This document shows positions 1-64,000 of a stretch of 64,000 bases of DNA, one piece after another (positions within the stretch are counted from its first letter, which is position 1; each line of letters begins with the position of its first letter). Made by a program: the position numbers and the translations under genes. The stretch is from Selaginella moellendorffii. Its lineage: Eukaryota > Plantae > Lycopodiophyta. The stretch covers positions 1-64,000 of the forward strand of contig NW_003314388.1 in assembly GCF_000143415.4 (NCBI RefSeq), read 5' to 3'. The notes beneath the pieces were generated by a model. The model had not been told where the DNA came from, searched no databases, and worked only from the letters and a program-made list of their open reading frames with translations.

Positions 1-679
1 GGAACCCGCTCTAAGCCCATGGCTAGAGCACCCAAGGGCAGAAGGCGAGGAGAGTACCCAGGTGGCTCGCGTAAGGCCACGGTGTTCCAAAATGTTGTCC
101 CCAAGGCCCAGACTGTGGAAAGGAAGAGGAGCAGTCCTCTGGGGTAGTGACCAAGGACACAGTCGTGTGGTGAGGAAGTCCCAGAGGACCGTGGGACTTA
201 GTGGTCGGGCCTGTGGGTCTCGATCCAGTGGCAGTGTTGGCAAACACGGCCAGGGGCAGAAAGGGACTTAGTGGGGACTGACAGAGGGATATTGGGGAAG
301 GAAATTCCCCAGGTCTGTGGGCATCCTAAGGATGCTAAGGAGTGGATCTAGGATGACCACTCGTGGACAGATGGCCCAGTCTTGGAGAGACGGGATTGTG
401 ATGCAAGTGGTATTGGACCACTAGTGCAGCAAAGGTGAATGGGCATGGCCTTAGCGTAACGGGCCGAGATGTCAGTGGTACCTTTGGGTGTCGGTCTTGG
501 GACCGGACACGTGGAGCACTTGGACCAGGTGCAAGTGTTGAGTGGCATGGATGCCATTCTTGGGGCTAGCAAGCCCCAAGTCCTGAATTGGACTGATGGA
601 AGTTGTGAATGAGACTCCTCCAAGTGGTCGGAGGTGTGGTTAAGTGACTAAAGTAGAATGGAAAATTTAGTCGCTTACA
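1..679. mobile_element. Terminal part of a different LTR element nested inside the 5' LTR of the Gypsy-like element
   Basis: Ends in ...GCTTACA at 679, a typical LTR CA end. From 680 the sequence switches abruptly to a match with position 6829 onward of the intact 3' LTR. Confidence 0.65.
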
Positions 680-1630
680 CATACTTGGCCCGGCTTTTTA
701 GTTCTCTTTTGCTCTGTCTTGCACTGGCTTGACAAGAACCCTCGTGTATTGAGATTGGTCCCTCAATATCGCTGGATGATAGCTTACCGTGTCTGCCAAA
801 CACCCTCGCTATCATGCCCTTTGTGTTAGTCTCATTTTGGTCCCAAATGCTATTTATGGAAAGTGTCTAGATTTGCTCATTTGGCATATCTACGGAATGT
901 AGAGATCGGCCTGAACACAATGGTGTTCGTCCCGTGTCCAAATTCGCAATCTAAGGACATTCCATATTTAGTAAGTTTCGAGCTTGTCCCAGAGACTAAC
1001 TCCTGATACTAAGGGAGGCTTGGGGTGAAAGCCCAAAGCGTGTGTTCCTCAAGGGGGGGGGGGGGGGGGGGGGGGGGTTCCGGTTCCAAATGTATAGTAG
1101 GGATAGTGGGTAGGTCGGGCATGGCCGACCAACCTGAGGCATAGTCTAGCTCCCGCTTGCGTGCCTGTCCTTGTTCTGCGTCCGGCTTGGGTCTAAGCCC
1201 AAGTTCCATTCCATGCTAGCTGGTGGAGTACCCATACTCTCATGTTAGGCCACCGGTATGCCGAAATAGCGCCAGACTCCGTTTGGCTCCGTTTTGCGTG
1301 CTGGTCCTGGCATTGGGATGCTGGTTGCTTCAGGACTGTTCCAAGTCGCTCCAGGCCCCTGCCCCTTCGCTCCTTGGGCTTTATGCTCGGGAGTTGCTCC
1401 ATGGTCCGGTTCCATCACTCCTTGGCTCCATACTTGGGAGTTTGGCACCGTTCCTTCGTTCAGTGGCCCAAGGCCCTGAACCTCGGGTTCCTATGGACAC
1501 GTGGCATGGACACGTGGCATGTGACACGTGGCATCTGTCACGTGGCACAAAGAGGGTTTAAGTTCCGCTTCATGGTGTTATCCTATGGTAAATCACCATA
1601 GGATAAAGGGTCAAAACCACGTGTGCTACA
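680..1630 (+). repeat. 5' LTR (distal part; interrupted at 679/680)
   Basis: Direct repeat of 6829-7755, ends GCTACA, followed by the PBS. Confidence 0.9.
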
Positions 1631-1632
1631 TT

Positions 1633-1643
1633 TGGTATTAGAG
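1633..1643 (+). promoter_or_regulatory. Primer-binding site, tRNA-iMet type (TGGTATTAGAG; one mismatch to TGGTATCAGAG)
   Basis: Lies 2 nt after the LTR CA end. Confidence 0.8.
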
Positions 1644-4600
1644 GGTGAGTCTCAGCGAGTACTATTCAATGAGATTGGGCAACTAGTCTCGTTGCATATG
1701 CAGAGATGAAAACGATGATCCGAGTGGGTACACGTTTTGGGTGCAAAAGACTTCGCAATTGTTCCTTGGGTATGGATTTGGTTACCTTTCGTTCTAGATT
1801 ATATGAGCTTGCTCTTGGGCTCATAGGATGGATTTGAGGTGTACCATTTTGCACGAGTTTTCGCTTGGGCTCGTGAGTGAGGCACATTAGCAACTCGAGG
1901 TTACACTTTGAGTTGGCAGGATTAATGTTAGCCTATCGGTGGTTCCATGAGTTGTTCCATGTACCGTGGGTGAAAGCAAACCTCCCTGGGTTTGCTATGA
2001 GTGGCATATAGGCTGGTCCGTAGCTGTTTAGCACGGCACTAGTGGATCCTTCCTAGGCATGATTATAAGTGGATCAATTAAGACTATAAGGGATTAGTCT
2101 ATTGGTTCAAATAGTCATGGCCGTGCTCTCTTATAAACTTTTCTTCGATTGAACTGAAGGCAGTGCGAAAGCAAGTTTGAGGTTTGGTCAAAGATGAGAC
2201 CGAAAAGAGAGTCATCGGGGATGGAGGATCAAATACGTAAATCATTTTCTCTTCTCGGAGAGATGATTTGCAACGAGGTGTTAACTCATTACTTGTGTTC
2301 ACATCATGCAATCAAGAGTCCCTATCTTGATGCATGTTGGAGATGGTGGTTTTACAATGGTGAGTTGTGGGATGGATAGCGGTGAAGCGCTAAACCATTT
2401 TGTCTAAGCTTGCTATTGGAAGACTTAGGTTGCAATGCTCTATTCTTTTTCGAGAAACCTTGCTATTGCTCCTTGAGTAGCTTGGTGTTGGATTAGTTTT
2501 GAGTTTGGTCGGAAAGAGAGTGGCATAAGCTTGTCCATGTTGTGAACAAAAGTTAGTGGTGTTGGGTGTTGTAAATCTCTATTGATAGAGTGTGGCATTT
2601 ATGTTGCATTTTGTCGAATTGAGTTAGCACTTGATATTCACATAAACCTTTGTAGTAGTGACATGGGCATTTTTCATAGTGTTGCTTGATTGATGATCAA
2701 GTCATTGTGATTTATATCATATCCATGTGATAATAAGCACTGTGTTTACGAAGTTGCTTGGGTAAATGATGATCAACCCCAAAGTGGTTGATGGAGAAGC
2801 TAGTCTACTTGCATGAAGTAGCATTGTGGTAGCTTTAACTGGATTCTCGGAGATGGTCCATTATGCTAAGCTTAAGTTGGTACCTTGTTTCCTTGAGTTT
2901 GCCTGTTAGGTGATGGAAAGGGTTGTAGCATTCATTTGCTATAGCTTGTCGGTTGATCCGTTAGCACTTGGAGTAGATTGTTGGATGGAGAAGATGTGTA
3001 GTTGGGGCATTGACATCACTAGCACTTGTGTTAGTGGAAGTGGCATTGTTATTTCAAGTGATGAGGAATTTTCTTTGGACCTTGATTTTTCCATGTCATT
3101 TTTCTTGTTAGTGTTTTGGCTTCACATTGGATCTTGAAGGTGATTGAAGAAGAGTGTTAGTGCAATATGGATATCCGAAGATGTGGTCTTCGTGATCAAG
3201 CCTTGGATGTTCATTTTGCATTTTGCGGATGTCGGAATTGGATATCGAAAATATGGGCAAAAAGATGTTCGATGCTTAAGCATATTATGGATCATAAGAA
3301 TCTGTGTTGAGGTGAACCTATGTGAAGTTGTTTGTAGGAGGAAGTTGGTTGAGTCTTGAAAGTTTGCAATCCTGGACTAAGAGTCATTCTTTCTCTAGGA
3401 TGGAAATTTTCCACAAATTTTCTTAGACTTCCCCAATGGCTGATCTGTTGATCACTTTGCTGAAAACCATTCTATTTTTCGTAAGCCAGTACAAACTAGT
3501 GAAGGGGTTCGAGTTAACCTTGGTTAACTTAGACCTTAGTATATAGTTTGTATGATGCGACCCGAAAGGGATGCTGACTTTTGGGGCTAAAGCAATTGAG
3601 TTGGATAGAGTCTGGAGTTAGTGTAGAAAAGTGGCCGTTGCACTTTTCTCAGAAAGGTGACCCTTGTACCTTTCTTTTGTAGCGTTGTGCTTGGTGGCAG
3701 GTTGCACCTTGCATTACGTTAGACTCTATGAGAGTAGTGAGCTCTCACTGATCTTGACTTGGTCTTGGTGGCCCTGCGCCTTGGCTGAGGATGGTGATGT
3801 CCAATTTAGTTGTTTGAGGTTGCGATGTTGGTACCCATACTATAGCTTTGTCTATGAGGAGGTTGTGTACCAATATGAGTCCATCTCATGGTCTTCACTT
3901 TAGTTTCGACTGAGTGTTGATCATGCATAGCTAGCCTCTTCAAGGCATGCTCAAAGCTAAGTGGCTAAATGTTTTAGTGAGTTTATTGCGGTTGAGTTGG
4001 ATTCGAGTGGTCATTTAGTTTGTGCTTGTCTATGAACTCTTATCTCATACCTGGGGTATTATGTTCATGTTGGACAAGTATATAACTTGATGACAAGAGT
4101 TGGTGTTTAGGTCTTGTGAAGGCAAGTTGAGGAGTGAGTGTTAGTTGCTTTGCGACTAGTGATTGCTTGTTGACTTCGTCAAGGACTGTTGACACTTGCT
4201 TTGCTCAATGATGATTCAGCAGTGATGGGCTTGCTTTATCGAATGGTGTTGCGGAGGATCGTGTCGTTAGACTTACATGAGTTTTTCATGTTGATATATC
4301 GACTCTACCTCTGTCGATATCATTGGGTTACATCTAGTCCGTAGTGTTGGATTTCATTGAGTCTTGGACGTGGTGATTCACTCCTTGATGATGTGTTATC
4401 TGAAACTGAGTTTTGCTGAAGGATTGGTCTCGGATACTAGGTATAGTATCTTCGAATTTGGTTAGCTTGGTTGCTGGAAAGCTCCGAGTGGTGATTCACT
4501 CGTGCTTTCTTCTAGCTTTGTTTTGGTGTTGATAGCATTGAAGTGATGCCCTATCGTTGACATTGTTGGTATTGAGATTCAAGTGAAATGAGATGTCTCT

Positions 4601-6232
4601 CTGTAGGATTGATATTGAGTTTTATTAGTTCTGATAAAAATAGTGTTGATGATTTAGCTTTAGCTTTGTGTTGTTGGCATTCATGCATTTGCTAGTTAGC
4701 AACTATATTGACGTTCAAATGAATTAAGTGGCAAGTTGAGTTAGTTGTGTTTTAGATGAGATTGTTTAGTAAGGGTTGAGCTTTAGCTTTTCCTTGAAAA
4801 GTGATTCAGTCGTGGACTATGCTAACTCTACAAGTGAAAGAGTTAGTGATCAATATTGGAAAGTTTGAATCCTTATTGGGTTTGAATTGGAATATATTGA
4901 TCATTGATGATTCCCCTTGTGCTTGTTACGATGTGAGCTATGTCTTGCTATAAATGGATTTATGGAGGATCGATTAGATGATCACTTGTTGAGCATAACT
5001 TCGTTATGCTTGGCTTTTGGATTGATGCAGATATGCTCTTCATTAGCTTTTGCATTATGAAGTTTAGCTTATGGATGTATTGAAGGGGATATTGTGGTTC
5101 TACCATGATTTCTTCTTTAGTATTGAAGTTAGTTCGTGCGAGACTTGTGATCATTGTTAGACAAGACTTGGCTATAAACTTTTTCAAACTTTTGGTCCTT
5201 TGAGTTTATTATGCTCATTGTTCCATTTGTTAGAAGTTGTTGGGGGGAAGGCATTTTTGGCTCTTTAGCTTCAATGTACAAATTAGTATTTGCATCTAGC
5301 AATCATTGGTGATGATTGACTATCATCTAGGATAATTGATTATCCTTATCAAAGGTTTTGCTTGATTATCGTTGATCTAGAATGATTTGCTATACTTCGG
5401 GATGGTGGATTCCTTCTTAGACGATGATTCTGCATATCTCTTTTTGATAAGATGATCGATGATCTTTCATGATGGTTAGTTATTCTTTTTTATGGCTTAT
5501 GGCTTTTCGCAATACCACATGTTCTTTGTGGTTTGCTCTGGATTGGTCTCTTGGGTTTGAGACATCAGTAGGATGTTGCTGACACTTGCTTAGGCAACTT
5601 GAGTTCCTTGGTGTTATTGGCTGGGATCTATCCGGATTGGCTAGTGCAATGGTTGATATGAATAAACGTTTGTTTGCTTTGCAACATTCATTTTGTTCTG
5701 TTGATTATTGCTCGAGTTAGTTCTCATAGATTAGGATGTTATTTCCTTCGGGTGATACATTCGCGAGCATTGTGCTTGTTAGTCAATGATACTTTGTGTT
5801 CTTTGAATTGTGTTTTGTGAGTTGTTTGGCATGCTATCTGCCATTTTTGGTAGTTAAGTTTTATCATTGAGTTTCCTTGATGATCTACTTGCTATTGAAT
5901 TTTGTTGGATGGTGATTCCTATGTTTATCAATTATGATGATCTTGGTGGTTCCTATACTGTAATACTAGTTTATCAGATAATACCTTACTTGGAATACTT
6001 TTGTGTTCTAATATAAGATTTATTCACTGATAATTCCGACTCTAAGATATCATTGTCTATGACTTTGATATTGTCCATCTATTGATCTTTGAGTTTGGGC
6101 CAGTAATAAGCAGACTGGCTTCGGCACTTCGTGTGCATGTTGAAATCTCTAGTCATGGGGTAGCTACTGTCGACTGGTCACATAACCCGCCTCTCTGTCG
6201 ATGTTCCTTATTCCGTTGAAAGGGCGTGACCG

Positions 6233-7755
6233 TGTAAACAACTCTAACTGCCTATTTACAGTAGTCTATCTAAACCTTACCGACGGGTTTGGTTTCTTTG
6301 CTTAGGAGGGTTAGGGCCTCTGGCTTCTCTCTCTATGTTCCTGCAGGCAAGGGCATATCACACTTTTGTAGCTGGGTGACCCCCAAAGCAGCAAGGGTGG
6401 CTGACTTCGTTGGTCATTTCCTTGTCGGCGACGGCTGGAAGGTGTCTGAGCTGGTAGCGCATCCGCGTTAGACAAAGAGGTTGCTCCCTAACTCATTTAA
6501 GTTGGTGCATTTCTCATATAGTGTGAGTACCGTGTACTTTTTCTGGAGTTGTTTCCTTGGCGGTATTCTAGACTGGAGTATGCATCGACGAGGACGTCGA
6601 TCTTCCCCAAGGGGGGGAGAGTGTCGCGAATGTGACTTCGGGTATCGAAAGATACTTGTCGACCAGTCCTTATGGACACTCTTTCCTTACTGCCATGACG
6701 GCAGGAGGTCGGTACTGCTGGTTCCCTTTATTGGCCCCTCTTGTTCAAGTGTTAGTAAACTGGACTTAGCATCTGTACTTGGCCGGATGAGCATAAGGAC
6801 GGAATTCCTAAGTGTCTATTTGGCCAAGCATACTTGGCCTGGCTTTTTAGTTCTCTTTTGCTCTGTCTTGCACTGGCTTGACAAGAACCCTTGCGTATTG
6901 AGATTGGTCCCTCAATATCGCTGGATGATAGCTTACCGTGTCTGCCAAACACCCTCGCTATCATGCCCTTTGTGTTAGTCTCATTTCGGTCCCAAATGCT
7001 ATTTATGGAAAGTGTCCAGATTTGCTCATTTGGCATATCTACGGAATGTAGAGATCGGCCTGAACACAATGGTGTTCGTCCCGTGTCCAAATTCACAATC
7101 TAAGGACATTCCATATTTAGTAAGTTTTGAGCCTTTCCCAGAGACTAACTCCTGATACTAAGGGAGGCTTGGGGTGAAAGCCCAAAGCGTGTGTTCCTCA
7201 AGGGGGGGGGGGCTGTGGGGGGTTCCAAATGTATAGTAGGGATAGTGGGTAGGTCGGGCATGGCCGACCAATCTGAGGCATAGTCTAGCTCCCGCTTGCG
7301 TGCCTGTCCTTGTTCTGCGTCCGGCTTGGGTCTAAGCCCAAGTTCCATTCCATGCTAGCTGGTGGAGTACCCATACTCTCACGTTAGGCCACCGGTATGC
7401 CGAAATAGCGCCAGACTCTGTTTGGCTCCGTTTTGCGTGCTGGTCCTGGCATTGGGATGCTGGTTGCTTCAGGACTGTTCCAAGTCGCTCCAGGCCCCTG
7501 CCCCTTCGCTCCTTGGGCTTTATGCTCGGGAGTTGCTCCATGGTCCGGTTCCATCACTCCTTGGCTCCACGCTTGGGAGTTTGGCACCGTTCCTTCGTTC
7601 AATGGCCCAAGGCCCTGAACCTCGGGTTCCTATGGACACGTGGCATGGACATGTGGCATCTGTCACGTGGCACAAAGAGGGTTTAGATTCCGCTTCGTGG
7701 TGTTATCCTATGGTAAATCACCATAAGATAAAGGGTCAAAACCACGTGCGCTACA
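6233..7755 (+). repeat. 3' LTR, complete, about 1.52 kb (TG...CA)
   Basis: Starts TGTAAACA after a purine-rich tract, ends GCTACA, and matches 680-1630. Confidence 0.8.
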
Positions 7756-10516
7756 CACTCTCTCCGTGTTCATCGTCGGAGTCGTCGTCAGAACTGCTAT
7801 CAGAATCTGAGTTATCCATGTCGAGCTTGAACATCTTGAAGGGCTCTTGCTAGTTCGAGTTAAGTGGTGACATTGATGTGTGTTGCCGCTTCTCAGAGGG
7901 ATCGTCGGAGGCCTTGCATGTACCATTGGTAAAGTAAAGTTTCAGTGGCACTTTTGCCGCATTTGCTGGCATGTCGAGTGAAGGTTTGAGTGTAGTCATT
8001 GATGGATTGTCCGGACTTCTGCTTGAGTTTTTGGATCTTATGAAGTCATTGGCTTTGAGTGAGGGAAGACTTTAATCGGCCTACGAGCTTGAGTGCAAGG
8101 TTGTCAAAACTTGTATTTTGAGGAAGCGTTTGAGCCCATTCGTTGGCTCCCTTCCGAAGGGTACATTGGAAGTAGTATGGGAGTTTAGTCGTCTGGCTGT
8201 TGATGTGGATTGCTTCTTGGAACTGTTTGACATGTTTCTCAATGTCTTCTGACTTCAGACCATGAAATAGTGGATAGGAGACGTGTCTTCCAACGAGTAT
8301 GTTGGGGACGGCGGTAGCGACTACCATTTGCTGTTGGTAGTAATGTCGGTATTGTCAAGGTTTTTTTGTCAAGTTCTCACCCTGGAGTCCGAAGATGATT
8401 TGTAGCAAAGGGTTGTCGGGGTGGACAGCAAAGTCGGTGTAGGAGGAAGTTGGGGAATTGTTGTTGTTATTTAGTGGACTCTCCTCTGTTTTTTCTTCTG
8501 TGTTGGGACTGTTTTTGGGTGTGTCGTCGACATCGTCGTCGGCATTGGGTTGCTTGCCAATGTTGATTTCTGGAAGATGCTGCTCGAACTTGTTGTTGAC
8601 GTACTTGGCAGAGTTATGTTGTGTTGGTTGTGGTTGTTCTTCAAAATTGTCAAAGAGTTCTTCAAGCGTATAGTTGTGTGATGATTGTGGTTGCTGTTGA
8701 AGATTGTTGTCGTTGATGATTGGTTCGTCGACCTCGTTGTTGTTGGATGATTGTAGCTGTTCGGCAGCTCGGTGTGAGTTGTTGACCTATTCATCGAGTG
8801 CTTGACTATTGGACAATTCGGGTTGTTTGTCTTTACCACTGTTGACTAGGTATATTGGAGTGCGACTGTAGTGGGTGAAGTCGAGGAGTTGTCTTGTCGG
8901 TGCGTTGAAGTCAAAAGCGTGTTCGAAAGGTCTTGCTGATAGTGGGCTTCGGTAGATCTTAGACACAAATGTGGGATATATTGGTGTTGTGAAGATCGGT
9001 CAGTATGGCGAAAATGGTGCTAGTCTAGTGAAGTCTGTGAAGCCGGGTGGGAAACTTGGTCATTTGTCGTCACCGTAGATGGGGTTGGTGAATGTACCTT
9101 TGAAGTGGTTGTATGCTGCTTGAAAAATGTTTTGTTGCTCGGGTGTAGTTTGTGTCAACTGCTCGAATGTTTGGTCAAGCTCAGGCACTTCGGTGGGTGC
9201 CATCGAGGGTGTTGGTTCAGGCTCGGGCACTTCGGTGGGTGCCGTCAAGGGTGCTGCCAGTGGTGTGTCTAGTGGTGTTGTGTAGTTGTTGTATTTTTCG
9301 CAGATGTTCGAGATTGGTTCATTGGAGTTAGCTCGTGGTAACAATTCGTGTCGGATGTAATTCTCTCTCTTGGAGGGTTTGATAACTTGATTCAACTTCT
9401 CTTGGTCTTTCTTTCTCTTTGTTTCTAAATTCTTCAAATCTTTATCTAAACATTGGATAAGCCATTGTCAATCTTCTTCCGACTTGCTGGATGTTCTTCT
9501 TGGTTTTGGATATATGCATTCTTCTACTTGTTGTCAGTGTCAGATTTGCATCCGCAGTCGGTCATGCAGTTCTGGCAGAACTTCGGGAAAACTGGCAGCA
9601 AGTCAATTGTTGATAAAGTTGTTGTGAGTTTGTTCTTTCTTTTTGGTGCAAATGTCAACAGTGGTGCATGTTGGGTTGGGTTGTGTTCAGTCGAGGTATG
9701 TGGGGTTGAGTTTGTTGGTGCAGTATGCAGACTGGTCTTCCACTTGCTAGTGCCAAGATGGAGTTTAATGAAAAGTTTCGGATACTCAGGTTTTTCAGGA
9801 ATGATTTCTTCGATAATGTCATCGAGTTGTTCAAGTCCGGATTGGGCAATGGCGTGATTGGCGAGAGTTGTCGCGGCGAACGTGTTGACTTTGAACCGAG
9901 TTCAGACTGTCATTTCGGTGTTGAGCTGCTGACTCTGTCGGAGGGGTTGTCAAAAAATCAGTGGTGTGTGCTCAAGTTGTCCCTTGACGAGTTGTCCAAT
10001 AGCGGGTAACAGAGTGATGGGTTCGTCGTTGGTGTAGGTTCTGAGGATGTGCTTCAGGATTGGGAGTGGGTGCAAGAACTGGAATCACATCAGAGCGCTA
10101 GGATTACTGGGTTGATGCCTGTATGGAAGAGGGGTTCATTTCAGCAGCGGTGTCGATTTGTGTCGAGCGCGTTGGTTGAGTTCTCGAGCTTGGAGTGTGT
10201 GTTCTTGTGCTTGGAGTTGGAGTTGGCCAATGAAGTTGCCGAGGGTGTTTGCCGATGAAAGTGCTGGTGTAAGCTCCTGAGTTTTGGACTTCCCGGGAGG
10301 TCACCCAACCCAATACTATTCAAACCCAAGGACGCTTAACCCCAAATATCCCAAGACCCTTAACCGATTGGAAAAGGGGGTGCACTCTTCTTCATGGGCC
10401 CTTTCCCTCTATATTTGAACCCCATGGATCGTCTCTCAAGTCGTTCCCTTTGGTTGCTTACAATCCACCATGCTTCCCTGCAAGTTCACGCCCTCGTGAA
10501 CGGAAGCTGAGAGCCG

Positions 10517-10613
10517 CAGCTCTCCCGAGAGCTCTGCTCTCTTGACACCCTACCGCTCGGGTCTCTCAGCTCTCCCGAGAGCTCTGCTCTCTTGACACCC
10601 TACCGCTCGGGTC
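10517..10613. repeat. Tandem duplication (47-bp unit, 50-bp period) inside the TRIM
   Basis: CAGCTCTCCCGAGAGCTCTGCTCTCTTGACACCCTACCGCTCGGGTC occurs twice. Confidence 0.9.
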
Positions 10614-10735
10614 GAGCCTAGCGGGAGCAAACTGGACCAGCCAGATGTCAATCAACATGTGGTGTGAGTCCCCTAGCTAACCAACAGAGTCGGACCCGAG
10701 ACCTCTCTGATACCAAATGTAAACTCTTGAGTTTT

Positions 10736-10791
10736 GGACTTCCCGGGAGGTCACCCAGCCCAGTACTATTCAAACCCAAGGACGCTTAACC
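10736..10791 (-). promoter_or_regulatory. 5S rRNA-like internal Pol III promoter (A-box/IE/C-box region) in the TRIM 5' LTR; second copy at 10286-10341
   Basis: Minus strand GGTTAAGCGTCCTTGGGTTTGAATAGTACTGGGCTGGGTGACCTCCCGGGAAGTCC aligns without gaps to plant 5S rRNA AGTTAAGCGTGCTTGGGCGAGAGTAGTACTAGGATGGGTGACCTCCTGGGAAGTCC. Confidence 0.9.
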
Positions 10792-11727
10792 CCAAATATC
10801 CCAAGACCCTTAACCGATTGGAAAAGGGGGTGCACTCTTCTTCATGGGCCCTTTCCCTCTATATTTAAACCCCATGGACCGTCTCTCAAGTCGTTCTCTT
10901 TGGTTGCTTACAGCTGGGTGATTGGAGTTTCTTGTCGAAAAGGGTTGTTGGTGTCCTTCATCGGTGATTGGACTTGGAAATCTTGAGAGAGAGCTTGGAG
11001 ATTTTTCAAAAATCTCCTTTGGAAAGCATCTAGCTCTACTGCATTGGGTAGCACTGTTGATCCATGTTGGTGGTGGCATTTTCTTGTTGAATTTGGGCTA
11101 ATTTTGGCGAGTTGGGTAGATTGCTTGATTGTTCTTACTATCTGTGCACAGAAAATGGAGAAAGAATGGAAGAATTTGTGAACTTGAAGGGGAATTCAGA
11201 AGTCGTGGTTGCCAAATGAAGAGGTGTGGATATTCCTCTTCGCTGGAAATCTATTGCTAGTAAGAAAACAAAAGAGAAAAGGGCCCGATCTCCAAGGGCT
11301 AAGAAGAAGGATAAGTGAAAGAATGTTGTGTATTGATAAGAAAATGATAAATGGAGATGGGGATCCACAATTCAGATTCCCTCCTTTGAAAGGCTAGTGG
11401 TTCTAACTGCTAGCATATGCTAATGAATGGTATATACTTATGACTCTAATGTAACCCTAAGGTTAGAGTCAAGGTACTTAAACTTTTTCTTCTATCGCTA
11501 AACCCTAGAAACCTCGAGCAATTTAAAAAAAAAGCCCTTTAATGGATATGGTCTAAAGAATTCCAAAAAGATCTTTTCGTTTCTTAGTACCACACTCGAT
11601 GATTTCACGTGAAATGAATATACTCGCTTTTCTTTGCTTCTTTGTTTTGCGTATCCTCGTTCTTCGTCGCGGATGTTCTAAACCAAAAAAAAAAGCAAGA
11701 AAATCAAGTCAATAACATTGACGTGTT

Positions 11728-11968
11728 CTCTTCCAAGAAATGTACCTCCCAAGTCGCTGCCATGAAAGCATACCGCAAAAAAACTCTAAACAAATCCCTC
11801 CACCAAAAAGCTGTCTAGGCCGCTGTGGATGAGCTGAAATCATCCAAGCCAGCTCTTCCAAGAAATGTACCTCCCACGTCGCTGCCATGAAAGCCAGTCC
11901 CCCGTACCGCAAAAGAACTCTAAACAAATCCCTCCACCAAAAAGCTGTCTAGCCCGCTGTGGATGAGC
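11728..11968. repeat. Local tandem duplication, about 110-125 bp x2
   Basis: CTCTTCCAAGAAATGTACCTCCCA...GCTGTGGATGAGCT occurs at about 11728 and about 11853. Confidence 0.85.
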
Positions 11969-11984
11969 TCGAAACCATCCAAAC

Positions 11985-12215
11985 AAAGCGACCGCGCCTG
12001 AATCCGGTGCCGCACGGCGCTGGGCCTCCATCCTCATCCGACTGCATGATCAGGTTTGTCTCTCCGGATCTTGCTTTAATCCTCTTTTCTTTTCTTTTTT
12101 TCTTTCTTCCGGCAAGATGGAAGAACCTGTTGGCAACGGCGACCCAACGCCGTGGATGTGATATCCCTGTGGGTCTTCTTTCTTATTCTTTTTCTTCTTT
12201 CTTGGAAGATCTTGT
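11985..12215 (+). pseudogene. 5' fragment of the TEX30/KANSL3-like hydrolase gene (inverted copy of about 43600-43870)
   Basis: Reads KRPRLNPVPHGAGPPSSSDCMIR plus the first intron, with deletions relative to the intact gene. Confidence 0.85.
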
Positions 12216-12289
12216 TAGTTTTCTAGTTAAATGACATACTCTGTTTCCCCTAAATCATTTTCTCCATGTAAATATATGCATTTTTGCGG

Positions 12290-13560
12290 GCTAAAATCCA
12301 TTCAAGATCGAGAATTTGAGAGCATGTAATTAAATCGTTGTTATTGTAAACTTCTAGACTCGGAGACGCTCTGAGTGAGAGAACGAGTGCTGCTTGCCAT
12401 TCTTCTCTTCGCAAGCTACCTGGCCTGTGCTCAAACATCGGACGACATACGAAACTTGTACAGCTTGTCTAACGCATGTGTTTTGCTAATTGCTTACAAA
12501 AACAATTACCTTTACAAAGCAAAAGCAAAAGAAAGAGAAATAGATTTGGCATGATTGATGCCACTTTATACGACGTGCACCGTAGGGTTGCGTTGCAATC
12601 AGAGTATCTGATTTCATGTTTAAAGACAAGCAGCATGCCAAGCCACTGACTCATCTTTGCTAGCCACTTCCAAGTTGTCATTTGGATGTTGATTCATCAA
12701 CGACATTTGTTATAATTTCTGAGGGTATTCCATTTGCATGTGGCTTGTGGTTATGGCGAATAAATGCCCAAGGCAAAAAAAAAAAGAAAGAAAGAATAAA
12801 ACCTAGATATATTGTGAATGAATAGAATATTCATTCATATACTGTTTAGTCTCGGGGCGCTCACAAATGAAAGTCCGAGACCAAAAGATATAGAAATGCC
12901 GTTTTGGATGGATGTTTTCGAATATCATGGATAAATTCATATGAATTCTTGCCAAATTTGATCTCTTTGGACTTTTTGATAGAATAGAAGCGGTCAATGT
13001 CTAATTGAATGAAGGTGATGGTACAATCATATGGTATGAGTGATTGGCAAGATCAGCAATATAATGACCCCCTACCTGCTGCTGGCACCCTGCGATGCAT
13101 CGAGATGCTCCAAGAAATTTACCACCACCCAGACAAAAGGAGCTGTAAAAAGAAGTGGTAAAAAAGGAGATATGGAACCCTCTACCTCGTTGCCATCGTG
13201 CTGGATCCATAGGCTTGGCCCAGTTTTATATCTCCTGGCGAGCGAGCTGGACGCCAGGATCGAATAAGAAACGAGGTGAAATTGGATGAAGGAAAGGGTA
13301 GAAAAGATTTAAGGGTGTCCGTAGCGCTTTCGTTGAGTTTGTGCTTAACAAATTTTTAATGCTGGCTCGTACGATCGAAGAACATTACGTGCTAATCGCC
13401 AAAAGAATGGCAGAGGCCGTGAAAGCCTTGTCTGGAAGTTATGGGGGAGCCAAAGCCGGCCCGGATAGATGATTACGAGAATTGGGAAGCATTTTCACTG
13501 AGACGCTTTTTCTATATTCCTGTGCTGTAGATTTAGCTCCTTTAGCGGGATCAACACTTC
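12290..13560 (+). pseudogene. Relic third Roco copy: promoter plus internally deleted 5' coding pieces, split by an insertion of about 700 bp (about 12735-13434)
   Basis: 12290-12734 duplicates about 13570-13997. 13435-13560 carries ATGGGGGAGCCAAAG...GATGATTACGAGAAT and ...TATTCCTGTGCTGTAGATTTAG, which match copy-B alleles. Confidence 0.8.
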
Positions 13561-14004
13561 TTTTTTCGGACTAAAATCCATTCAATATCGAGAATCATGT
13601 AAGTAAATCGTTATTGTAAAATTCTAGACTCAGAGACGCTCCGAGTGAGAGAACGAGCTGCTGCTTGCCATTCTTCTCTTCGCAAGCTACCTGGCCTGTG
13701 CTCAAGCATCGGACGACATACGAAACTTGTACAGCTTGTCTAACGCATGTGCTTTGCTAATTGCTTACAAAAACAATTACCTTTACAAAGCAAAAGCAAA
13801 AGAAAGAGAAATAGATTTGGCATGATTGATGCCACTTTGTACGACGTGCACCGTAGGTCAGAGTTGGCATCTGATTTCATGTTTAAAGCCAAGCAACATC
13901 CCAAGCCACTGACTCATCTTTGCTAGCCACTTCCAAGTTGTCATTTGGATGTTGATTCATCGACGACATTTGTTGTAATTTCTGAGGGTATTCCATTGGA
14001 AGTT

Positions 14005-17000
14005 ATGGGGGAGCCAAAGCAGGCCCGGATAGATGAGTACGAGCATTTGCCAAGCATTCGCTCTGAGATGTGGAACCATTCGGTGTGGAATGTGAGGGAG
14101 CTGAAGGAACAGAGATACAGAGCAGCAAACTTCGATTCAGAAGACTTCGAAGGCTTGCGCGAGCTGCTGCTGCAGGAGGACAACACTCTGGAGCACGTAA
14201 TGCTGTCCTGCGAGGGCTACCACAAAGTAGAGGGGTTTCTAGAAGCAGCTGTGTCCAAGCTAAGCATCCTTCGCATTAGAAATTACAAATTTGGCGAGGA
14301 GGTGATTTGCAGCTTGGATGAAGCTATTGCTGATGCCAAGCACGAGAATATGCCAATCAAGCTCAAGACGCTTCTTCTAAATTCTTGTGTTGTAGATTTA
14401 GATGCTTTAGCAGGATCAACACTTCCAAAGTATTTAGAACGTCTGGAGCTTTATAATTGCCGTTGCTCGCGCAACCTGGAGAAGCTGCTGCAAGATCCAG
14501 CCTGCAAGATCTGGGAGCTGTCCCTCAATCAGAATGAATACTTGACTCCTGCCCTCTTCCAGGCTGGAACAAGTCTTCGGAAGCTTACGCTGGTCGACAT
14601 CCCAAATGATCAGGCTCTACTCAGCCAAATCTGCGGAGCAATAGAGGGCCTTGGAATTTCAAATGAGCCCAGCCGTCACGACATCTCCGTGCTGGCAGGT
14701 TGCATGAACAACAATGCCAACTCCAAGGTCTGGTTCCTGGAGTTAACACATTTAGATTTATCTTTCGCGCAGCTCGTGGGCCAGCTGCTGAAGAACCCAT
14801 ATTGCAAGCTTCGAAGTTTCTCCTTGTTACCTGGGGTAAAGGTGAGTGGTTTTTTCAACATGTTCGTCTTGATATTGACACTCATTTTCTTAAGCAGAAA
14901 GAAAGCCCCTCCTCACGTGACCTTCATCTTCTCAAGGAGTATCAAGATGCGATTCTCAGCAATTTGGAGGCCAACTACAGCAGCCGGATCCAGAGACTGC
15001 GCATTCGCGGGGAATGGGCTTCCAAACTGTTGGAGGACAGATGGTTGAGGGTGAAGTACCGGAATGCTCTATTTCAGAAGAGCCCCGTTCTTGCACAAAG
15101 CGCTCCAGTCACACCATCAACTGCCAAGCTGTTCATGTGCGGCCACACTGCCTCGGGCAAGACCACCATCTCCACCAATCTGGTCCGCCCCTATGCAGCC
15201 CTCTGGCAGTGTGTGAAACCGCCATGTCAGGATCATGCATCAACGGTGGGAATTGAGAGGAGGACTCTCAGATTGGGAGAGGGGAAGAAACTCCTGATTT
15301 ACGATCTGGGAGGCCAGGAGGTCTACCACGCTTTTCATCACTATTTCCTCAGGGGCAGCGACAAAGATCTCTTCATGGTGGTGTGCAAGGTTGGAGGTCC
15401 TGGAGGTGAGATGAAAGCTGAGCTCCAATACTGGCTTCGCTTCATAGCGGCCCACCAAACTGCAACACCAGCTAGGAAACCCACCATTTTCTTAGTACTC
15501 AACATCTTTGTTCGTGATTACCGTCTTTTCGAAGAAGCTCAAACAGCTGCGACGTCACTGTTCCTCGAGTATAAGGACAGGCTAGACTTTGTTCAGGGCC
15601 AACGTGATCATCACTATTTCGAGGTGAATGGGTTGAATGCTCGTCAGGTACAGAAGGAACTGAAGCCCAAGCTGGCAATAGCAGTGGGCGAAATGATCAA
15701 TGAAGTTCCTGTGATTCCCTGGACTTGTGATGAGGTTATCAGAAGGCGGGCTTCATCCACACCATGGTATCATATCCACACACGGGCACAAACAATTGTC
15801 CAGCAGAGGGTGGTCGACCTACATGAGATGTCCAAGGCTTGGTTCCAGGGGGAGAACGAAGTTCAGGCATTTGCTGCACAATACACATTCATCTGCCTAC
15901 ATGACATGGGAGAAGCTGTCTACTTTGGGGCAGATGACACATATCAAAACACGGATCCAAACGACAAGGAAGCTGCATTGATTGTCAACAATGCAGTTCT
16001 AGACATGCCATGGTTTCTCCACACTGTGTTAGGAATTTTCATTCCTAAGCAAGACAGAAACGATACGATGAAGTGGGGGGAACCCAAGTGGTCTGCTGCG
16101 AAAGCAGTACAAGAGCTCAAAACACTGGGGAGACTGCAGAGGGCAACATCTATTTCCTGCTCAAGCTGCTCTGTGAGATGGGGGTTCTCATTCCTGATGG
16201 CATGAGGAGCTGGGACATAAGGTGGTCAGAGCCACGAAATCGGCCAGAACACCTCATTGTGCCTGCATTATTGAGTGATGAGTTCACAGGATGGATTGAA
16301 AGCGAGCAAACATATGATTGTTGGGGTCGGAGATTGCAAGCAGACGACACTATGAAGGGCTTCGTTCTTCTCCCATCAGGTAATTATGCTTTGACTTGTT
16401 GGATTGGACTAATACTGATTGAAAGCAGGACTATTTGCGGTTATTCAAGCCAAGGTGAAGGAAATGTGTGACAGATGGGGCCATGGAAGTAAGATTGGTG
16501 CTGGTTGGGTTTCCTTCCAAGAGGATCTCATTCAAGTTCTGGTGACTATTGGTGGGGATTATAAGCATTGGACAGATCGGCAATGGGTGGATATTATGTT
16601 GATGGTGCCCAAGGAGGAAAAGAGGGGACTCAAAGGGGAGCAGTTCATGAAGGAGATACGAGATTGTGTAATAAAGGAAACTAATAGGGCCTGTCCTTTC
16701 ATCAAGCTTGAAGAACATGTTTTGAATCCAGGGAAGGTAAGACAGTTTGGAAAAGCATCAGGACAACAGGGGTCATGCAGCAAGAGCTCTCGGGCACTGC
16801 AAGAAGTTAAAAAGATGGTAGCTAGGGAGGGGTTTGATTATCATTTTACTTGGGATTTTGGTGACTCCACTAGTGCCATGGAACTCTTGATGCAAAGTGA
16901 AGTCAACGAGATTATTCAGCGATGTAAGGGTGTTATTGAAGAGGTTGTCACAGAATACAACCAGCACATAGTGCCAGTGTATCAAAACCAGCAGCAACAG

Positions 17001-17747
17001 CTTGTGCAGGTCGAGATCCCAAAGTTTGAAAGTGAAGACATGAACAAGCTTGCCAACTTTTGCTATCAATTACACAAGCATCAAGAGAAATCTATGCAGG
17101 GGATTCATTTATATATGGAGGACTTTAAGGTCTCCATAACAGATATCAAAGAATCTTTACAGAAGCTGCAAAAGGGCCTGAAGGACACAGAAAACGCATT
17201 GATCAAGAGCTGCTCATCACTGTTGGAATCCATTAAGCTGGAGTGTCCTAAACTCCCGCACCTTACAATGGAGTCAAATCTGTTGCTCAAATATTCACCA
17301 CTGATTGGGAAACGAGCAAATATTAGCTACTTATGTGAGCATCCAAGCGGCTGTCACCCAGTTGATTTGAAGAAGTACCCAGGAGTACCAATCACTATCC
17401 CAAATCAATGGTTCAAAAAGTATCGCAACGTCTTCGTCCCAGGCATCACAATGTGTTTCACCCTTGCAAAGCTCGGTAAAGTGGCATTGCCTGTGGGAGG
17501 GGAGCTGGTCGGCACCTTGATTGAGCTTGGTGCAAATGGCTTGAAGGCTACAATCGACTCCTGCTTTGAAGGCGATCTCAATAACAGGTTGCAACCAGCA
17601 TCAAAAGATGACATTATGGAGTTGTTTGAGTACGTGAAAAAGAATTCACCTCAACGATATGGCGAGGACCGAATCTTGATGATGAAGAAGTGCTTTGGAC
17701 TCGTCAAAAGTCCAAGTGGCTGGGTCTGTGAAGATCACTATTATTGA
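14005..17747 (+). pseudogene. TORNADO1-like Roco (LRR-Roc-COR) gene copy A, with a 1-nt frameshift
   Basis: LRR-like N-terminus, P-loop GHTASGKTT (15141), G3 DLGGQ (15303), COR-like region, coiled coil and C-terminal CEH motif. Introns 14842-14897 and 16380-16428 splice in frame. One base is missing at about 16127-16130 relative to copy B. Confidence 0.8.
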
Positions 17748-18499
17748 AGAAGAAGGGCACAGGCTTAGTAAAACTACTAAAATGCAGAAGCAGTGAAGTG
17801 AAGGAATTTTTATTCAAAGAAAGAAAACAAAAGAAAGCAGCTAAGTTCTGGGCGAAATGTTTGGAACGATATGCCTGGGTTATCCACAAGGTTATAGTTC
17901 ATATATTGTATGTCTAGAGCTCATATAATCCATCTGCTGTCCAGGGAAGTTAGAGATCAAACCTTAAGACCTCTCTCCACACCATCGGACACTCCAAAGT
18001 TTCCACAAAGCAACGGTGCAAGTCCTACGATTCAGCCCCTGTGCACGCATGAGCGTAGCATGTAAGTAAAAAATTCTCATTGAAAATTCTAGACTAGGGA
18101 AAGAGCTTTCTGCTTGGCCATTCTTCTCCTCCAGCCTCCTGGCCTGTGCTCCAGGATCAGACGGGGTGATCCAGGCCGGGAACATGTTCGTGTCGGGTCA
18201 TGTTTCCTCGGGTCGTCGTTGGGAAGGAGAGCTGTGGGGATCGCCACGTTTAACGGGCAGAATCCGGGGACTTCGAGGTTGCAAAGGCGGTCTTTGCTTC
18301 CAGGCCGGACGTGAGCGACGATGTAATTACCAAGGCGTTCCAAGTCTCGGATCCCGAGCTTGTGAGCGAGCTCAGGAAACTCATCAAGTAGACTTGAGTC
18401 ACCTTAGATATGATTGTCTGGAAAAAAAAAACATTCACAAACAGAAGGACCTGTGTAAAAACGCTCTCAGAACTTCCTTTCCTAATATTTTACTTTTCT

Positions 18500-18862
18500 G
18501 TGGTTTAGGGCTCGTGGCTCTGGAGTGGAGCGAATGGCGCTCGCCGGTAAGCTCCTCCCGCCCGAGCAAGCCAATGGAAGGGCCTACATTGCCACGGATT
18601 CCAGGGACGTAGAGGGCGACGATGGGGAAGTACTCTCCCATTGTTTGGGACCTTGACGACGGCAGGAAATCTGTACCTGCGCCGCCCTTGTCTATATTCT
18701 CCGAGGCGGCTGCTGCTGGAAAGGATGAAACACAGCCGATTGCCAACCGATGTGCTTTCCAGCGGTGGTGGTGACAAGACAAATCCGGGAGCCGAGATGA
18801 GGAGCAGCGGTACGAGCAGGAACTTAACGAGAAAGAGCTTGTGGAACTTAGCGACAACGAGG
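18500..18862 (+). pseudogene. CDKG 5' fragment (direct copy of about 44066-44530, with deletions)
   Basis: Shares GGGCCTACATTGCCACGGATTCC...GAGCTTGTGGAACTTAGCGAC with the CDKG first exon. Confidence 0.85.
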
Positions 18863-18869
18863 TATGGAG

Positions 18870-20344
18870 CTTACCGATACTTTGCTGACGACTGCGAAGC
18901 TCAGGCATAAATCGAGTGGAGCTTCATGTGGTGGAATGGAAGGTAAATGCTTAAGCTGCAGAATAACAGGAGCATGATCTGAACCATCCAGTTTTAAGCT
19001 TCTCCCACCACTCCATCTCCCATAGAGAAACATCAACACTGGCAACAACTAGTCTGTCTTTTTGGCGCACCTCGGAACGCTTAAAACTTGAGAAGAATGT
19101 CACACATATCTGTTCCACACTTTGCAAATCCGTCACAGGTACTATTGTCATGCGATCCATCAGTAGCCCGACAATGTCCAGTGCAGGGACCGGCAATAAG
19201 AACATGATCAATGCGACTGCCGTAGTTAAACATGCCTGAGACCAGTAAGCCTCTGCTCTGGACAAGATACTAATAAGCACGTATGATTTGCCCAGACAAA
19301 AACCGTGAACAGTTACCTTTCAGGATGAAACACGCGAAACGCGTCTGAAAACGCACCACCCTCACTCACCAGCAATGATGTAAGCCATTGACGGCTCATG
19401 TTAAAATGAACATGCTAGAAAGTACTAGAAATCAGTGAGTGATTTACGGATTGGTATCAAATTTTGGGCCAACATGAATCAATAGGATATGAAGAAATGT
19501 TCAAGTCCCCCACGATAATAATCCTCCTGCCTTGTTTTATGACGCTTTCCAGCCTACACTGCGAAGGAAGAAAAAGTTTGACAACAAACAGCAACGCATC
19601 TGTCAATACCTGTAACACTTTCAGCTTAAAGTCCTGCCGTTCAGCATCTCCACAGCCAACATTAGGACCATAGATATTGAAGAGTACTAGGTAGAAAGAA
19701 TCCATCAACAAACAGAAGAGAACAATCAGTGCGAATGAAAGCGAGGAAGCTCCATACCAAAATGCCCGTGATCCGTGACGATGCATCGGCCTTCGTTGTC
19801 CAAATCGAGAAGTTCCTGCCTCGTAAATCCTTCCACGGTTAGAACTGGATCGTAGCTTCCAAGCCAGAACTCTTTGTCACCTTCACCAGCTCTGGCACTA
19901 GTCAAGGGACCCGTAAAGCCTTCCTCGGCAGCCACAGGCAACGCTACATTGTTGCCACACTCCACCTTGCAAAACGTAGCCACACCTGACCAGCAATGCG
20001 CTTTATTCCGATTCCAAGGATGAAGAAAAGTTCTAAATCGCAAAGTCTCTACCCAGTCCAACAATGCAAAACAATACCCGAGGCAGCCTTTCTTCACGGT
20101 GCGCGTGCAAGAGAAGAAGGATTCGGATATTGCTGTGGCAATATCCGCGGTGAGCTCCTGCCTGCGGATCTTAGTCTCCTAGCTCGAGAGCAAAGAACAA
20201 ATCAGCAACAACAATCCAAAATCCAATCCAAATCACCTGGAGGCAGATGATGTTTGCGTCGAGCGAGTCCAAGAAGGCGCGCAGCGATCTCGCTGGAGAC
20301 AATCGCGCTCTCAGTCCATTCACATTGTAGCTCACGATCCTCAT
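18870..20344 (-). pseudogene. APE2 truncated inverted copy
   Basis: Mirror of 31863-33420 ([15 protein letters not shown]...) with deletions and frameshifts; lacks the C-terminal zf-GRF exons. Confidence 0.9.
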
Positions 20345-20471
20345 TTCCCCGCCCAGCAACGGAGGAGCTCAAACGAAATAGGGCAAAAGCAATCTTATAG
20401 TCTATCAAAGAGTTATACTCCAATCTATAGTAGTTAACAAGGAATAGAATACAATGTATTTGTCAAGTAGC

Positions 20472-21290
20472 TTACACTGGCACTGGCGAGGAGCTCGACT
20501 GCTTGGACATGAGATACGCTGTGAGAAGTGGCTCCAACTTCCCGTCCATGATTCCACTGATATCCGACGTCTCCACGTTTGTTCTCAAATCCATGACGAG
20601 CTTGTAAGGATGGAAGACGTAGTTTCTTATTTGCTGCCCCCACTCCGCCTTGACGACGTCCCCTCGAATCTCTTTGATCTCGGCAGCCCTTTGGTCCTCG
20701 AGAATCACCAGGAGCTTGGATTTGAGCAGCACGATTGCTTTTATCTTGTTCTGGAGTTGGCTTCTTTTCTCTAGAAACATGAAGAATGTTTTAGAGCACT
20801 GCGCTGTTACATCGTTTCATGTACCTGAGCAGCGAAGAGCAATCCCGGTTGGAATGTGCGTGACACGAACAGCAGTCTCGACCATGTTTACGTTCTGCCC
20901 GCCTTTGCCTCCAGATCTACACAAGGTCGCCTTCGGGTCTCCACCTCGATCTCGCTCTCTGCATTATTGGAAAATGGATCTTGACACGCCGGGGATTGAA
21001 CCCAGGACCACCACTGAGCTACCTGCCCTGGTTGTGTGCTGTTCAGCTTAGTTCTAACATGCATCACTTCTACTCCTGCAAAGCTCGTCTGTGAAGAGAA
21101 GCAAACGTTGAGACAAGAGTTTTGATAAAACGACCGTTTGGCTCACCTGTCGGAGACCTTTAGAGTTGAAAGGCAATTGTCTCACCAGCCTGTGCGTGCC
21201 TTTCTCTCCGGAGATATAACCATACGCATATCTCCCGTCGATCTCGAGTGTGGCCGATTTGATCCCAGCTTCCTCGCCAGGAGAACTCTC
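20472..21290 (-). pseudogene. prfB 3' fragment, inverted copy
   Basis: Mirror of about 30985-31721. N-terminus absent, SPF motif changed to LPF, and an insertion near 20960-21060. Confidence 0.9.
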
Positions 21291-21329
21291 CCCCACATGT
21301 ATTAACCATGGAACTATCTCAAGCAACTT

Positions 21330-22085
21330 ACACCAGCACTCGATTGCTTGGACATGAGATATGCTGTGAGAAGTGGCTCCAAATTCCCACCCATGATGAC
21401 ACTGATGTCCGACGTTTCCGTGTTTGTTCTCAAATCCTGTAAGGATGGAAGACGTAGTTTCTTATTTGCTGCCCCCACTCCGCCTTGACAACGTCTCCTT
21501 GGCTTCTCTCGAACTCGAAGAAAGTTTTAGAGCGCTAGATCTCTAGAAACATTGTTTCATGTAACTTAGAAGCGAAGAGCAATCTGTTGGAATGTGCGTG
21601 ACACGAACAGCAGTCTCGACCTTGTTTACGTTCTGCCCGCGTTTGCCTCCAGATAATCTCAAGGTCTTTTTCGGGTATCTCCGCCTCGATCTCGCTCTCT
21701 TCCAGCATCATTTCTACTCCTGTAAAGCTCGTCTGTGAAGAGAAGCAACCGTTGAGACAGGAGTTTCGATGAAACTAAAGATTGTGTCGTAGACCTTTAG
21801 AGTTGAAGGCGATTGTCTCACGATGAGCCTGTAGATGCGTTGTTTTACATACATTTCAGCACAGGATTGAGCTGAGATGCTTCTAAGGATGTACAAGCGA
21901 TGGGTTACCAGTCAGGCCTTAAGTGGACTGTGGTGGAGAGTTCTCTAGGTGAGGAAGCTGGGATTAAATGGGCCACACTCGGTATGATTATATCTCTGGA
22001 GAGGCATCTCAAACCTTGGAAATAGATATCAGCAGACACTGTTCGGTTCAGTCAGCGCCTGCAATAATAGTGATCCGAGCTTGTT
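21330..22085 (-). pseudogene. Second, more degenerate prfB fragment (mirror of about 40240-40960)
   Basis: Shares the deletions and internal inversion of the 40.2-41.0 kb copy. Confidence 0.85.
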
Positions 22086-23175
22086 ATATATTGGACAGAC
22101 TAGCAATTTTTTGATCTTTCCCCTAAGCATTTCTTCAAGTTCATCAAGCCAATTGTGTATAATATTGGCTGGCTTACTGTGTGAATTTCTCTTATTTGTA
22201 ACAAATTGCTGTTGACTAAAAGGAATGACAAAGAGAAGCAGTACATCAGAGGTCTACTAGCAACAATTTGCACCGGAAATCGTTGCTGTTCTTAACCTCC
22301 AGAACCTCTGGAGCAATGGATCTGATTTGGTTTGATATACGAAGTTTTCCTTGGCAGTGGTGGATTTTGCTGGGGAGGGTCATAAAACTTGTATCCAACT
22401 CTAGATTCTAGAATTATGGAAGAGCCGGGAGGACAAGAAACAGGATCAAAGCGGCTTAGCTGAAGCACTACCTGGATGAAAAGGTACGATTTCACACTCT
22501 CGTCACCTTGCAGTCAGCACAGCCTGATATAAGTTCAAGAAGACGGCGGCGTAGCTATACGTAGAAGTTTACCGTCTCTCTCTCCCTTCCGTCCACGTAA
22601 AAACTTTCCCTTCCAGGCTCCAGGAAAAGGTTCGTGGACCATGTCTACTAAAGCTCAGAAATCTTGTGTGTCTATTTCTTCCAGGGAAAGGAATCACGCG
22701 GGCGTCCAATCACAAACAAACAGCTCGACCAAAAACAGTGGCTAAGAAACTCTCGTATCAATCTAGCACTTTTTGATGTGTTTGATTTTGCGTGAATGCC
22801 CAGAACTTCGAAGGCAAAAAATATCATGTCCTGCAAACCCAATCGCGACACATTTTACTTTTAATCGAGACTTTCGAGCCAAAGTGCGGCCCAATGCGGC
22901 GCTGTGGTGATTTTTCGATAGCTAGCACACATTTCTCGCGGATTTTCTTCCCGAAAACACGTCCTCCACCTCCTTTTGTTCTTGATTGTTTGTTTCCAGC
23001 CAGCCAAGCCAGCGTCTTGTTAGACTTCTCGTCCGTTTAAATGTCAACACAATGGTGGCGACTTTTGTGGAACTTCTCTTTTCCCGTGCTAGATCCTTAT
23101 CTCCGGGTGAGATTCCTCTTAACACCTGTGTTCTCCAGGCTCGGGATCTTTCGTCGTCAGGGAGGAGCTTCAATC

Positions 23176-24513
23176 ATGAAGTGCTTGGCGCTCTTCAAAC
23201 ATCTCAAGTCTGGCTCCAAGGCGAAGGAACCACTGGACAAGTTCTCATCATCTAGCACGAGCGGTAGTAGCTGCAACAGCGGCAGCAAATTATCGTCGCG
23301 ATCAAGCAGCCGAGACGATCGCAGCTCGGCCTCCTCGTCTTCCTCCTCGTCTTCCAGGTGCGATCGCAGAGCTAATTTGGAGTGTGTAACAAGCTTTCCC
23401 GGCGATCAAGCCGTGGCTATGGCACTCGCCTCCACCGAAGGGGAGCACTGTTTCCTTTACGTGTCATCAAACACTTCCAGCTCCCGGCGGATCGACGTGC
23501 TCGACTGTAGCAGCAGGGAATTGTCCACAGTTGGCAGCCTTGCTCCCAAAACCCCACCGGTGAGAGCAATCCTCGCGAGCGGCGCCAGAGTTTTCACCGC
23601 CCATCGCGATATGAAGATCAGAGTGTGGACGAGAAGGATCGCCGAGAGCCAGGACGAGCTCATGGTCGTCAAGCACGAGCTCTCCGCAACGCTACCAAGC
23701 CTCCAGGATAGAATGTGTTTCCGATCGCTTTCCATGAGTCGCGACCGCGACCACCACCACCACCACCACCATAGCCATCGCCTTCCAAGACGAAGACGAC
23801 GATCAGACGCCTCGGACTCCACCAAGCTCGTCCAGCACAGGGACGCCATCTCGGGGCTAGCAATCAGTCCTTCTGGGAAGATCCTCTACTCGGGATCCTG
23901 GGACAAGACCATCAAGGTGTGGAGGATCGCCGCATCCTCCAGCTCCTCCTCCATCGCCATCAAGTGCGTGGAATCCTTCACGGCTCACGACGACGCAGTG
24001 AATGCGCTCGCGGTGGCTTCTTGTGATGGCGATGGATTGACGACACTCTACTCGGCCTCCGCCAGCGGCGAGATCAGAGCCTGGGAGTCATCAGATCACC
24101 GCAAGATCAAGCACCGCCTCGCCGCCAGCTTCCACGATCACTCTTCGGCCGTCAACGCATTGCTGCTCAGCCGCGATTCTACTCTCCTCTACTCGGGATC
24201 GGGCGACAAGACCGTGAGAGTGTGGGCGCGATCGAACGAGAATCTCCACGATCTGAGGGTGGTGGAGATCCTGAGAGGGCACAGGCGAGCGGTGCTGTGC
24301 CTGGCGGCGACCATCGACGGCGAGCTCCTGTGCAGCGGCTCCGCGGACAAGAGCGTGAGGATCTGGCGGGGCCATTGCTGCGTGGCCGCGCTGGATTTGC
24401 ACTGTGCGCCCGTGAAATCGCTCGCCATGGCCCGCGATCTCGAGAGCTCCTCCTACACTGTCTATAGTAGCGCCCTAGACGGGAATTTTAAAATCTATAC
24501 CGCTTTGCCCTAA
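23176..24513 (+). CDS. Intronless WD40-repeat protein, JINGUBANG-like
   Basis: WD motifs LYSGSWDKTIKVW, LYSGSGDKTVRVW, LCSGSADKSVRIW and FTAHRDMKIRVW. Likely start MKCLALF at 23176; an upstream ATG at 23041 is possible. Confidence 0.85.
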   Translation: MKCLALFKHLKSGSKAKEPLDKFSSSSTSGSSCNSGSKLSSRSSSRDDRSSASSSSSSSSRCDRRANLECVTSFPGDQAVAMALASTEGEHCFLYVSSNTSSSRRIDVLDCSSRELSTVGSLAPKTPPVRAILASGARVFTAHRDMKIRVWTRRIAESQDELMVVKHELSATLPSLQDRMCFRSLSMSRDRDHHHHHHHSHRLPRRRRRSDASDSTKLVQHRDAISGLAISPSGKILYSGSWDKTIKVWRIAASSSSSSIAIKCVESFTAHDDAVNALAVASCDGDGLTTLYSASASGEIRAWESSDHRKIKHRLAASFHDHSSAVNALLLSRDSTLLYSGSGDKTVRVWARSNENLHDLRVVEILRGHRRAVLCLAATIDGELLCSGSADKSVRIWRGHCCVAALDLHCAPVKSLAMARDLESSSYTVYSSALDGNFKIYTALP

Positions 24514-24546
24514 AACGCGCAGAGCTCCCTTTACTACCGTCGGATA

Positions 24547-24568
24547 TAGGGTTAGAGTTTTAGGGTTT
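24547..24568. promoter_or_regulatory. Telo-box motifs (TAGGGTTA / TTAGGGTTT) upstream of RPL37
   Basis: AAACCCTA-type motif on the minus strand just before the ATG, typical of plant ribosomal-protein promoters. Confidence 0.7.
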
Positions 24569-24585
24569 GTGGGCGGCTCGCGGCT

Positions 24586-25143
24586 ATGGTAATGCTCCTC
24601 TTTCGCGTCCTCCGCTCGTCTTGATTCTTCTCGATTCGTGTTCTTCCAGGGCAAGGGAACCGGGAGCTTCGGCAAGCGCCGGAACAAGTCGCACACGCTC
24701 TGCCGTCGCTGCGGCCGGCGCAGCTTCCACATCCAGAAGGCCAGATGCGCGGCGTGTGCCTACCCTGCCAAGCGCATCCGAAAATGTGAGAAGAGTTCTT
24801 CTCCCTTGTTCTTGGTGGATCCGCGAGCTCACGAAATCTCGAAATCTCTCGTGTGTAGATAACTGGAGCGAGAAGGCGATCCGGCGCAAGACCACTGGAA
24901 CCGGGCGGATGAGGTACCTGCGCCATCTCCCCAGGCGATTCAAGAGCAACTTCAGAGAAGGTACTACTGCTAGCGCATCCATTTCAGTGTCATCGGTGTC
25001 TAGCCGGGGCTAATGAAAGAGGATTTGCCGCTTGCCACGGATTGATCGATCGATCGACCAATATGTGTTCTAAGCTCGTTCTTCTTGCTTTTTCCCTAGG
25101 AGAGCCTCTCCAGAAGAAAGCTCCAGCGTCCGCGGCCACATAG
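24586..25143 (+). CDS. RPL37: 60S ribosomal protein L37 (exons 24586-24588, 24650-24785, 24859-24960, 25100-25143)
   Basis: M|[45 protein letters not shown]|[22 protein letters not shown]...; GT-AG introns. Confidence 0.95.
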
Positions 25144-25257
25144 AGAAGCGCTCGAGCACCCATGAATCGATCAAGCAGGCATTTTGGTTACATCTGAGAT
25201 TTCTTTCTAGGTGCCAAACACTAAGAAAAACTTTTTCTCTACGAGCGTGTCTCTCTC

Positions 25258-26712
25258 TCACCGATAGTCTAGAACAGAGCAAGGGCTCTCGCCAAAGATC
25301 TTGGGCTTGCTCCTCAGCGACACCCACCACGCCTTGAGAAATCCATCCAGCCCGCCGCTGTAGACCATGCATCCGTCCACAATCCCCTCGATCGAGACGA
25401 TGACGCTCTTGATCGGGCAGCGGCTGTGCAAATCCTGGACCACGCACACGCAGGAATGCCGCTCGTCCTCGCGCCTCCACACCCGGATTGTCCGATCCGC
25501 CGATCCGCTGCACACGACGTCGCGCGCCGCCGAGATCGACAGCACTGACATGGAATGCCCGCACAGCGCCGCGAATTCCTCGCGATAAACCCTAATCTCT
25601 GGCTCTTCGCGAAGAACCCTAATTCCCTGGTTTTCCTCTTCCCCGGACTCCGACGATGATGGGTCCTCTGCTCCTCGCGGAGGCGATGCTTCGTCCTCCT
25701 GCTCGATCGCCACCATCCACACCGAGATCCTCCCATCGCTGCACCCCGCGTAGACCCAGCTCCCCCACAGCGCGATGCAATTCACGGGGCTGGGCTGCGC
25801 GAGCTCCACCACGAAGCTCAGCCCATCGCTCGATCCCTTCGTGTTCTTGTGGTTCTTCCTCGATCGATCGCACTTCCCCCACCTCCACACCTTGACTGAC
25901 GAGTCCGCCGAGGCCGAGAACAGGAACCCGCCTCGCGGCGCCACCGCCAGCGCGTTGATCGCGTCCGTGTGAGCGTCCCCGATGGATTCCAGGCAGCGCA
26001 GGTCGCGCAGCCGCCACGCCTTGAGCGATCGGTCCCAGGAGCCCGAGTAGAGGATCCCGGCGGCCTCGTCCACGGCCAGCGACGAGATGGTGTCGAAGTG
26101 CTGGTTCCAGGGGCTCTTGCGGTGGCGCCGGATCCTCACCAGGCCCTTGCTGCCGCGGATGGAGGTCGCCACCACGTCCCGGATGGTGGGGAGAGTGGCG
26201 ATCAAGCGGTGCTGCGATGGTGGCGATGGCGATGCCCGGCTCCAAGCCCGGATCTTGTGATCCTGGTGGGCGCTGTAGATCTCGAGGCCGGCGCGGCGTA
26301 CGAGGAGGGCCTTGACGGAGCCCGAGGAGGCAGCGGCGAGGCGATCGCTGGGCTGGAGATCGGCGAGGCGATACGAGCAGACGAGGCCATCCTCGGAGCC
26401 CGAGTAGAGCGAGTGGTCGGAGATGGCGAGCGCGCAGATGCCAGACGCGTGGGGCTTGAAGGAGAGGAGGCAGCGGAAGCCCGCGGAGGATCTGGAGGAG
26501 CTGCTGGGGCGGAGTTGATCGATCGCGGTGGCGAGGAGGAACTGCTGCTGCTGCTGCTCCGATTGATCCTTGTCGGAGGTGGTGGTGTCCGAGATGGAGT
26601 CCGAGATGGGGAGATCATCAAATGGGTCACGGAAGGACGAGGAGGCCATTGCGATCGAGGTGGAGCTGGATGGAAAGCACGCGAAGCTCCTCTTCTTCAT
26701 CAATCCGACCAT
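25258..26712 (-). CDS. Intronless WD40-repeat protein, JINGUBANG-like (second paralog)
   Basis: IYSAHQDHKIRAW, LYSGSWDRSLKAW, AHTDAINAL, CSGSADRTIRVW and YSGGLDGFLKAW. Confidence 0.9.
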   Translation of the reverse strand: MVGLMKKRSFACFPSSSTSIAMASSSFRDPFDDLPISDSISDTTTSDKDQSEQQQQQFLLATAIDQLRPSSSSRSSAGFRCLLSFKPHASGICALAISDHSLYSGSEDGLVCSYRLADLQPSDRLAAASSGSVKALLVRRAGLEIYSAHQDHKIRAWSRASPSPPSQHRLIATLPTIRDVVATSIRGSKGLVRIRRHRKSPWNQHFDTISSLAVDEAAGILYSGSWDRSLKAWRLRDLRCLESIGDAHTDAINALAVAPRGGFLFSASADSSVKVWRWGKCDRSRKNHKNTKGSSDGLSFVVELAQPSPVNCIALWGSWVYAGCSDGRISVWMVAIEQEDEASPPRGAEDPSSSESGEEENQGIRVLREEPEIRVYREEFAALCGHSMSVLSISAARDVVCSGSADRTIRVWRREDERHSCVCVVQDLHSRCPIKSVIVSIEGIVDGCMVYSGGLDGFLKAWWVSLRSKPKIFGESPCSVLDYR

Positions 26713-27810
26713 AGCTAGCTAGCTTCCTTTCTTCACACTCAAGTCTTCTCTATTGGCGAAGAAGATGATCGCTTTGTTCCACACCCCACACACAACAAAT
26801 GCGTGATCTTCCAGGACAGAAAAAGAGGGAAAACTCCCTTGAAACGACCCACCGGACGCTGACAATGTAAAGATGTTCTCCAGAACCGATCGACACCCAA
26901 AGCACAGGGAAAACAAGAAGGAATCTCTTCGATCAAACAGATCGTTCCCAAGGAAAGGAAAAGTCCTTCCAAGTACTGCTCCAAACCGAAAACTGGGGGA
27001 AAACAAGAACAGTGAGCATCACCAGCGACGAGAAAACGATTGCAATGCCCGATTGCCGCTCGATTCTCCGTGGCACAGCGCCTTCGATTCCTCGGTTTCT
27101 CTCTCCTGGACGCAACGGATCAAGAGGAAAAGCGAGAGAAACAGGAAAAAGAGGAAGAAAAAGCCCACAGCACTCTTTCTCCGCGGCGAGAGAGCAAAGA
27201 AAAAACAAAGAGAAGGGAATCCAACGTATTGATCACGGTAGCGTTAGCAGCATTCCACCCAGTCCGTGGGCTCCATTCTGCCCCGCCATCGCCAAAAGCC
27301 CTAGAAACAGAGCACCCCACAAACCCTAAAGCATGTTTAGGCGGCAAACGCGCGTGGGGGTTTACGAAATCAACGGGGCTACCGCTGGCCACGTGTCACG
27401 CAGGGTGGGGACCATAAACCGCCACGTGTGAAAGTAACCGTTGGGAGGAGAATATCCGCGCATCTGCTCAGTCAAGTAAAGCGCAATTTAAATAAGCGTT
27501 AAGCTTACGTCTTGGCGCCAAAGTTTGAAATTTTAAGATATTTTAACATTAGTCCAAGATTACATTTACCCGGAATCACTAAAAAGATTCTAAATCTAAC
27601 ACATGGAAATCGTGTTTGTTTGTTTGTCACTTTTTGTGATTTCCAGATCTCTACATTGATACTCAAGGTGGCATGCTTTGTCACTAAATCATCAGGTATC
27701 TCTAGCACTGGAGATGATCTGGTAGTGACATTAACACTAAGATCCAAAAAGAGATCTCTCTTTTGCAAAAATCTTCCGAGGTTATGGGATTTGCAATCTG
27801 TGTTTATTTT

Positions 27811-29072
27811 TTATGATTGATGATGAGTCCCTTCCAGAAGCTTTTGCTCCTCGTCCAGGAGCGTCTGGAGATCGCTACCATTTGCGAGGCTGTTAAACTC
27901 CACCGCGCGAGAGGGGAGCGAAGGATACCGTCGCTGGCAAAGCGTCATGAGCCGCTTGATCGACTGGAGGTACTTCCGCGTCGTCTCGTCGTTCATGATG
28001 TGAGCCACGCTGTTGGCGTAGATCTTCTCGCGCGCCGACCGCTCGTGGATGCCAACCATGGTGACACCGATCGGCCAGGGAGCGTTTCCAATCGCGAGCT
28101 TGATGTACTGGTCCATGGCGGCCAGGTAGTCGCGCCTCCGGCAGCAGTCCACCACGATCACCAAAGCCTGCCGGATATCATCCGGAAGAAGCTGCAAGGG
28201 AGAGAAACCATGAGAAAATCCATCTCCGGAGACAAACCAACTAGAAAAGCTTGCGAGAGAGAGAGAGAGTATCAAAGCGTCACCTTCTTGGAGCACAGCT
28301 TGAACAGGGGCTTGAGATATCTGGAGCACTGCTTGAAAGTAGCGACGATACGACCACCTCGCTTCTCGGCGTCGGGCCGCGCCTTGATCTCTTGCTCCCA
28401 TTCCTGGATAAGCCTCTTGAAGAAGACCAGGATCTTGTCCTCGTCGCACAGCTCCTCGAAGTTGGCCTTCATGAGGAGATCCTTGTCCTTGTCTCCGCCG
28501 CTCTCGCCATCCAGCGCTTCTCCCCCGGCGTTATCGTCTCCGCGATCGTCGTCCTCCTTCTCCTTGTTCTTCTCCTTCCTGGGCTCCAATCCGTGCTTCT
28601 CCCTCTTCTTGAGCTCCGCCAGATCCATGAGGAAATCGTTCCTCTGGCCCTCCATGAGCTCGCTGTCCGTGTCGGTCACCCCCGCCCGGAGCGCCACCTT
28701 GAGCCTCTCCAGCCGCATTTCATCGTCCTCGCCAAACAGCGTGATGGGCTGCTTGAGGAGGCGGAGGCGGCGGATCACCTCCGCGTTTGGGAGGACGAGA
28801 TCGTCCAGCTTCTCCTCCTCGCTGAGATTTACCCGGGATTTCGACGACGTCGCCGACGCCGACGGCCGCTCGCTGCTCTGGTCATCGCTCCTCACCTCGC
28901 CGCCCTTGCTGCTGCCCGCCGCCCTAGCTCTGGCCGCCGCCGCGTCCTCCTCCCTCCGCCGCTTCTCTAGCTCCTTCTTCTCCAACTCCGCGCGCTTCAC
29001 GAACTTGCGGCTCCCGAATTCCTCCTGCATTTGCTTGCGCTTGCGCTCGATCTCCTGCTTGAGCGCGTCCAT
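27811..29072 (-). CDS. PRP18: Pre-mRNA splicing factor 18 (exons 29072-28284, 28191-27811)
   Basis: EVIRRLRLLKQPITLFGE (PRP4-like motif) and YIKLAIGNAPWPIGVTMVGIHERSAREKI...TRKYLQSIKRL. Confidence 0.95.
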
Positions 29073-29165
29073 CCTCCCGTGCGCGAAAGCCCTAACCTGG
29101 GATTTTAGGGCTCTTCGAAACCTAGAATATATACTTGAGGATATTCTTTCATTTTAAATGTGACG

Positions 29166-30024
29166 CTATTCTTCTGGGTAATCGCCAAAGCCCTGGAACG
29201 ATGGCGATGTCCATCCGAGGCGATTTTCCAGGGACACGATTCTACTCTGTTGCTTGCCAAAATCGGTGAGCGGCGTGGTGAGAGGATAGATGTAGACCAC
29301 TTTCTTTGCGATTGATCTGTAAGTCACCGTGTTGTTCTTCACCAGGAACTCGATGGCGTCTCGTCCCAAAAATCCATCCATCTCGGCCAGGAGGTAGTCA
29401 CCACCTGGAGAGATTTTGGAACAAACTTAGTTGAGCTTCGATCGATTCAAGCTATAGATCCATTGCTATACCATTTTCTAAGTGTTTGATTTCCACAATG
29501 GTTGGATTCTTCTCGGTAGACAAGATTGCGTCCTTGATTTTCTGGAAGATCGAGAGAGATTAAGAAAGTGAAAGAGAGAATTCTTCTACCTGGATAGCGG
29601 TAGAAGAATCCTTGTCTGGAATCGTCCACGGAATCGCCGCGGAGGCTCCATATCTCGAAGAAGTGGAGATGCAATTGGGATTAATGTCCAGTGGACACGG
29701 ACGAATTCTCCTGCGAGCAAGAAATGTTTGCAAGCTTGGTCCAAAGAAAAGGAGATTTTCGTGAATCACTCACCCGTCCAATAATCCCATCTCCGGAGGC
29801 TCCTGCGCTCGAGAATACGGCGTCACAGGATCAGCATTTGCCCAGGCAGGCTGCGCGGCGAGCAAAATCGATCCGGCCAAAGCAACCAGTGCCTGCATTC
29901 TTCTCGCTCCTCGCGATTCTTCGCTCCAGCAGCACGAAACAGCTATCGATTTCGTGGAGAGCTCCGGCCGTGTGCCTGGACTCCTCAGCCGGAGCGGCAT
30001 TGCGACGGGAGAGAGGAGCGCCAT
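29166..30024 (-). CDS. Thylakoid lumenal 17.9 kDa-like protein (DUF1499 family), multi-exon
   Basis: Bipartite transit peptide ending AWA, then PYSRAQ...GLLDG|RIRPCPLDINPNCIST... and a last exon EFLVKNNTVTYRS...YPLTTPLTDFGKQ...RLGW. Confidence 0.8.
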
Positions 30025-30093
30025 AGCCCATAGCCCTAAAAACAGAGGACCGAAATATTTCTATCTAGCCTAAAACCCTAGTTTCCGTTTGCC

Positions 30094-31721
30094 ATGGAGG
30101 CTTTGAGAGCGAGCGCCTTGGCTATGGCGCCGACAACACAGCAGCGCCTCCAGTTGCCCTCGCAGGTATCCAAGAGGTTCTCAGTGGATACTGGATTTTG
30201 TGCAAGAACTCGATTCCATGAGCAAGCTCTCGAGGGGGGGAAGAGAATGTCATCGATTTCATGGACGGTATGTGCTGCTTTAGATACTGGCAGCCAATCG
30301 GTGACAGAGCTAGGTAAGTGTCTCGATTCTCTAGGAGCAAAGGCTGATGAATCGATCAAACTCGGCAGAATTTTACAGTTTGAGGAAGGATGTAGAGAAT
30401 GTGGCCGCTCGCGTTCGCCAGCTCCTCGATTCGGCAGATCTGGAGCAACAGGAAGCTGTTCTGGCCGACCTGGAGAACCAAGCGAGCGATCCAGCGTTTT
30501 GGGAAGAGCGTTCCAAGGCACAGAAGATACTCTCCGAGCTCAACGAGATCAAAGATCGCGTCAATCTTTACAAAACTTTTCGAGCCAAGGTAATTTGCTG
30601 AGAAAAACAAACTACAAGCACTTTAACTTGGAAGAACAGGTTGACGATGCCCAATGCATAGTGGAACTTTTGGAGGAAATGGAGAGTCCGGACGCTGCTT
30701 TGAAACTGGAAGCCGCGGAGACGGTCTCGTGGATCACCGCGGCGATGGATAGGTTCGAGTTAAACAAGCTCCTGTCTGGAACTTATGACAAAGAAGGAGC
30801 TCGGATCACTATTACCGCAGGCGCTGGCGGAACCGATGCGCAGGTAACATCTTGTGCTGATATCTTTTTGGAAGGTTTGAGATTGTTCTACATACATTCC
30901 AGCACAGGATTGGGCTGAGATGCTTCTAAGGATGTACCAGCGATGGGCTACCAGGTCGGGATTTAAGTCGACTGTGGTGGAGAGTTCTCCTGGCGAGGAA
31001 GCTGGGATCAAATCGGCCACACTCGAGATCGACGGGAGATATGCGTATGGTTATATCTCCGGAGAGAAAGGCACGCACAGGCTGGTGAGACAATCGCCTT
31101 TCAACTCTAAAGGTCTCCGACAGGTGAGGCAAACGGTAGTTTCATCGAAACTCTTGTCTCAACGTTTGCTTCTCTTCACAGACAAGCTTTGCAGGAGTGG
31201 AAGTGATGCCTCTGCTGGAAGAGAGCGAGATCGAGGTGGAGATACCCGAAGGCGACCTCGAGATTACAACGTGTAGATCTGGAGGCAAAGGCGGGCAGAA
31301 CGTAAACAAGGTCGAGACTGCTGTTCGTGTCACGCACATTCCAACAGGGATTGCTCTTCGCTGCTCAGGTACATGAAACGAAGTAACAGCGCAGTGCTCT
31401 AAAACTTTCTTCATGTTTCCAGAGGAAAGAAGCCAACTCCAGAACAAGATAAAAGCAATCGCGCTGCTCAAATCCAAGCTCCTGGTGATTCTCGAGGACC
31501 AAAGGGCTGCCGAGATCAAAGAGATTCGAGGGGACGTTGTCAAGGCGGAGTGGGGGCAGCAAATAAGAAACTACGTCTTCCATCCTTACAAGCTCGTCAA
31601 GGATTTGAGAACAAACGTGGAGACGTCGGATATCAGTGGAATCATGGACGGGAATTTGGAGCCACTTCTCACAGCGTATCTCATGTCCAAGCAGTCGAGC
31701 TCCTCGCCAGTGCCAGCGTAA
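30094..31721 (+). CDS. prfB: Chloroplast peptide chain release factor 2 (PrfB1/HCF109-like), multi-exon
   Basis: AGAGGTDAQ|[39 protein letters not shown] (GGQ motif), [18 protein letters not shown]; transit-peptide-like N-terminus. Confidence 0.95.
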
Positions 31722-31862
31722 GTTACATGAGATCGTTCCATAGTTCCATAGTTAATACATTGTATTCTTTTCTTTGGTAACTACTATAACACTTTGATAT
31801 GATAGACTATAAGATTGCTTTTGCCCTATTTCGTTTGAGCTCCTCCGTGGCTGGGCGGGGAA

Positions 31863-34095
31863 ATGAGGATCGTGAGCTACAATGTGAATGGACTGAGAGC
31901 GCGATTGTCTCCAGCGAGATCGCTGCGCGCCTTCTTGGACTCGCTTGACGCAGACATCATATGCCTCCAGGTGAGAGATTGGATTTTCGATTGTTCTTGC
32001 TGATTTGTTCTTTGTTCTCGGGCTAGGAGACTAAGATTCGCAGGCAGGAGCTCACGGCGGATATTGCCACGCCGCAAGGATACGAATCCTTCTTCTCTTG
32101 CACGCGCACCGTGAAGAAAGGCCGCCTCGGCTACTCAGGTATGATTTTGGTATTGTTTTGCATTGTTGGACTGGGTAGAGACTTTGCGATTTAGAACTTT
32201 TCTTCATCCTTGGCATTGGATTAAAGCGCACTGCTGGTCAGGTGTGGCTACGTTTTGCAAGGTGGAGTGTGGAAACAATGTAGCGTTGCCTGTGGCTGCC
32301 GAGGAAGGCTTTACGGGTCTCTTGACTAGTGCCAGAGCTGGTGAAGGTGACAAAGAGTTCTGGCTTGGAAGCTACGATCCAGTTCTAACCGTGGAAGGAT
32401 TTACGAGGCAGGAACTTCTCGATTTGGACAACGAAGGCCGATGCATCGTCACGGATCACGGGCATTTTGGTATGGAGCTTCCTCGCTTTCATTCGCACTG
32501 ATTGTTCTGTTCTGTTTGTTGATGGATTCTTTCTACCTAGTACTCTTCAATGTCTATGGTCCTAATGTTGGCTGTGGAGACGCTGAACGACAGGACTTTA
32601 AGCTCAACTTTTACCAAGTGTTACAGGTATTGACAGATGCGTTGCTGTTTGTTGTGAACCTTTTTCTTCCTTCGCAGTGTAGGCTGGAAAGCATCTTAAA
32701 ACAAGGCAGGAGGATTATTATTGTGGGGGACTTGAACATTTCTCCATATCCTATCGACTCATGTGACCCTGGCCCAGAATTTGATACCAGTCCGTAAGTC
32801 ACTCACTGATTTCTAGTACTTTTTTAACATGTTCATTTTAACAGGAGCCGTCAATGGTTTAGATCATTGCTGGTGAGCGAGGGTGGTGCGTTTTCAGACG
32901 CGTTTCGCGTGTTTCATCCTGAAAGGTAACTCTTCACGGTTTTTGTCTGGCCAAAACATATGTGCTTATAAATATGTTGTTCAGAGCAGAGGCTTACACA
33001 TGCTGGTCTCAGGCATCGGGTGCGGAGGAGTTTAACTACGGCAGTCGTATTGATCACGTTCTTATTGCCGGTCCCTGCGCTGGCCATTGCCAGTCTCCTG
33101 ATGGATCGCATGGCAATAGTAGCTGTGACGGATTTGCAAAGTGTGGAACAGATATGTGTGACATTCTTCTCGAGTTTAAGCGTGCAAAGCTGGACACCCT
33201 TCCGAGGTACGCAAAAAAGACAGACTAGTTGTTGCCAGTGTTGATGTTTCTCTATGGCAGATGGAGTGGTGGGAGAAGCTTAAAACTGGATGGTTCAGAT
33301 CATGCTCCTGTTATTCTGCAGCTTAAGCATTTACCTTCCATTCCACCACATGAAGCTCCACAACTGGCTGCTCGATTTATGCCTGAGCTCCGCGGTCGTC
33401 AGCAAAGTATCGGTAAGTAACTTCTTATAGCGAAGGACGTTTCTGACAACCGCTAGCGCTGACTGGTGCAGTTTCCATTTTCCAAAAGCTCAACGACAAA
33501 GCAACAGCTAACACGGAGCCTGATACAAGCCGAAATGTTTCCAAGCCCGCTTTTACACAGGAAACGGGCAGCAGGAAACTACAGAGGCTGTCACAAAGCA
33601 GATTGACACGGTTTTGCTATCAAAGGCATGAATCTTCTGACAAAATGAGCTGCACAGAGGTCGCAGTGCATGGGCAGAGCTCCAGCCTTACGGATGAAAT
33701 CCAGCAATCACCTGAATCATGCGACAATAACAACTGCTCAGAGGTTGCAGCTTGCGGGGAGAGTGCCAGTCTGATGGATATGTCAGATGAAACACCGACG
33801 GAAAGCTCTCAGCAAAGCTTGGAAAAATCTGCAGCAGGCTGGGAAAGACTGAAGAGCCTGATGTCGCGAAATCTTCCATTGTGCAAGGGACACGGTGAGC
33901 CTTGTGTCGTGAGAACAGTTAAGAAGGCTGGTCCCAATCTTGGCCGTGGTTTCTACGTCTGTGCTCGAGCAAAGGTGATCTTCCTTGAAAGATTCTTCAT
34001 AATTTATTCGTTGTTTCGAGCAGGGCCCAGCTTCCAATCCTGAAGCGAGGTGCGATCATTTTCAGTGGTCTTCGTCCAGGACAAGAAAGAAGTGA
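31863..34095 (+). CDS. APE2: AP endonuclease 2 (EEP domain plus C-terminal zf-GRF), multi-exon
   Basis: [35 protein letters not shown] and CKGHGEPC...[11 protein letters not shown]...CDHFQW. Confidence 0.92.
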
Positions 34096-34584
34096 AAAGT
34101 TGCTTCTATATCTAAGCTATTAACGTGCATTCGAGTACACCGATTGTTATATCTCAGCTTCGCTGCTTAGGTGAGAGCGTCTTAACACAGGTACTTCTAT
34201 TATGAGTTTCCTGAGCTCGCTCACAAGCTCGCGTTCCGAGAACTGGAACGCCTTGGCAATCACGTCGTCGCTCTTGGGAAGTTCCCAGATTCTGGCTGTT
34301 AAACGCGCCGATCCCCACAGCTACCTCCTTCGCAACGTTGAGCTGAAAGTGGACGACCCGAGGAAACACGAACATGTTCCCGGCCTGGATCACCCCTCTG
34401 AACAAAGAGGAGCTCTGTGACGAGCGACCTCAACTTGTTACACGTTATTATCGTCCTCGAAGAATCTTGTTGGACATCTTGAATGGCTTCCAAGCTTTCT
34501 TCAAGTACGAAGATGGTCGAGGATCTATGTCTTGGAAGCTAAGCTGTCAATGGAAGCCTCAAAGATGTGTGAGCTTTGAAAGTA

Positions 34585-35113
34585 CTATCTACTTTCGTCT
34601 GGAGGCGACGAGGCCATGGCGTTTGATCGCTCCCCCGTGATGACTGGCATCCACAGCTTAGAAGTCTCTCTCAAGAGGCTCTCGGCCTCTTCGTCCTGGG
34701 CCAATTCCGCGACTTTGGCTTCCAAGAGTCCCATCCTCTCGCTCAAATCGCTAAGCTGGTTCTCGATCTATACACAAACAAAACACACACACTCAGTGAA
34801 CAACAAGAAGGTTAAAAAAAAAAAACCTCTTACATCCTCCGCAGGCGCAGGAACTTTGCTCGTTTCGGCGAAGAGATCACTGAGCTTGTCCCGGAGCTCC
34901 AAATCGGCAGCCCCTTCAGCCTCCTCGAACTGCCAATTCAAAGGAGGTAGCACCAATCAATTCCACAGACTTGAAGGCTAGCTCTACCTGATTCAAGATG
35001 GCGTGAAGGCAATTAAACAGATCAGAAGTGGTGGCCGCCTGCTGGGGTGGCGCTACATTCTCCACGGGGGCCTCTTCTTCTTCTTCTTCAGGCGCCAAGC
35101 TCGTCATAGCCAT
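34585..35113 (-). CDS. Small acidic coiled-coil protein of unknown function, 134 aa (exons 35113-34988, 34929-34834, 34767-34585)
   Basis: Three phase-0 exons with GT-AG introns splice into one open frame, MAMTSLAPEEEE...LLRETSKLWMPVITGERS...; a telo-box AACCCTAAA lies next to the ATG. Confidence 0.75.
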
Positions 35114-35965
35114 GAACCCTAAATTTGACAAAAGTAAATCATATAATCTTAAACATATTCAAAAAAATTCTGAACCCTAAATTTGAAAAAATTAAATCAT
35201 ATCATCTTATACGTTACCTAATTCACTCCACGTGTTCTTCATGCTCCAGTCCAACCAACTTCCCTTCTCTCTCTCAGATCGGGTTGGTGCATTCAAAATA
35301 CAAGAATACAATTCGTGTTGAACTAAAAGTTTAATACAGAATTGAGTGCCATTCCAGAATGGCTCCTCTTTTTCTCTGTTTCTTTGTCCTTTTACTGTAC
35401 AAAATGGCCTACCTTGCGACGAACAAGGCTTTGTTAGTTTCCTTGTTACGCATCAGGCGAAGGAGACGACTGAGTCGAGATCGATGGCGATGATGCCTCG
35501 AGTAGAGATTGTGGAACCGGAATGAGGGAGTTTCTGCATCTCTCACACAAAAGAGTCCTCGTCCGATCCTCGAGCACAGGCCAGGAGGCTGGCGGCCGCT
35601 CCTGCGAAGACTAGAATGGCCAAGCAGCAGCTCATTGAGAAAGTTTGCTGGCTCTTTCCCTAGTCTAGAATTTTCAATGAGAATTTTTTACTTACATGCT
35701 AGGCTCATGCGTGCACAGGGAGTAACTGAGGAACAGCTAAATCGCAGGACTCCTTTGCACCGTTGCTTTGTGGAAACTTTGGAGTGTCCGATGGTGTGGA
35801 GAGAGGTCTTAAGGTTTGATCTCTAATCGACATACAATACATGAACTATGGATAACCCAGGCATATCAGCAAAAACATTCCACCTGCTTTCTTTTGTTTT
35901 TTTTCTTTGAATACAAACTCCTTTTCTTCATTTTAGTAGTTTTACAAAGCCTGTGCCCTTCTTCT

Positions 35966-38900
35966 TCAATAATGGTGATCTTCACAGACCCAGCCACATG
36001 GACTTTTGACGAGTCCAAAGCACTTCTTCATCATCAAGATTCGGTCCTCGCCATATCGTTGAGGTGAATTCTTTTTCACATACTCAAACAACTCCATAAT
36101 GTCATCTTTTGATGCTGGTTGCAACCTGTTATTGAGATCGCCTTCAAAGCAGGAGTCAATTGTAGCCTTCAAGCCATTTGCACCAAGCTCAATCAAGGTA
36201 CCGACCAGCTCCCCTCCCACTGGCGATGCCACTTTACCGAGCTTTGCAAGGGTGAAACACATTGTGATGCCTGGGACGAAGACGTTGCTATACTTTTTGA
36301 ACCATTGATTTGGGATAGTGATTGGTACTCCTGGGTACTTCTTCAAATCAACTGGGTGACAGCCGCTTGTATGCTCACATAAGTAGCTAATATTTGCCCG
36401 TTTCCCAATCAGTGGTGAATATTTTAGCAACAGATTTGACTCCATTGTAAGGTGCGGGAGTTTCGGACACTCCAGCTTAATGGATTCCAACAGTGATGAG
36501 CAGCTCTTGATCAATGCGTTTTCTGTGTCCTTCAGGCCCTTTTGCAGCTTTTGTAAAGATTCTTTGATATCTGTTATGGAGACCTTAAAGTCCTCCATAT
36601 ATATCTGAATCCCCTGCATAGATTTCTGTTGATGCTTGTGTAATTGGTAGCAAAAGTTAGCAAGGTTGCTCATGTCATCACTTTCAAACTTTGGGATCTC
36701 GACCTGCACAAGCTGTAGCTGCTGGTTTTGGTACACTGACACTATGTGCTGGTTGTATTCTTTGACAACCTCTTCAACAGCATGCTTACGTGGCTGAATA
36801 ATCTCGTTGACTTCACTTGGCATCAAGAGTTCCAAGGCACTTGTGGAGTCACCAAAACCCCAGGTAAAGTGATAATCAAAGCCCTCCCTGGCTACCATCT
36901 GTTTGACCTCTTGCAGTGTCCAAGAGCTCTTGCTGCATGATCCCTCTTGTCCTGATGCTTTTCCAAACTGTCTTACCTTCCCTGGATTCAAAACATGTTC
37001 TTCAAGCTTGATGAAAGGACAGGCCCTATTAGTTTCCTTTACTACACAATCTCGTATCTCCTTCATGAACTGCTCCCCTTTGAGTCCCCTCTCTTCCTGC
37101 TTGGGCACCATCAACATAATATCCACCCATTGCCTATCTGTCCAATGCTTATAATCCCCACCAACAGTAACCAGAACTTGAATGCGATCCTCTTCAAATG
37201 AAACCCAACCTGCACCAAGCTCACTTCCATGGCCCCATTTGTCACACATCTCCTTCACCTTAGCTTGAATAACTGCAAATAGTCCTGCTTTCAATCAGTA
37301 TTAGTCTAATCCAACAAGTAATCCAGCATAATTACCTGATGGGAGAAGAACGAAGCCCTTCATAGTGTCGTCTGCTTGCAATCTCCGACCCCAACAATCA
37401 TATGTTTGCTCGCTTTCAATCCATCCACTGAACTCATCACACAATAATGCAGGCACAATGAGGTGTTCTGGCCGATTTCGTGGCTCTGACCACCTTATCT
37501 CCCAGCTAGTCATGCCATCAGGAATCAAAACCCCCATCTCACAGAGCAGCTTGAGCAGGAAATAGATGTTGCCCTCCGCAGTCTCTCCAAGTGTTTTGAG
37601 CTCTTGTACTGCTTTCACAGTAGACCACTTGGGTTCCCCCCACTTCATCGTATCGTTTCTGTCTTGCTTAGGAATGAAAATTCCTAACACAGTGTGGAGA
37701 AACCATGGCATGTCTAGAACTGCATTGTTGACAATCAATGCAGCTTCTTTGTCGTTTGGATCCCTGTCTTGATATGTGTCATCTGCCCCAAAGTAGACAG
37801 CTTCTCCCATGTCATGTAAGCAGATGAATGTGTATTGTGCAGCAAATGCCTGATCTTCTTTCTCCTCCTTGAACCAAGCCTTGGACATCTCATGTAGGTC
37901 TACCACCCTCTGTTGGACAAGTGTTTGTGCCCGTGTGTGGATATGATACCATGGTGTGGATGAACCCCGCCTTCTGATAACCTCATCACAAGTCCAGGGA
38001 ATCACAGGAAGTTTATTTATCATTTCGTCCACTGCTATCGCGAGCTTGGGCTTCAGTTCCTTCTGTACCTGACGAGCATTCAACCCATTCACCTCGAAAT
38101 AGTGATCACCACGTTGGCCCTGAACAAAGTCTAGCTTGTCCTTATACTTGAGTAACAGTGTCGTCGCAGCTGCTCGAGCTTCTACCAAGAAACGGTTATC
38201 ACGAACAAAGATGTTGAGTACTAAGAAAATGGTGGGTTTCCTAGCTGGTGTTGCAGATTGGTGGGCCGCTATGAAGCGAAACCAGTATTGGAGCTCTGTT
38301 TCCAAGTCACCTCCAGGACCTCCAACCTTGCACACCACCATGAAGAGATCTTTGTCGCTGCCCCTGAGGAAATAGTGATGAAAAGCGTGGTAGACCTCCT
38401 GGCCTCCCAGATCGTAGATCAGGAGTTTCTTCCTCTCTCCAAATCTGAGAGTCCTCCTCTCAATTCCCACTGTTGATGATGCATGATCCTGACGCGGCGG
38501 CTTGACGCACTGCCGGAGGGCTGCACAGGTGCGGACAAGATTGGTGGAGATGGTGGTCTTGCCCGAGGCAGTGTGGCCGCACATGAACAGCTTGGCAGTT
38601 GATGGTGTGACTGGAGTGCTTTTTGCAAAAACGGGGCTCTTCTGAAATAGAGCATTCCGGTACTTTACCCTCAACCACCTGCCCTCCTGCACTTTAGAAG
38701 CCCATTTGCCTCCAATTTGCAGTCTCTGGATCCGGCTGCTGTAGTTAGCCTCCAAGCTGCTGAGAACCACACCTTGAAGTCTTGAATTTCTTATAAATTC
38801 ACTCCTGAGAAAAATAAGTTGAGGACTTTCCCATAACGGAGACAAGGAGACACTTTCAAGCTTGCAATATGGGCTCGCCAGTAACTGACCCACGGGCTTC

Positions 38901-39664
38901 ATTAAAGTTACTGGATCGATTGATTCTAACTCCAGGAACCAGAGCTTGCACTTGGCATTGTTGTTTATGCATTCTGCCAGCAGGGAGATCTCCTCATGGC
39001 TGGCCACATTTGAAATTCCAAGGCCTTCTATTGATCCGCAGATTTGGCTGAGTAGCGCCTGATCATTTGGGGTGTTGACCAGCCTAAGCTTCCGTAGACT
39101 TGTTCGAGCCTGAAAGAGGGCAGGGGTCAAGTATTCATTCTGATCCAGGGACAGCTCCCAGATCTTGCAGGCTGGATCTTGCAGCAGCTTCTCCAGGTGG
39201 GGCGAGCAATCGCATTGTTTAAGCTCCAGACGTTCTAAATACTTTGGAAGTGTTGATTCTGCTAAAGCATCTAAATCTACAGCACAGGAATATAGAAAAA
39301 GCGTCTTGAGCTTGATTGGCATCCCCTTGTGCTTGGCAGCAGCAATAGCATCATCCAAGCTGCGAATCACCTCCTCACCAAATTTGTGTCTAATTCTAAG
39401 GCTGCTCAGCTTGGACACAGCTGCTTCTAGAAACCCCTCCACTTTGTGGTAGCCCTCCCTCCACACGAATACGTGCTCCAGAGTGTTGTCCTCCAGCAGC
39501 AGCAGGTTGCGCAAGCCTTTGAAGTCTTCTGAATCGAATTTTGCTGCTCTGTATCTCTGTTCCTTCAGCTGACTCACACTCGACACCCAATGGTTCCAAC
39601 TCTCAAAGCGAATGCTTCCCAAATTCTCGTAATCATCTATCCGGGCCTGCTTTGGCTCCCCCAT
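35966..39664 (-). CDS. TORNADO1-like Roco protein (LRR-Roc-COR-coiled coil), copy B, intact, about 1215 aa (exons 39664-37336, 37284-35966)
   Basis: LRR-like repeats (LKTLFLYSC, LERLELKQC, IWELSLDQN, LRKLRLVN), GHTASGKTT, STVGIE, IYDLGGQEVYHAFH, LHDMGEAVYF and ISYLCEH...CHPV. Start assumed at MGEPKQ. Confidence 0.85.
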
Positions 39665-40024
39665 AACTGACAATGGAATACCCTCAGAAATTACAACAAA
39701 TGTCGTTGATGAATCAACATCCAAATGACAACTTGGAAGTGGCTAGCAAAGATGAGTCAGTGGCTTGGCATGCTGCTTGGCTTCAAACATGAAATCAGAT
39801 ACTCTGATCGCAACGCAACCCTACGGTGCACGTCGTACAAAGTGGCATCAATCATGGCAAATATTTTTCTTTTTCTTTTGCTTTCGCTTTGTAAAGGTAA
39901 GCAATTAGCAAGCGCGCTAGACAACGCATAAACTTATGTATGCGTATGCCACTTTACTCACATGCATAAGAGTTGACAATGCAGAAGTAGACAATGCACA
40001 AGTACTCTTCAAGAGATTCCACGT

Positions 40025-40965
40025 GCCGCGCGAGTTCGTCAGCTCCTCGATTGGGTAGACCTGGAGCAACAGTAAGCTATTCAGGCTGACCTGGAGAACG
40101 AAGCGAGCGATCCTGCCTTTTGGGAAAAGTGTTCCAAAGCAAAGAAAATACTCTCCAATGGAAGCCGCGGAGACGGTCTCATGGATCACCGCGGCACTGG
40201 ATAGGTTCGAGCTAAACAAGCTCTTGTCTGGAAATTATGACAAGCTCGGATCACTATTACTGAACAGTGTCTGCTGATATCTATTTCCAAGGTTTGAGAT
40301 GCCTCCCCAGAGATATAATCATACGCATATCCCCGTGGATCTCGAGTGTGGCCGATTTAATCTCAGCTTCCTCACCAGGAGACCCTCCACCACAGTCGAC
40401 TTAAAGCCCGACCTGGTAGCCCATCGCTGGTACATCCTTAGAAGCATCTCAGCCCAATCCTGTACTGAAATGTATGTAAAACAACGCATAGGCTGGTGAG
40501 ACAATCGCCTTTCAACTCTAAAGGTCTACGACACAATCTTTAGTTTCGTCGAAACTCCTGTCTCAACGGTTGCTTCTCTTCACAGACAGTGATGCGAGAT
40601 CGAGGAGATACCCGAAAAGACCTTGAAAGTATATGGAGGCAAACGCGGGCAGACTGCTGTTCGTGTCATGCACATTCATGATGTTTCTAAAGATCTAGTG
40701 CTCTAAGACATTCTAACTAAAGTAAAAAATAAAAGCAATCGCGCTACTCAATCCAAGCTCCTGGTGATTCTCGAGGAACAAAGGGCCGCCGAGATCAAAG
40801 AGATTCAAGGAGACATTGTCAAGGCGGTCTGGGGACAGCAAATAAAAAACTACGTCTTCCATCCTTACAAATCCTTACAAGGATTGTGGAGACGGTGATC
40901 ATGGACGGAAATTTGGAGCCACTTCTCACAGCGTATCTCATGTTCAAGCAATCCAGTGCCAGTGT
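40025..40965 (+). pseudogene. Degenerate prfB copy with an internal inversion (about 40260-40490)
   Basis: Patchy match to 30400-31721. The [10 protein letters not shown] exon lies on the opposite strand. Confidence 0.85.
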
Positions 40966-41039
40966 AAGTTGAGTGAGATAGTGGTTAATACATTGTATTC
41001 TATTTCTCGTGATACTCTTTGATAGGCTATAAGTAAACA

Positions 41040-42522
41040 TGAGCTACAATGTGAATGGACTGAGAGCGCGATTGTCTCCGGCGAGATCGCTGCGGTCCTT
41101 CTTGGACTCGCTCGACGCAAACATCATATGCCTCCGAGAGATTGGATTTTGGATTGGCTCTAGCTGTTCTTGCTGATTCATTCTATGTTCTCGAGCTAGG
41201 AGACTAAGATTCGCAGGCAGGAGGTCACCGCGGATATTGCCACAGCGCAAGGAAACGAATCCTTCTTCTCTTGCTCGCGCACCGTGAAGAAAGGCCGCCT
41301 GGGCTACTCAGGTAAGAATCACATCACTAGGTATTAAAGATTTTGGTTTTTTTTGCATTCTTCGACTACAGACATTGCGAGTTAGAACTTTTGTTCTCCC
41401 TTGGCAAGGGATTAAAGCGCATTGCTGGTCAGGTGTGGCTACGTTTTGCAAGGTGGTGTGTGGAAACAATGTAGCGTTGCCTGTGGCTGCCGAGGAAGTT
41501 GACTAGTGCCAAAGCTGGTGAAGGTGACAAAGAGTTCTGGCTTGGAAGCTACGATCCAATTCTAACCTTGGAAGGATTTACGAGGCAGGAACTTCTCGAC
41601 TTGGACAACGAAGGCCGATGCATCGTCACGGACCACGGGTATTTTGGTATGGAGCTTCCTTGCTTTCATTCGCACTGATTGTTCTGTTCTGTTTGTTGAT
41701 GGATTCTTTCTACCTAGTACTCTTCAATATCTATGGTCCTAATGTTGGCTGTGGAGACGTTGAACGGCAGGACTTTATGCTACAGGTATTGACAGATGCG
41801 TTGCTGTTTGTTGTGAATCTTTCGCAGTGTAGGCTGGAAAGCATCTTAAAACAAGGCAGGAGGATTATTATCGTGGGTGACTTGAACATTTCTCCATATC
41901 CTATCAACTCCTGTGACCCTGGCCCAGAATTTGATACCAATCCGTAAGTCACTCACTGATTTCTAGTACTTTTTTAACATGTTCATTTTAATAGGAGCCG
42001 TCAATGGTTTAGATCATTGCTGGTGAGCGAGGTGGTGCGTTTTCAGACGCGTTTCGCGTGTTTCATCCTGAAAGGTAACTCTTCACGGTTTTTGTCTGGC
42101 CAAAACATATGTGCTTATAAACATGTTGTTCAGAGCAGAGGCTTACACTTGCTGGTCTCAGGCATCGGGTGCGGAGGAGTTTAACTACGGCAGTCGTATT
42201 GATCACGTTCTTATTGCTGGTCCCTGCGCTGGCCATTGTCAGTCTCCTGATGGATAGCATGGCAATAGTAGCTGTGACGGATTTGCAAAGTGTGGAACAG
42301 ATATGTGTGACATTCTTCTCGAGTTTAAGCGTGCAAAGCTGGACACTCTTCCGAGGTACGCAAAAAAGACAGACTAGTTGTTGCCAGTGTTGATGTCTCT
42401 CTATGGCAGATGGAGTGGTGGGAGAAGCTTAAAACTGGATGGTTCAGATCACGCTCCTGTTATTCTGCAGTTTAAGCATTTACCTTCCATTCCACCACAT
42501 GAAGCTCCACAACTGGCTGCTC
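41040..42522 (+). pseudogene. APE2 truncated tandem copy
   Basis: Matches about 31873-33372 with deletions and frameshifts; no C-terminal exons. Confidence 0.9.
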
Positions 42523-42943
42523 ATACCTTCTATACACTTCAGAATTGACAACAAATGCTGTTAATCAATCAACATCAAAATGGCAACTGAAAACGAAGAA
42601 TTGCAAGGCAGCATGACAAGCGTGAGAGCATGCCATGCAATGCGAGTCAGTGGCTCGGCAGTTTGCTAGTTTTAAACATGAAATCAGATGCCAACCCTGA
42701 TCTCAACGCTACTGTACAGTGCACGTCGCACAAAGTGGCACCTTTAAACATGGTATCATGATCGAACGCTACGCTACAATGGACGTCGTACACAGTGGCA
42801 CCAATTTAATTACTGTAACCTGGTTTTGCAACCGATTGGCCTGCGACGTGAAGAATGGCCAAGCAGGAGCTCATTGAGTTCTCTCGCTTGGAGCCTCCCA
42901 AGTCGAGAATTTTTAAAGAGAATTGTTTACTCACATGCTAGGC

Positions 42944-43884
42944 TCATTGCATGCACAGGGAGTCCGCGAGGAACAGCTGGATCGCATTTACGGCGTGGAG
43001 CTCAAGGGACTCCTGCGTTGTGCTGTTCTTGTCAAGCACCTTCTTTGGGACTTTGAAGGAGTGGTCTCCTCCTTCGATGGTGTGGAGAGAGGTCTTGACT
43101 GGCATCTTTGTGACGACGCTGTGGAGCTTATCGAGCGGACACATCGTGTCTTTGGTCCCCTGCCAAAACGAAAAAGAACAAAAGAGAGCTGTGAAGTTCA
43201 CAGTGATGGTTGATCGCAAGTACCTGGACGAACATTGTTGGTACTGGAACTTCAAGCAAGGTTTGATCTCTAAGCGATCCCTTGCTTCCCTGGACACCGG
43301 ATGGATTACATACCAGGCTATATAAACAGGAGAACTATACCTTAAGCGGATAACCCAGACATATTACAGCAGCTATCTGGTGTGAGCCAGCTTTCGCAGC
43401 TACCATGCAACCCACCCTGTGAAAATGGAGAAGAACTTGTATAAAGATGACAAGAGGAAAAAAGAAAAGAACCTTGAACCCATAGATTTGCCCACGAGAA
43501 CTACTGGGTGTCCTGGGTATTTCTCCACGCCCTTGTTAACTTGCTGGAGATGGAAATCGACGAGCTTCTCGGCCTTGGGTGGAGCACCCTTCTTTCCTCC
43601 AGAAAGATCTTCCAAGAAAGAAGAAAAAGAATAAGAAAGAAGACCCAAGAGCTTGCTTCTTACAGGGATAGTCGAATGTTATCACATCCACGGCGTTGGT
43701 CGCCGTTGCCAACAGGTTCTTCCATCTTGCCAAAAGAAAGAAAAAAGAAAAAGAGGATTAAAGCAAGATCCGGAGAGACAAACCTGATCATCCAGTCGGA
43801 TGAGGACGGAGCCCCAGCGCCGTGGGCAAAAACGAGCAGCGGCGCCGGATTCAGGCGCGGTCGCTTTGCTTCACGCTCTTCCAT
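42944..43884 (-). CDS. Alpha/beta hydrolase, TEX30/KANSL3-like, multi-exon
   Basis: LVFAHGAGAPSSSDWM, TFDYP, LVGKSMGSR (nucleophile elbow), CLGYPL, QGTKDTMC and IEGGDHSF. Confidence 0.85.
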
Positions 43885-44170
43885 TTTAACACTTACCCGA
43901 TAGAAGAAAACGTTTTAAGTACCTAGAAATCCTCCTCGTCGATAGACGAGAACTTTCTTTCCTCCTCTCATAAAGAATCGAGAAACATAAAATGCAATAA
44001 TGATTAGACCAAAGGTTAGAAAGGGTAATATTTTACGTCTAGGGTCTAGGGCTTCTTCACTCTGTGTTTTAGGGCTCGTGGCGCTCGCCGGTAAGTTCCA
44101 AATGCGCTAGCTCTCCTGCTCCCGCCCGATCGAGCTGGATGGATCGCAGTAGCTTAGGGACTAGCAGGAG

Positions 44171-46020
44171 ATGCATCTGGTGAGGGGCATGGATCTCGAT
44201 AGGGATAGACCAGACAATGAGCGCAATGGAGTCAGGGCCTACATTGCCACGGATTCCAGGGACGTAGAGGGCGACGATGGGATTTCGAGGAAGAGGAAGT
44301 ACTCTCCCATTGTTTGGGACCTTGACGACGGCAGAAAATCTGATGCGGCGCCGCCCTTGTCTAGATTCTCCGAGGCGGCTGCTGCTGGAGAGGATGAAAC
44401 ACAGCCGATTGACACCGATGTGCTCTCCAGCGGTGGTGGTTGTGCTCAGGACAATTCCGGGAGCCGAGATGAGGAGCAGCGGTACGAGCAGGAACTTAAC
44501 GAGAAAGAGCTTGTGGAACTTAGCGACGACGATGGTAGTGCTCCAGACGAGCGCTCGGGGTCGGACTCGGACTATGACGATCGATCGCCGCCCCCGCAGC
44601 TACGTAGTATTGATATGCTGCGAGGCTGCCGAAGCGTGGACGAGTTTGAGAGGCTTAACAAAATCGACGAGGGGACTTACGGGGTCGTCTATCGTGCTCG
44701 GGACAAGAAAAGTGGAGAGATTGTCGCCCTCAAGAGAGTGAAGATGGACCACGAGAGAGAAGGATTCCCCATGACGTCTCTACGGGAAATCAACGTTCTT
44801 CTCTCGTTTCACCATCCATCGATCGTGGATGTCAAGGAAGTGGTGGTCGGCAGCAACTTGGACAGCATCTTCATGGTGATGGAGTATATGGAGCACGATT
44901 TGAAAGGATTGATGGACGCCATGAAGCAGCCTTTTACTCAAAGTGAGGCGAAGTGTCTGATGCTACAGCTCTTCGAAGGCGTCAAGTATCTGCACGACAA
45001 CTGGGTTTTGCATAGGTATGCCTTCTATCTTTCCTTTCTGTTTTCTTTTTTCTTTTGGTCTTACTGTAAACAAGCGATCTTTTCAGGGATTTAAAGACTT
45101 CAAATCTCCTACTAAACAACCGTGGAGATTTGAAGATATGTGACTTTGGTTTGGCAAGACAATATGGTAGTCCTCTTAAGACGTACACACGCATGGTAGT
45201 CACGTTATGGTACAGGTATGCATTCCTTTTCAGAGCACATAGATGGAAGTCTGAAACCTGTTCTAGGGCCCCCGAGCTGCTTCTCGGCTCAAAGAAATAC
45301 AATGCTGCCATTGACATGTGGTCCTTGGGTTGCATTATGGCAGAATTCCTCGCCAAAGAACCTTTGTTCACCGGGAAGTCTGAAATAGACCAGCTGGACA
45401 AGGTCAGTAATTCTGAAGTACATCTACAATATATCTGTGTCTTTCTACACTGCAGATATTTAAGACATTAGGAACGCCAAATGAGAAGATCTGGCCCAAT
45501 TTTGTAAACTTGCCAGGGGTCAAATGCAACTTTGTGCGCCAACCGTGAGTTTCGTTTGTCCTGGGACTCGGCAATTCTAACTGGTGTAATCTTTGATAGG
45601 TATAATAGGCTTCGGGAAAAGTTTCCTCCAGTTGCTTTTGGAGGAAGACCGGCTTTATCCGAGAAGGGTTATGACTTGCTTAACAAACTCCTTACCTACG
45701 ATCCATCGAAGGTATTTATTCCACACGGCAAGGCCTCCTAACTGACTCCAGGAATTTGCAGAGAATTACAGCTGAAGAAGCGTTGAATCACGAATGGTTT
45801 GACGAAGTTCCACTTCCAAAAATGAAAGAGCTTATGCCGACTTTTCCAGTACGAAGCGATCAGGACAGGTACACATTGTTCAGTAGAGAAGAACATTACG
45901 TGGCTATTATGGTTATCGTCTGCCAGGAGACTGAGAAGAGCCATGAAAAGCCCGGATCCACTCGAAGAACAAAGAAGGCGTGAGTTACGGGGCGAGTTTG
46001 GGGCAGGAGTGTTTGGCTAA
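44171..46020 (+). CDS. CDKG: Cyclin-dependent kinase G (CDK11/PITSLRE-like), multi-exon
   Basis: [43 protein letters not shown] and VVTLWYRAPE. The start could instead be 44189. Confidence 0.92.
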
Positions 46021-46470
46021 CTACCGAGCTGCAAGCATTTTTGTTTCGGAATTGTACAACTCGTGCAGCACCTTTTGACTATCGAAGAAGCCGCGTCCAG
46101 ATGGCAGGTTTGTAGTTTGTCTATTTCGAACACGCGGGCTCATATATGGCATGCAGGATCTTTTTTACATACAGTTTTCTAAGCTCGTCGGGATTTGTGC
46201 TGAGTGTACTTGCGGCTGTAAAATACTTGTAGAGGTTCTTCTCTGGTAATGATCATGACCATTCGTTTTAATCTCTAACACTGCATGGGAGTTGCCGTGG
46301 GGCATGAAAGTCTTGATTCTATCCATTGTTTTAGTGTGGCAAGAGTAATTGTAGTCACTCACGCAACTCCTGAATCCCACTGAGGTGGTGTGAATGGTCA
46401 AAATGAGAACGGAGGGTGGATAGACTTGAATATATAGCAAGGTAAGTTTTGAATGTTTATTTAGACTGTT

Positions 46471-48384
46471 ATGTCGATTCTAACAATATTATTTCTTGTA
46501 GCGACTACTTTTCAAACTGTTCATTCTTCAACTAAACACTACTATTTTACTGTAAGCCTTGATCTAGGAGGCTTTCCGAGTAATAGTTTCTCTTGCAGGT
46601 AGAGAATAAGACTATCACTAGACTCTGTCGAACCAGAACGATTGTTACTGTGAACGGCGAGTTTCCAGGCCCGCAAATTGAAGTAGATGAAGAGGATAGA
46701 GTGATTATTGAAGTAACAAACAAAGCGAGTTCTGGCATCAGCATTCACTGGTAAGTGCTAGAAAGCGTTTCTTTCTTCCTTTTTTTTCTGAGCTTGATTT
46801 TAAGAGACGACTGGAATGGTAGGCATGGTGTGTATCAAAAGCGGACATGCTGGTTCGATGGTCCGTCGTACGTCACACAGTGTCCCATTCAGCCTGGAAA
46901 TTCCTTTACGTACAACTTCACGGTTGTTGGTCAGCGGGGTACCTTATGGTGGCATGCACACGCAGGCTGGCTCAGAGCTACCGTTTACGGAGCTTTTATA
47001 ATACAGCCTAGTTCTAATCCTCTCCCAGAGGAGCACACTATCATTCTTGGTATGTCTAACTTCTTTGCGTATTTCTTACATGATTTTCCAGGACAATGGT
47101 GGAACTCTGATGTTTCTGCGATGGTGGACGAAGCTACAGCAGCTGGTGTACCACCAAACATATCAGATGCATTGACGATAAACGGGCTTCCCGGCCTCCT
47201 GTATGGTGGGTGCTCAGAGTCAGGTATGCAGGCACACTCATTGCTATATGAACTGATAGTTGTCCACAGATACCGCTCGTGTAAGGGTAGCAGAAAGCAA
47301 CACACATCTCCTGCGCCTTGTCAACGCTGCAATGCAGATCGAGATGTTCTTTGGTATTGCAAATCATACCCTTGAAGTGATCGAGATCGACGCCTCGTAT
47401 GTTAAACCTTTTAACACGAGCACAGTGGTAATCGGACCAGGCCAGAGCATGAACGTGCTGATCACTACTGGAAGTGACGTCGGTTCATACCTTATGGCTG
47501 CCCGAGCATACAGTGCGGCTCCGAGTATACCTATTGACAACACGACAAGTTCCGCAATACTCGAAGTTGGTGACTCGTCCGACGTTCCGGCAGATTTACC
47601 AGATCTTCCTGGCCACTTCGACACAGCTTTTGTGACAGAGTTTGAGGACAAGGTACTGGGGCTCGTCGAGGGGGCGGTTCCTACAGAAATCGACAAAGAG
47701 ATGGTGATAACGGTGTCGATGAACGTCCTCGACTGTCCTCCGGACGCATCAGAGGAAAGCTGCCAGTTTTTTGAGGGGCGGGCCGGAGCATCCATGAACA
47801 ACATAAGCTACGTCCATCCGAACACCTCCATACTCGAGGCTTTCTACACCGGTGCCAGTTCTGGAGTCTACACCACCGACTTCCCACAGTATCCTCCTGT
47901 TGTTTTCGACTACACTGGGCCTCCGCCTGCTAATCTCAACGCTGTCCGGGGAACTAAGGTGCACGTTGTGGAGTATGGAACGAGGATGCAGGTTATTCTT
48001 CAAGGGACAAGTCTTGTGGTAGCGGAGTCTCACCCCATGCACCTCCATGGTTTCGACTTTTTTGTGGTCGGACGTGGGCTTGGGAACTACAACTCGTCAC
48101 TGGCTTCGACGTTTAATCTCTGGGATCCTCCTAAGCACAACACGGTACAGGTTCCAGCGGGAGGGTGGACTGCTTTGAGATTCTTAGCTACTAATCCAGG
48201 TACTTCCGTTCTGTGGAGCTCTTTCATTACCTTTAAAAAGCTGTGGGTGCTTTTAGGTGCTTGGTATTTTCATTGCCATCTTGATTTCCACCTCTCGGTG
48301 GGATTGGGCATCGTGCTTATAGTCGAGAATGGGGATGAGCCCTCGGAACAACTTGTCCCTCCTCCTGTCATGCCTGCGTGTTAA
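46471..48384 (+). CDS. LAC: Laccase (multicopper oxidase), secreted, multi-exon
   Basis: Signal-peptide exon 46471-46551; copper-binding motifs HW|HG, WWHAH, HPMHLHG and HCHLDFH...L. Confidence 0.93.
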
Positions 48385-48795
48385 GGTACTTTTTTTTTGA
48401 ATAACAATTCCTTTAGATAATATGATAAGATCATTTGTCTGTAGTACACTTTAGCTTGTGTTATTTGCTAGTGATAGCCGCCGCTTTTGCTTTATTTAAA
48501 TCTCTGCAGTGTTTCTCACCACAAAATGCAATTCTTTCTTTTTGTGTTCTTTTTGCGTTACTGCAAAGGAGATGTTTCGAGCTCGTTAAAGGTTTTTATT
48601 GTTCATTTTCTCTACTTTAATCGGTCTTTGATTATTATTCCTCTTGTAGCCGTATATTTTCTACCTTGGAGGTCAAAAGGGCATATCGACCGAAACACTG
48701 ACCAGAACTCACTATGATCTACTCGCGCAAGGAACTACCAGTTTGATCCTTCGTGTTTATTTTCTTTAATTTTTCTGCTCTCGGCCTCAGCAGCG

Positions 48796-50750
48796 ATGAT
48801 CTATAGTTATAAATATGTATTTAGTGGATTCTCAGCCAGACTTACCAAAGAACAAGCTGACGAGTTATCCAGTACGTGCTGGAAACTTCAGTCTAATCTA
48901 AACAGTTTTTGTCCTGATCTGTAGGAATGCCGGAAGTTCTCAGTGTTCATCTCTCTTTACACTCTGGGATTTCTTGGGCCTTCCGATCGACGCAGAGTCA
49001 AAAGCAGCAACGCTTTCGTCCGAGCACAAAATTCTGGGTGAGGACTCCAGTGACGTAATTATTGGACTCCTTGACTTGAACTCAATATTCGTCTTTCGAG
49101 GGGTCACACTCCTAATGCACAAGGTATATGGCCTGAATCCGAAAGCTTCCGTGATGATGGAATGAGTCCAGTTCCTGCGACATGGAAGGGCTCCTGCGTC
49201 AATGATCCAAAGACAAACGCTTCCGTTGTAGTTCACTGCAACAGGTACGAGACAGTTCGTCTGCACTCCATCACTTTCTTTTTTCCTGAAATTTGTGAGG
49301 TGCGAAATACTACAGAGCTGGCCTGTCTCCAAACGCTTCGGTGGCATACAGTAATCCTAGAGACTTCGGTGGTCATGGAACGGCCACAGGTTCTATTGCC
49401 GCTGGTATGGCAGTGGCCAACGCGAGTATGGGGGGACTGGCTTCAGGAATTGCAAGAGGTGGTTTTCGCAGTGCCAGGATTTCTGCGTAGAAAGTGTGTT
49501 GGATGTTCCAGTGCTACGACATCAACATTGTAACGGCTTTAGACGACACAATTCACGACGGTGTGGACGTGATCTCGCTCTCACTTGGAGACGTGACTCT
49601 GCCGTATAACATCGACATTATCGCGATTGGTGCCTTCCATGCACTGGAGAAAGACGTTATAGTCTGGAGAAAGACATTATAGTCTCGAGTACTTCTGGAA
49701 ACTCTGGGCCGCTCAACGGAACAGTGACGAATGTAGCTCCTTGGATACTTACTGTTGGTGCTAGCTCAATCGATCGAAACATCACACCGTGAGTCAATAC
49801 TTCAAAGTTGTTTGCTTGACTGATATCTTGTTTTTTCAGGAACTCAACTGTGTTTCCTATAAAGCCCGCACCAGTTGCTGCAGGTTCCTCTTCAAGAGGA
49901 CCCAGCTTTATCAGTCCCGACATTATAAAGGTAATGCTCGTCATGATCAAAGCTGCTTTGCTTTTTTGTTTTCACTGGAAGACACAATTCTGATTTCCTT
50001 GGATGTTTCTCAGCCGGACGTGAGTGCTCGAGGCGCGAGCATTTTGGCGGCATGGAGCGGTGCGCGTCCAGCAATGGATCCAAGTGGGAAGTTTGTGCGC
50101 GTGAACTATGCTATTGCATCTGGAACGTCCTTCGCCTATCCTCACGCAACCGGTACTGCTGCTTTCGTCAAGTCGGTTCATCCAAGATGGAGTCCGGCAG
50201 CAATCAAGTCTGCGATCATGACAACTGGTAGGAGATCATTGTCACGATGAGCAAAAGCGGGGACTGATGCTATCTCTCGAAACTTTTTAGCGAGATTTTC
50301 TCGACAACACCGACAGCGACGGAATGCCAGCAAGCTTCTTCAGCATTGGCGCCGGAGTGATCCAGCCGATGAAAGCCATCGATCCGGGACTGGTCTAGGA
50401 GACCGCTACCTCGGACTACATCCTCTACATGTGCAGCACGGGCCGCAAGAGCACTCCCGCCAGCCTCAACTATCCCTCCATCGGATTCTACATCAGCGTC
50501 GTTAGGAGCGCCATGATCCAGCGAACATCGGCGACGCGAGCTCGATCTACAGATCCCGAGTCGAGGCTCCTAGCGATTCGCGGCTCGCCATCCCCGTCTT
50601 TCCCCAGGAGCTACACTCCTCGAGCAAAGGGGAGAAGCTCTCCTTCAACGTGACGATTGCCATGAGTTCTTCACAAGCGCCCATTTCTTTTCCATGGGCG
50701 TTTTCGTCGCTCACTTGGGACGATGGGAAGCACAGCGTTCGGTGGCCATA
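48796..50750 (+). pseudogene. Subtilisin-like (S8) protease pseudogene
   Basis: I9 prodomain IYSYKYVFSGFSARLT, WDFLGL, IIGLLD, GHGT and SGTSFAYPH (consensus SGTSMACPH). Frameshifts, an in-frame TAG after DPGLV, and an apparently missing PA domain. Confidence 0.85.
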
Positions 50751-51108
50751 AGTTAGTTTGCCGTGTCAGCCGCCACGTCCCTCCTGATATGTAGGGCACG
50801 CGAGTTCCACGTGGCGGTACATTCGAGATTTTAGGGCTTTTGGCAATGGAATCGAGAGAGAGCGATCGATCATGAGCGCTGTCCTGAATGCGCGTCTTTT
50901 CAGCCGAGGATCTTTGCTTTGGTATGTGGAGGTGGACGAAGTGGTGAGGATTTTGCCTTTCTTGCCTGAGGATAAGATCGAACCACGCTCTTTATATGAA
51001 TCGTGTTCGCATCAATTTAGAGATCTGTGTAACAGGTTCTCAAGAATTTCGGGATCGACTATCCCTGCTTGCTAATGAATGAGCTACTAAGCTGTGCTTC
51101 TTCCAAAC

Positions 51109-51978
51109 TTACAATGGAACTACAATCACAGAAACGTTGTCCGAGCTCCCCCTGTTCAAGGCTCTTCGAACTATCCTCGATGCCATTTCGTCCAAGGAAG
51201 TCGATCCGCTACCCATCGTCCTACACACCTCCTCGTTGGACATGGTCTCAAACACTCCGTCCGAGGTGAGCAGCAAGTAGGATCCAGCCCCGGCCTCGGC
51301 GATGCTATACTCCGTGAACTCCGGCGTCGCGATCACGCCATGCGACTTAAACTCCGCGTCACCGATGGCCCGAGACACGGCCAGAGCTCCGTCCACTCGG
51401 TAAACCGCCCCCGTGAAAACAACCCGGCCACCCGCCGCTTCGATCCGTGCTCGCTCCTCGGGCACCTCGGGGTGGTGGTCTCGGCTAAGCTGCACGGCTT
51501 TCAAGCGTGGAGAGCTCGCGGGCGATCCGGCAGCGCAGACGAGAGCTCGAGAGTCGCCGACGTTGGCCACCAGCACGAACTCGGACGTGACAACGGCAAC
51601 ACACGCGGTGGATCCGGCCGTGATCTGGTTACCGAGAACCGCGTCCTCGACGTCGCCCAGTGTGGATCGCAGGGATTTCTCGAATGCATGGCGGCGGAGA
51701 TCGCCACCCTGGGAGGAAAGGTGGCGGACGAACCTGGGATAGAAGAGCGAGGCGGCGAGATCGCTGGCTTGCGCGCCGCCGTGGCCGTCAAACACGCCGA
51801 AGACTCCAAACTGGGTGTGATTGGCCACGGCCAAGATCCTGTCCTCCTGGTAGCGGCGGAGGCCTTGATCGGTGGCGGTGCCGAAGTAGCGGCGCGGCGG
51901 CGATTGCTCGTTGATGGATGATATGAAGCTCGATGTCAAGAACGCGAGCGAGAAGAGGAAGAGCGCTCTCCACACCAT
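51109..51978 (-). CDS. Protein phosphatase 2C with an N-terminal signal/anchor peptide, intronless
   Basis: RRYQED, VFDGHGG, ANVGDSR, LAVSRAIGD, SDGV and SDN motifs; hydrophobic N-terminus MVWRALFLFSLAFLTSSFISS. Confidence 0.93.
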   Translation of the reverse strand: MVWRALFLFSLAFLTSSFISSINEQSPPRRYFGTATDQGLRRYQEDRILAVANHTQFGVFGVFDGHGGAQASDLAASLFYPRFVRHLSSQGGDLRRHAFEKSLRSTLGDVEDAVLGNQITAGSTACVAVVTSEFVLVANVGDSRALVCAAGSPASSPRLKAVQLSRDHHPEVPEERARIEAAGGRVVFTGAVYRVDGALAVSRAIGDAEFKSHGVIATPEFTEYSIAEAGAGSYLLLTSDGVFETMSNEEVCRTMGSGSTSLDEMASRIVRRALNRGSSDNVSVIVVPL

Positions 51979-52384
51979 AGTTTTGTCTTGTCACACATGA
52001 TAAAGGGGACCAATGGCGGCGCGCCACATTATTTATAGTTTTCCTTGTGCTACTGACGTGGCAAGCAGTCACTTTTTAAACGATCCACTCGATATTGGCC
52101 GTCGATGTTTAGGGCAAGGAAGACGAAAATATTTCTGGGAGGGAAGAGCGCCACAAGGTCTTGGAATCGATCCGAGAGGTAGCGGCTATCTTCTCGCTCG
52201 ATTGATTGATTGTAGCTCCATCAGAACGCCCGCACAGTATGGGATGTAGAATTGAGGGGTTTCGTCGATCCCTTATCTAAGAATGCCAGGTACTAAAGTC
52301 TTCGGTTGTTCTCTTTCAGGGTGCGTTTCATTCTTGCTTGCATTTTTTCTGGTATCGCGATTTTTCTCAGGGCTTTGGTGAACC

Positions 52385-55300
52385 ATGGGAAAGCCAGAGA
52401 TCATTTGTCCACCACATATCGATAGTATCTGTCCCATTTGGCTCAAGGTTCCACGAGAGACTCAAGCAGTATTCATCGATGCCACATACAAAATCCAACA
52501 AATAGGTGAACTTGGTCTCCATGGTGGTCCACCAATCTCCTTCCGGCTCCAGGTTTCTTTTTTCATTGTCACTTTCATTTTTTTCCTGTTCTAACGATCG
52601 ATCCACTGGTACATGCAGAAAGAGCACTGGCTCCATCTCGCTCACGAATTTCTACTGGAGAAAGTGAAGCTGAACCATGCCAGCAGCACGTTGTCATGGA
52701 ACCAAAGCAAGCAGCTCGAGAAACTAGAGCAGTGGAACGAGCCGTGGTTCTTTGAGATCCTCGGTGATCCCGTGAAGGACGTTTCGGCCGAGCTGCGAAG
52801 CATAAGGAGACTTCTGGACGATCAACGCCTGGATCCATGTGACGCTTTGAGAGGTTTCATCAACTTGCACCTCAAGACGGAAGCGTACAAAGACTGTCCT
52901 GGAGCTTACTGGGCACTGGACTACACCCAGATGCTCGTTTCGCAACTTCTAGTATCCCAATCACCTTCGCAAGTCTACCACCTTGTTCTCGATTTCGTCA
53001 AGGACTTTTGGACCCCTCCCGAGCTTCTGGACGAGGCCAAGGCCTGGGCCTGCTTTTACGTTGGCGTGGGTACCAGCAAGAGCAGCAACACGGACGATTC
53101 TACGAGCTGGTTTCGGAGGAGCTTGGAACTTGCAAGAAGCTACAATCTCCTTAGCCAGGCCAGTGAGATGCTGGGAGATATTTATCTCGGAGAACGGGAG
53201 CTGATTTCTCATAGCAGGTATTGGGATCTTTCGAAATCTTTGCTGGGTAAATTGTCTTTAGTTTTTTCGTTGCAGGAAACAGGCTCAAATGGTTTATGGA
53301 ATCCAGCACTGGGCTGCTGTGAAGCTCCAGAGAGTGGATGTGGCGCTACACGCACTCTGCAAGCTCTTTCAAGTTGAGTTCTACGCCGGAAACCTTCATG
53401 AGGCCGAGGCACTTGCCAACAAGCTGCAGGGAAACCATGCCGGGGGTTACGTCGCTGCTCAAATCCACGAGATGCATGCATGCATCAACTTCGCTCAGAA
53501 GAGATTTGGCGAGGCCGAGGCGGCCAGCCTCGAAGCTCTCCAGATCCTGGAGCAACTTTCGACAGACATGCTACCCGAGAGCTTCTCATACTTTGAAACG
53601 CAACAGCCGGACACGAGTCATCCCGTTTGCTGGCCGCAAGTCATGGAAAATGTCATGGAGTCAGCTCGACTTGTCTTGGGGATTTCACGGCTATCCAGGG
53701 AGTTTTCAGCTAATCACGAAGGAACCCAGGAAGCAGAAGAGAAGTTGCAAATGCTTGTCTCCATGCAAGGGCTTGTTCCGAAGGCCAATCACAACGCTCT
53801 AGCTGCGGAGCTCGTCCGGAACCGAGCGACAGCCGAGATTTATCACCGAGGCGACCTTGAAGGAGGGGAATCCAGCACTGCTCAACTCTTGGACCTCTGC
53901 AGCAAAAATACCTCTTCCAAGTGCGTACGAATGATCAACATGACGGAGGCTGTGAGCTTTGTGGTGGAGTTGGCAAAGGCAAATGCCCACAGGAACAAGC
54001 TAGACGGCGACAAACTCCAAGAACGCAACTGTGACTCGATCATCGACAGCATTCTTACAGCAAACCAGGATCTAGCAGGGATGTTCACTGTTGGAGATCT
54101 CCTGAAAGCCAGGAGAAGAAAGGCTTTTCGGCCTTTGCAGCGGGAAAAACATCTGCTGTGCTGGTACCAGCAGGAGAGCAGACGTCCGGGGCCTCGTGAT
54201 ATCGATAACGTGGACACCATCTGGGAAGAACTGGAAGCGGTCTACAAGTCGGCGAGAGACGACACTGTGTTTCTCGTCTACCTTTGGGACTGGGTGTATC
54301 CGTTCGTAGAGCTTCCCAGCCAAAGTAAGATGCACAGCTATCTCTTGAATCCAAATGAAGAAGAAGCCCGGTGGCACGCTCAGGCTGTTGGACAGCTCTA
54401 CTCCAAAGTTTACGACATGCGGAGAAACCTTGCCGAGGACGAGGATATTAGGAAGTGCCTGGAGGAGCTTCATCAGCTGCTCATCTCACCCTGGTCGGAG
54501 GAGCTCAAACGAATCCAACCAAAGCGGCTGGTTGTCATCCCAACTTCGGTACGTCTTTCTGAAATTTGCCAGGAAAAGCTTGCAGAGTTTTACGAGCTCA
54601 CAGGTGGTGGCGATGGTGCCGTTTGCTGCATTGCTGGACCCGGAGGACGGACTCTACCTGGTGGAGAAGTATGCAATCTCGTACTCGCCATCCCTGAGAA
54701 TGGTCGAGAGATTCATAGGTAACAAAAGCGACCAGGTGGTCATCAAGCAGGCTATGGTGGTGGGAAATCCAGACGACTCGCTGGAATCGGCAGAAGACGA
54801 GGCCGTGCTCGTGGTCAACAAGCTCATGCAACGAGGATCATGTCAGGTGGATCTCTTATTGGGTCTTCAAGGCAGGCGAGCCCGTGAGATGGACGAAGCT
54901 GCCGCAGCAACTCGTGCAGCAGTGATGGACTCGTTTTCCAGCAGTCGCTGGATCCACATCGCGGGACACTCGTCGATCAACAACAACTTTCCTTGCGGTG
55001 CTCTGCATCTGGAGGACGGGAGCTTGTCAATGGAAGAAATCGAAGAGAAACTTCGCCGTCACAGAGAGGTGGCGAGCTTCGGAGTGGTGCTGAGTGGATG
55101 CAGCACTGCCCTGGGACAGATCGAAATGCAAGGGATAACAGGGCTGTGCCGGTGTTTCCACGACGCTGGGGTTTCGGTGGTGGTGGCTTCTCTCTGGAAC
55201 GTGGACGACTTTGAAACACAGCTGCTTGTGGAAAAATTTTATGCCGAGGCATGCAAGGGTGTGGAGATTGCCGTGGCTTTGCAGTCCGCGATGAAGTCGA

Positions 55301-55401
55301 TGATCCACTCGAAGAACTTCATGGGAGCTCCAGCTTACACTGTCAATCAATGGGCAGCTTTTACAGTCTCTGGAGATCTTTACTCTGCTCTCAGCTTTTG
55401 A
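52385..55401 (+). CDS. TPR-like helical repeat plus CHAT (caspase-clan CD) protease, about 945 aa (exons 52385-52552, 52619-53217, 53276-54548, 54604-55401)
   Basis: All three GT-AG introns splice in frame. CHAT motifs: LHQLLISPW, RLVVIP..VPFAAL, YLVEKYAISYSPSL, WIHIAGH (His 54967), VVLSGCST (Cys 55099), VVASLWNVDD, ALQSAM and WAAF. Confidence 0.88.
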
Positions 55402-55473
55402 AACACAACTGGTACGTATCGACTTTTGGACTGGATCGTCGTCTCACAGACTTTGCTTTTATCATTTGATCAA

Positions 55474-56751
55474 TCAGACTCTCATGAGTTTCATCTCAGC
55501 TTTGTGCACCAGTCTGATCTGAGTCGACTCTCCGCTGAAAGCAACTTCCCCAAGTCCACAGAAGCTCACGACCTTCTCCTTGCGGAGCAGCACCATCCTT
55601 GTCTCAATCGTCACCTCGAAACGCAGATCGTCCAGGATCACGTCCGGGTCCTGAACTTGCCACTGGATTCTCTCCACGCCGGTGATTTGCGGACCAGTGC
55701 CGAGATATGGAAGTTTTGGCCACTCTCCAAACTTGGTCATGGCCTTGTGAGGCTTGTCGCAGTGATAAGGCTTCTTGTTTGCCCAGGTATTCATCTTCCA
55801 CTGGATGCATGCAACGCCAGGGTCTCCCACGTTAACTGGACTAACTGTTGTCAATCTTACTGCAGAGTTGTCGGCCTCCTTCCTAGTGATTCCAATCTCC
55901 AGCTTCGCAGCTGTTGGGATCTTCACGCTCACTCCTGCTCTATACTCGTGCTGCGCGTCAGACGCGATCTGGTAGTCCGGAACCAAAGATAAGCTCTGGT
56001 CGGGGGTGATGAAACAGGGAAGAATCCGGGTGCTCGGCTTCATACTGGTAAGTAAAGGCTGAATCGTGATCTTGACCGAGTCCGGGAAGAAGCCAAACAA
56101 GTGCTCGTGTTTTGTTTCGTCCAGGAAGTCCTCCATGGAGATCCCCACGCAGAAGGTTGACAAGCGCATCAAGATGCTTCTTGGGTGATCATGGTTGGAT
56201 CCAAAGATGTCAACGCAGAGGCCAATCCCCAGCTTTTGCTCCGGCATCCCGGCCGTCGACAGAATGGTCTCTTGGATTTGCTTGCGCTCGTCGACGACAA
56301 AGCTCTTGTATCTCACCGCGTAGTTGATGGCCGGGACTTCGATCTTCGTCCTCTTGGAGTTGTACATGCAGTGGAGCTTCAACTCCAGCCTCTCCTCGTC
56401 GAACGCTCTCGTGCAGTAGATCTTGTTGCGCTCCGCGTGATCGTGATCATGGTCGCCGAGAAGGATGGCTCGTGTCTCCTGGGCAATGGTGTATTGGTAG
56501 TACTCCAGGAGCTCCAAAACAGCTGTGTCCTCGATGAGCTCCTCGGGCAGCAGGATGTCCATGATGCCAGATCTACAATCGACTCGGAGTGCGTCCATGT
56601 CCAAAGGAGTGGAGATCTGGGCTAAGCAGAGGACTTCCGAGAGCTCCTCTTCGTGGTCGTTTGCCGAGACAATCTTGGCATTATATCCATCCCGTGCTAC
56701 AGACTCTAGAAGCTCTGGAGTTACCTGGTCTTTGGAGATGACAAGCACCAT
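55474..56751 (-). CDS. Intronless 425-aa protein with an acidic N-terminal region and a beta-rich C-terminal region reminiscent of leukocidin/hemolysin-type beta-pore-forming proteins
   Basis: Long ORF with coding-like GC content. Pattern GFFPDSVKITIQP...ITPDQ...[HEYRAGVSVKIPTAAKLEIGITRKE]...IQWKM...IQWQV...FEVTIET. The gene itself is likely; the fold assignment is tentative. Confidence 0.65.
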   Translation of the reverse strand: MVLVISKDQVTPELLESVARDGYNAKIVSANDHEEELSEVLCLAQISTPLDMDALRVDCRSGIMDILLPEELIEDTAVLELLEYYQYTIAQETRAILLGDHDHDHAERNKIYCTRAFDEERLELKLHCMYNSKRTKIEVPAINYAVRYKSFVVDERKQIQETILSTAGMPEQKLGIGLCVDIFGSNHDHPRSILMRLSTFCVGISMEDFLDETKHEHLFGFFPDSVKITIQPLLTSMKPSTRILPCFITPDQSLSLVPDYQIASDAQHEYRAGVSVKIPTAAKLEIGITRKEADNSAVRLTTVSPVNVGDPGVACIQWKMNTWANKKPYHCDKPHKAMTKFGEWPKLPYLGTGPQITGVERIQWQVQDPDVILDDLRFEVTIETRMVLLRKEKVVSFCGLGEVAFSGESTQIRLVHKAEMKLMRV

Positions 56752-57291
56752 TCTTCCTCTTTGCAACCGTAACCTAGAGGAAGTTGTTCGCCAATCAAGA
56801 AATTCATCACGGCAGACGCGGAGGGAGTGTCTCGCTCGTTGACTTTCATGAATTGATAAAAAAAAAGGTTACTTCTTTATACGGTGCCACGCATCTCAGA
56901 TACTTCAAAAGTGCTTGTATTCTTGAGTCCCACCCTAGTGTATTTCAACACTGACCAAATAAAATTCCAACAAACCTTTCTCAAGGGAATTGCTGGCGCT
57001 ACACGATTCAAAATACAAGCACATTTTATTTCTCTCTAATTGAAAAAAGGGCAATTGATTAATCTTAATAGCTAGTTGATTGAGAGAATTTGCGTCTTTC
57101 TCTTGGTTAATCGAGTGTCAAAAATAATTAAAATCCAATGAAGAAGAACAAAAAAACAGAGCACGTGAAGCAAGAGCTGGAACTGTAGCGATGCTATACC
57201 CATATGACACGTTGTTCCCCACATTACCAACCAACTGACTCCCACGCGTTGCGAACTCTAGTTAGGGCTGCCCAGCATATACTTTGATCCT

Positions 57292-59292
57292 ATGTGCATG
57301 AACGAGGGCAACAAGCTCCAGGTCTATGATCTATCTGCGTGCACTGATGCCATCGCCGAGCATGCCCGGGCCGGCCACATCCAGCTTGCCAAGAAGGTCT
57401 TCGAGCAAATGCCACACACTGACACAATCTCCACCAACGCGGTGCTATCCGCCTATGCCGCCTTGGGCTATGCCGAGGAAGCCCAGAAACTTTTCGATGA
57501 GATCCCACACAAAGACGTCGCGTCGTGGAACATTATGCTCGGACTTTGTGCCAGGTTGCGAACTCTGGACCAAACCAAGGCTTTCTTCTGCTCGATGGAG
57601 CGCCGGGATCTCGTGTCGTGTAACCAGATGATCTGGGTCTATGCCAAGAGTGGGCATTTTTGCGAAGCTCAGGAGCTCTTTTACGACATGCCACAGCATG
57701 ACATTTTCAGCTGGAATACGATCCTGGCCGCAAGCTCAAGTAACTCGGACATCAAAGAAACACTGGCCATATTCCACGCGATGCCAGTCTTGACGCTTGT
57801 GTCCTGGAATAGCCTCCTTACAGCATTTGCCCAGAGTGGCCAAACTGCGCAAGCCGAGACTGTGCTCCAAACAATGCCAGCTACGAACTTTGTTACGTGG
57901 AATGCAATGCTTACGGCATACGCACAGTGCGGGCTTACAGCCCAAGCGGAGAAAACGTTCGATCGAATGCCCGAGCACAAGCTCATGTCTTGGAACGTGA
58001 TGCTGTCCATGCACGCCCGCGATGGACGCCTGGAGGCCGCCAAGGCGGTGTTTGAGAGCATGGAGTGCCGCGACGTGGTATCATGGACAAGCATGATCAC
58101 CGCGTACGCGCATGGCGGCCACATCTGCGCGGCGCGGGCGGTGTTTGATGCCATGCCTCAGCACAACCTCGTCTCTTGGAACGCGATGCTCGCAGCCTTT
58201 GCTCTCGAACCACGGCGGGCAAGCGGTGCTAAGGCCCTCTTCGATGCCGCCACCCAGCGAAACATCATCTCCTGGAACGCGATGCTTTCCATTTTCCTGA
58301 AAACCGGCGCGTTGCGAGAGGCCCGAGAGCTCTTTCAGCAGATGCCGCGGCACAACCTCGCGTCGTGGAATGCGATCCTGAATGTGTGCCTCGAGGAGGA
58401 AAGCCTGGAGGAAGCGCGGGCGGTGTTTGATCGCATGGAGCAGCGGGATGTGGTGACTTGGTCCGCGATGCTTTCGGCTTATGCGCAATCCGGGTATGTT
58501 TCTGTGATGGAGAAAATGTTTGCGCAAATGCCCCAGCACGACCAAGTCACCTGGAACGCGATGCTCTCGGGCTATGGCGGGAGCGGCAACTTGGAGCTCG
58601 CCTGGGAGATCTTTGAGAAGAAAATGCCGCAGCGGGACGTGGTTTCCTGGACAGCCATGGTGGCCTGTTTTCTCAAAAACAACTACATCCTGGAGGCAAA
58701 GGTGGTCTTTGATCAGATGCCAGTTCGCAACTCCGTGTCGTGGAACGTCTTGCTCTCTGGATATGCCCAGAGTGGGCAAATACTTCTTGCAAGTAAACTC
58801 TTTGAGCAGATGCCCGAGCAAGACTCAGTGTCATGGAGTGCAATGCTTGCGGCTTTGGTCCACAGCAACGATCGCATTCACTCAATTCAATCCAGTCTTG
58901 AGCTGTTCAGCTCCATGATCCTGGTGACAATGCCGGACAAATCGTGCTTCCCGTGCTGCCTCATCGCTTGCAGCCGCACGGGGAAGCTCGCTGCTGCGAG
59001 GAGCTGCTTCGTTTCGATCGTCATGGATTTTGGAGCCAGCCACATCAAACAACACTATTGCTGCATTGTGGATCTGCTGGGGCGTGCGGGATTCCTCGAT
59101 GATGCCCATGATCTCATCCATTCCATGCCGTTCAAGCCTAGTGCTTCGGACTGGAGCTCGTTTCTGAGAGCTTGCCGAATTCAAGACTCTAGAACCGTAG
59201 TCAAGCACTGCTACTTTGCGGCAAAGTCTACAATGGACTCGGCTTGTCACGAGGGGTATGTGTATGTTCTTCTTGGAAACGCATGTATATAG
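57292..59292 (+). CDS. PLS-class pentatricopeptide repeat protein with an E-type C-terminus (putative organellar RNA-editing factor)
   Basis: Many 31-aa repeats (VSWNAMLxAYA...A..F..MP), then HYCCIVDLLGRAG..DA..LI..MPF.P....W..FL.AC and YVLLGN. No DYW domain. Confidence 0.92.
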   Translation: MCMNEGNKLQVYDLSACTDAIAEHARAGHIQLAKKVFEQMPHTDTISTNAVLSAYAALGYAEEAQKLFDEIPHKDVASWNIMLGLCARLRTLDQTKAFFCSMERRDLVSCNQMIWVYAKSGHFCEAQELFYDMPQHDIFSWNTILAASSSNSDIKETLAIFHAMPVLTLVSWNSLLTAFAQSGQTAQAETVLQTMPATNFVTWNAMLTAYAQCGLTAQAEKTFDRMPEHKLMSWNVMLSMHARDGRLEAAKAVFESMECRDVVSWTSMITAYAHGGHICAARAVFDAMPQHNLVSWNAMLAAFALEPRRASGAKALFDAATQRNIISWNAMLSIFLKTGALREARELFQQMPRHNLASWNAILNVCLEEESLEEARAVFDRMEQRDVVTWSAMLSAYAQSGYVSVMEKMFAQMPQHDQVTWNAMLSGYGGSGNLELAWEIFEKKMPQRDVVSWTAMVACFLKNNYILEAKVVFDQMPVRNSVSWNVLLSGYAQSGQILLASKLFEQMPEQDSVSWSAMLAALVHSNDRIHSIQSSLELFSSMILVTMPDKSCFPCCLIACSRTGKLAAARSCFVSIVMDFGASHIKQHYCCIVDLLGRAGFLDDAHDLIHSMPFKPSASDWSSFLRACRIQDSRTVVKHCYFAAKSTMDSACHEGYVYVLLGNACI

Positions 59293-59779
59293 TTCAATCC
59301 ATATCTTTTTCTGGCTCAGGCTTTCTTGTCCAATTCCAAGCTGGCCGTTCAAGAGGTCACAAAATGCTGGAATTGCCATATTTTCCTTTTATTAAGAAGA
59401 AGCATGACTATTAAACCTTGTTTATGTGATTAGATGTGTATTTAATATTAGCATGGACCCATACTTAGATTAGATTTTTGGATTATCTAAAGGTTGAATT
59501 AGAATAGTTTCTATATAAAAATAGAGTTGTGTACCAAGAGTGTTCACAAATTCATCTTTTCTTTTTTATTGTTTTGGTATTTTATTAATAATTTCATTGT
59601 CTCCCTTTTTTTTACAATGAACTTTTAGTAATTTAAACATTATCACATCAATGGCTTCTTCAAATCTTCTTCTTCAACTCCAAACATGTCCAATACTCTA
59701 TAGACATTATATAAGGTGTTCGAACAATCCAAAATGGCATTTCACTGATAGCTTTAGCAAATTATTTAACACCAAGTTT

Positions 59780-62700
59780 AAAGCCAAAGATTAGTATGCT
59801 AACAAAATTTGATGATACAAAGTCTAAGTTCTATGACTTCCTCAACCAAATCAAATTTTAAATTATTATGTAGTTTAGTTGATATTTCATTCCAACTTCT
59901 TATATAAGTCTGATCAAATCTCTTCATACTAGAATGCCTCTCTCTTGGTTCTTTACCCTTTTTTTTAAAAATGACATTAAGGGAGTGTATGGTAGATTAA
60001 AAGTATAGATAACTACCTAAAGCATTAATTTTGCTCTTGTTAAGTTGTATCATTCCTTGTTGTATATCCAATTTGTTTAATCCACACTCCATGTTGTTAG
60101 CCGGTTTAAAGTATGTGTTAGATCACTAGAATTATACTAAACTTTATTTAACATTGTTTTGTGTGTAAGAGTTAAATACAAGGAGCTGGTGTTCATAGGG
60201 GATTTGAGTATATAGTGGACACTTGTTTTACAGTACATCAAATATAGAGTCTAGTTTTAAATTCATGTGCTATATTGATATTTTTTTTCAAGATTTAGAT
60301 CTCTTTATTCAACACTTCACTAATATATTCAAGAGTACACTGCCATTAATAAAATTTAGCAATTATGCCAGGGCTCCAAATTTGCATCCCACCTATACAT
60401 TAAAGTTCTAGATGGGCACCATTGTTATTTCATGGAATAATGCAACACTTAAGGAGTATTTTATTTCATGAAGATCTCATGCTCTCATATTATTATTATT
60501 AAACCTTTGTTCCTCATCTAATAGCCTTAATCTTAGAATAACTAGCTTATGAGAAAGATATAGTTTCAATAAAGATTAAAGCCACATGTCAACACTATCT
60601 TTTTGAGGTTAAATGACAACATTGAACCTCTAGATATATTGTGGCAATGCAAACCATTTCTATCTTTGCTTTTACATTCACTTTCAAGCTTGTAAAATGG
60701 ATTAACACATGTGAAGATAAGAACATTTAATCCAATTAAAGATTGTTCAACTAGTAAACTCATTTCCTCTTCCTAATATTAACTCTATTTCTTTTTCAAG
60801 GATTTTTGAGTGTTTCTATATTATTACTCATTTTTAATCTATTAAGTCTAATTTGTATTTTTGAGTTTTAAGTGATAGTGGTGTCAATGCAAACTTCATT
60901 AATTGGGAGTTTACATTTTTTTATAGTATTCTTTTACCACTAACACAAGGCCCAATTTGTGCTGAAGTGGTGGATGGTCTACACATCTCCTCTAGGTTAA
61001 TTACACTTGAAATTGAGTTGGTAAAAGTGACAATATTTAGGATTTGTCGCAATATCTCTTTCAATGTTGCCTCTATTCTAAAAACCTCTATCATTATGAA
61101 TTTTCTATGGTTTGAGATAGTGAACTTGATAATGGATTAGTGTGATATTAATCAGATAATTTTGCCCTTCTCCACCTCTTCTCCTGCTTCTCCAATCTAA
61201 ATTTCTCATATTTCTTTGCATGACTTCCAAGATGTTAGTTGTTAGAATCCTTGTTTCATCTTCACAATTATCATTTATTCAACAATAACTTTATCTATTG
61301 GGATCAAATCTATTCTTCCCTCTAAGTATAGTGATTTAGAGGAGAGCTAATAACTTGCTATCACATTGACTTTATGATTGTTCTATAGATCTTATAGAGG
61401 GGAAAATCACCACCATTTAGTTCCATATATAATCTTTCACTCACAAAGTTGGAGGCATTATATGAACATATAATAAAGAATCTTTCTAAAGGTTTTATTT
61501 AACATTCTTAGTCTTTAGTTAGTGCACTTATGTTTTTATATTCAAAAAAGACAAATCTTTTCATTTAGTGGTTGACTACTACAACTTATTCATTCCCAAT
61601 TGATATCCACTTTTACTGATCTGTAAGATAATAGAGTGGCTCTCCAAGACTTTATTCTTCACCAAAATTGACTTATAGTACTTATAACTTTATCTATATT
61701 TGAGAGGGTAATAAATAAAAATAACCTTTGTATTTGTTAATTCCTTTTAGTCTCCTATTTTTTTCTAACATATAATGAATAACATATTTTATGATTTTTT
61801 TTTATTTCTTTATTCTCATCTAGATATTGTTATCTTTTCTAAGACTCAAAACAAGTACAACCATCATGTTCACCTTGTTCTAGAAATGTTATTTTGATCA
61901 AAATTTAATATATCATTTCTTCATATGGCATCACTATAGATTCTATTAATGTTTTCACCATTTTTGAATAGCAACATCTAATTTTTATTTGTGATGATCT
62001 AAGTGTTGTCTTAGTAAAGTAGTATATATATTCTGCAAGTAATCAGGCTCATACGTTGAATGAATTTCAATTAAATTTTGTAAAATTTAATGCTATAGTT
62101 CCCCCTTGCTAGATCTATTTTGATTTACCATTAATGGTCTTTATTAAAAGTAGTCTATTTGTCAATGGGGTTTTTCATATTTATCCTTTAAAAAACCATA
62201 GAGTCAGATTTTAACATGCTTGAAACCAAAAAAAAGTAAAGAGGGGGTGATAACAAAGTGAGGATCAATGGAACTAAAGTCTGTTTTTGTGTAACCTAGA
62301 TCCATGCTATTCACTCCACAAATGCATGCTCTTAATCCTTATAGGTTGTGAACTCTATGCATTATCTATGTCCCCAGCCTCATGTCGTTTTTGTATGATT
62401 ACACTCATTATACCAATATAAGAGTTGATTGTGGAATCAATTAAGGTACACCACCCTCACTCAATCTCCATCCGTATGACATTTATGTTAGGGCTCTAGC
62501 CTCAACCTTCTCTCACTTTTGCACTAGTGTGCTTACAGAAATGCTAATCTTTATATCTCTCACACTCAAGTGTGTCTTTTATACAAGAGAGGGAATATTT
62601 TGAGGATCAAAATATTTTTAGCATCTAGCTATCTCTACAACATATAACTAGGGAGGAATGTGCCAGACTTTGTCACGCATGAGGACCTATGACCAAATTG

Positions 62701-62900
62701 TTGTGTTGATGCTTTATACCAGTTATTGCTGGAAAGTGAAGAAACAACAAAAAAAAAAACAAAGGAGGAAGACAAAGGAAAAGCCAAAGAGAAGTGATGA
62801 AACCAAGAGAAAGAAGAGGGGGGGAGAATGTGAAGTTTTGGAGTTCCATATGGGAAAAACCACATGGGAAAAATTAACATGGCTTAACACAAAAAAGTGG
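59780..62900 (+). mobile_element. Highly decayed AT-rich Ty3/Gypsy (chromovirus-like) relic
   Basis: gag-like PKISMLTKFDDTKSKFYDFLNQI (about 59785), protease-like DSGVNANFI (about 60874), and RT N-terminal remnants PPFSSIYNLS...NLSKGFI...KKDKSFHLVVDY (about 61410-61585), all full of stops. Confidence 0.7.
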
Positions 62901-64000
62901 CTACCCCACTGACTAACATGTTAGTTTATACCTAAGGTAAACACAAAACAAAGAGCAATATAACCCAACGAGACATAAACTAATATCTTAAATAGTTGGT
63001 TATGCTTCCAATTATCCCTATTATACATTTGGGATGTTGGAATGTTGGAATGATATTAGATTTAGGATGATGTTAAATTGCGAATTAGGACTTATAAACA
63101 ATACTATCATATTCAAGATATTCTCTATAGTTTATAAAGATGCTTTATTAGTAGATCTAAATGCTTTCTATAAATAGTAATGAAACATAAATACATAATG
63201 AGAGTGTAAGGAATATAATAAACTACCATTTAATGATATTGAGGGGCTAAACTCAATATCACAAGGGCTTTTTCCACTAGTCAGTGCAAAACAAAAGAGC
63301 TCTTTATTGGATTAAGCATGCTTGACTAAGAATTTCCTTATACTTCTTTAGTTTAAGTATACTTGTTATGCCCAATTAATTTCACAGCACAAAGACTAAT
63401 AGAAAAGCCAAAAAGCATCAATCTTCTAGTGATATAGCAATAAAAGAAGAATGTTAAAAAAAAACTAGTTCACAAATATTGTTCAATAACCAAAATAAGA
63501 TTTGAGGCACTAAGCTTGTTATCCATAAATAATTCTTGTGTAAGTAGCAATGGTATTTGTAAATGAGGACCTTCTAGATCGTTTGATATATCCATTTGAA
63601 AGTTGGGTGATTCATGATACAATTCATGGATATCAATTGATATGAGACCAAGCTCCTTGTAAATTTGGTGCTAACCAGATCAAGGGTCATGTTGTAATAA
63701 TTCTAATACATAAGAAGGTATATACTTTATTCAGGATGAGAGCAAGAATATGTCAAGCAAAGTGTCAATGGTGGTGAAAGCACTTGTGTTTTGGTCTCTA
63801 TTTAGATTAGACTTACCCTACTTTAGTGCCCTTTTTCCATGTTTTATGCTGTTATAGAAGGTCATAGAGTTATGGTAGTCACCCTACCATATTAATTTAT
63901 ATATTAGCTTTCTCTCTTCTTGTTTTCCCTCTTGTCAACATTATTAGCAGTGCATTTTTATATACTGATTAGGAATAGGCCTAGAGATACCATTATTTGG

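What the first reader, a model, noticed from the sequence alone, without database searches (positions are those of the whole stretch)
14005..39664. Two Roco (LRR-Roc-COR) paralogs with a hypervariable LRR region and a conserved GTPase/C-terminus: immune-receptor-like evolution
Seen: copies A and B are almost identical across Roc, COR and the last about 250 aa, but differ densely in the N-terminal LRR region. Examples: EYEHLPSIRSEMWNHSVWNVRE vs DYENLGSIRFESWNHWVSSVSQ; HVMLSC vs HVFVWR; ELYNCRCSRN vs ELKQCDCSPH; ELTHLDLSFAQL vs ELESIDPVTLMKP. Many changes fall at x positions of LxxLxLxx strands. Established: angiosperms typically have a conserved TORNADO1 Roco with a developmental role, while diversified LRR-Roco genes in the brown alga Ectocarpus were proposed as immune receptors. 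Inference: this is an expanded, diversifying non-NLR receptor family.
Basis: partly seen in the sequence, partly recalled or inferred. Interest (0 to 1): 0.78.

Follow-up and report, generated by a model that had tools for sequence, protein, structure and literature searches.

The report
Hypervariable LRR-GTPase gene pair, Selaginella
A spikemoss (Selaginella moellendorffii) locus holds one intact and one frameshifted copy of a leucine-rich-repeat GTPase (Roco) gene from a small family whose predicted binding surface changes faster than silent sites, as in plant disease-resistance genes, so it is a credible but untested non-NLR receptor family.

Summary
The window is Selaginella moellendorffii scaffold GL377692.1:1-64000. 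Copy B (35966-39664, minus strand) is an intact 1215-aa gene annotated 'ROCO family protein'.

A and B differ at 12% of bases in the first ~1 kb and 6% in the rest. Synonymous divergence is uniform (dS 0.080 vs 0.100). Non-synonymous divergence is three times higher in the N-terminus (dN 0.125 vs 0.043).

Across eight family copies, my codon site models give M2a vs M1a LRT 67 for codons 1-245 (17% of sites, omega about 6) and 3.8 for the rest. The signal recurs at position 7 of the LxxLxLxx motif.

AlphaFold and Foldseek show a ribonuclease-inhibitor/NLRP-type LRR solenoid and a COR domain.

Only two of nine copies are intact, which fits birth-and-death evolution. The family lies in a lycophyte+fern clade apart from TORNADO1.

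An immune role is inferred, not shown. The scan reached similar conclusions on two other pieces of this genome (s1-341456, s1-337360).

The parts
35966..39664 (-). Copy B: intact LRR-Roc-COR gene, 1215 aa (P0006 = XP_002992043 / EFJ06892, 'ROCO family protein'). Exon 37336-39664, 51-nt intron 37285-37335, exon 35966-37284.
   Evidence: The spliced translation equals P0006 exactly. Record coordinates equal window coordinates.
38837..39664 (-). Copy B N-terminal cap plus about 10 RI-type leucine-rich repeats (codons 1-276). The diversifying-selection signal lies in codons 1-164 (39173-39664).
   Evidence: AF2 mean pLDDT 80.9 with 10 alternating strand/helix units. Foldseek probability 1.0 to NLRP3/NLRP14/NLRC4/ribonuclease inhibitor LRRs. 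Site models.
38750..38842 (-). Copy B relic of intron 1. The donor GGTGAGT is mutated and the region is read through in frame as a B-specific linker.
   Evidence: Family DNA alignment: every other copy keeps GTGAGT...AAGCAG here.
38045..38596 (-). Copy B Roc GTPase domain (codons 357-540). P-loop GxxxxGKT and DxxGQ are present. The G4 motif lacks the Asp.
   Evidence: Pfam PF08477 33.4-33.7 bits against cut-off 27. Alignment.
36800..38044 (-). Copy B COR domain (about codons 541-938, spanning the 51-nt intron).
   Evidence: In the fold of the equivalent part of copy A (P0009), residues 1-228 match the C. tepidum Roco COR at Z 13.1 and LRRK2 at Z 12.7.
35966..36799 (-). Copy B C-terminal region: a long helix plus a conserved Cys/His-rich end. 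Fold not identified.
   Evidence: Conserved in lycophyte and fern relatives. phmmer alignments to bryophyte Rocos run to about residue 1040 of the query. No Pfam or informative atlas hit.
14005..17747 (+). Copy A: disrupted paralog. Exons 14005-14841, 14898-16379 and 16429-17747. Introns 14842-14897 and 16380-16428.
   Evidence: NCBI annotates only the C-terminal 506 aa, from 16178 (P0009).
16118..16205 (+). Copy A lesion: a 1-bp deletion between 16125 and 16126 (codon 692), with the resulting premature stop at 16203-16205.
   Evidence: All other copies, including the 100%-identical allele-like copy on GL377714, have the extra T. Stop position.
14005..14829 (+). Copy A LRR domain, in frame.
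12506..13560 (+). Relic of a third copy directly upstream of A. It consists of a 5' flank (12506-12734, 95.6% to B's flank), a 702-bp unique insert, a CDS start fragment (13437-13493) and a fragment of codons about 120-139 (13501-13560).

Best explanation
The locus holds members of a lycophyte Roco (LRR-Roc-COR) gene family that evolves by birth and death. Segmental, tandem and inverted duplicates arise, exchange sequence and mostly decay. The ligand-binding face of the N-terminal RI-type LRR solenoid is driven to change amino acids faster than silent sites. The most likely working model is an intracellular recognition receptor. In this model the variable rim of the LRR, positions 5, 7, 8 and 10 of each LxxLxLxxC/N repeat plus the N-terminal cap, binds a changing partner, most plausibly pathogen-derived. 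Binding would then be relayed through the Roc nucleotide switch and the COR dimerisation module to the conserved C-terminal region. Shown here: the architecture, the copy states, uniform dS, omega above 1 and its recurrence at one repeat position, and placement outside the TORNADO1 clade. Inferred: ligand binding, switch behaviour and any role in immunity. In this window only copy B can make the full protein. Copy A is a frameshifted allele.
For: A vs B: codons 1-245 give dS 0.080, dN 0.125, omega 1.55. Codons 313-1215 give dS 0.100, dN 0.043, omega 0.43. Non-coding A-B divergence is 6-11%. The co-duplicated RF-1 segment is 90.4% identical. The LRR part, at 12% divergence, therefore evolves faster than neutral DNA. 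Site models on 8 copies: N-terminus M2a vs M1a LRT 67.3, omega2 6.05, p2 0.17; rest LRT 3.8. The result is robust to a star tree (LRT 78), to using only the 5 in-frame copies (37) and to separate trees per segment (35, 30, 2.3). M0 omega for codons 1-164 is 1.92, with LRT 10 against omega=1. Eight null simulations gave LRT 0-8.9. The posterior for the positive class at motif position 7 in repeats R2-R8 is 1.00, 1.00, 0.97, 0.99, 0.54, 0.73, 0.82. Core Leu positions are never selected. Enrichment gives p=1.9e-4. LRR fold. COR fold. Roc. Pseudogene states. Sequence exchange: A and its GL377714 counterpart are 100% identical for 3.19 kb and then 95.3% over the last 509 bp. S. moellendorffii is reported to have about 2 NLRs (PMC3782705). 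Brown-algal LRR-ROCOs show the same kind of signal (PMC11378527).
Against: There is no expression, binding or phenotype data. Seven of nine copies are broken, so the family may be dispensable at present. The codon models are my own implementation. Three of 8 null simulations exceeded the chi-square 5% value, so the p-values are anti-conservative; the observed LRT is still 7.5 times the largest null value. Gene conversion among paralogs and multi-nucleotide changes can inflate omega. Seven of the 18 selected sites (codons 16-31) lie in a segment modelled with low confidence (mean pLDDT 35-46 over residues 1-20, 72 over 21-30). The pairwise A-B omega is not significantly above 1 on its own (CI 0.87-3.2). 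The Roc G4 motif lacks the guanine-specifying Asp, so GTP switching is not assured.
Confidence: 0.62

Rival explanations
1. Relaxed constraint or pseudogene decay. The LRR part is simply unconstrained in a redundant, mostly dead gene family, so amino-acid changes accumulate neutrally.
For: Seven of nine copies carry frameshifts or stops. Omega in the rest of the gene is also fairly high (M0 0.585). The A-B pairwise omega has a CI that includes 1.
Against: Neutral decay gives omega of 1, not a class at about 6. M2a beats M1a by LRT 67, and by 37 with in-frame copies only. Omega for codons 1-164 is 1.92, significantly above 1. Framework Leu/Cys positions and the helices stay invariant even in broken copies, while position 7 varies in repeat after repeat. 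Indels in codons 1-245 of the five copies with an in-frame LRR part (B, A, D, E, F) are all multiples of three.
Confidence: 0.12
2. An old 5' segment plus homogenisation of the 3' part. The LRR region is older, and gene conversion keeps Roc-COR and the C-terminus similar.
For: Gene conversion or recombination does occur. A and the GL377714 copy switch from 100% to 95.3% identity at about window 17240. Pooled pS is lower in codons 313-776 (0.058) than in the flanking parts (0.100, 0.108). The trees are star-like.
Against: Synonymous divergence in the LRR part (0.080) is not higher than in the rest (0.100) for A-B, and pooled pS is 0.100 vs 0.108 for the C-terminal exon. The excess is entirely non-synonymous (Fisher 3.5e-10 vs 0.53).
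Confidence: 0.05
3. Real diversifying selection, but for a non-immune partner. Examples are self or kin recognition, gamete or symbiont recognition, or co-evolution with a variable endogenous protein, in line with the developmental role of TORNADO1.
For: The closest named relative, TRN1, is a developmental gene (Cnops et al. 2006, cited in PMC11378527). Nothing here links the family to pathogens.
Against: The combination of tandem and segmental copy-number turnover, frequent pseudogenes and hypervariable LRR rim positions is the classical signature of pathogen-driven receptor families. The family is not in the TRN1 clade.
Confidence: 0.2

Closest known systems
Arabidopsis TORNADO1/LOPPED1 (TRN1), the plant LRR-Roc-COR protein
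   Same: Same domain order: N-terminal RI-type LRR, then Roc, then COR, then a long C-terminal region. NCBI names copy B 'protein TORNADO 1'. The ESM Atlas feature score to the TRN1 cluster is 0.97.
   Different: Only about 26% identity and E=4e-8 to the Ipomoea TRN1 representative. The quick ML tree places it in a lycophyte+fern clade (SH-aLRT 100), apart from the clade holding TRN1, moss and Marchantia proteins. TRN1-clade proteins keep a THxD G4 motif and this family does not. This family is multi-copy with a hypervariable LRR.
Brown-algal LRR-ROCO candidate immune receptors (Ectocarpus, Saccharina; Zambounis et al. 2012; PMC11378527)
   Same: LRR-Roc-COR architecture, gene-family expansion, and positive selection (M1/M2, M7/M8) at a few positions on the concave LRR face.
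   Different: In brown algae each 24-residue LRR is its own exon, and diversity comes from exon shuffling and alternative splicing. Here all LRRs lie in one exon, the repeats are irregular RI-type units 22-33 residues apart, and diversity comes from point substitution plus paralog exchange. The brown-algal ROCOs were reported to show no strong relationship with those of red or green algae.
Plant NLR (NB-ARC-LRR) resistance-gene clusters
   Same: Birth-and-death evolution in clusters, many pseudogenes, sequence exchange, and hypervariable solvent-exposed LRR residues with omega above 1.
   Different: The switch is a Roc small-GTPase domain with COR, not a STAND NB-ARC ATPase. The LRR is N-terminal rather than C-terminal. 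No CC, TIR or RPW8 domain was detected.
Animal NLRP/NLRC4 and ribonuclease-inhibitor LRR domains
   Same: Best structural matches of the N-terminal model (Foldseek E 3e-6 to 1e-4, probability 1.0).
   Different: 13-20% sequence identity. This is fold-level similarity only. No NACHT domain is present.

Membership tests
Roco proteins (Roc-COR tandem) | Roc (Ras of complex) GTPase domain | tested here: met
   Pfam PF08477 at 33.4-33.7 bits against gathering score 27, E about 5e-8. PDB sequence hits are to LRRK2 Roc only, E 0.005-0.02. P-loop and DxxGQ are present; the G4 Asp is absent.
Roco proteins (Roc-COR tandem) | COR domain directly C-terminal of Roc | tested here: met
   By sequence there is no Pfam COR-A or COR-B hit for this protein. 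By fold, the model of P0009 residues 1-228 matches C. tepidum Roco COR (3dpu_B Z 13.1, rmsd 3.2, 169 aligned), LRRK2 (Z 12.7) and LRRK1 (Z 10.2), with Foldseek E 5e-5. Relatives P0015 and P0024 hit COR-A below the cut-off.
LRR-Roco subgroup | Leucine-rich-repeat solenoid N-terminal of Roc | tested here: met
   No Pfam LRR hit and no PDB sequence hit with the family profile. AF2 gives pLDDT 80.9 and pTM 0.81 with 10 strand-helix repeats, and Foldseek gives probability 1.0 to RI/NLRP LRRs.
TORNADO1 orthogroup | Groups with angiosperm TRN1 in a phylogeny, to the exclusion of other plant Roco clades | tested here: not met
   Quick LG+G4 tree of 23 proteins. The family sits in a 12-row lycophyte+fern clade (SH-aLRT 100), separate from the 6-row clade with Ipomoea TRN1, Ceratodon and Marchantia proteins. 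Sampling is limited, rooting is at the midpoint, and the careful search did not finish.
TORNADO1 orthogroup | Single-copy, conserved developmental gene | tested here: not met
   Nine copies or relics with 76-80% amino-acid identity in the LRR part (copy B vs the other in-frame copies) and mostly disrupted ORFs. Developmental function is not testable here.
Diversifying immune-receptor-like LRR family (R-gene-like evolution) | Omega above 1 concentrated at solvent-exposed LRR positions, with dS not elevated | tested here: met
   with null simulations.
Diversifying immune-receptor-like LRR family (R-gene-like evolution) | Demonstrated role in pathogen recognition or defence signalling | not testable with these tools
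   No expression or functional data are available. Two literature searches found no paper on lycophyte or fern Rocos, and one fern immune-receptor paper opened for the purpose does not mention Roc.
NLR (STAND NTPase-LRR) | NB-ARC or NACHT nucleotide-binding domain | tested here: not met
   Pfam scans at E up to 10 found only Roc and small-GTPase families.

The most novel reading that the evidence does not exclude
[quoted passage not shown] A hypervariable RI-type LRR senses effectors. A Roc switch that has lost the G4 Asp, together with COR, controls oligomerisation. The conserved Cys/His-rich C-terminal region, apparently shared at least in part with bryophyte plant Rocos, acts as the signalling or executioner module. 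This could compensate for the near absence of NLRs (about 2) in Selaginella.
Probability: 0.3. Interest if true: 0.85.

Novelty: new variant of a known kind. Interest (0 to 1): 0.64.

Why it matters
Land-plant intracellular immunity is thought to rest on NLRs, yet Selaginella moellendorffii is reported to have only about two (PMC3782705). A second nucleotide-switch/LRR architecture with the evolutionary signature of resistance genes in a vascular plant would give a concrete candidate for what fills that gap. It would extend the 'LRR-Roco as immune receptor' idea from brown algae to land plants. It would also offer a route to the still unknown biochemical function of the plant Roco/TORNADO1 C-terminal region. 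The hypothesis is directly testable with one intact gene in this window (copy B) and one elsewhere (GL377569, P0010).

Tried and rejected
- Pfam at E up to 10 found no LRR or COR family for the window proteins. A profile of the LRR part found nothing in PDB sequences. Both domains were recovered only by structure prediction.
- The word-index protein search found only the Selaginella family itself. The exhaustive phmmer search was needed to reach relatives, and none aligns to the first ~230 residues.
- The look-up of encoding contigs failed for isoforms P0004 and P0002. The longest isoforms worked.
- The careful mixture-model tree did not finish, so the quick LG+G4 tree was used.
- The C-terminal ~290 aa have no Pfam hit. 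The atlas score of 0.75 is uninformative. The VIA-align wide search matched only COR and a generic long helix.
- Literature searches for Selaginella plus ROCO, and for lycophyte or bryophyte ROCO immune receptors, found no paper on this family.
- I first suspected a retrotransposon in the GC-rich 22-30 kb interval. It was rejected, because the annotated genes there are WD40, ribosomal L37e, PRP4/Prp18 and RF-1.
- No upstream exon is needed. All database models start at the same Met, and the upstream frame has a stop.
- Method note: window DNA was given to the search tools exon by exon, by reference. Full-length proteins were handled through database ids (P0006, P0013, P0009). Exons were joined only inside scripts for the codon alignment.
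Full report
**Identity of the locus**

Copy B's product is 100% identical to a Selaginella moellendorffii protein. The record coordinates returned for it (GL377692.1, gene 35966-39664, reversed) equal the window coordinates. The window is therefore GL377692.1:1-64000 of assembly GCA_000143415.2. The genes were already labelled 'ROCO family protein' (EFJ06892, D8T8V2) and, automatically, 'protein TORNADO 1'.

**Anatomy of copy B**

- Position: minus strand, 35966-39664.
- Structure: two exons (37336-39664 and 35966-37284) and a 51-nt GT..AG intron (37285-37335).
- The spliced translation equals P0006 (1215 aa) exactly.
- All other family copies have a further 50-60-nt intron (GTGAGT...AAGCAG) after the LRR domain. 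In copy B the donor is mutated and the region 38750-38842 is read through in frame, giving a B-specific linker.

**Anatomy of copy A**

- Position: plus strand, 14005-17747.
- Exons: 14005-14841, 14898-16379 and 16429-17747.
- Lesion: it lacks one T between 16125 and 16126 that every other copy has. This shifts the frame and gives a stop at 16203-16205.
- NCBI annotates only a C-terminal 506-aa product, starting at 16178 (P0009).

**Domains**

Pfam detects only Roc (33.4-33.7 bits against a cut-off of 27).

The N-terminal 276 residues were folded with five in-frame paralogs as the alignment:
- Mean pLDDT is 80.9 and pTM 0.81, with ten strand/helix repeats.
- Foldseek matches the ribonuclease-inhibitor-type LRRs of NLRP3, NLRP14, NLRC4 and ribonuclease inhibitor (probability 1.0, E 3e-6 to 1e-4).

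The C-terminal 506 aa of copy A (P0009) were folded with 16 relatives, giving mean pLDDT 68:
- Residues 1-228 match the COR domain of the Chlorobium tepidum Roco (Z 13.1, rmsd 3.2, 169 aligned), LRRK2 (Z 12.7) and LRRK1 (Z 10.2) (Foldseek E 5e-5).
- A long helix follows, then a conserved Cys/His-rich end of unidentified fold.

The architecture is therefore RI-type LRR, Roc, COR and a C-terminal region. The Roc P-loop and DxxGQ motifs are intact. The G4 position reads LN(I/F)F, without the Asp. The TORNADO1-clade proteins keep THxD there.

**Check of the observation**

- DNA identity between A and B is 88.05% in the first ~1 kb and 94.0% in the remaining 2.9 kb.
- Amino-acid identity is 78.7% (codons 1-245), 48.4% (246-312), 86.8% (Roc), 92.8% (541-776), 87.8% (777-965) and 95.2% (last 250).
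- All quoted peptides are present.

Nei-Gojobori estimates for A vs B:

| Region | dS | dN | omega |
|---|---|---|---|
| Codons 1-245 | 0.080 | 0.125 | 1.55 (bootstrap CI 0.87-3.2) |
| Codons 313-1215 | 0.100 | 0.043 | 0.43 (CI 0.32-0.60) |

- Synonymous differences do not differ between the parts (p=0.53). Non-synonymous differences do (p=3.5e-10).
- Non-coding A-B divergence is 6-11%.
- The RF-1 gene segment duplicated with the Roco unit is 90.4% identical.
- The LRR part, at 12% divergence, therefore evolves faster than neutral DNA, and the excess is amino-acid changing.
- The scenario of 'an old segment plus conversion of the 3' part' is rejected for this pair.

**Family-wide test**

DNA of further copies came from four other scaffolds. 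This gave nine copies or fragments: B, A, an allele-like A2 and a tandem copy C on GL377714, D and a fragment H on GL377569, E and a fragment G on GL377618, and F on GL377616.

I built a codon alignment on B's frame. I excluded introns and the indel-rich linker (codons 246-312), and fitted GY94/F3x4 models that I wrote myself.

Results for codons 1-245 with 8 copies:
- M0 omega 1.35.
- M1a lnL -2387.84 and M2a lnL -2354.21, so LRT 67.3.
- The positive class has omega 6.05 and holds 17% of sites.

The rest of the gene serves as an internal negative control. It gives M0 omega 0.585 and LRT 3.8, which is not significant.

The N-terminal result survives these changes:
- a star tree: LRT 78;
- only the five copies whose LRR part is in frame: LRT 37;
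- separate trees for three segments: codons 1-82 LRT 35, 83-164 LRT 30, 165-245 LRT 2.3.

For codons 1-164, M0 omega is 1.92 and differs from 1 (LRT 10.0, p=0.0016).

Eight data sets simulated under the fitted M1a gave LRTs of 0 to 8.9. Three of them exceed the chi-square 5% value. My p-values should therefore be read as approximate, but the observed LRT is far outside this null range.

**Where the selected sites lie**

With the repeats put in register on the motif LxxLxLxx, the posterior for the positive class at position 7 is 1.00, 1.00, 0.97, 0.99, 0.54, 0.73 and 0.82 in repeats R2-R8. Positions 8 and 10 also score in some repeats. The Leu core positions never do.

- Positions 5/7/8 hold 6 of the 10 selected sites within residues 56-245 (Fisher p=1.9e-4).
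- These positions carry on average 2.9 different residues across copies, against 1.3 for core positions.
- In the model's DSSP string, position 7 is the last residue of the strand or the first after it.
- From the established geometry of LRRs (Kobe and Kajava; my own knowledge), strand positions 3, 5 and 7 face the concave surface.
- I had no model coordinates, so exposure was not computed.
- Seven further selected sites lie in codons 16-31 of the N-terminal cap, which is modelled with low confidence (mean pLDDT 35-46 over residues 1-20, 72 over 21-30). The D and G copies' indels in codons 30-35 are multiples of three, which argues that the segment is coding.

**Birth and death**

Only B and D have full open frames. 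Lesions in the other copies:

| Copy | Lesion |
|---|---|
| A | 1-bp deletion at codon 692 |
| A2 | stop at codon 1049 |
| C | 11-bp and 4-bp deletions |
| E | 1-bp deletion at codon 854 and 2-bp deletion at codon 1067 |
| F | stop at codon 559 |
| G | two 4-bp insertions |
| H | stop at codon 1198 |

- A relic of a further copy sits directly upstream of A, at 12506-13560.
- A and A2 are 100% identical for 3.19 kb and then 95.3% over the last 509 bp. This is a recombination or conversion breakpoint near window 17240.
- Region-wise trees are star-like with weak support.

**Relation to TORNADO1**

- The exhaustive phmmer search found 135 hits, 11 of them below 1e-30. None aligns to the first ~230 residues.
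- The nearest relatives, at about 34% identity, are other Selaginella 'ROCO family' proteins and proteins of the fern Adiantum nelumboides.
- Liverwort and moss proteins, and Ipomoea TRN1, follow at about 25-30% identity.
- A quick LG+G4 tree of 23 proteins puts the family in a lycophyte+fern clade (SH-aLRT 100). That clade is separate from the one with TRN1, Ceratodon and Marchantia proteins.
- The family is TRN1-like in architecture but fails the orthology test. Sampling and rooting are limited.

**Interpretation**

Shown:
- an LRR-Roc-COR family with copy turnover;
- amino-acid diversification, faster than silent change, at a recurring motif position predicted to lie on the LRR face.

Inferred:
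- that this face binds a changing ligand;
- that Roc-COR relays the signal;
- that the ligand is pathogen-derived.

Context for the inference:
- Brown-algal LRR-ROCOs show the same kind of signal and were proposed as immune receptors (PMC11378527).
- S. moellendorffii is reported to have about 2 NLRs (PMC3782705).
- I found no paper describing this for lycophyte or fern Rocos.
- Two earlier follow-ups of this scan reached similar conclusions on other pieces of the same genome (s1-341456, s1-337360). I did not use their data.

**Verdict**

- The immune function is untested.
- Copy A is a broken allele.
- I class the finding as a new variant of a known kind: LRR-Roco candidate receptors, here in a vascular plant, with RI-type repeats in a single exon and no exon shuffling.

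Noticed in passing
window 18870-20960 vs 33417-31220, and 31873-33373 vs 41040-42522: The inverted duplication that carries the two Roco copies also carries a peptide-chain-release-factor (PCRF/RF-1) gene segment, at 90.4% identity. A third partial copy (87-91%) lies beyond copy B. The duplicated unit is therefore larger than the Roco gene.
   Followed up: partly
window 44225-44848; L001 14697-15302, L002 3142-3733, L003 3358-3765 and 10383-10711: A ~600-bp segment overlapping the 5' part of a protein-kinase gene recurs next to Roco copies on the other scaffolds at about 92% identity. It is annotated there as 67-68-aa Pkinase fragments. It looks like part of the repeated unit.
   Followed up: no
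window about 17235-17245 (B-genomic 3190-3198); L001 8001-11746: Copy A and its counterpart on GL377714 are identical for 3.19 kb, apart from the frameshift, and then differ at 25 sites in the last 509 bp. No sampled copy is the donor (best match 95.9%). The two haplotype copies carry different disabling lesions: a frameshift at codon 692 and a stop at codon 1049.
   Followed up: partly
window 38200-38230 (copy B Roc G4 region): The lycophyte+fern Roco clade has LN(I/F)F where the TRN1-clade proteins have THxD, so the guanine-specifying Asp is missing. The liverwort-only clade also deviates.
   Followed up: partly
window 680-1630 vs 6829-7755: A direct repeat of about 950 bp at 95% identity, 6.1 kb apart, in a region with strong GC and AT skew. 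It is possibly the LTR pair of a retrotransposon.
   Followed up: no
window 60001-64000: GC content drops abruptly to 29-33%, against 45-55% in the rest of the window.
   Followed up: no
window 35966-36500 (copy B last ~170 aa): The C-terminal end is conserved in Selaginella and fern relatives, with invariant Cys/His/Trp positions (motifs of the type CP..P, CE...G.HPV and WVC.DH) and a Gly-rich hydrophobic stretch. It is possibly a metal-binding or membrane-associated module. Its fold was not identified.
   Followed up: partly

Follow-up and report, generated by a model that had tools for sequence, protein, structure and literature searches.

An expressed CHAT protease gene of Selaginella moellendorffii whose spliced 3'UTR runs antisense across a convergent orphan gene

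The window, a stretch of 64,000 nucleotides from Selaginella moellendorffii scaffold GL377692.1, includes two convergent genes that the public assembly GCA_000143415.2 annotates at the same coordinates, with products of 945 aa (with a Pfam CHAT domain) and 425 aa. The tail-to-tail arrangement described in the initial annotation was confirmed, with the CHAT stop codon ending at 55401, the stop codon of the second gene at 55474-55476, and 72 bp (55402-55473) between them. Gene order is the same on the second haplotype, the adjacency having been seen only on both haplotypes of one genome, and an Rfam scan and a repeat scan of 51900-57300 returned no match. A convergent neighbour in a compact plant genome is by itself no evidence for a functional link. 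The parts of the CHAT gene, with supporting RNA contigs named by run (X1, X2, X3 and X6), are as follows.

52118-52289, plus strand: first (5'UTR) exon of the CHAT mRNA, its extent limited by contig reach (a 3588-nt X1 contig starts at 52118 and joins 52286/52368)
52290-52370, plus strand: 5'UTR intron, 81 nt, GT..AG (joint in X1, X3 and X6; sequence read)
52385-52552, plus strand: coding exon 1, 56 codons, ATG at 52385 (gene model and RNA contigs)
52619-53217, plus strand: coding exon 2, helical N-terminal region (intron 52553-52618 skipped in X1, X2 and X6)
53276-54548, plus strand: coding exon 3, first CHAT strands preceded by a helical region whose TPR_16 match stays below threshold (intron 53218-53275 skipped in X1 and X6)
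54604-55401, plus strand: coding exon 4, protease core and stop codon 55399-55401 (PF12770 match; intron 54549-54603 skipped in X1 and X6)
54952-54969, plus strand: IHIAGH, with His 798 and His 802 of the 945-aa protein, putative catalytic His (aligns with the 'IHLAxH' block)
55090-55107, plus strand: LSGCST, with Cys 846 (codon 55099-55101) as putative catalytic residue (matches the 'VVLSGCxTALG' block)

The four coding exons total 2838 nt and all introns were confirmed by spliced RNA contigs from multiple studies, as anticipated from the proposed spliceable 945-aa gene; the three coding introns are all skipped when runs X1, X2 and X6 are taken together, and the reading frame is kept in both alleles. 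The product matches Pfam PF12770 (CHAT; E = 2.7e-42, 145.6 bits against a cut-off of 24), with profile positions 34-289 falling in exon 4 and the first 33 positions formed by the end of exon 3. In a 13-sequence alignment, the IHIAGH and LSGCST motifs, previously claimed to hold an intact His and Cys, fall on the His and Cys columns conserved across 12 CHAT proteins, and the L, S and adjacent columns of the 'VVLSGCxTALG' block are invariant. Which of residues 798 and 802 is the catalytic His we presume from general knowledge of the caspase clan.

Upstream of the protease core, the region previously called TPR-like stands as a helical N-terminal region, but its TPR match is weak (TPR_16, E = 0.047, 14.6 bits where the cut-off is 32.7); Pfam returned no match to exon 2, and a search of proteins of 262-835 aa yielded no homolog of the middle region. 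Among short proteins, the closest relatives of the plant CHAT core come from bacteria (30-40% identity), and in their contexts, also bacterial (cyanobacteria-like), no pore-former neighbours were noted. Comparison with the solved CHAT chain 8rot_B by phmmer reached only E = 0.44, and the PADLOC defence models matched neither the CHAT protein nor its 425-aa neighbour. Literature searches on CHAT proteases or leukocidin-like proteins in plants returned nothing relevant, the plant CHAT class being hardly mentioned in the searchable plant literature. The protein consists of a helical, weakly TPR-like N-region of ~680 residues followed by a CHAT caspase-clan protease core. Other CHAT proteins suggest, by analogy, that the N-region most likely keeps the protease off until a trigger binds.

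The CHAT mRNA extends ~1.4 kb beyond its stop codon (~1.2 kb when spliced), antisense to the whole of the neighbouring gene, and contains three canonical plus-strand introns in this extension, a read-through newly found in the present analysis.

55412-55477, plus strand: CHAT 3'UTR intron, 66 nt, GTACGT..CAG, beginning 10 nt past the stop (joint in the 3588-nt X1 contig that holds all CHAT exons)
55787-55865, plus strand: intron within the orphan ORF, antisense, 79 nt, GT..AG (joint in X6)
56048-56124, plus strand: intron within the orphan ORF, antisense, 77 nt, GTAAGT..pyrimidine tract..CAG (joint in X1, X3 and X6, three studies)
55474-56751, minus strand: orphan gene, intronless CDS of 425 codons plus stop, SELMODRAFT hypothetical protein, allele EFJ34455.1 (annotation, codon usage, RNA contigs)

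The acceptor of the first of these introns overlaps the orphan stop codon. As the contigs carry no strand, the strand of the read-through is taken from the splice-site letters alone; a reading of the joints as minus-strand introns was rejected, with no CT..AC reading fitting them, as was an origin from repeats, the repeat scan showing no direct repeat able to mimic the joint at 56048-56124. A protein encoded by the spliced plus strand was likewise rejected for want of a long ORF. Unspliced contigs also cross the region (X2 at 55165-56721, X3 at 56019-56153), which would be expected of a separate minus-strand mRNA, deduced here only from these unspliced contigs and the coding signature of the orphan. 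Since the CHAT mRNA runs antisense across the orphan, the two transcripts can pair or interfere, and a regulatory effect of the overlap is tentatively suggested. The locus is a clear example of a convergent pair in which the spliced 3'UTR of one gene covers the other, protein-coding gene in full.

Canonical plus-strand introns inside the orphan ORF favour a reading in which the 425 codons make no functional protein, the region being instead a long spliced CHAT 3'UTR or a non-coding antisense RNA with a frame that is decaying or was never functional. Very low confidence in every structure prediction of the orphan points the same way, as does the outcome of the homolog searches, in which both a word-index search of 5.8 billion proteins and full HMMER over 1.84 billion representative proteins returned only the 425-aa protein itself. 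These two exhaustive searches uphold the earlier description of an orphan-looking gene; a phmmer search of the PDB gave nothing meaningful, and the sole Pfam match at E <= 10, for the whole protein or any of four parts, was EAL at E = 0.17. The alleles differ by 10 nonsynonymous and 3 synonymous changes, and the resulting pN/pS of 0.94, a further point for a non-functional frame, shows no sign of constraint, though a value of 1.03 for the Pfam-confirmed PP2C neighbour indicates that an allelic test with so few changes has no power.

Against a non-functional frame, codon usage of the orphan in its own frame (+0.246 bits per codon) exceeds that of all 11 Pfam-verified ORFs of the window and the signal is uniform, holding in all four quarters of the ORF, with no coding frame on the spliced plus strand that could account for it. 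GC content by codon position (0.54/0.36/0.69) is similar to that of neighbouring genes. Between haplotypes the 1278 nt of the ORF show 0 indels, and neither haplotype carries a stop in it, whereas the flanking intergenic DNA shows 13 indel events over 1018 nt (13 per kb). A chance ORF was rejected, an open frame of 430 codons being expected ~0.003 times per 212 Mb at local composition. RNA contigs over the gene extend across 55165-56823, with the whole ORF covered by unspliced contigs. The orphan ORF is a real, expressed, species-restricted coding gene, and a frame without a functional product is highly improbable.

The orphan protein divides into two halves of distinct composition.

56050-56751, minus strand: N-terminal half, residues 1-234, acidic, predicted mixed alpha/beta, without family match (charge, profile searches)
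55474-56049, minus strand: C-terminal half, residues 235-425, beta-rich and Trp/Pro/Lys-rich (language-model lead to leukocidin-type pore formers; profile tests negative)
55885-55947, minus strand: alternating hydrophobic/polar stretch, residues 269-289, the 'amphipathic hairpin' of the initial annotation (runs 269-279 and 282-289)

An Asp/Glu-rich N-terminus had been claimed for this protein and was found, with a net charge of -15 over residues 1-100 and -18 over residues 1-234; the same half holds eight of the ten allelic amino-acid changes. Direct reading revealed no signal peptide, the N-terminus (MVLVISKDQVTPELLE) being acidic and having neither a basic n-region nor a long hydrophobic core. 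The product is predicted to be a cytosolic 425-aa protein, acidic and alpha/beta in its N-half and beta-rich in its C-half. The alternating stretch in the C-half exists as described, but is not unusual, being equalled by 196 of 2000 shuffles (~10%).

Whether the C-half has a pore-former fold was approached from several sides, with diverging outcomes. In the ESM Atlas, the nearest clusters to residues 235-425 are Leukocidin (0.93, 0.92 and 0.91; 174 shared features; 20 matches of the Leukocidin family), on a score that is uncalibrated for protein parts and that 4-10% of shuffled proteins bring to 0.9. Weaker matches were to ETX/MTX2, monalysin, aerolysin and bacterial gasdermin, such that all matches are pore-forming families, and the Atlas's own model of these residues (pLDDT 0.40) reaches a TM of 0.56 against a leukocidin-like protein; for residues 1-234 the Atlas had no usable match. 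Profile comparisons, on the other hand, remained at chance level: Pfam found no leukocidin (PF07968) match in the protein or its parts at E <= 10, an HMM built from 9 natural leukocidin-family toxins scored the orphan at -2.6 bits (equalled or bettered by 714 of 2000 shuffles), and hhalign against the leukocidin profile gave a probability of 0.2% (53 of 200 shuffles equal or better). AlphaFold2 single-sequence models were unusable, with a pLDDT of 32.7 for the whole protein and 27.9 for residues 225-425. On the one language-model line, the C-half may adopt a pore-former-type beta-sandwich, at somewhat less than even odds.

The initial annotation had proposed that the 425-aa protein is a putative beta-pore-forming pro-protein activated by the neighbouring CHAT protease, in analogy to caspase/gasdermin. 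Spelled out, the protein would be the cytosolic pro-form of a beta-barrel pore former, its acidic N-half holding the C-half inactive until the triggered protease cuts between the halves (around residues 225-260), whereupon the freed C-half would oligomerise in a membrane and kill the cell, as a plant analogue of caspase/gasdermin. Consistent with such a module are the intact CHAT dyad, the two-part layout of the orphan with its acidic N-half, the placement of residues 235-425 nearest Leukocidin and the retention of the pair on both haplotypes. Precedent also favours a link, as TPR-CHAT proteases of fungi and bacteria cleave a pore former encoded alongside (PMC8851545); among eukaryotes, the Podospora anserina TPR-CHAT protein Q2L-6 cleaves the neighbouring gasdermin Q1-6, and 19% of fungal gasdermins adjoin a CHAT gene (PMC8851545). 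Opposed to it are the lack of sequence-profile similarity to leukocidins in all three comparisons, the unusable structure models, language-model scores that shuffled proteins also reach and an unremarkable hairpin. Further, plants have no operons and convergent genes share no promoter, and the orphan has no homolog outside the species that could show a conserved adjacency with CHAT. A complex prediction with two CHAT-core chains and the 425-aa protein (ipSAE 0.00, partner fold uncertain) counts neither for nor against pairing. On balance, a protease-activated pore former is unlikely here, and a fuller scheme, in which a lycophyte leukocidin-like cytosolic pore former is held by its fused acidic domain and freed by CHAT, with the antisense protease mRNA acting as an RNA-level safety catch, appears less likely still; it would parallel the caspase/gasdermin cell-death module with a different pore fold.

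The reading we favour, and consider reasonably probable, is that the locus holds two genuine, expressed plant genes arranged tail-to-tail, with the only coupling visible in the data at the RNA level and any protein-level link between CHAT and orphan hypothetical. On this reading the locus supplies a plant CHAT protease that is expressed and keeps its dyad intact, and a well-supported, taxonomically restricted gene without relatives. Regulated cell death in plants is ascribed to NLR resistosomes, metacaspases and vacuolar enzymes, and to our knowledge no protease-triggered pore formers, such as caspase/gasdermin or the equivalents in bacteria and fungi, have been described there. The pore hypothesis is possible, not established; if true, a lycophyte CHAT-plus-pore pair would carry caspase/gasdermin logic into land plants, on a pore fold new to it, and the hypothesis lends itself to a cheap bench test.

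The Leukocidin / alpha-hemolysin family (PF07968) includes Vibrio cholerae cytolysin, which needs pro-domain removal. Like this family, residues 235-425 of the orphan are beta-rich, and they contain one alternating stretch and loops rich in Trp, Lys and Pro; both the language model and a low-confidence fold place them nearest to it. The orphan, at most a candidate member, differs in having no profile similarity and no signal peptide, and its candidate domain is ~190 aa, compared to ~250-290 aa in the family, in a predicted cytosolic protein with a large N-terminal extension.

The HET-Q2-like/HET-Q1-like clusters of fungi (PMC8851545) share with the spikemoss pair a eukaryotic setting, a CHAT domain at the C-terminus behind a repeat or helical N-terminal region, and an adjoining candidate pore former. 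The proposed logic is in both cases proteolytic activation, which is putative for the spikemoss pair. Unlike the HET-Q1-like gasdermins, the spikemoss partner does not belong to the gasdermins (Pfam and PADLOC gave no match) and is without relatives; the fungal gasdermins have a short C-terminal inhibitory tail, whereas the putative inhibitory part in spikemoss is N-terminal and ~230 aa long. The spikemoss adjacency is known from one genome. With bacterial gasdermin operons that carry caspase-like or CHAT proteases, and with Craspase, in which the TPR-CHAT protein Csx29 cleaves Csx30 (PMC9729208, PMC9935389), the common element is a PF12770 domain with a His/Cys dyad, though the spikemoss CHAT belongs to a plant gene that is spliced, has four introns and lies outside any operon or CRISPR setting. 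In its transcripts, the locus resembles the convergent cis-natural antisense transcript pairs of plants, which are likewise convergent genes with overlapping transcripts, but differs from them in the completeness of the CHAT/orphan overlap and in the three splicing events within the antisense part.

The initial annotation had placed a spliceable gene for a 945-aa CHAT protease of the caspase clan tail-to-tail with an orphan-looking, intronless 425-aa gene, an arrangement that is confirmed and is extended by a spliced RNA running antisense through the second gene. The features are as follows.

52385-52552, 52619-53217, 53276-54548 and 54604-55401, plus strand: coding exons of the CHAT gene (model derived from sequence, 945 aa)
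55474-56751, minus strand: orphan ORF, 425 aa
55412-55477, plus strand: GT..AG joint in RNA contigs (GTACGT..CAG), downstream of the CHAT stop
55787-55865, plus strand: GT..AG joint in RNA contigs
56048-56124, plus strand: GT..AG joint in RNA contigs (GTAAGT..TTTTGTTTCGTCCAG)

The 425-aa protein has a letter-for-letter match in NCBI assembly GCA_000143415.2 (Selaginella moellendorffii), on scaffold GL377692.1, whose coordinates are those of the window. The annotated order there is a gene for a 664-aa PPR protein (E 1e-94 to Pfam PPR), the 425-aa gene, the 945-aa gene (annotated with Pfam CHAT), a PP2C phosphatase, a laccase and a kinase, and it is identical on the second haplotype (GL377569.1). 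Past the PPR gene the haplotype scaffolds stop aligning (window 59293-66000 against scaffold L002; 43% mismatches, 189 indel events), which, judged from the alignment, points to an insertion or some other structural difference between haplotypes. Some 2 kb away from the CHAT gene, the match of a 153-aa ORF (49789-50250, plus strand) to Peptidase_S8 (E 1.7e-10) covers just the C-terminal end of this subtilase domain, at profile positions 201-273 of 288; the other haplotype carries two short annotated genes of 197 aa (Peptidase_S8) and 146 aa (L002 16567-17856), with none annotated on GL377692.1, and the ORF probably either is a fragment of a subtilase gene or belongs to a multi-exon gene with a faulty annotation.

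Contigs from four public runs, representing four studies, were compared with positions 51900-57300, and as the contigs are spliced the runs hold RNA. All three coding introns of the CHAT gene (52553-52618, 53218-53275 and 54549-54603; all GT..AG) and a 5'UTR intron (52290-52370, GT..AG) were skipped exactly. The last exon matches Pfam CHAT (E 2.7e-42), and when the protein is aligned with 12 members of the family the predicted catalytic motifs IHIAGH and LSGCST line up with its conserved His and Cys blocks, so that both residues are intact as had been claimed. The closest CHAT relatives, among proteins of 191-609 aa, share 30-40% identity and are bacterial wherever context is visible. Of the long TPR-like region proposed upstream, the length stands (~680 residues precede the CHAT core), but the repeat assignment is limited to a sub-threshold TPR_16 match, and no relatives of the region were found among proteins of 262-835 aa. 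The second coding intron differs between haplotypes at 7 of 58 positions (12%), compared to ~0.8% in the flanking exons. Within the 5'UTR exon (52147-52166), the contig from run X1 lacks 1+10+6 letters present in the window, which is indel variation among accessions or between haplotypes.

Three further plus-strand joints lie past the CHAT stop; the first shares one 3588-nt contig with all CHAT exons and the third is present in three studies. No reading as minus-strand introns fits, and no repeat accounts for them as artefacts. The CHAT mRNA therefore reads on for ~1.4 kb of genomic sequence (~1.2 kb spliced) to ~56823, antisense to the entire orphan gene, and no long ORF was found on the spliced plus strand. 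Unspliced contigs cross the same introns (run X2, 55165-56721; run X3, 56019-56153); though strandless, they fit a separate unspliced minus-strand mRNA over the orphan gene, which its coding signature supports. In X1, X3 and X6 the depth of junction pieces was similar to that of the CHAT contigs, with the whole region deeper, though contig depth is a poor measure and carries little weight.

The orphan ORF is a real coding sequence, and a non-functional ORF is very improbable. Given the base composition here, a frame that stays open for so long should arise ~0.003 times in a genome. Codon usage was scored by log-odds against 11 ORFs of the window that Pfam verifies; the orphan reaches +0.246 bits per codon in its own frame, above every training ORF (leave-one-out), with the usual negative pattern in the five other frames and all four quarters alike. 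The two haplotype copies differ by 13 substitutions and by no indels over 1278 nt, compared to 13 indel events in 1018 nt of flanking intergenic DNA. Eight of the 10 allelic amino-acid changes of the orphan protein fall in residues 1-234; its pN/pS of 0.94 (10 N, 3 S) comes from a test without power, since the PP2C neighbour gives 1.03 on 8 changes. The orphan label also held, in that searches of Pfam, solved structures and protein databases found no family, solved relative or homolog, the sole match being its own allele (EFJ34455.1, 98% identity).

Long open frames of 246-275 aa also occur on the antisense strand of genuine genes (PP2C, WD40, PPR), so that length is by itself an unreliable sign of coding here; codon usage does tell the coding strand from the antisense strand.

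51094-51921, plus strand: antisense open frame
25969-26718, plus strand: antisense open frame
28272-29072, minus strand: antisense open frame
58081-58821, minus strand: antisense open frame

Elsewhere in the window, two convergent WD40 beta-propeller ORFs of ~485-490 aa occur (23041-24513, plus; 25258-26712, minus), and a 446-aa ORF (27817-29157) has no Pfam match. Two groups of long ORFs (13945-17747 and 35966-39724) contain a Roc (Ras of complex) GTPase domain and are possibly a duplicated ROCO-like gene pair.

14700-16205 and 37301-39724: Roc domain ORFs (E ~4e-8)
16419-17747 and 35966-37294: adjoining 442-aa ORFs without any Pfam match

All support for a pore fold, as initially proposed for the orphan protein, derives from the ESM Atlas, where a score of 0.9 is reached by 4-10% of shuffled proteins and scores are uncalibrated for parts of proteins. 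The best named matches of the whole protein were below 0.9. For residues 235-425 (the C-half), the three top named clusters were all Leukocidin (0.93, 0.92 and 0.91), with 174 of 256 features in common and 20 matches of that family, followed by weaker matches to ETX/MTX2, monalysin, aerolysin and bacterial gasdermin; the low-confidence model of the Atlas itself (pLDDT 0.40) had a TM of 0.56 to a leukocidin-like model. Sequence comparison, on the other side, gave no match to the Pfam Leukocidin model at E<=10. A profile built from natural family members (the phage PVL proteins LukS-PV and LukF-PV, plus NetF, HlyII, Epx and four further annotated leukocidin-family genes of plasmids) scored the C-half at -2.6 bits, which 714 of 2000 shuffles equalled or bettered, and hhalign against the family gave a probability of 0.2%, a value matched by 53 of 200 shuffles. 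Run without an alignment, AlphaFold2 produced no usable model (pLDDT 33 and 28). The alternating stretch behind the proposed amphipathic hairpin is present at residues 269-289, but 10% of shuffles equal it. Secreted leukocidins have a signal peptide, whereas none is apparent by reading of the orphan protein. The C-half may be a pore-type beta-sandwich, at somewhat less than even odds, and is at most a candidate member of the leukocidin family.

Two independent genes with RNA overlap are the probable reading of the locus. That the CHAT protease acts on a neighbouring pore former is unlikely: operons are absent in plants, convergent neighbours are unremarkable in so compact a genome, and conserved adjacency is not demonstrable because the orphan has no homolog. 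The same protease-beside-substrate logic is nonetheless seen in bacterial gasdermin operons and Craspase. Fungal TPR-CHAT/gasdermin pairs are a good precedent for such a link, as 19% of fungal gasdermin genes adjoin a CHAT gene and in Podospora anserina Q1-6 is cleaved by Q2L-6, the TPR-CHAT protein encoded beside it (PMC8851545).
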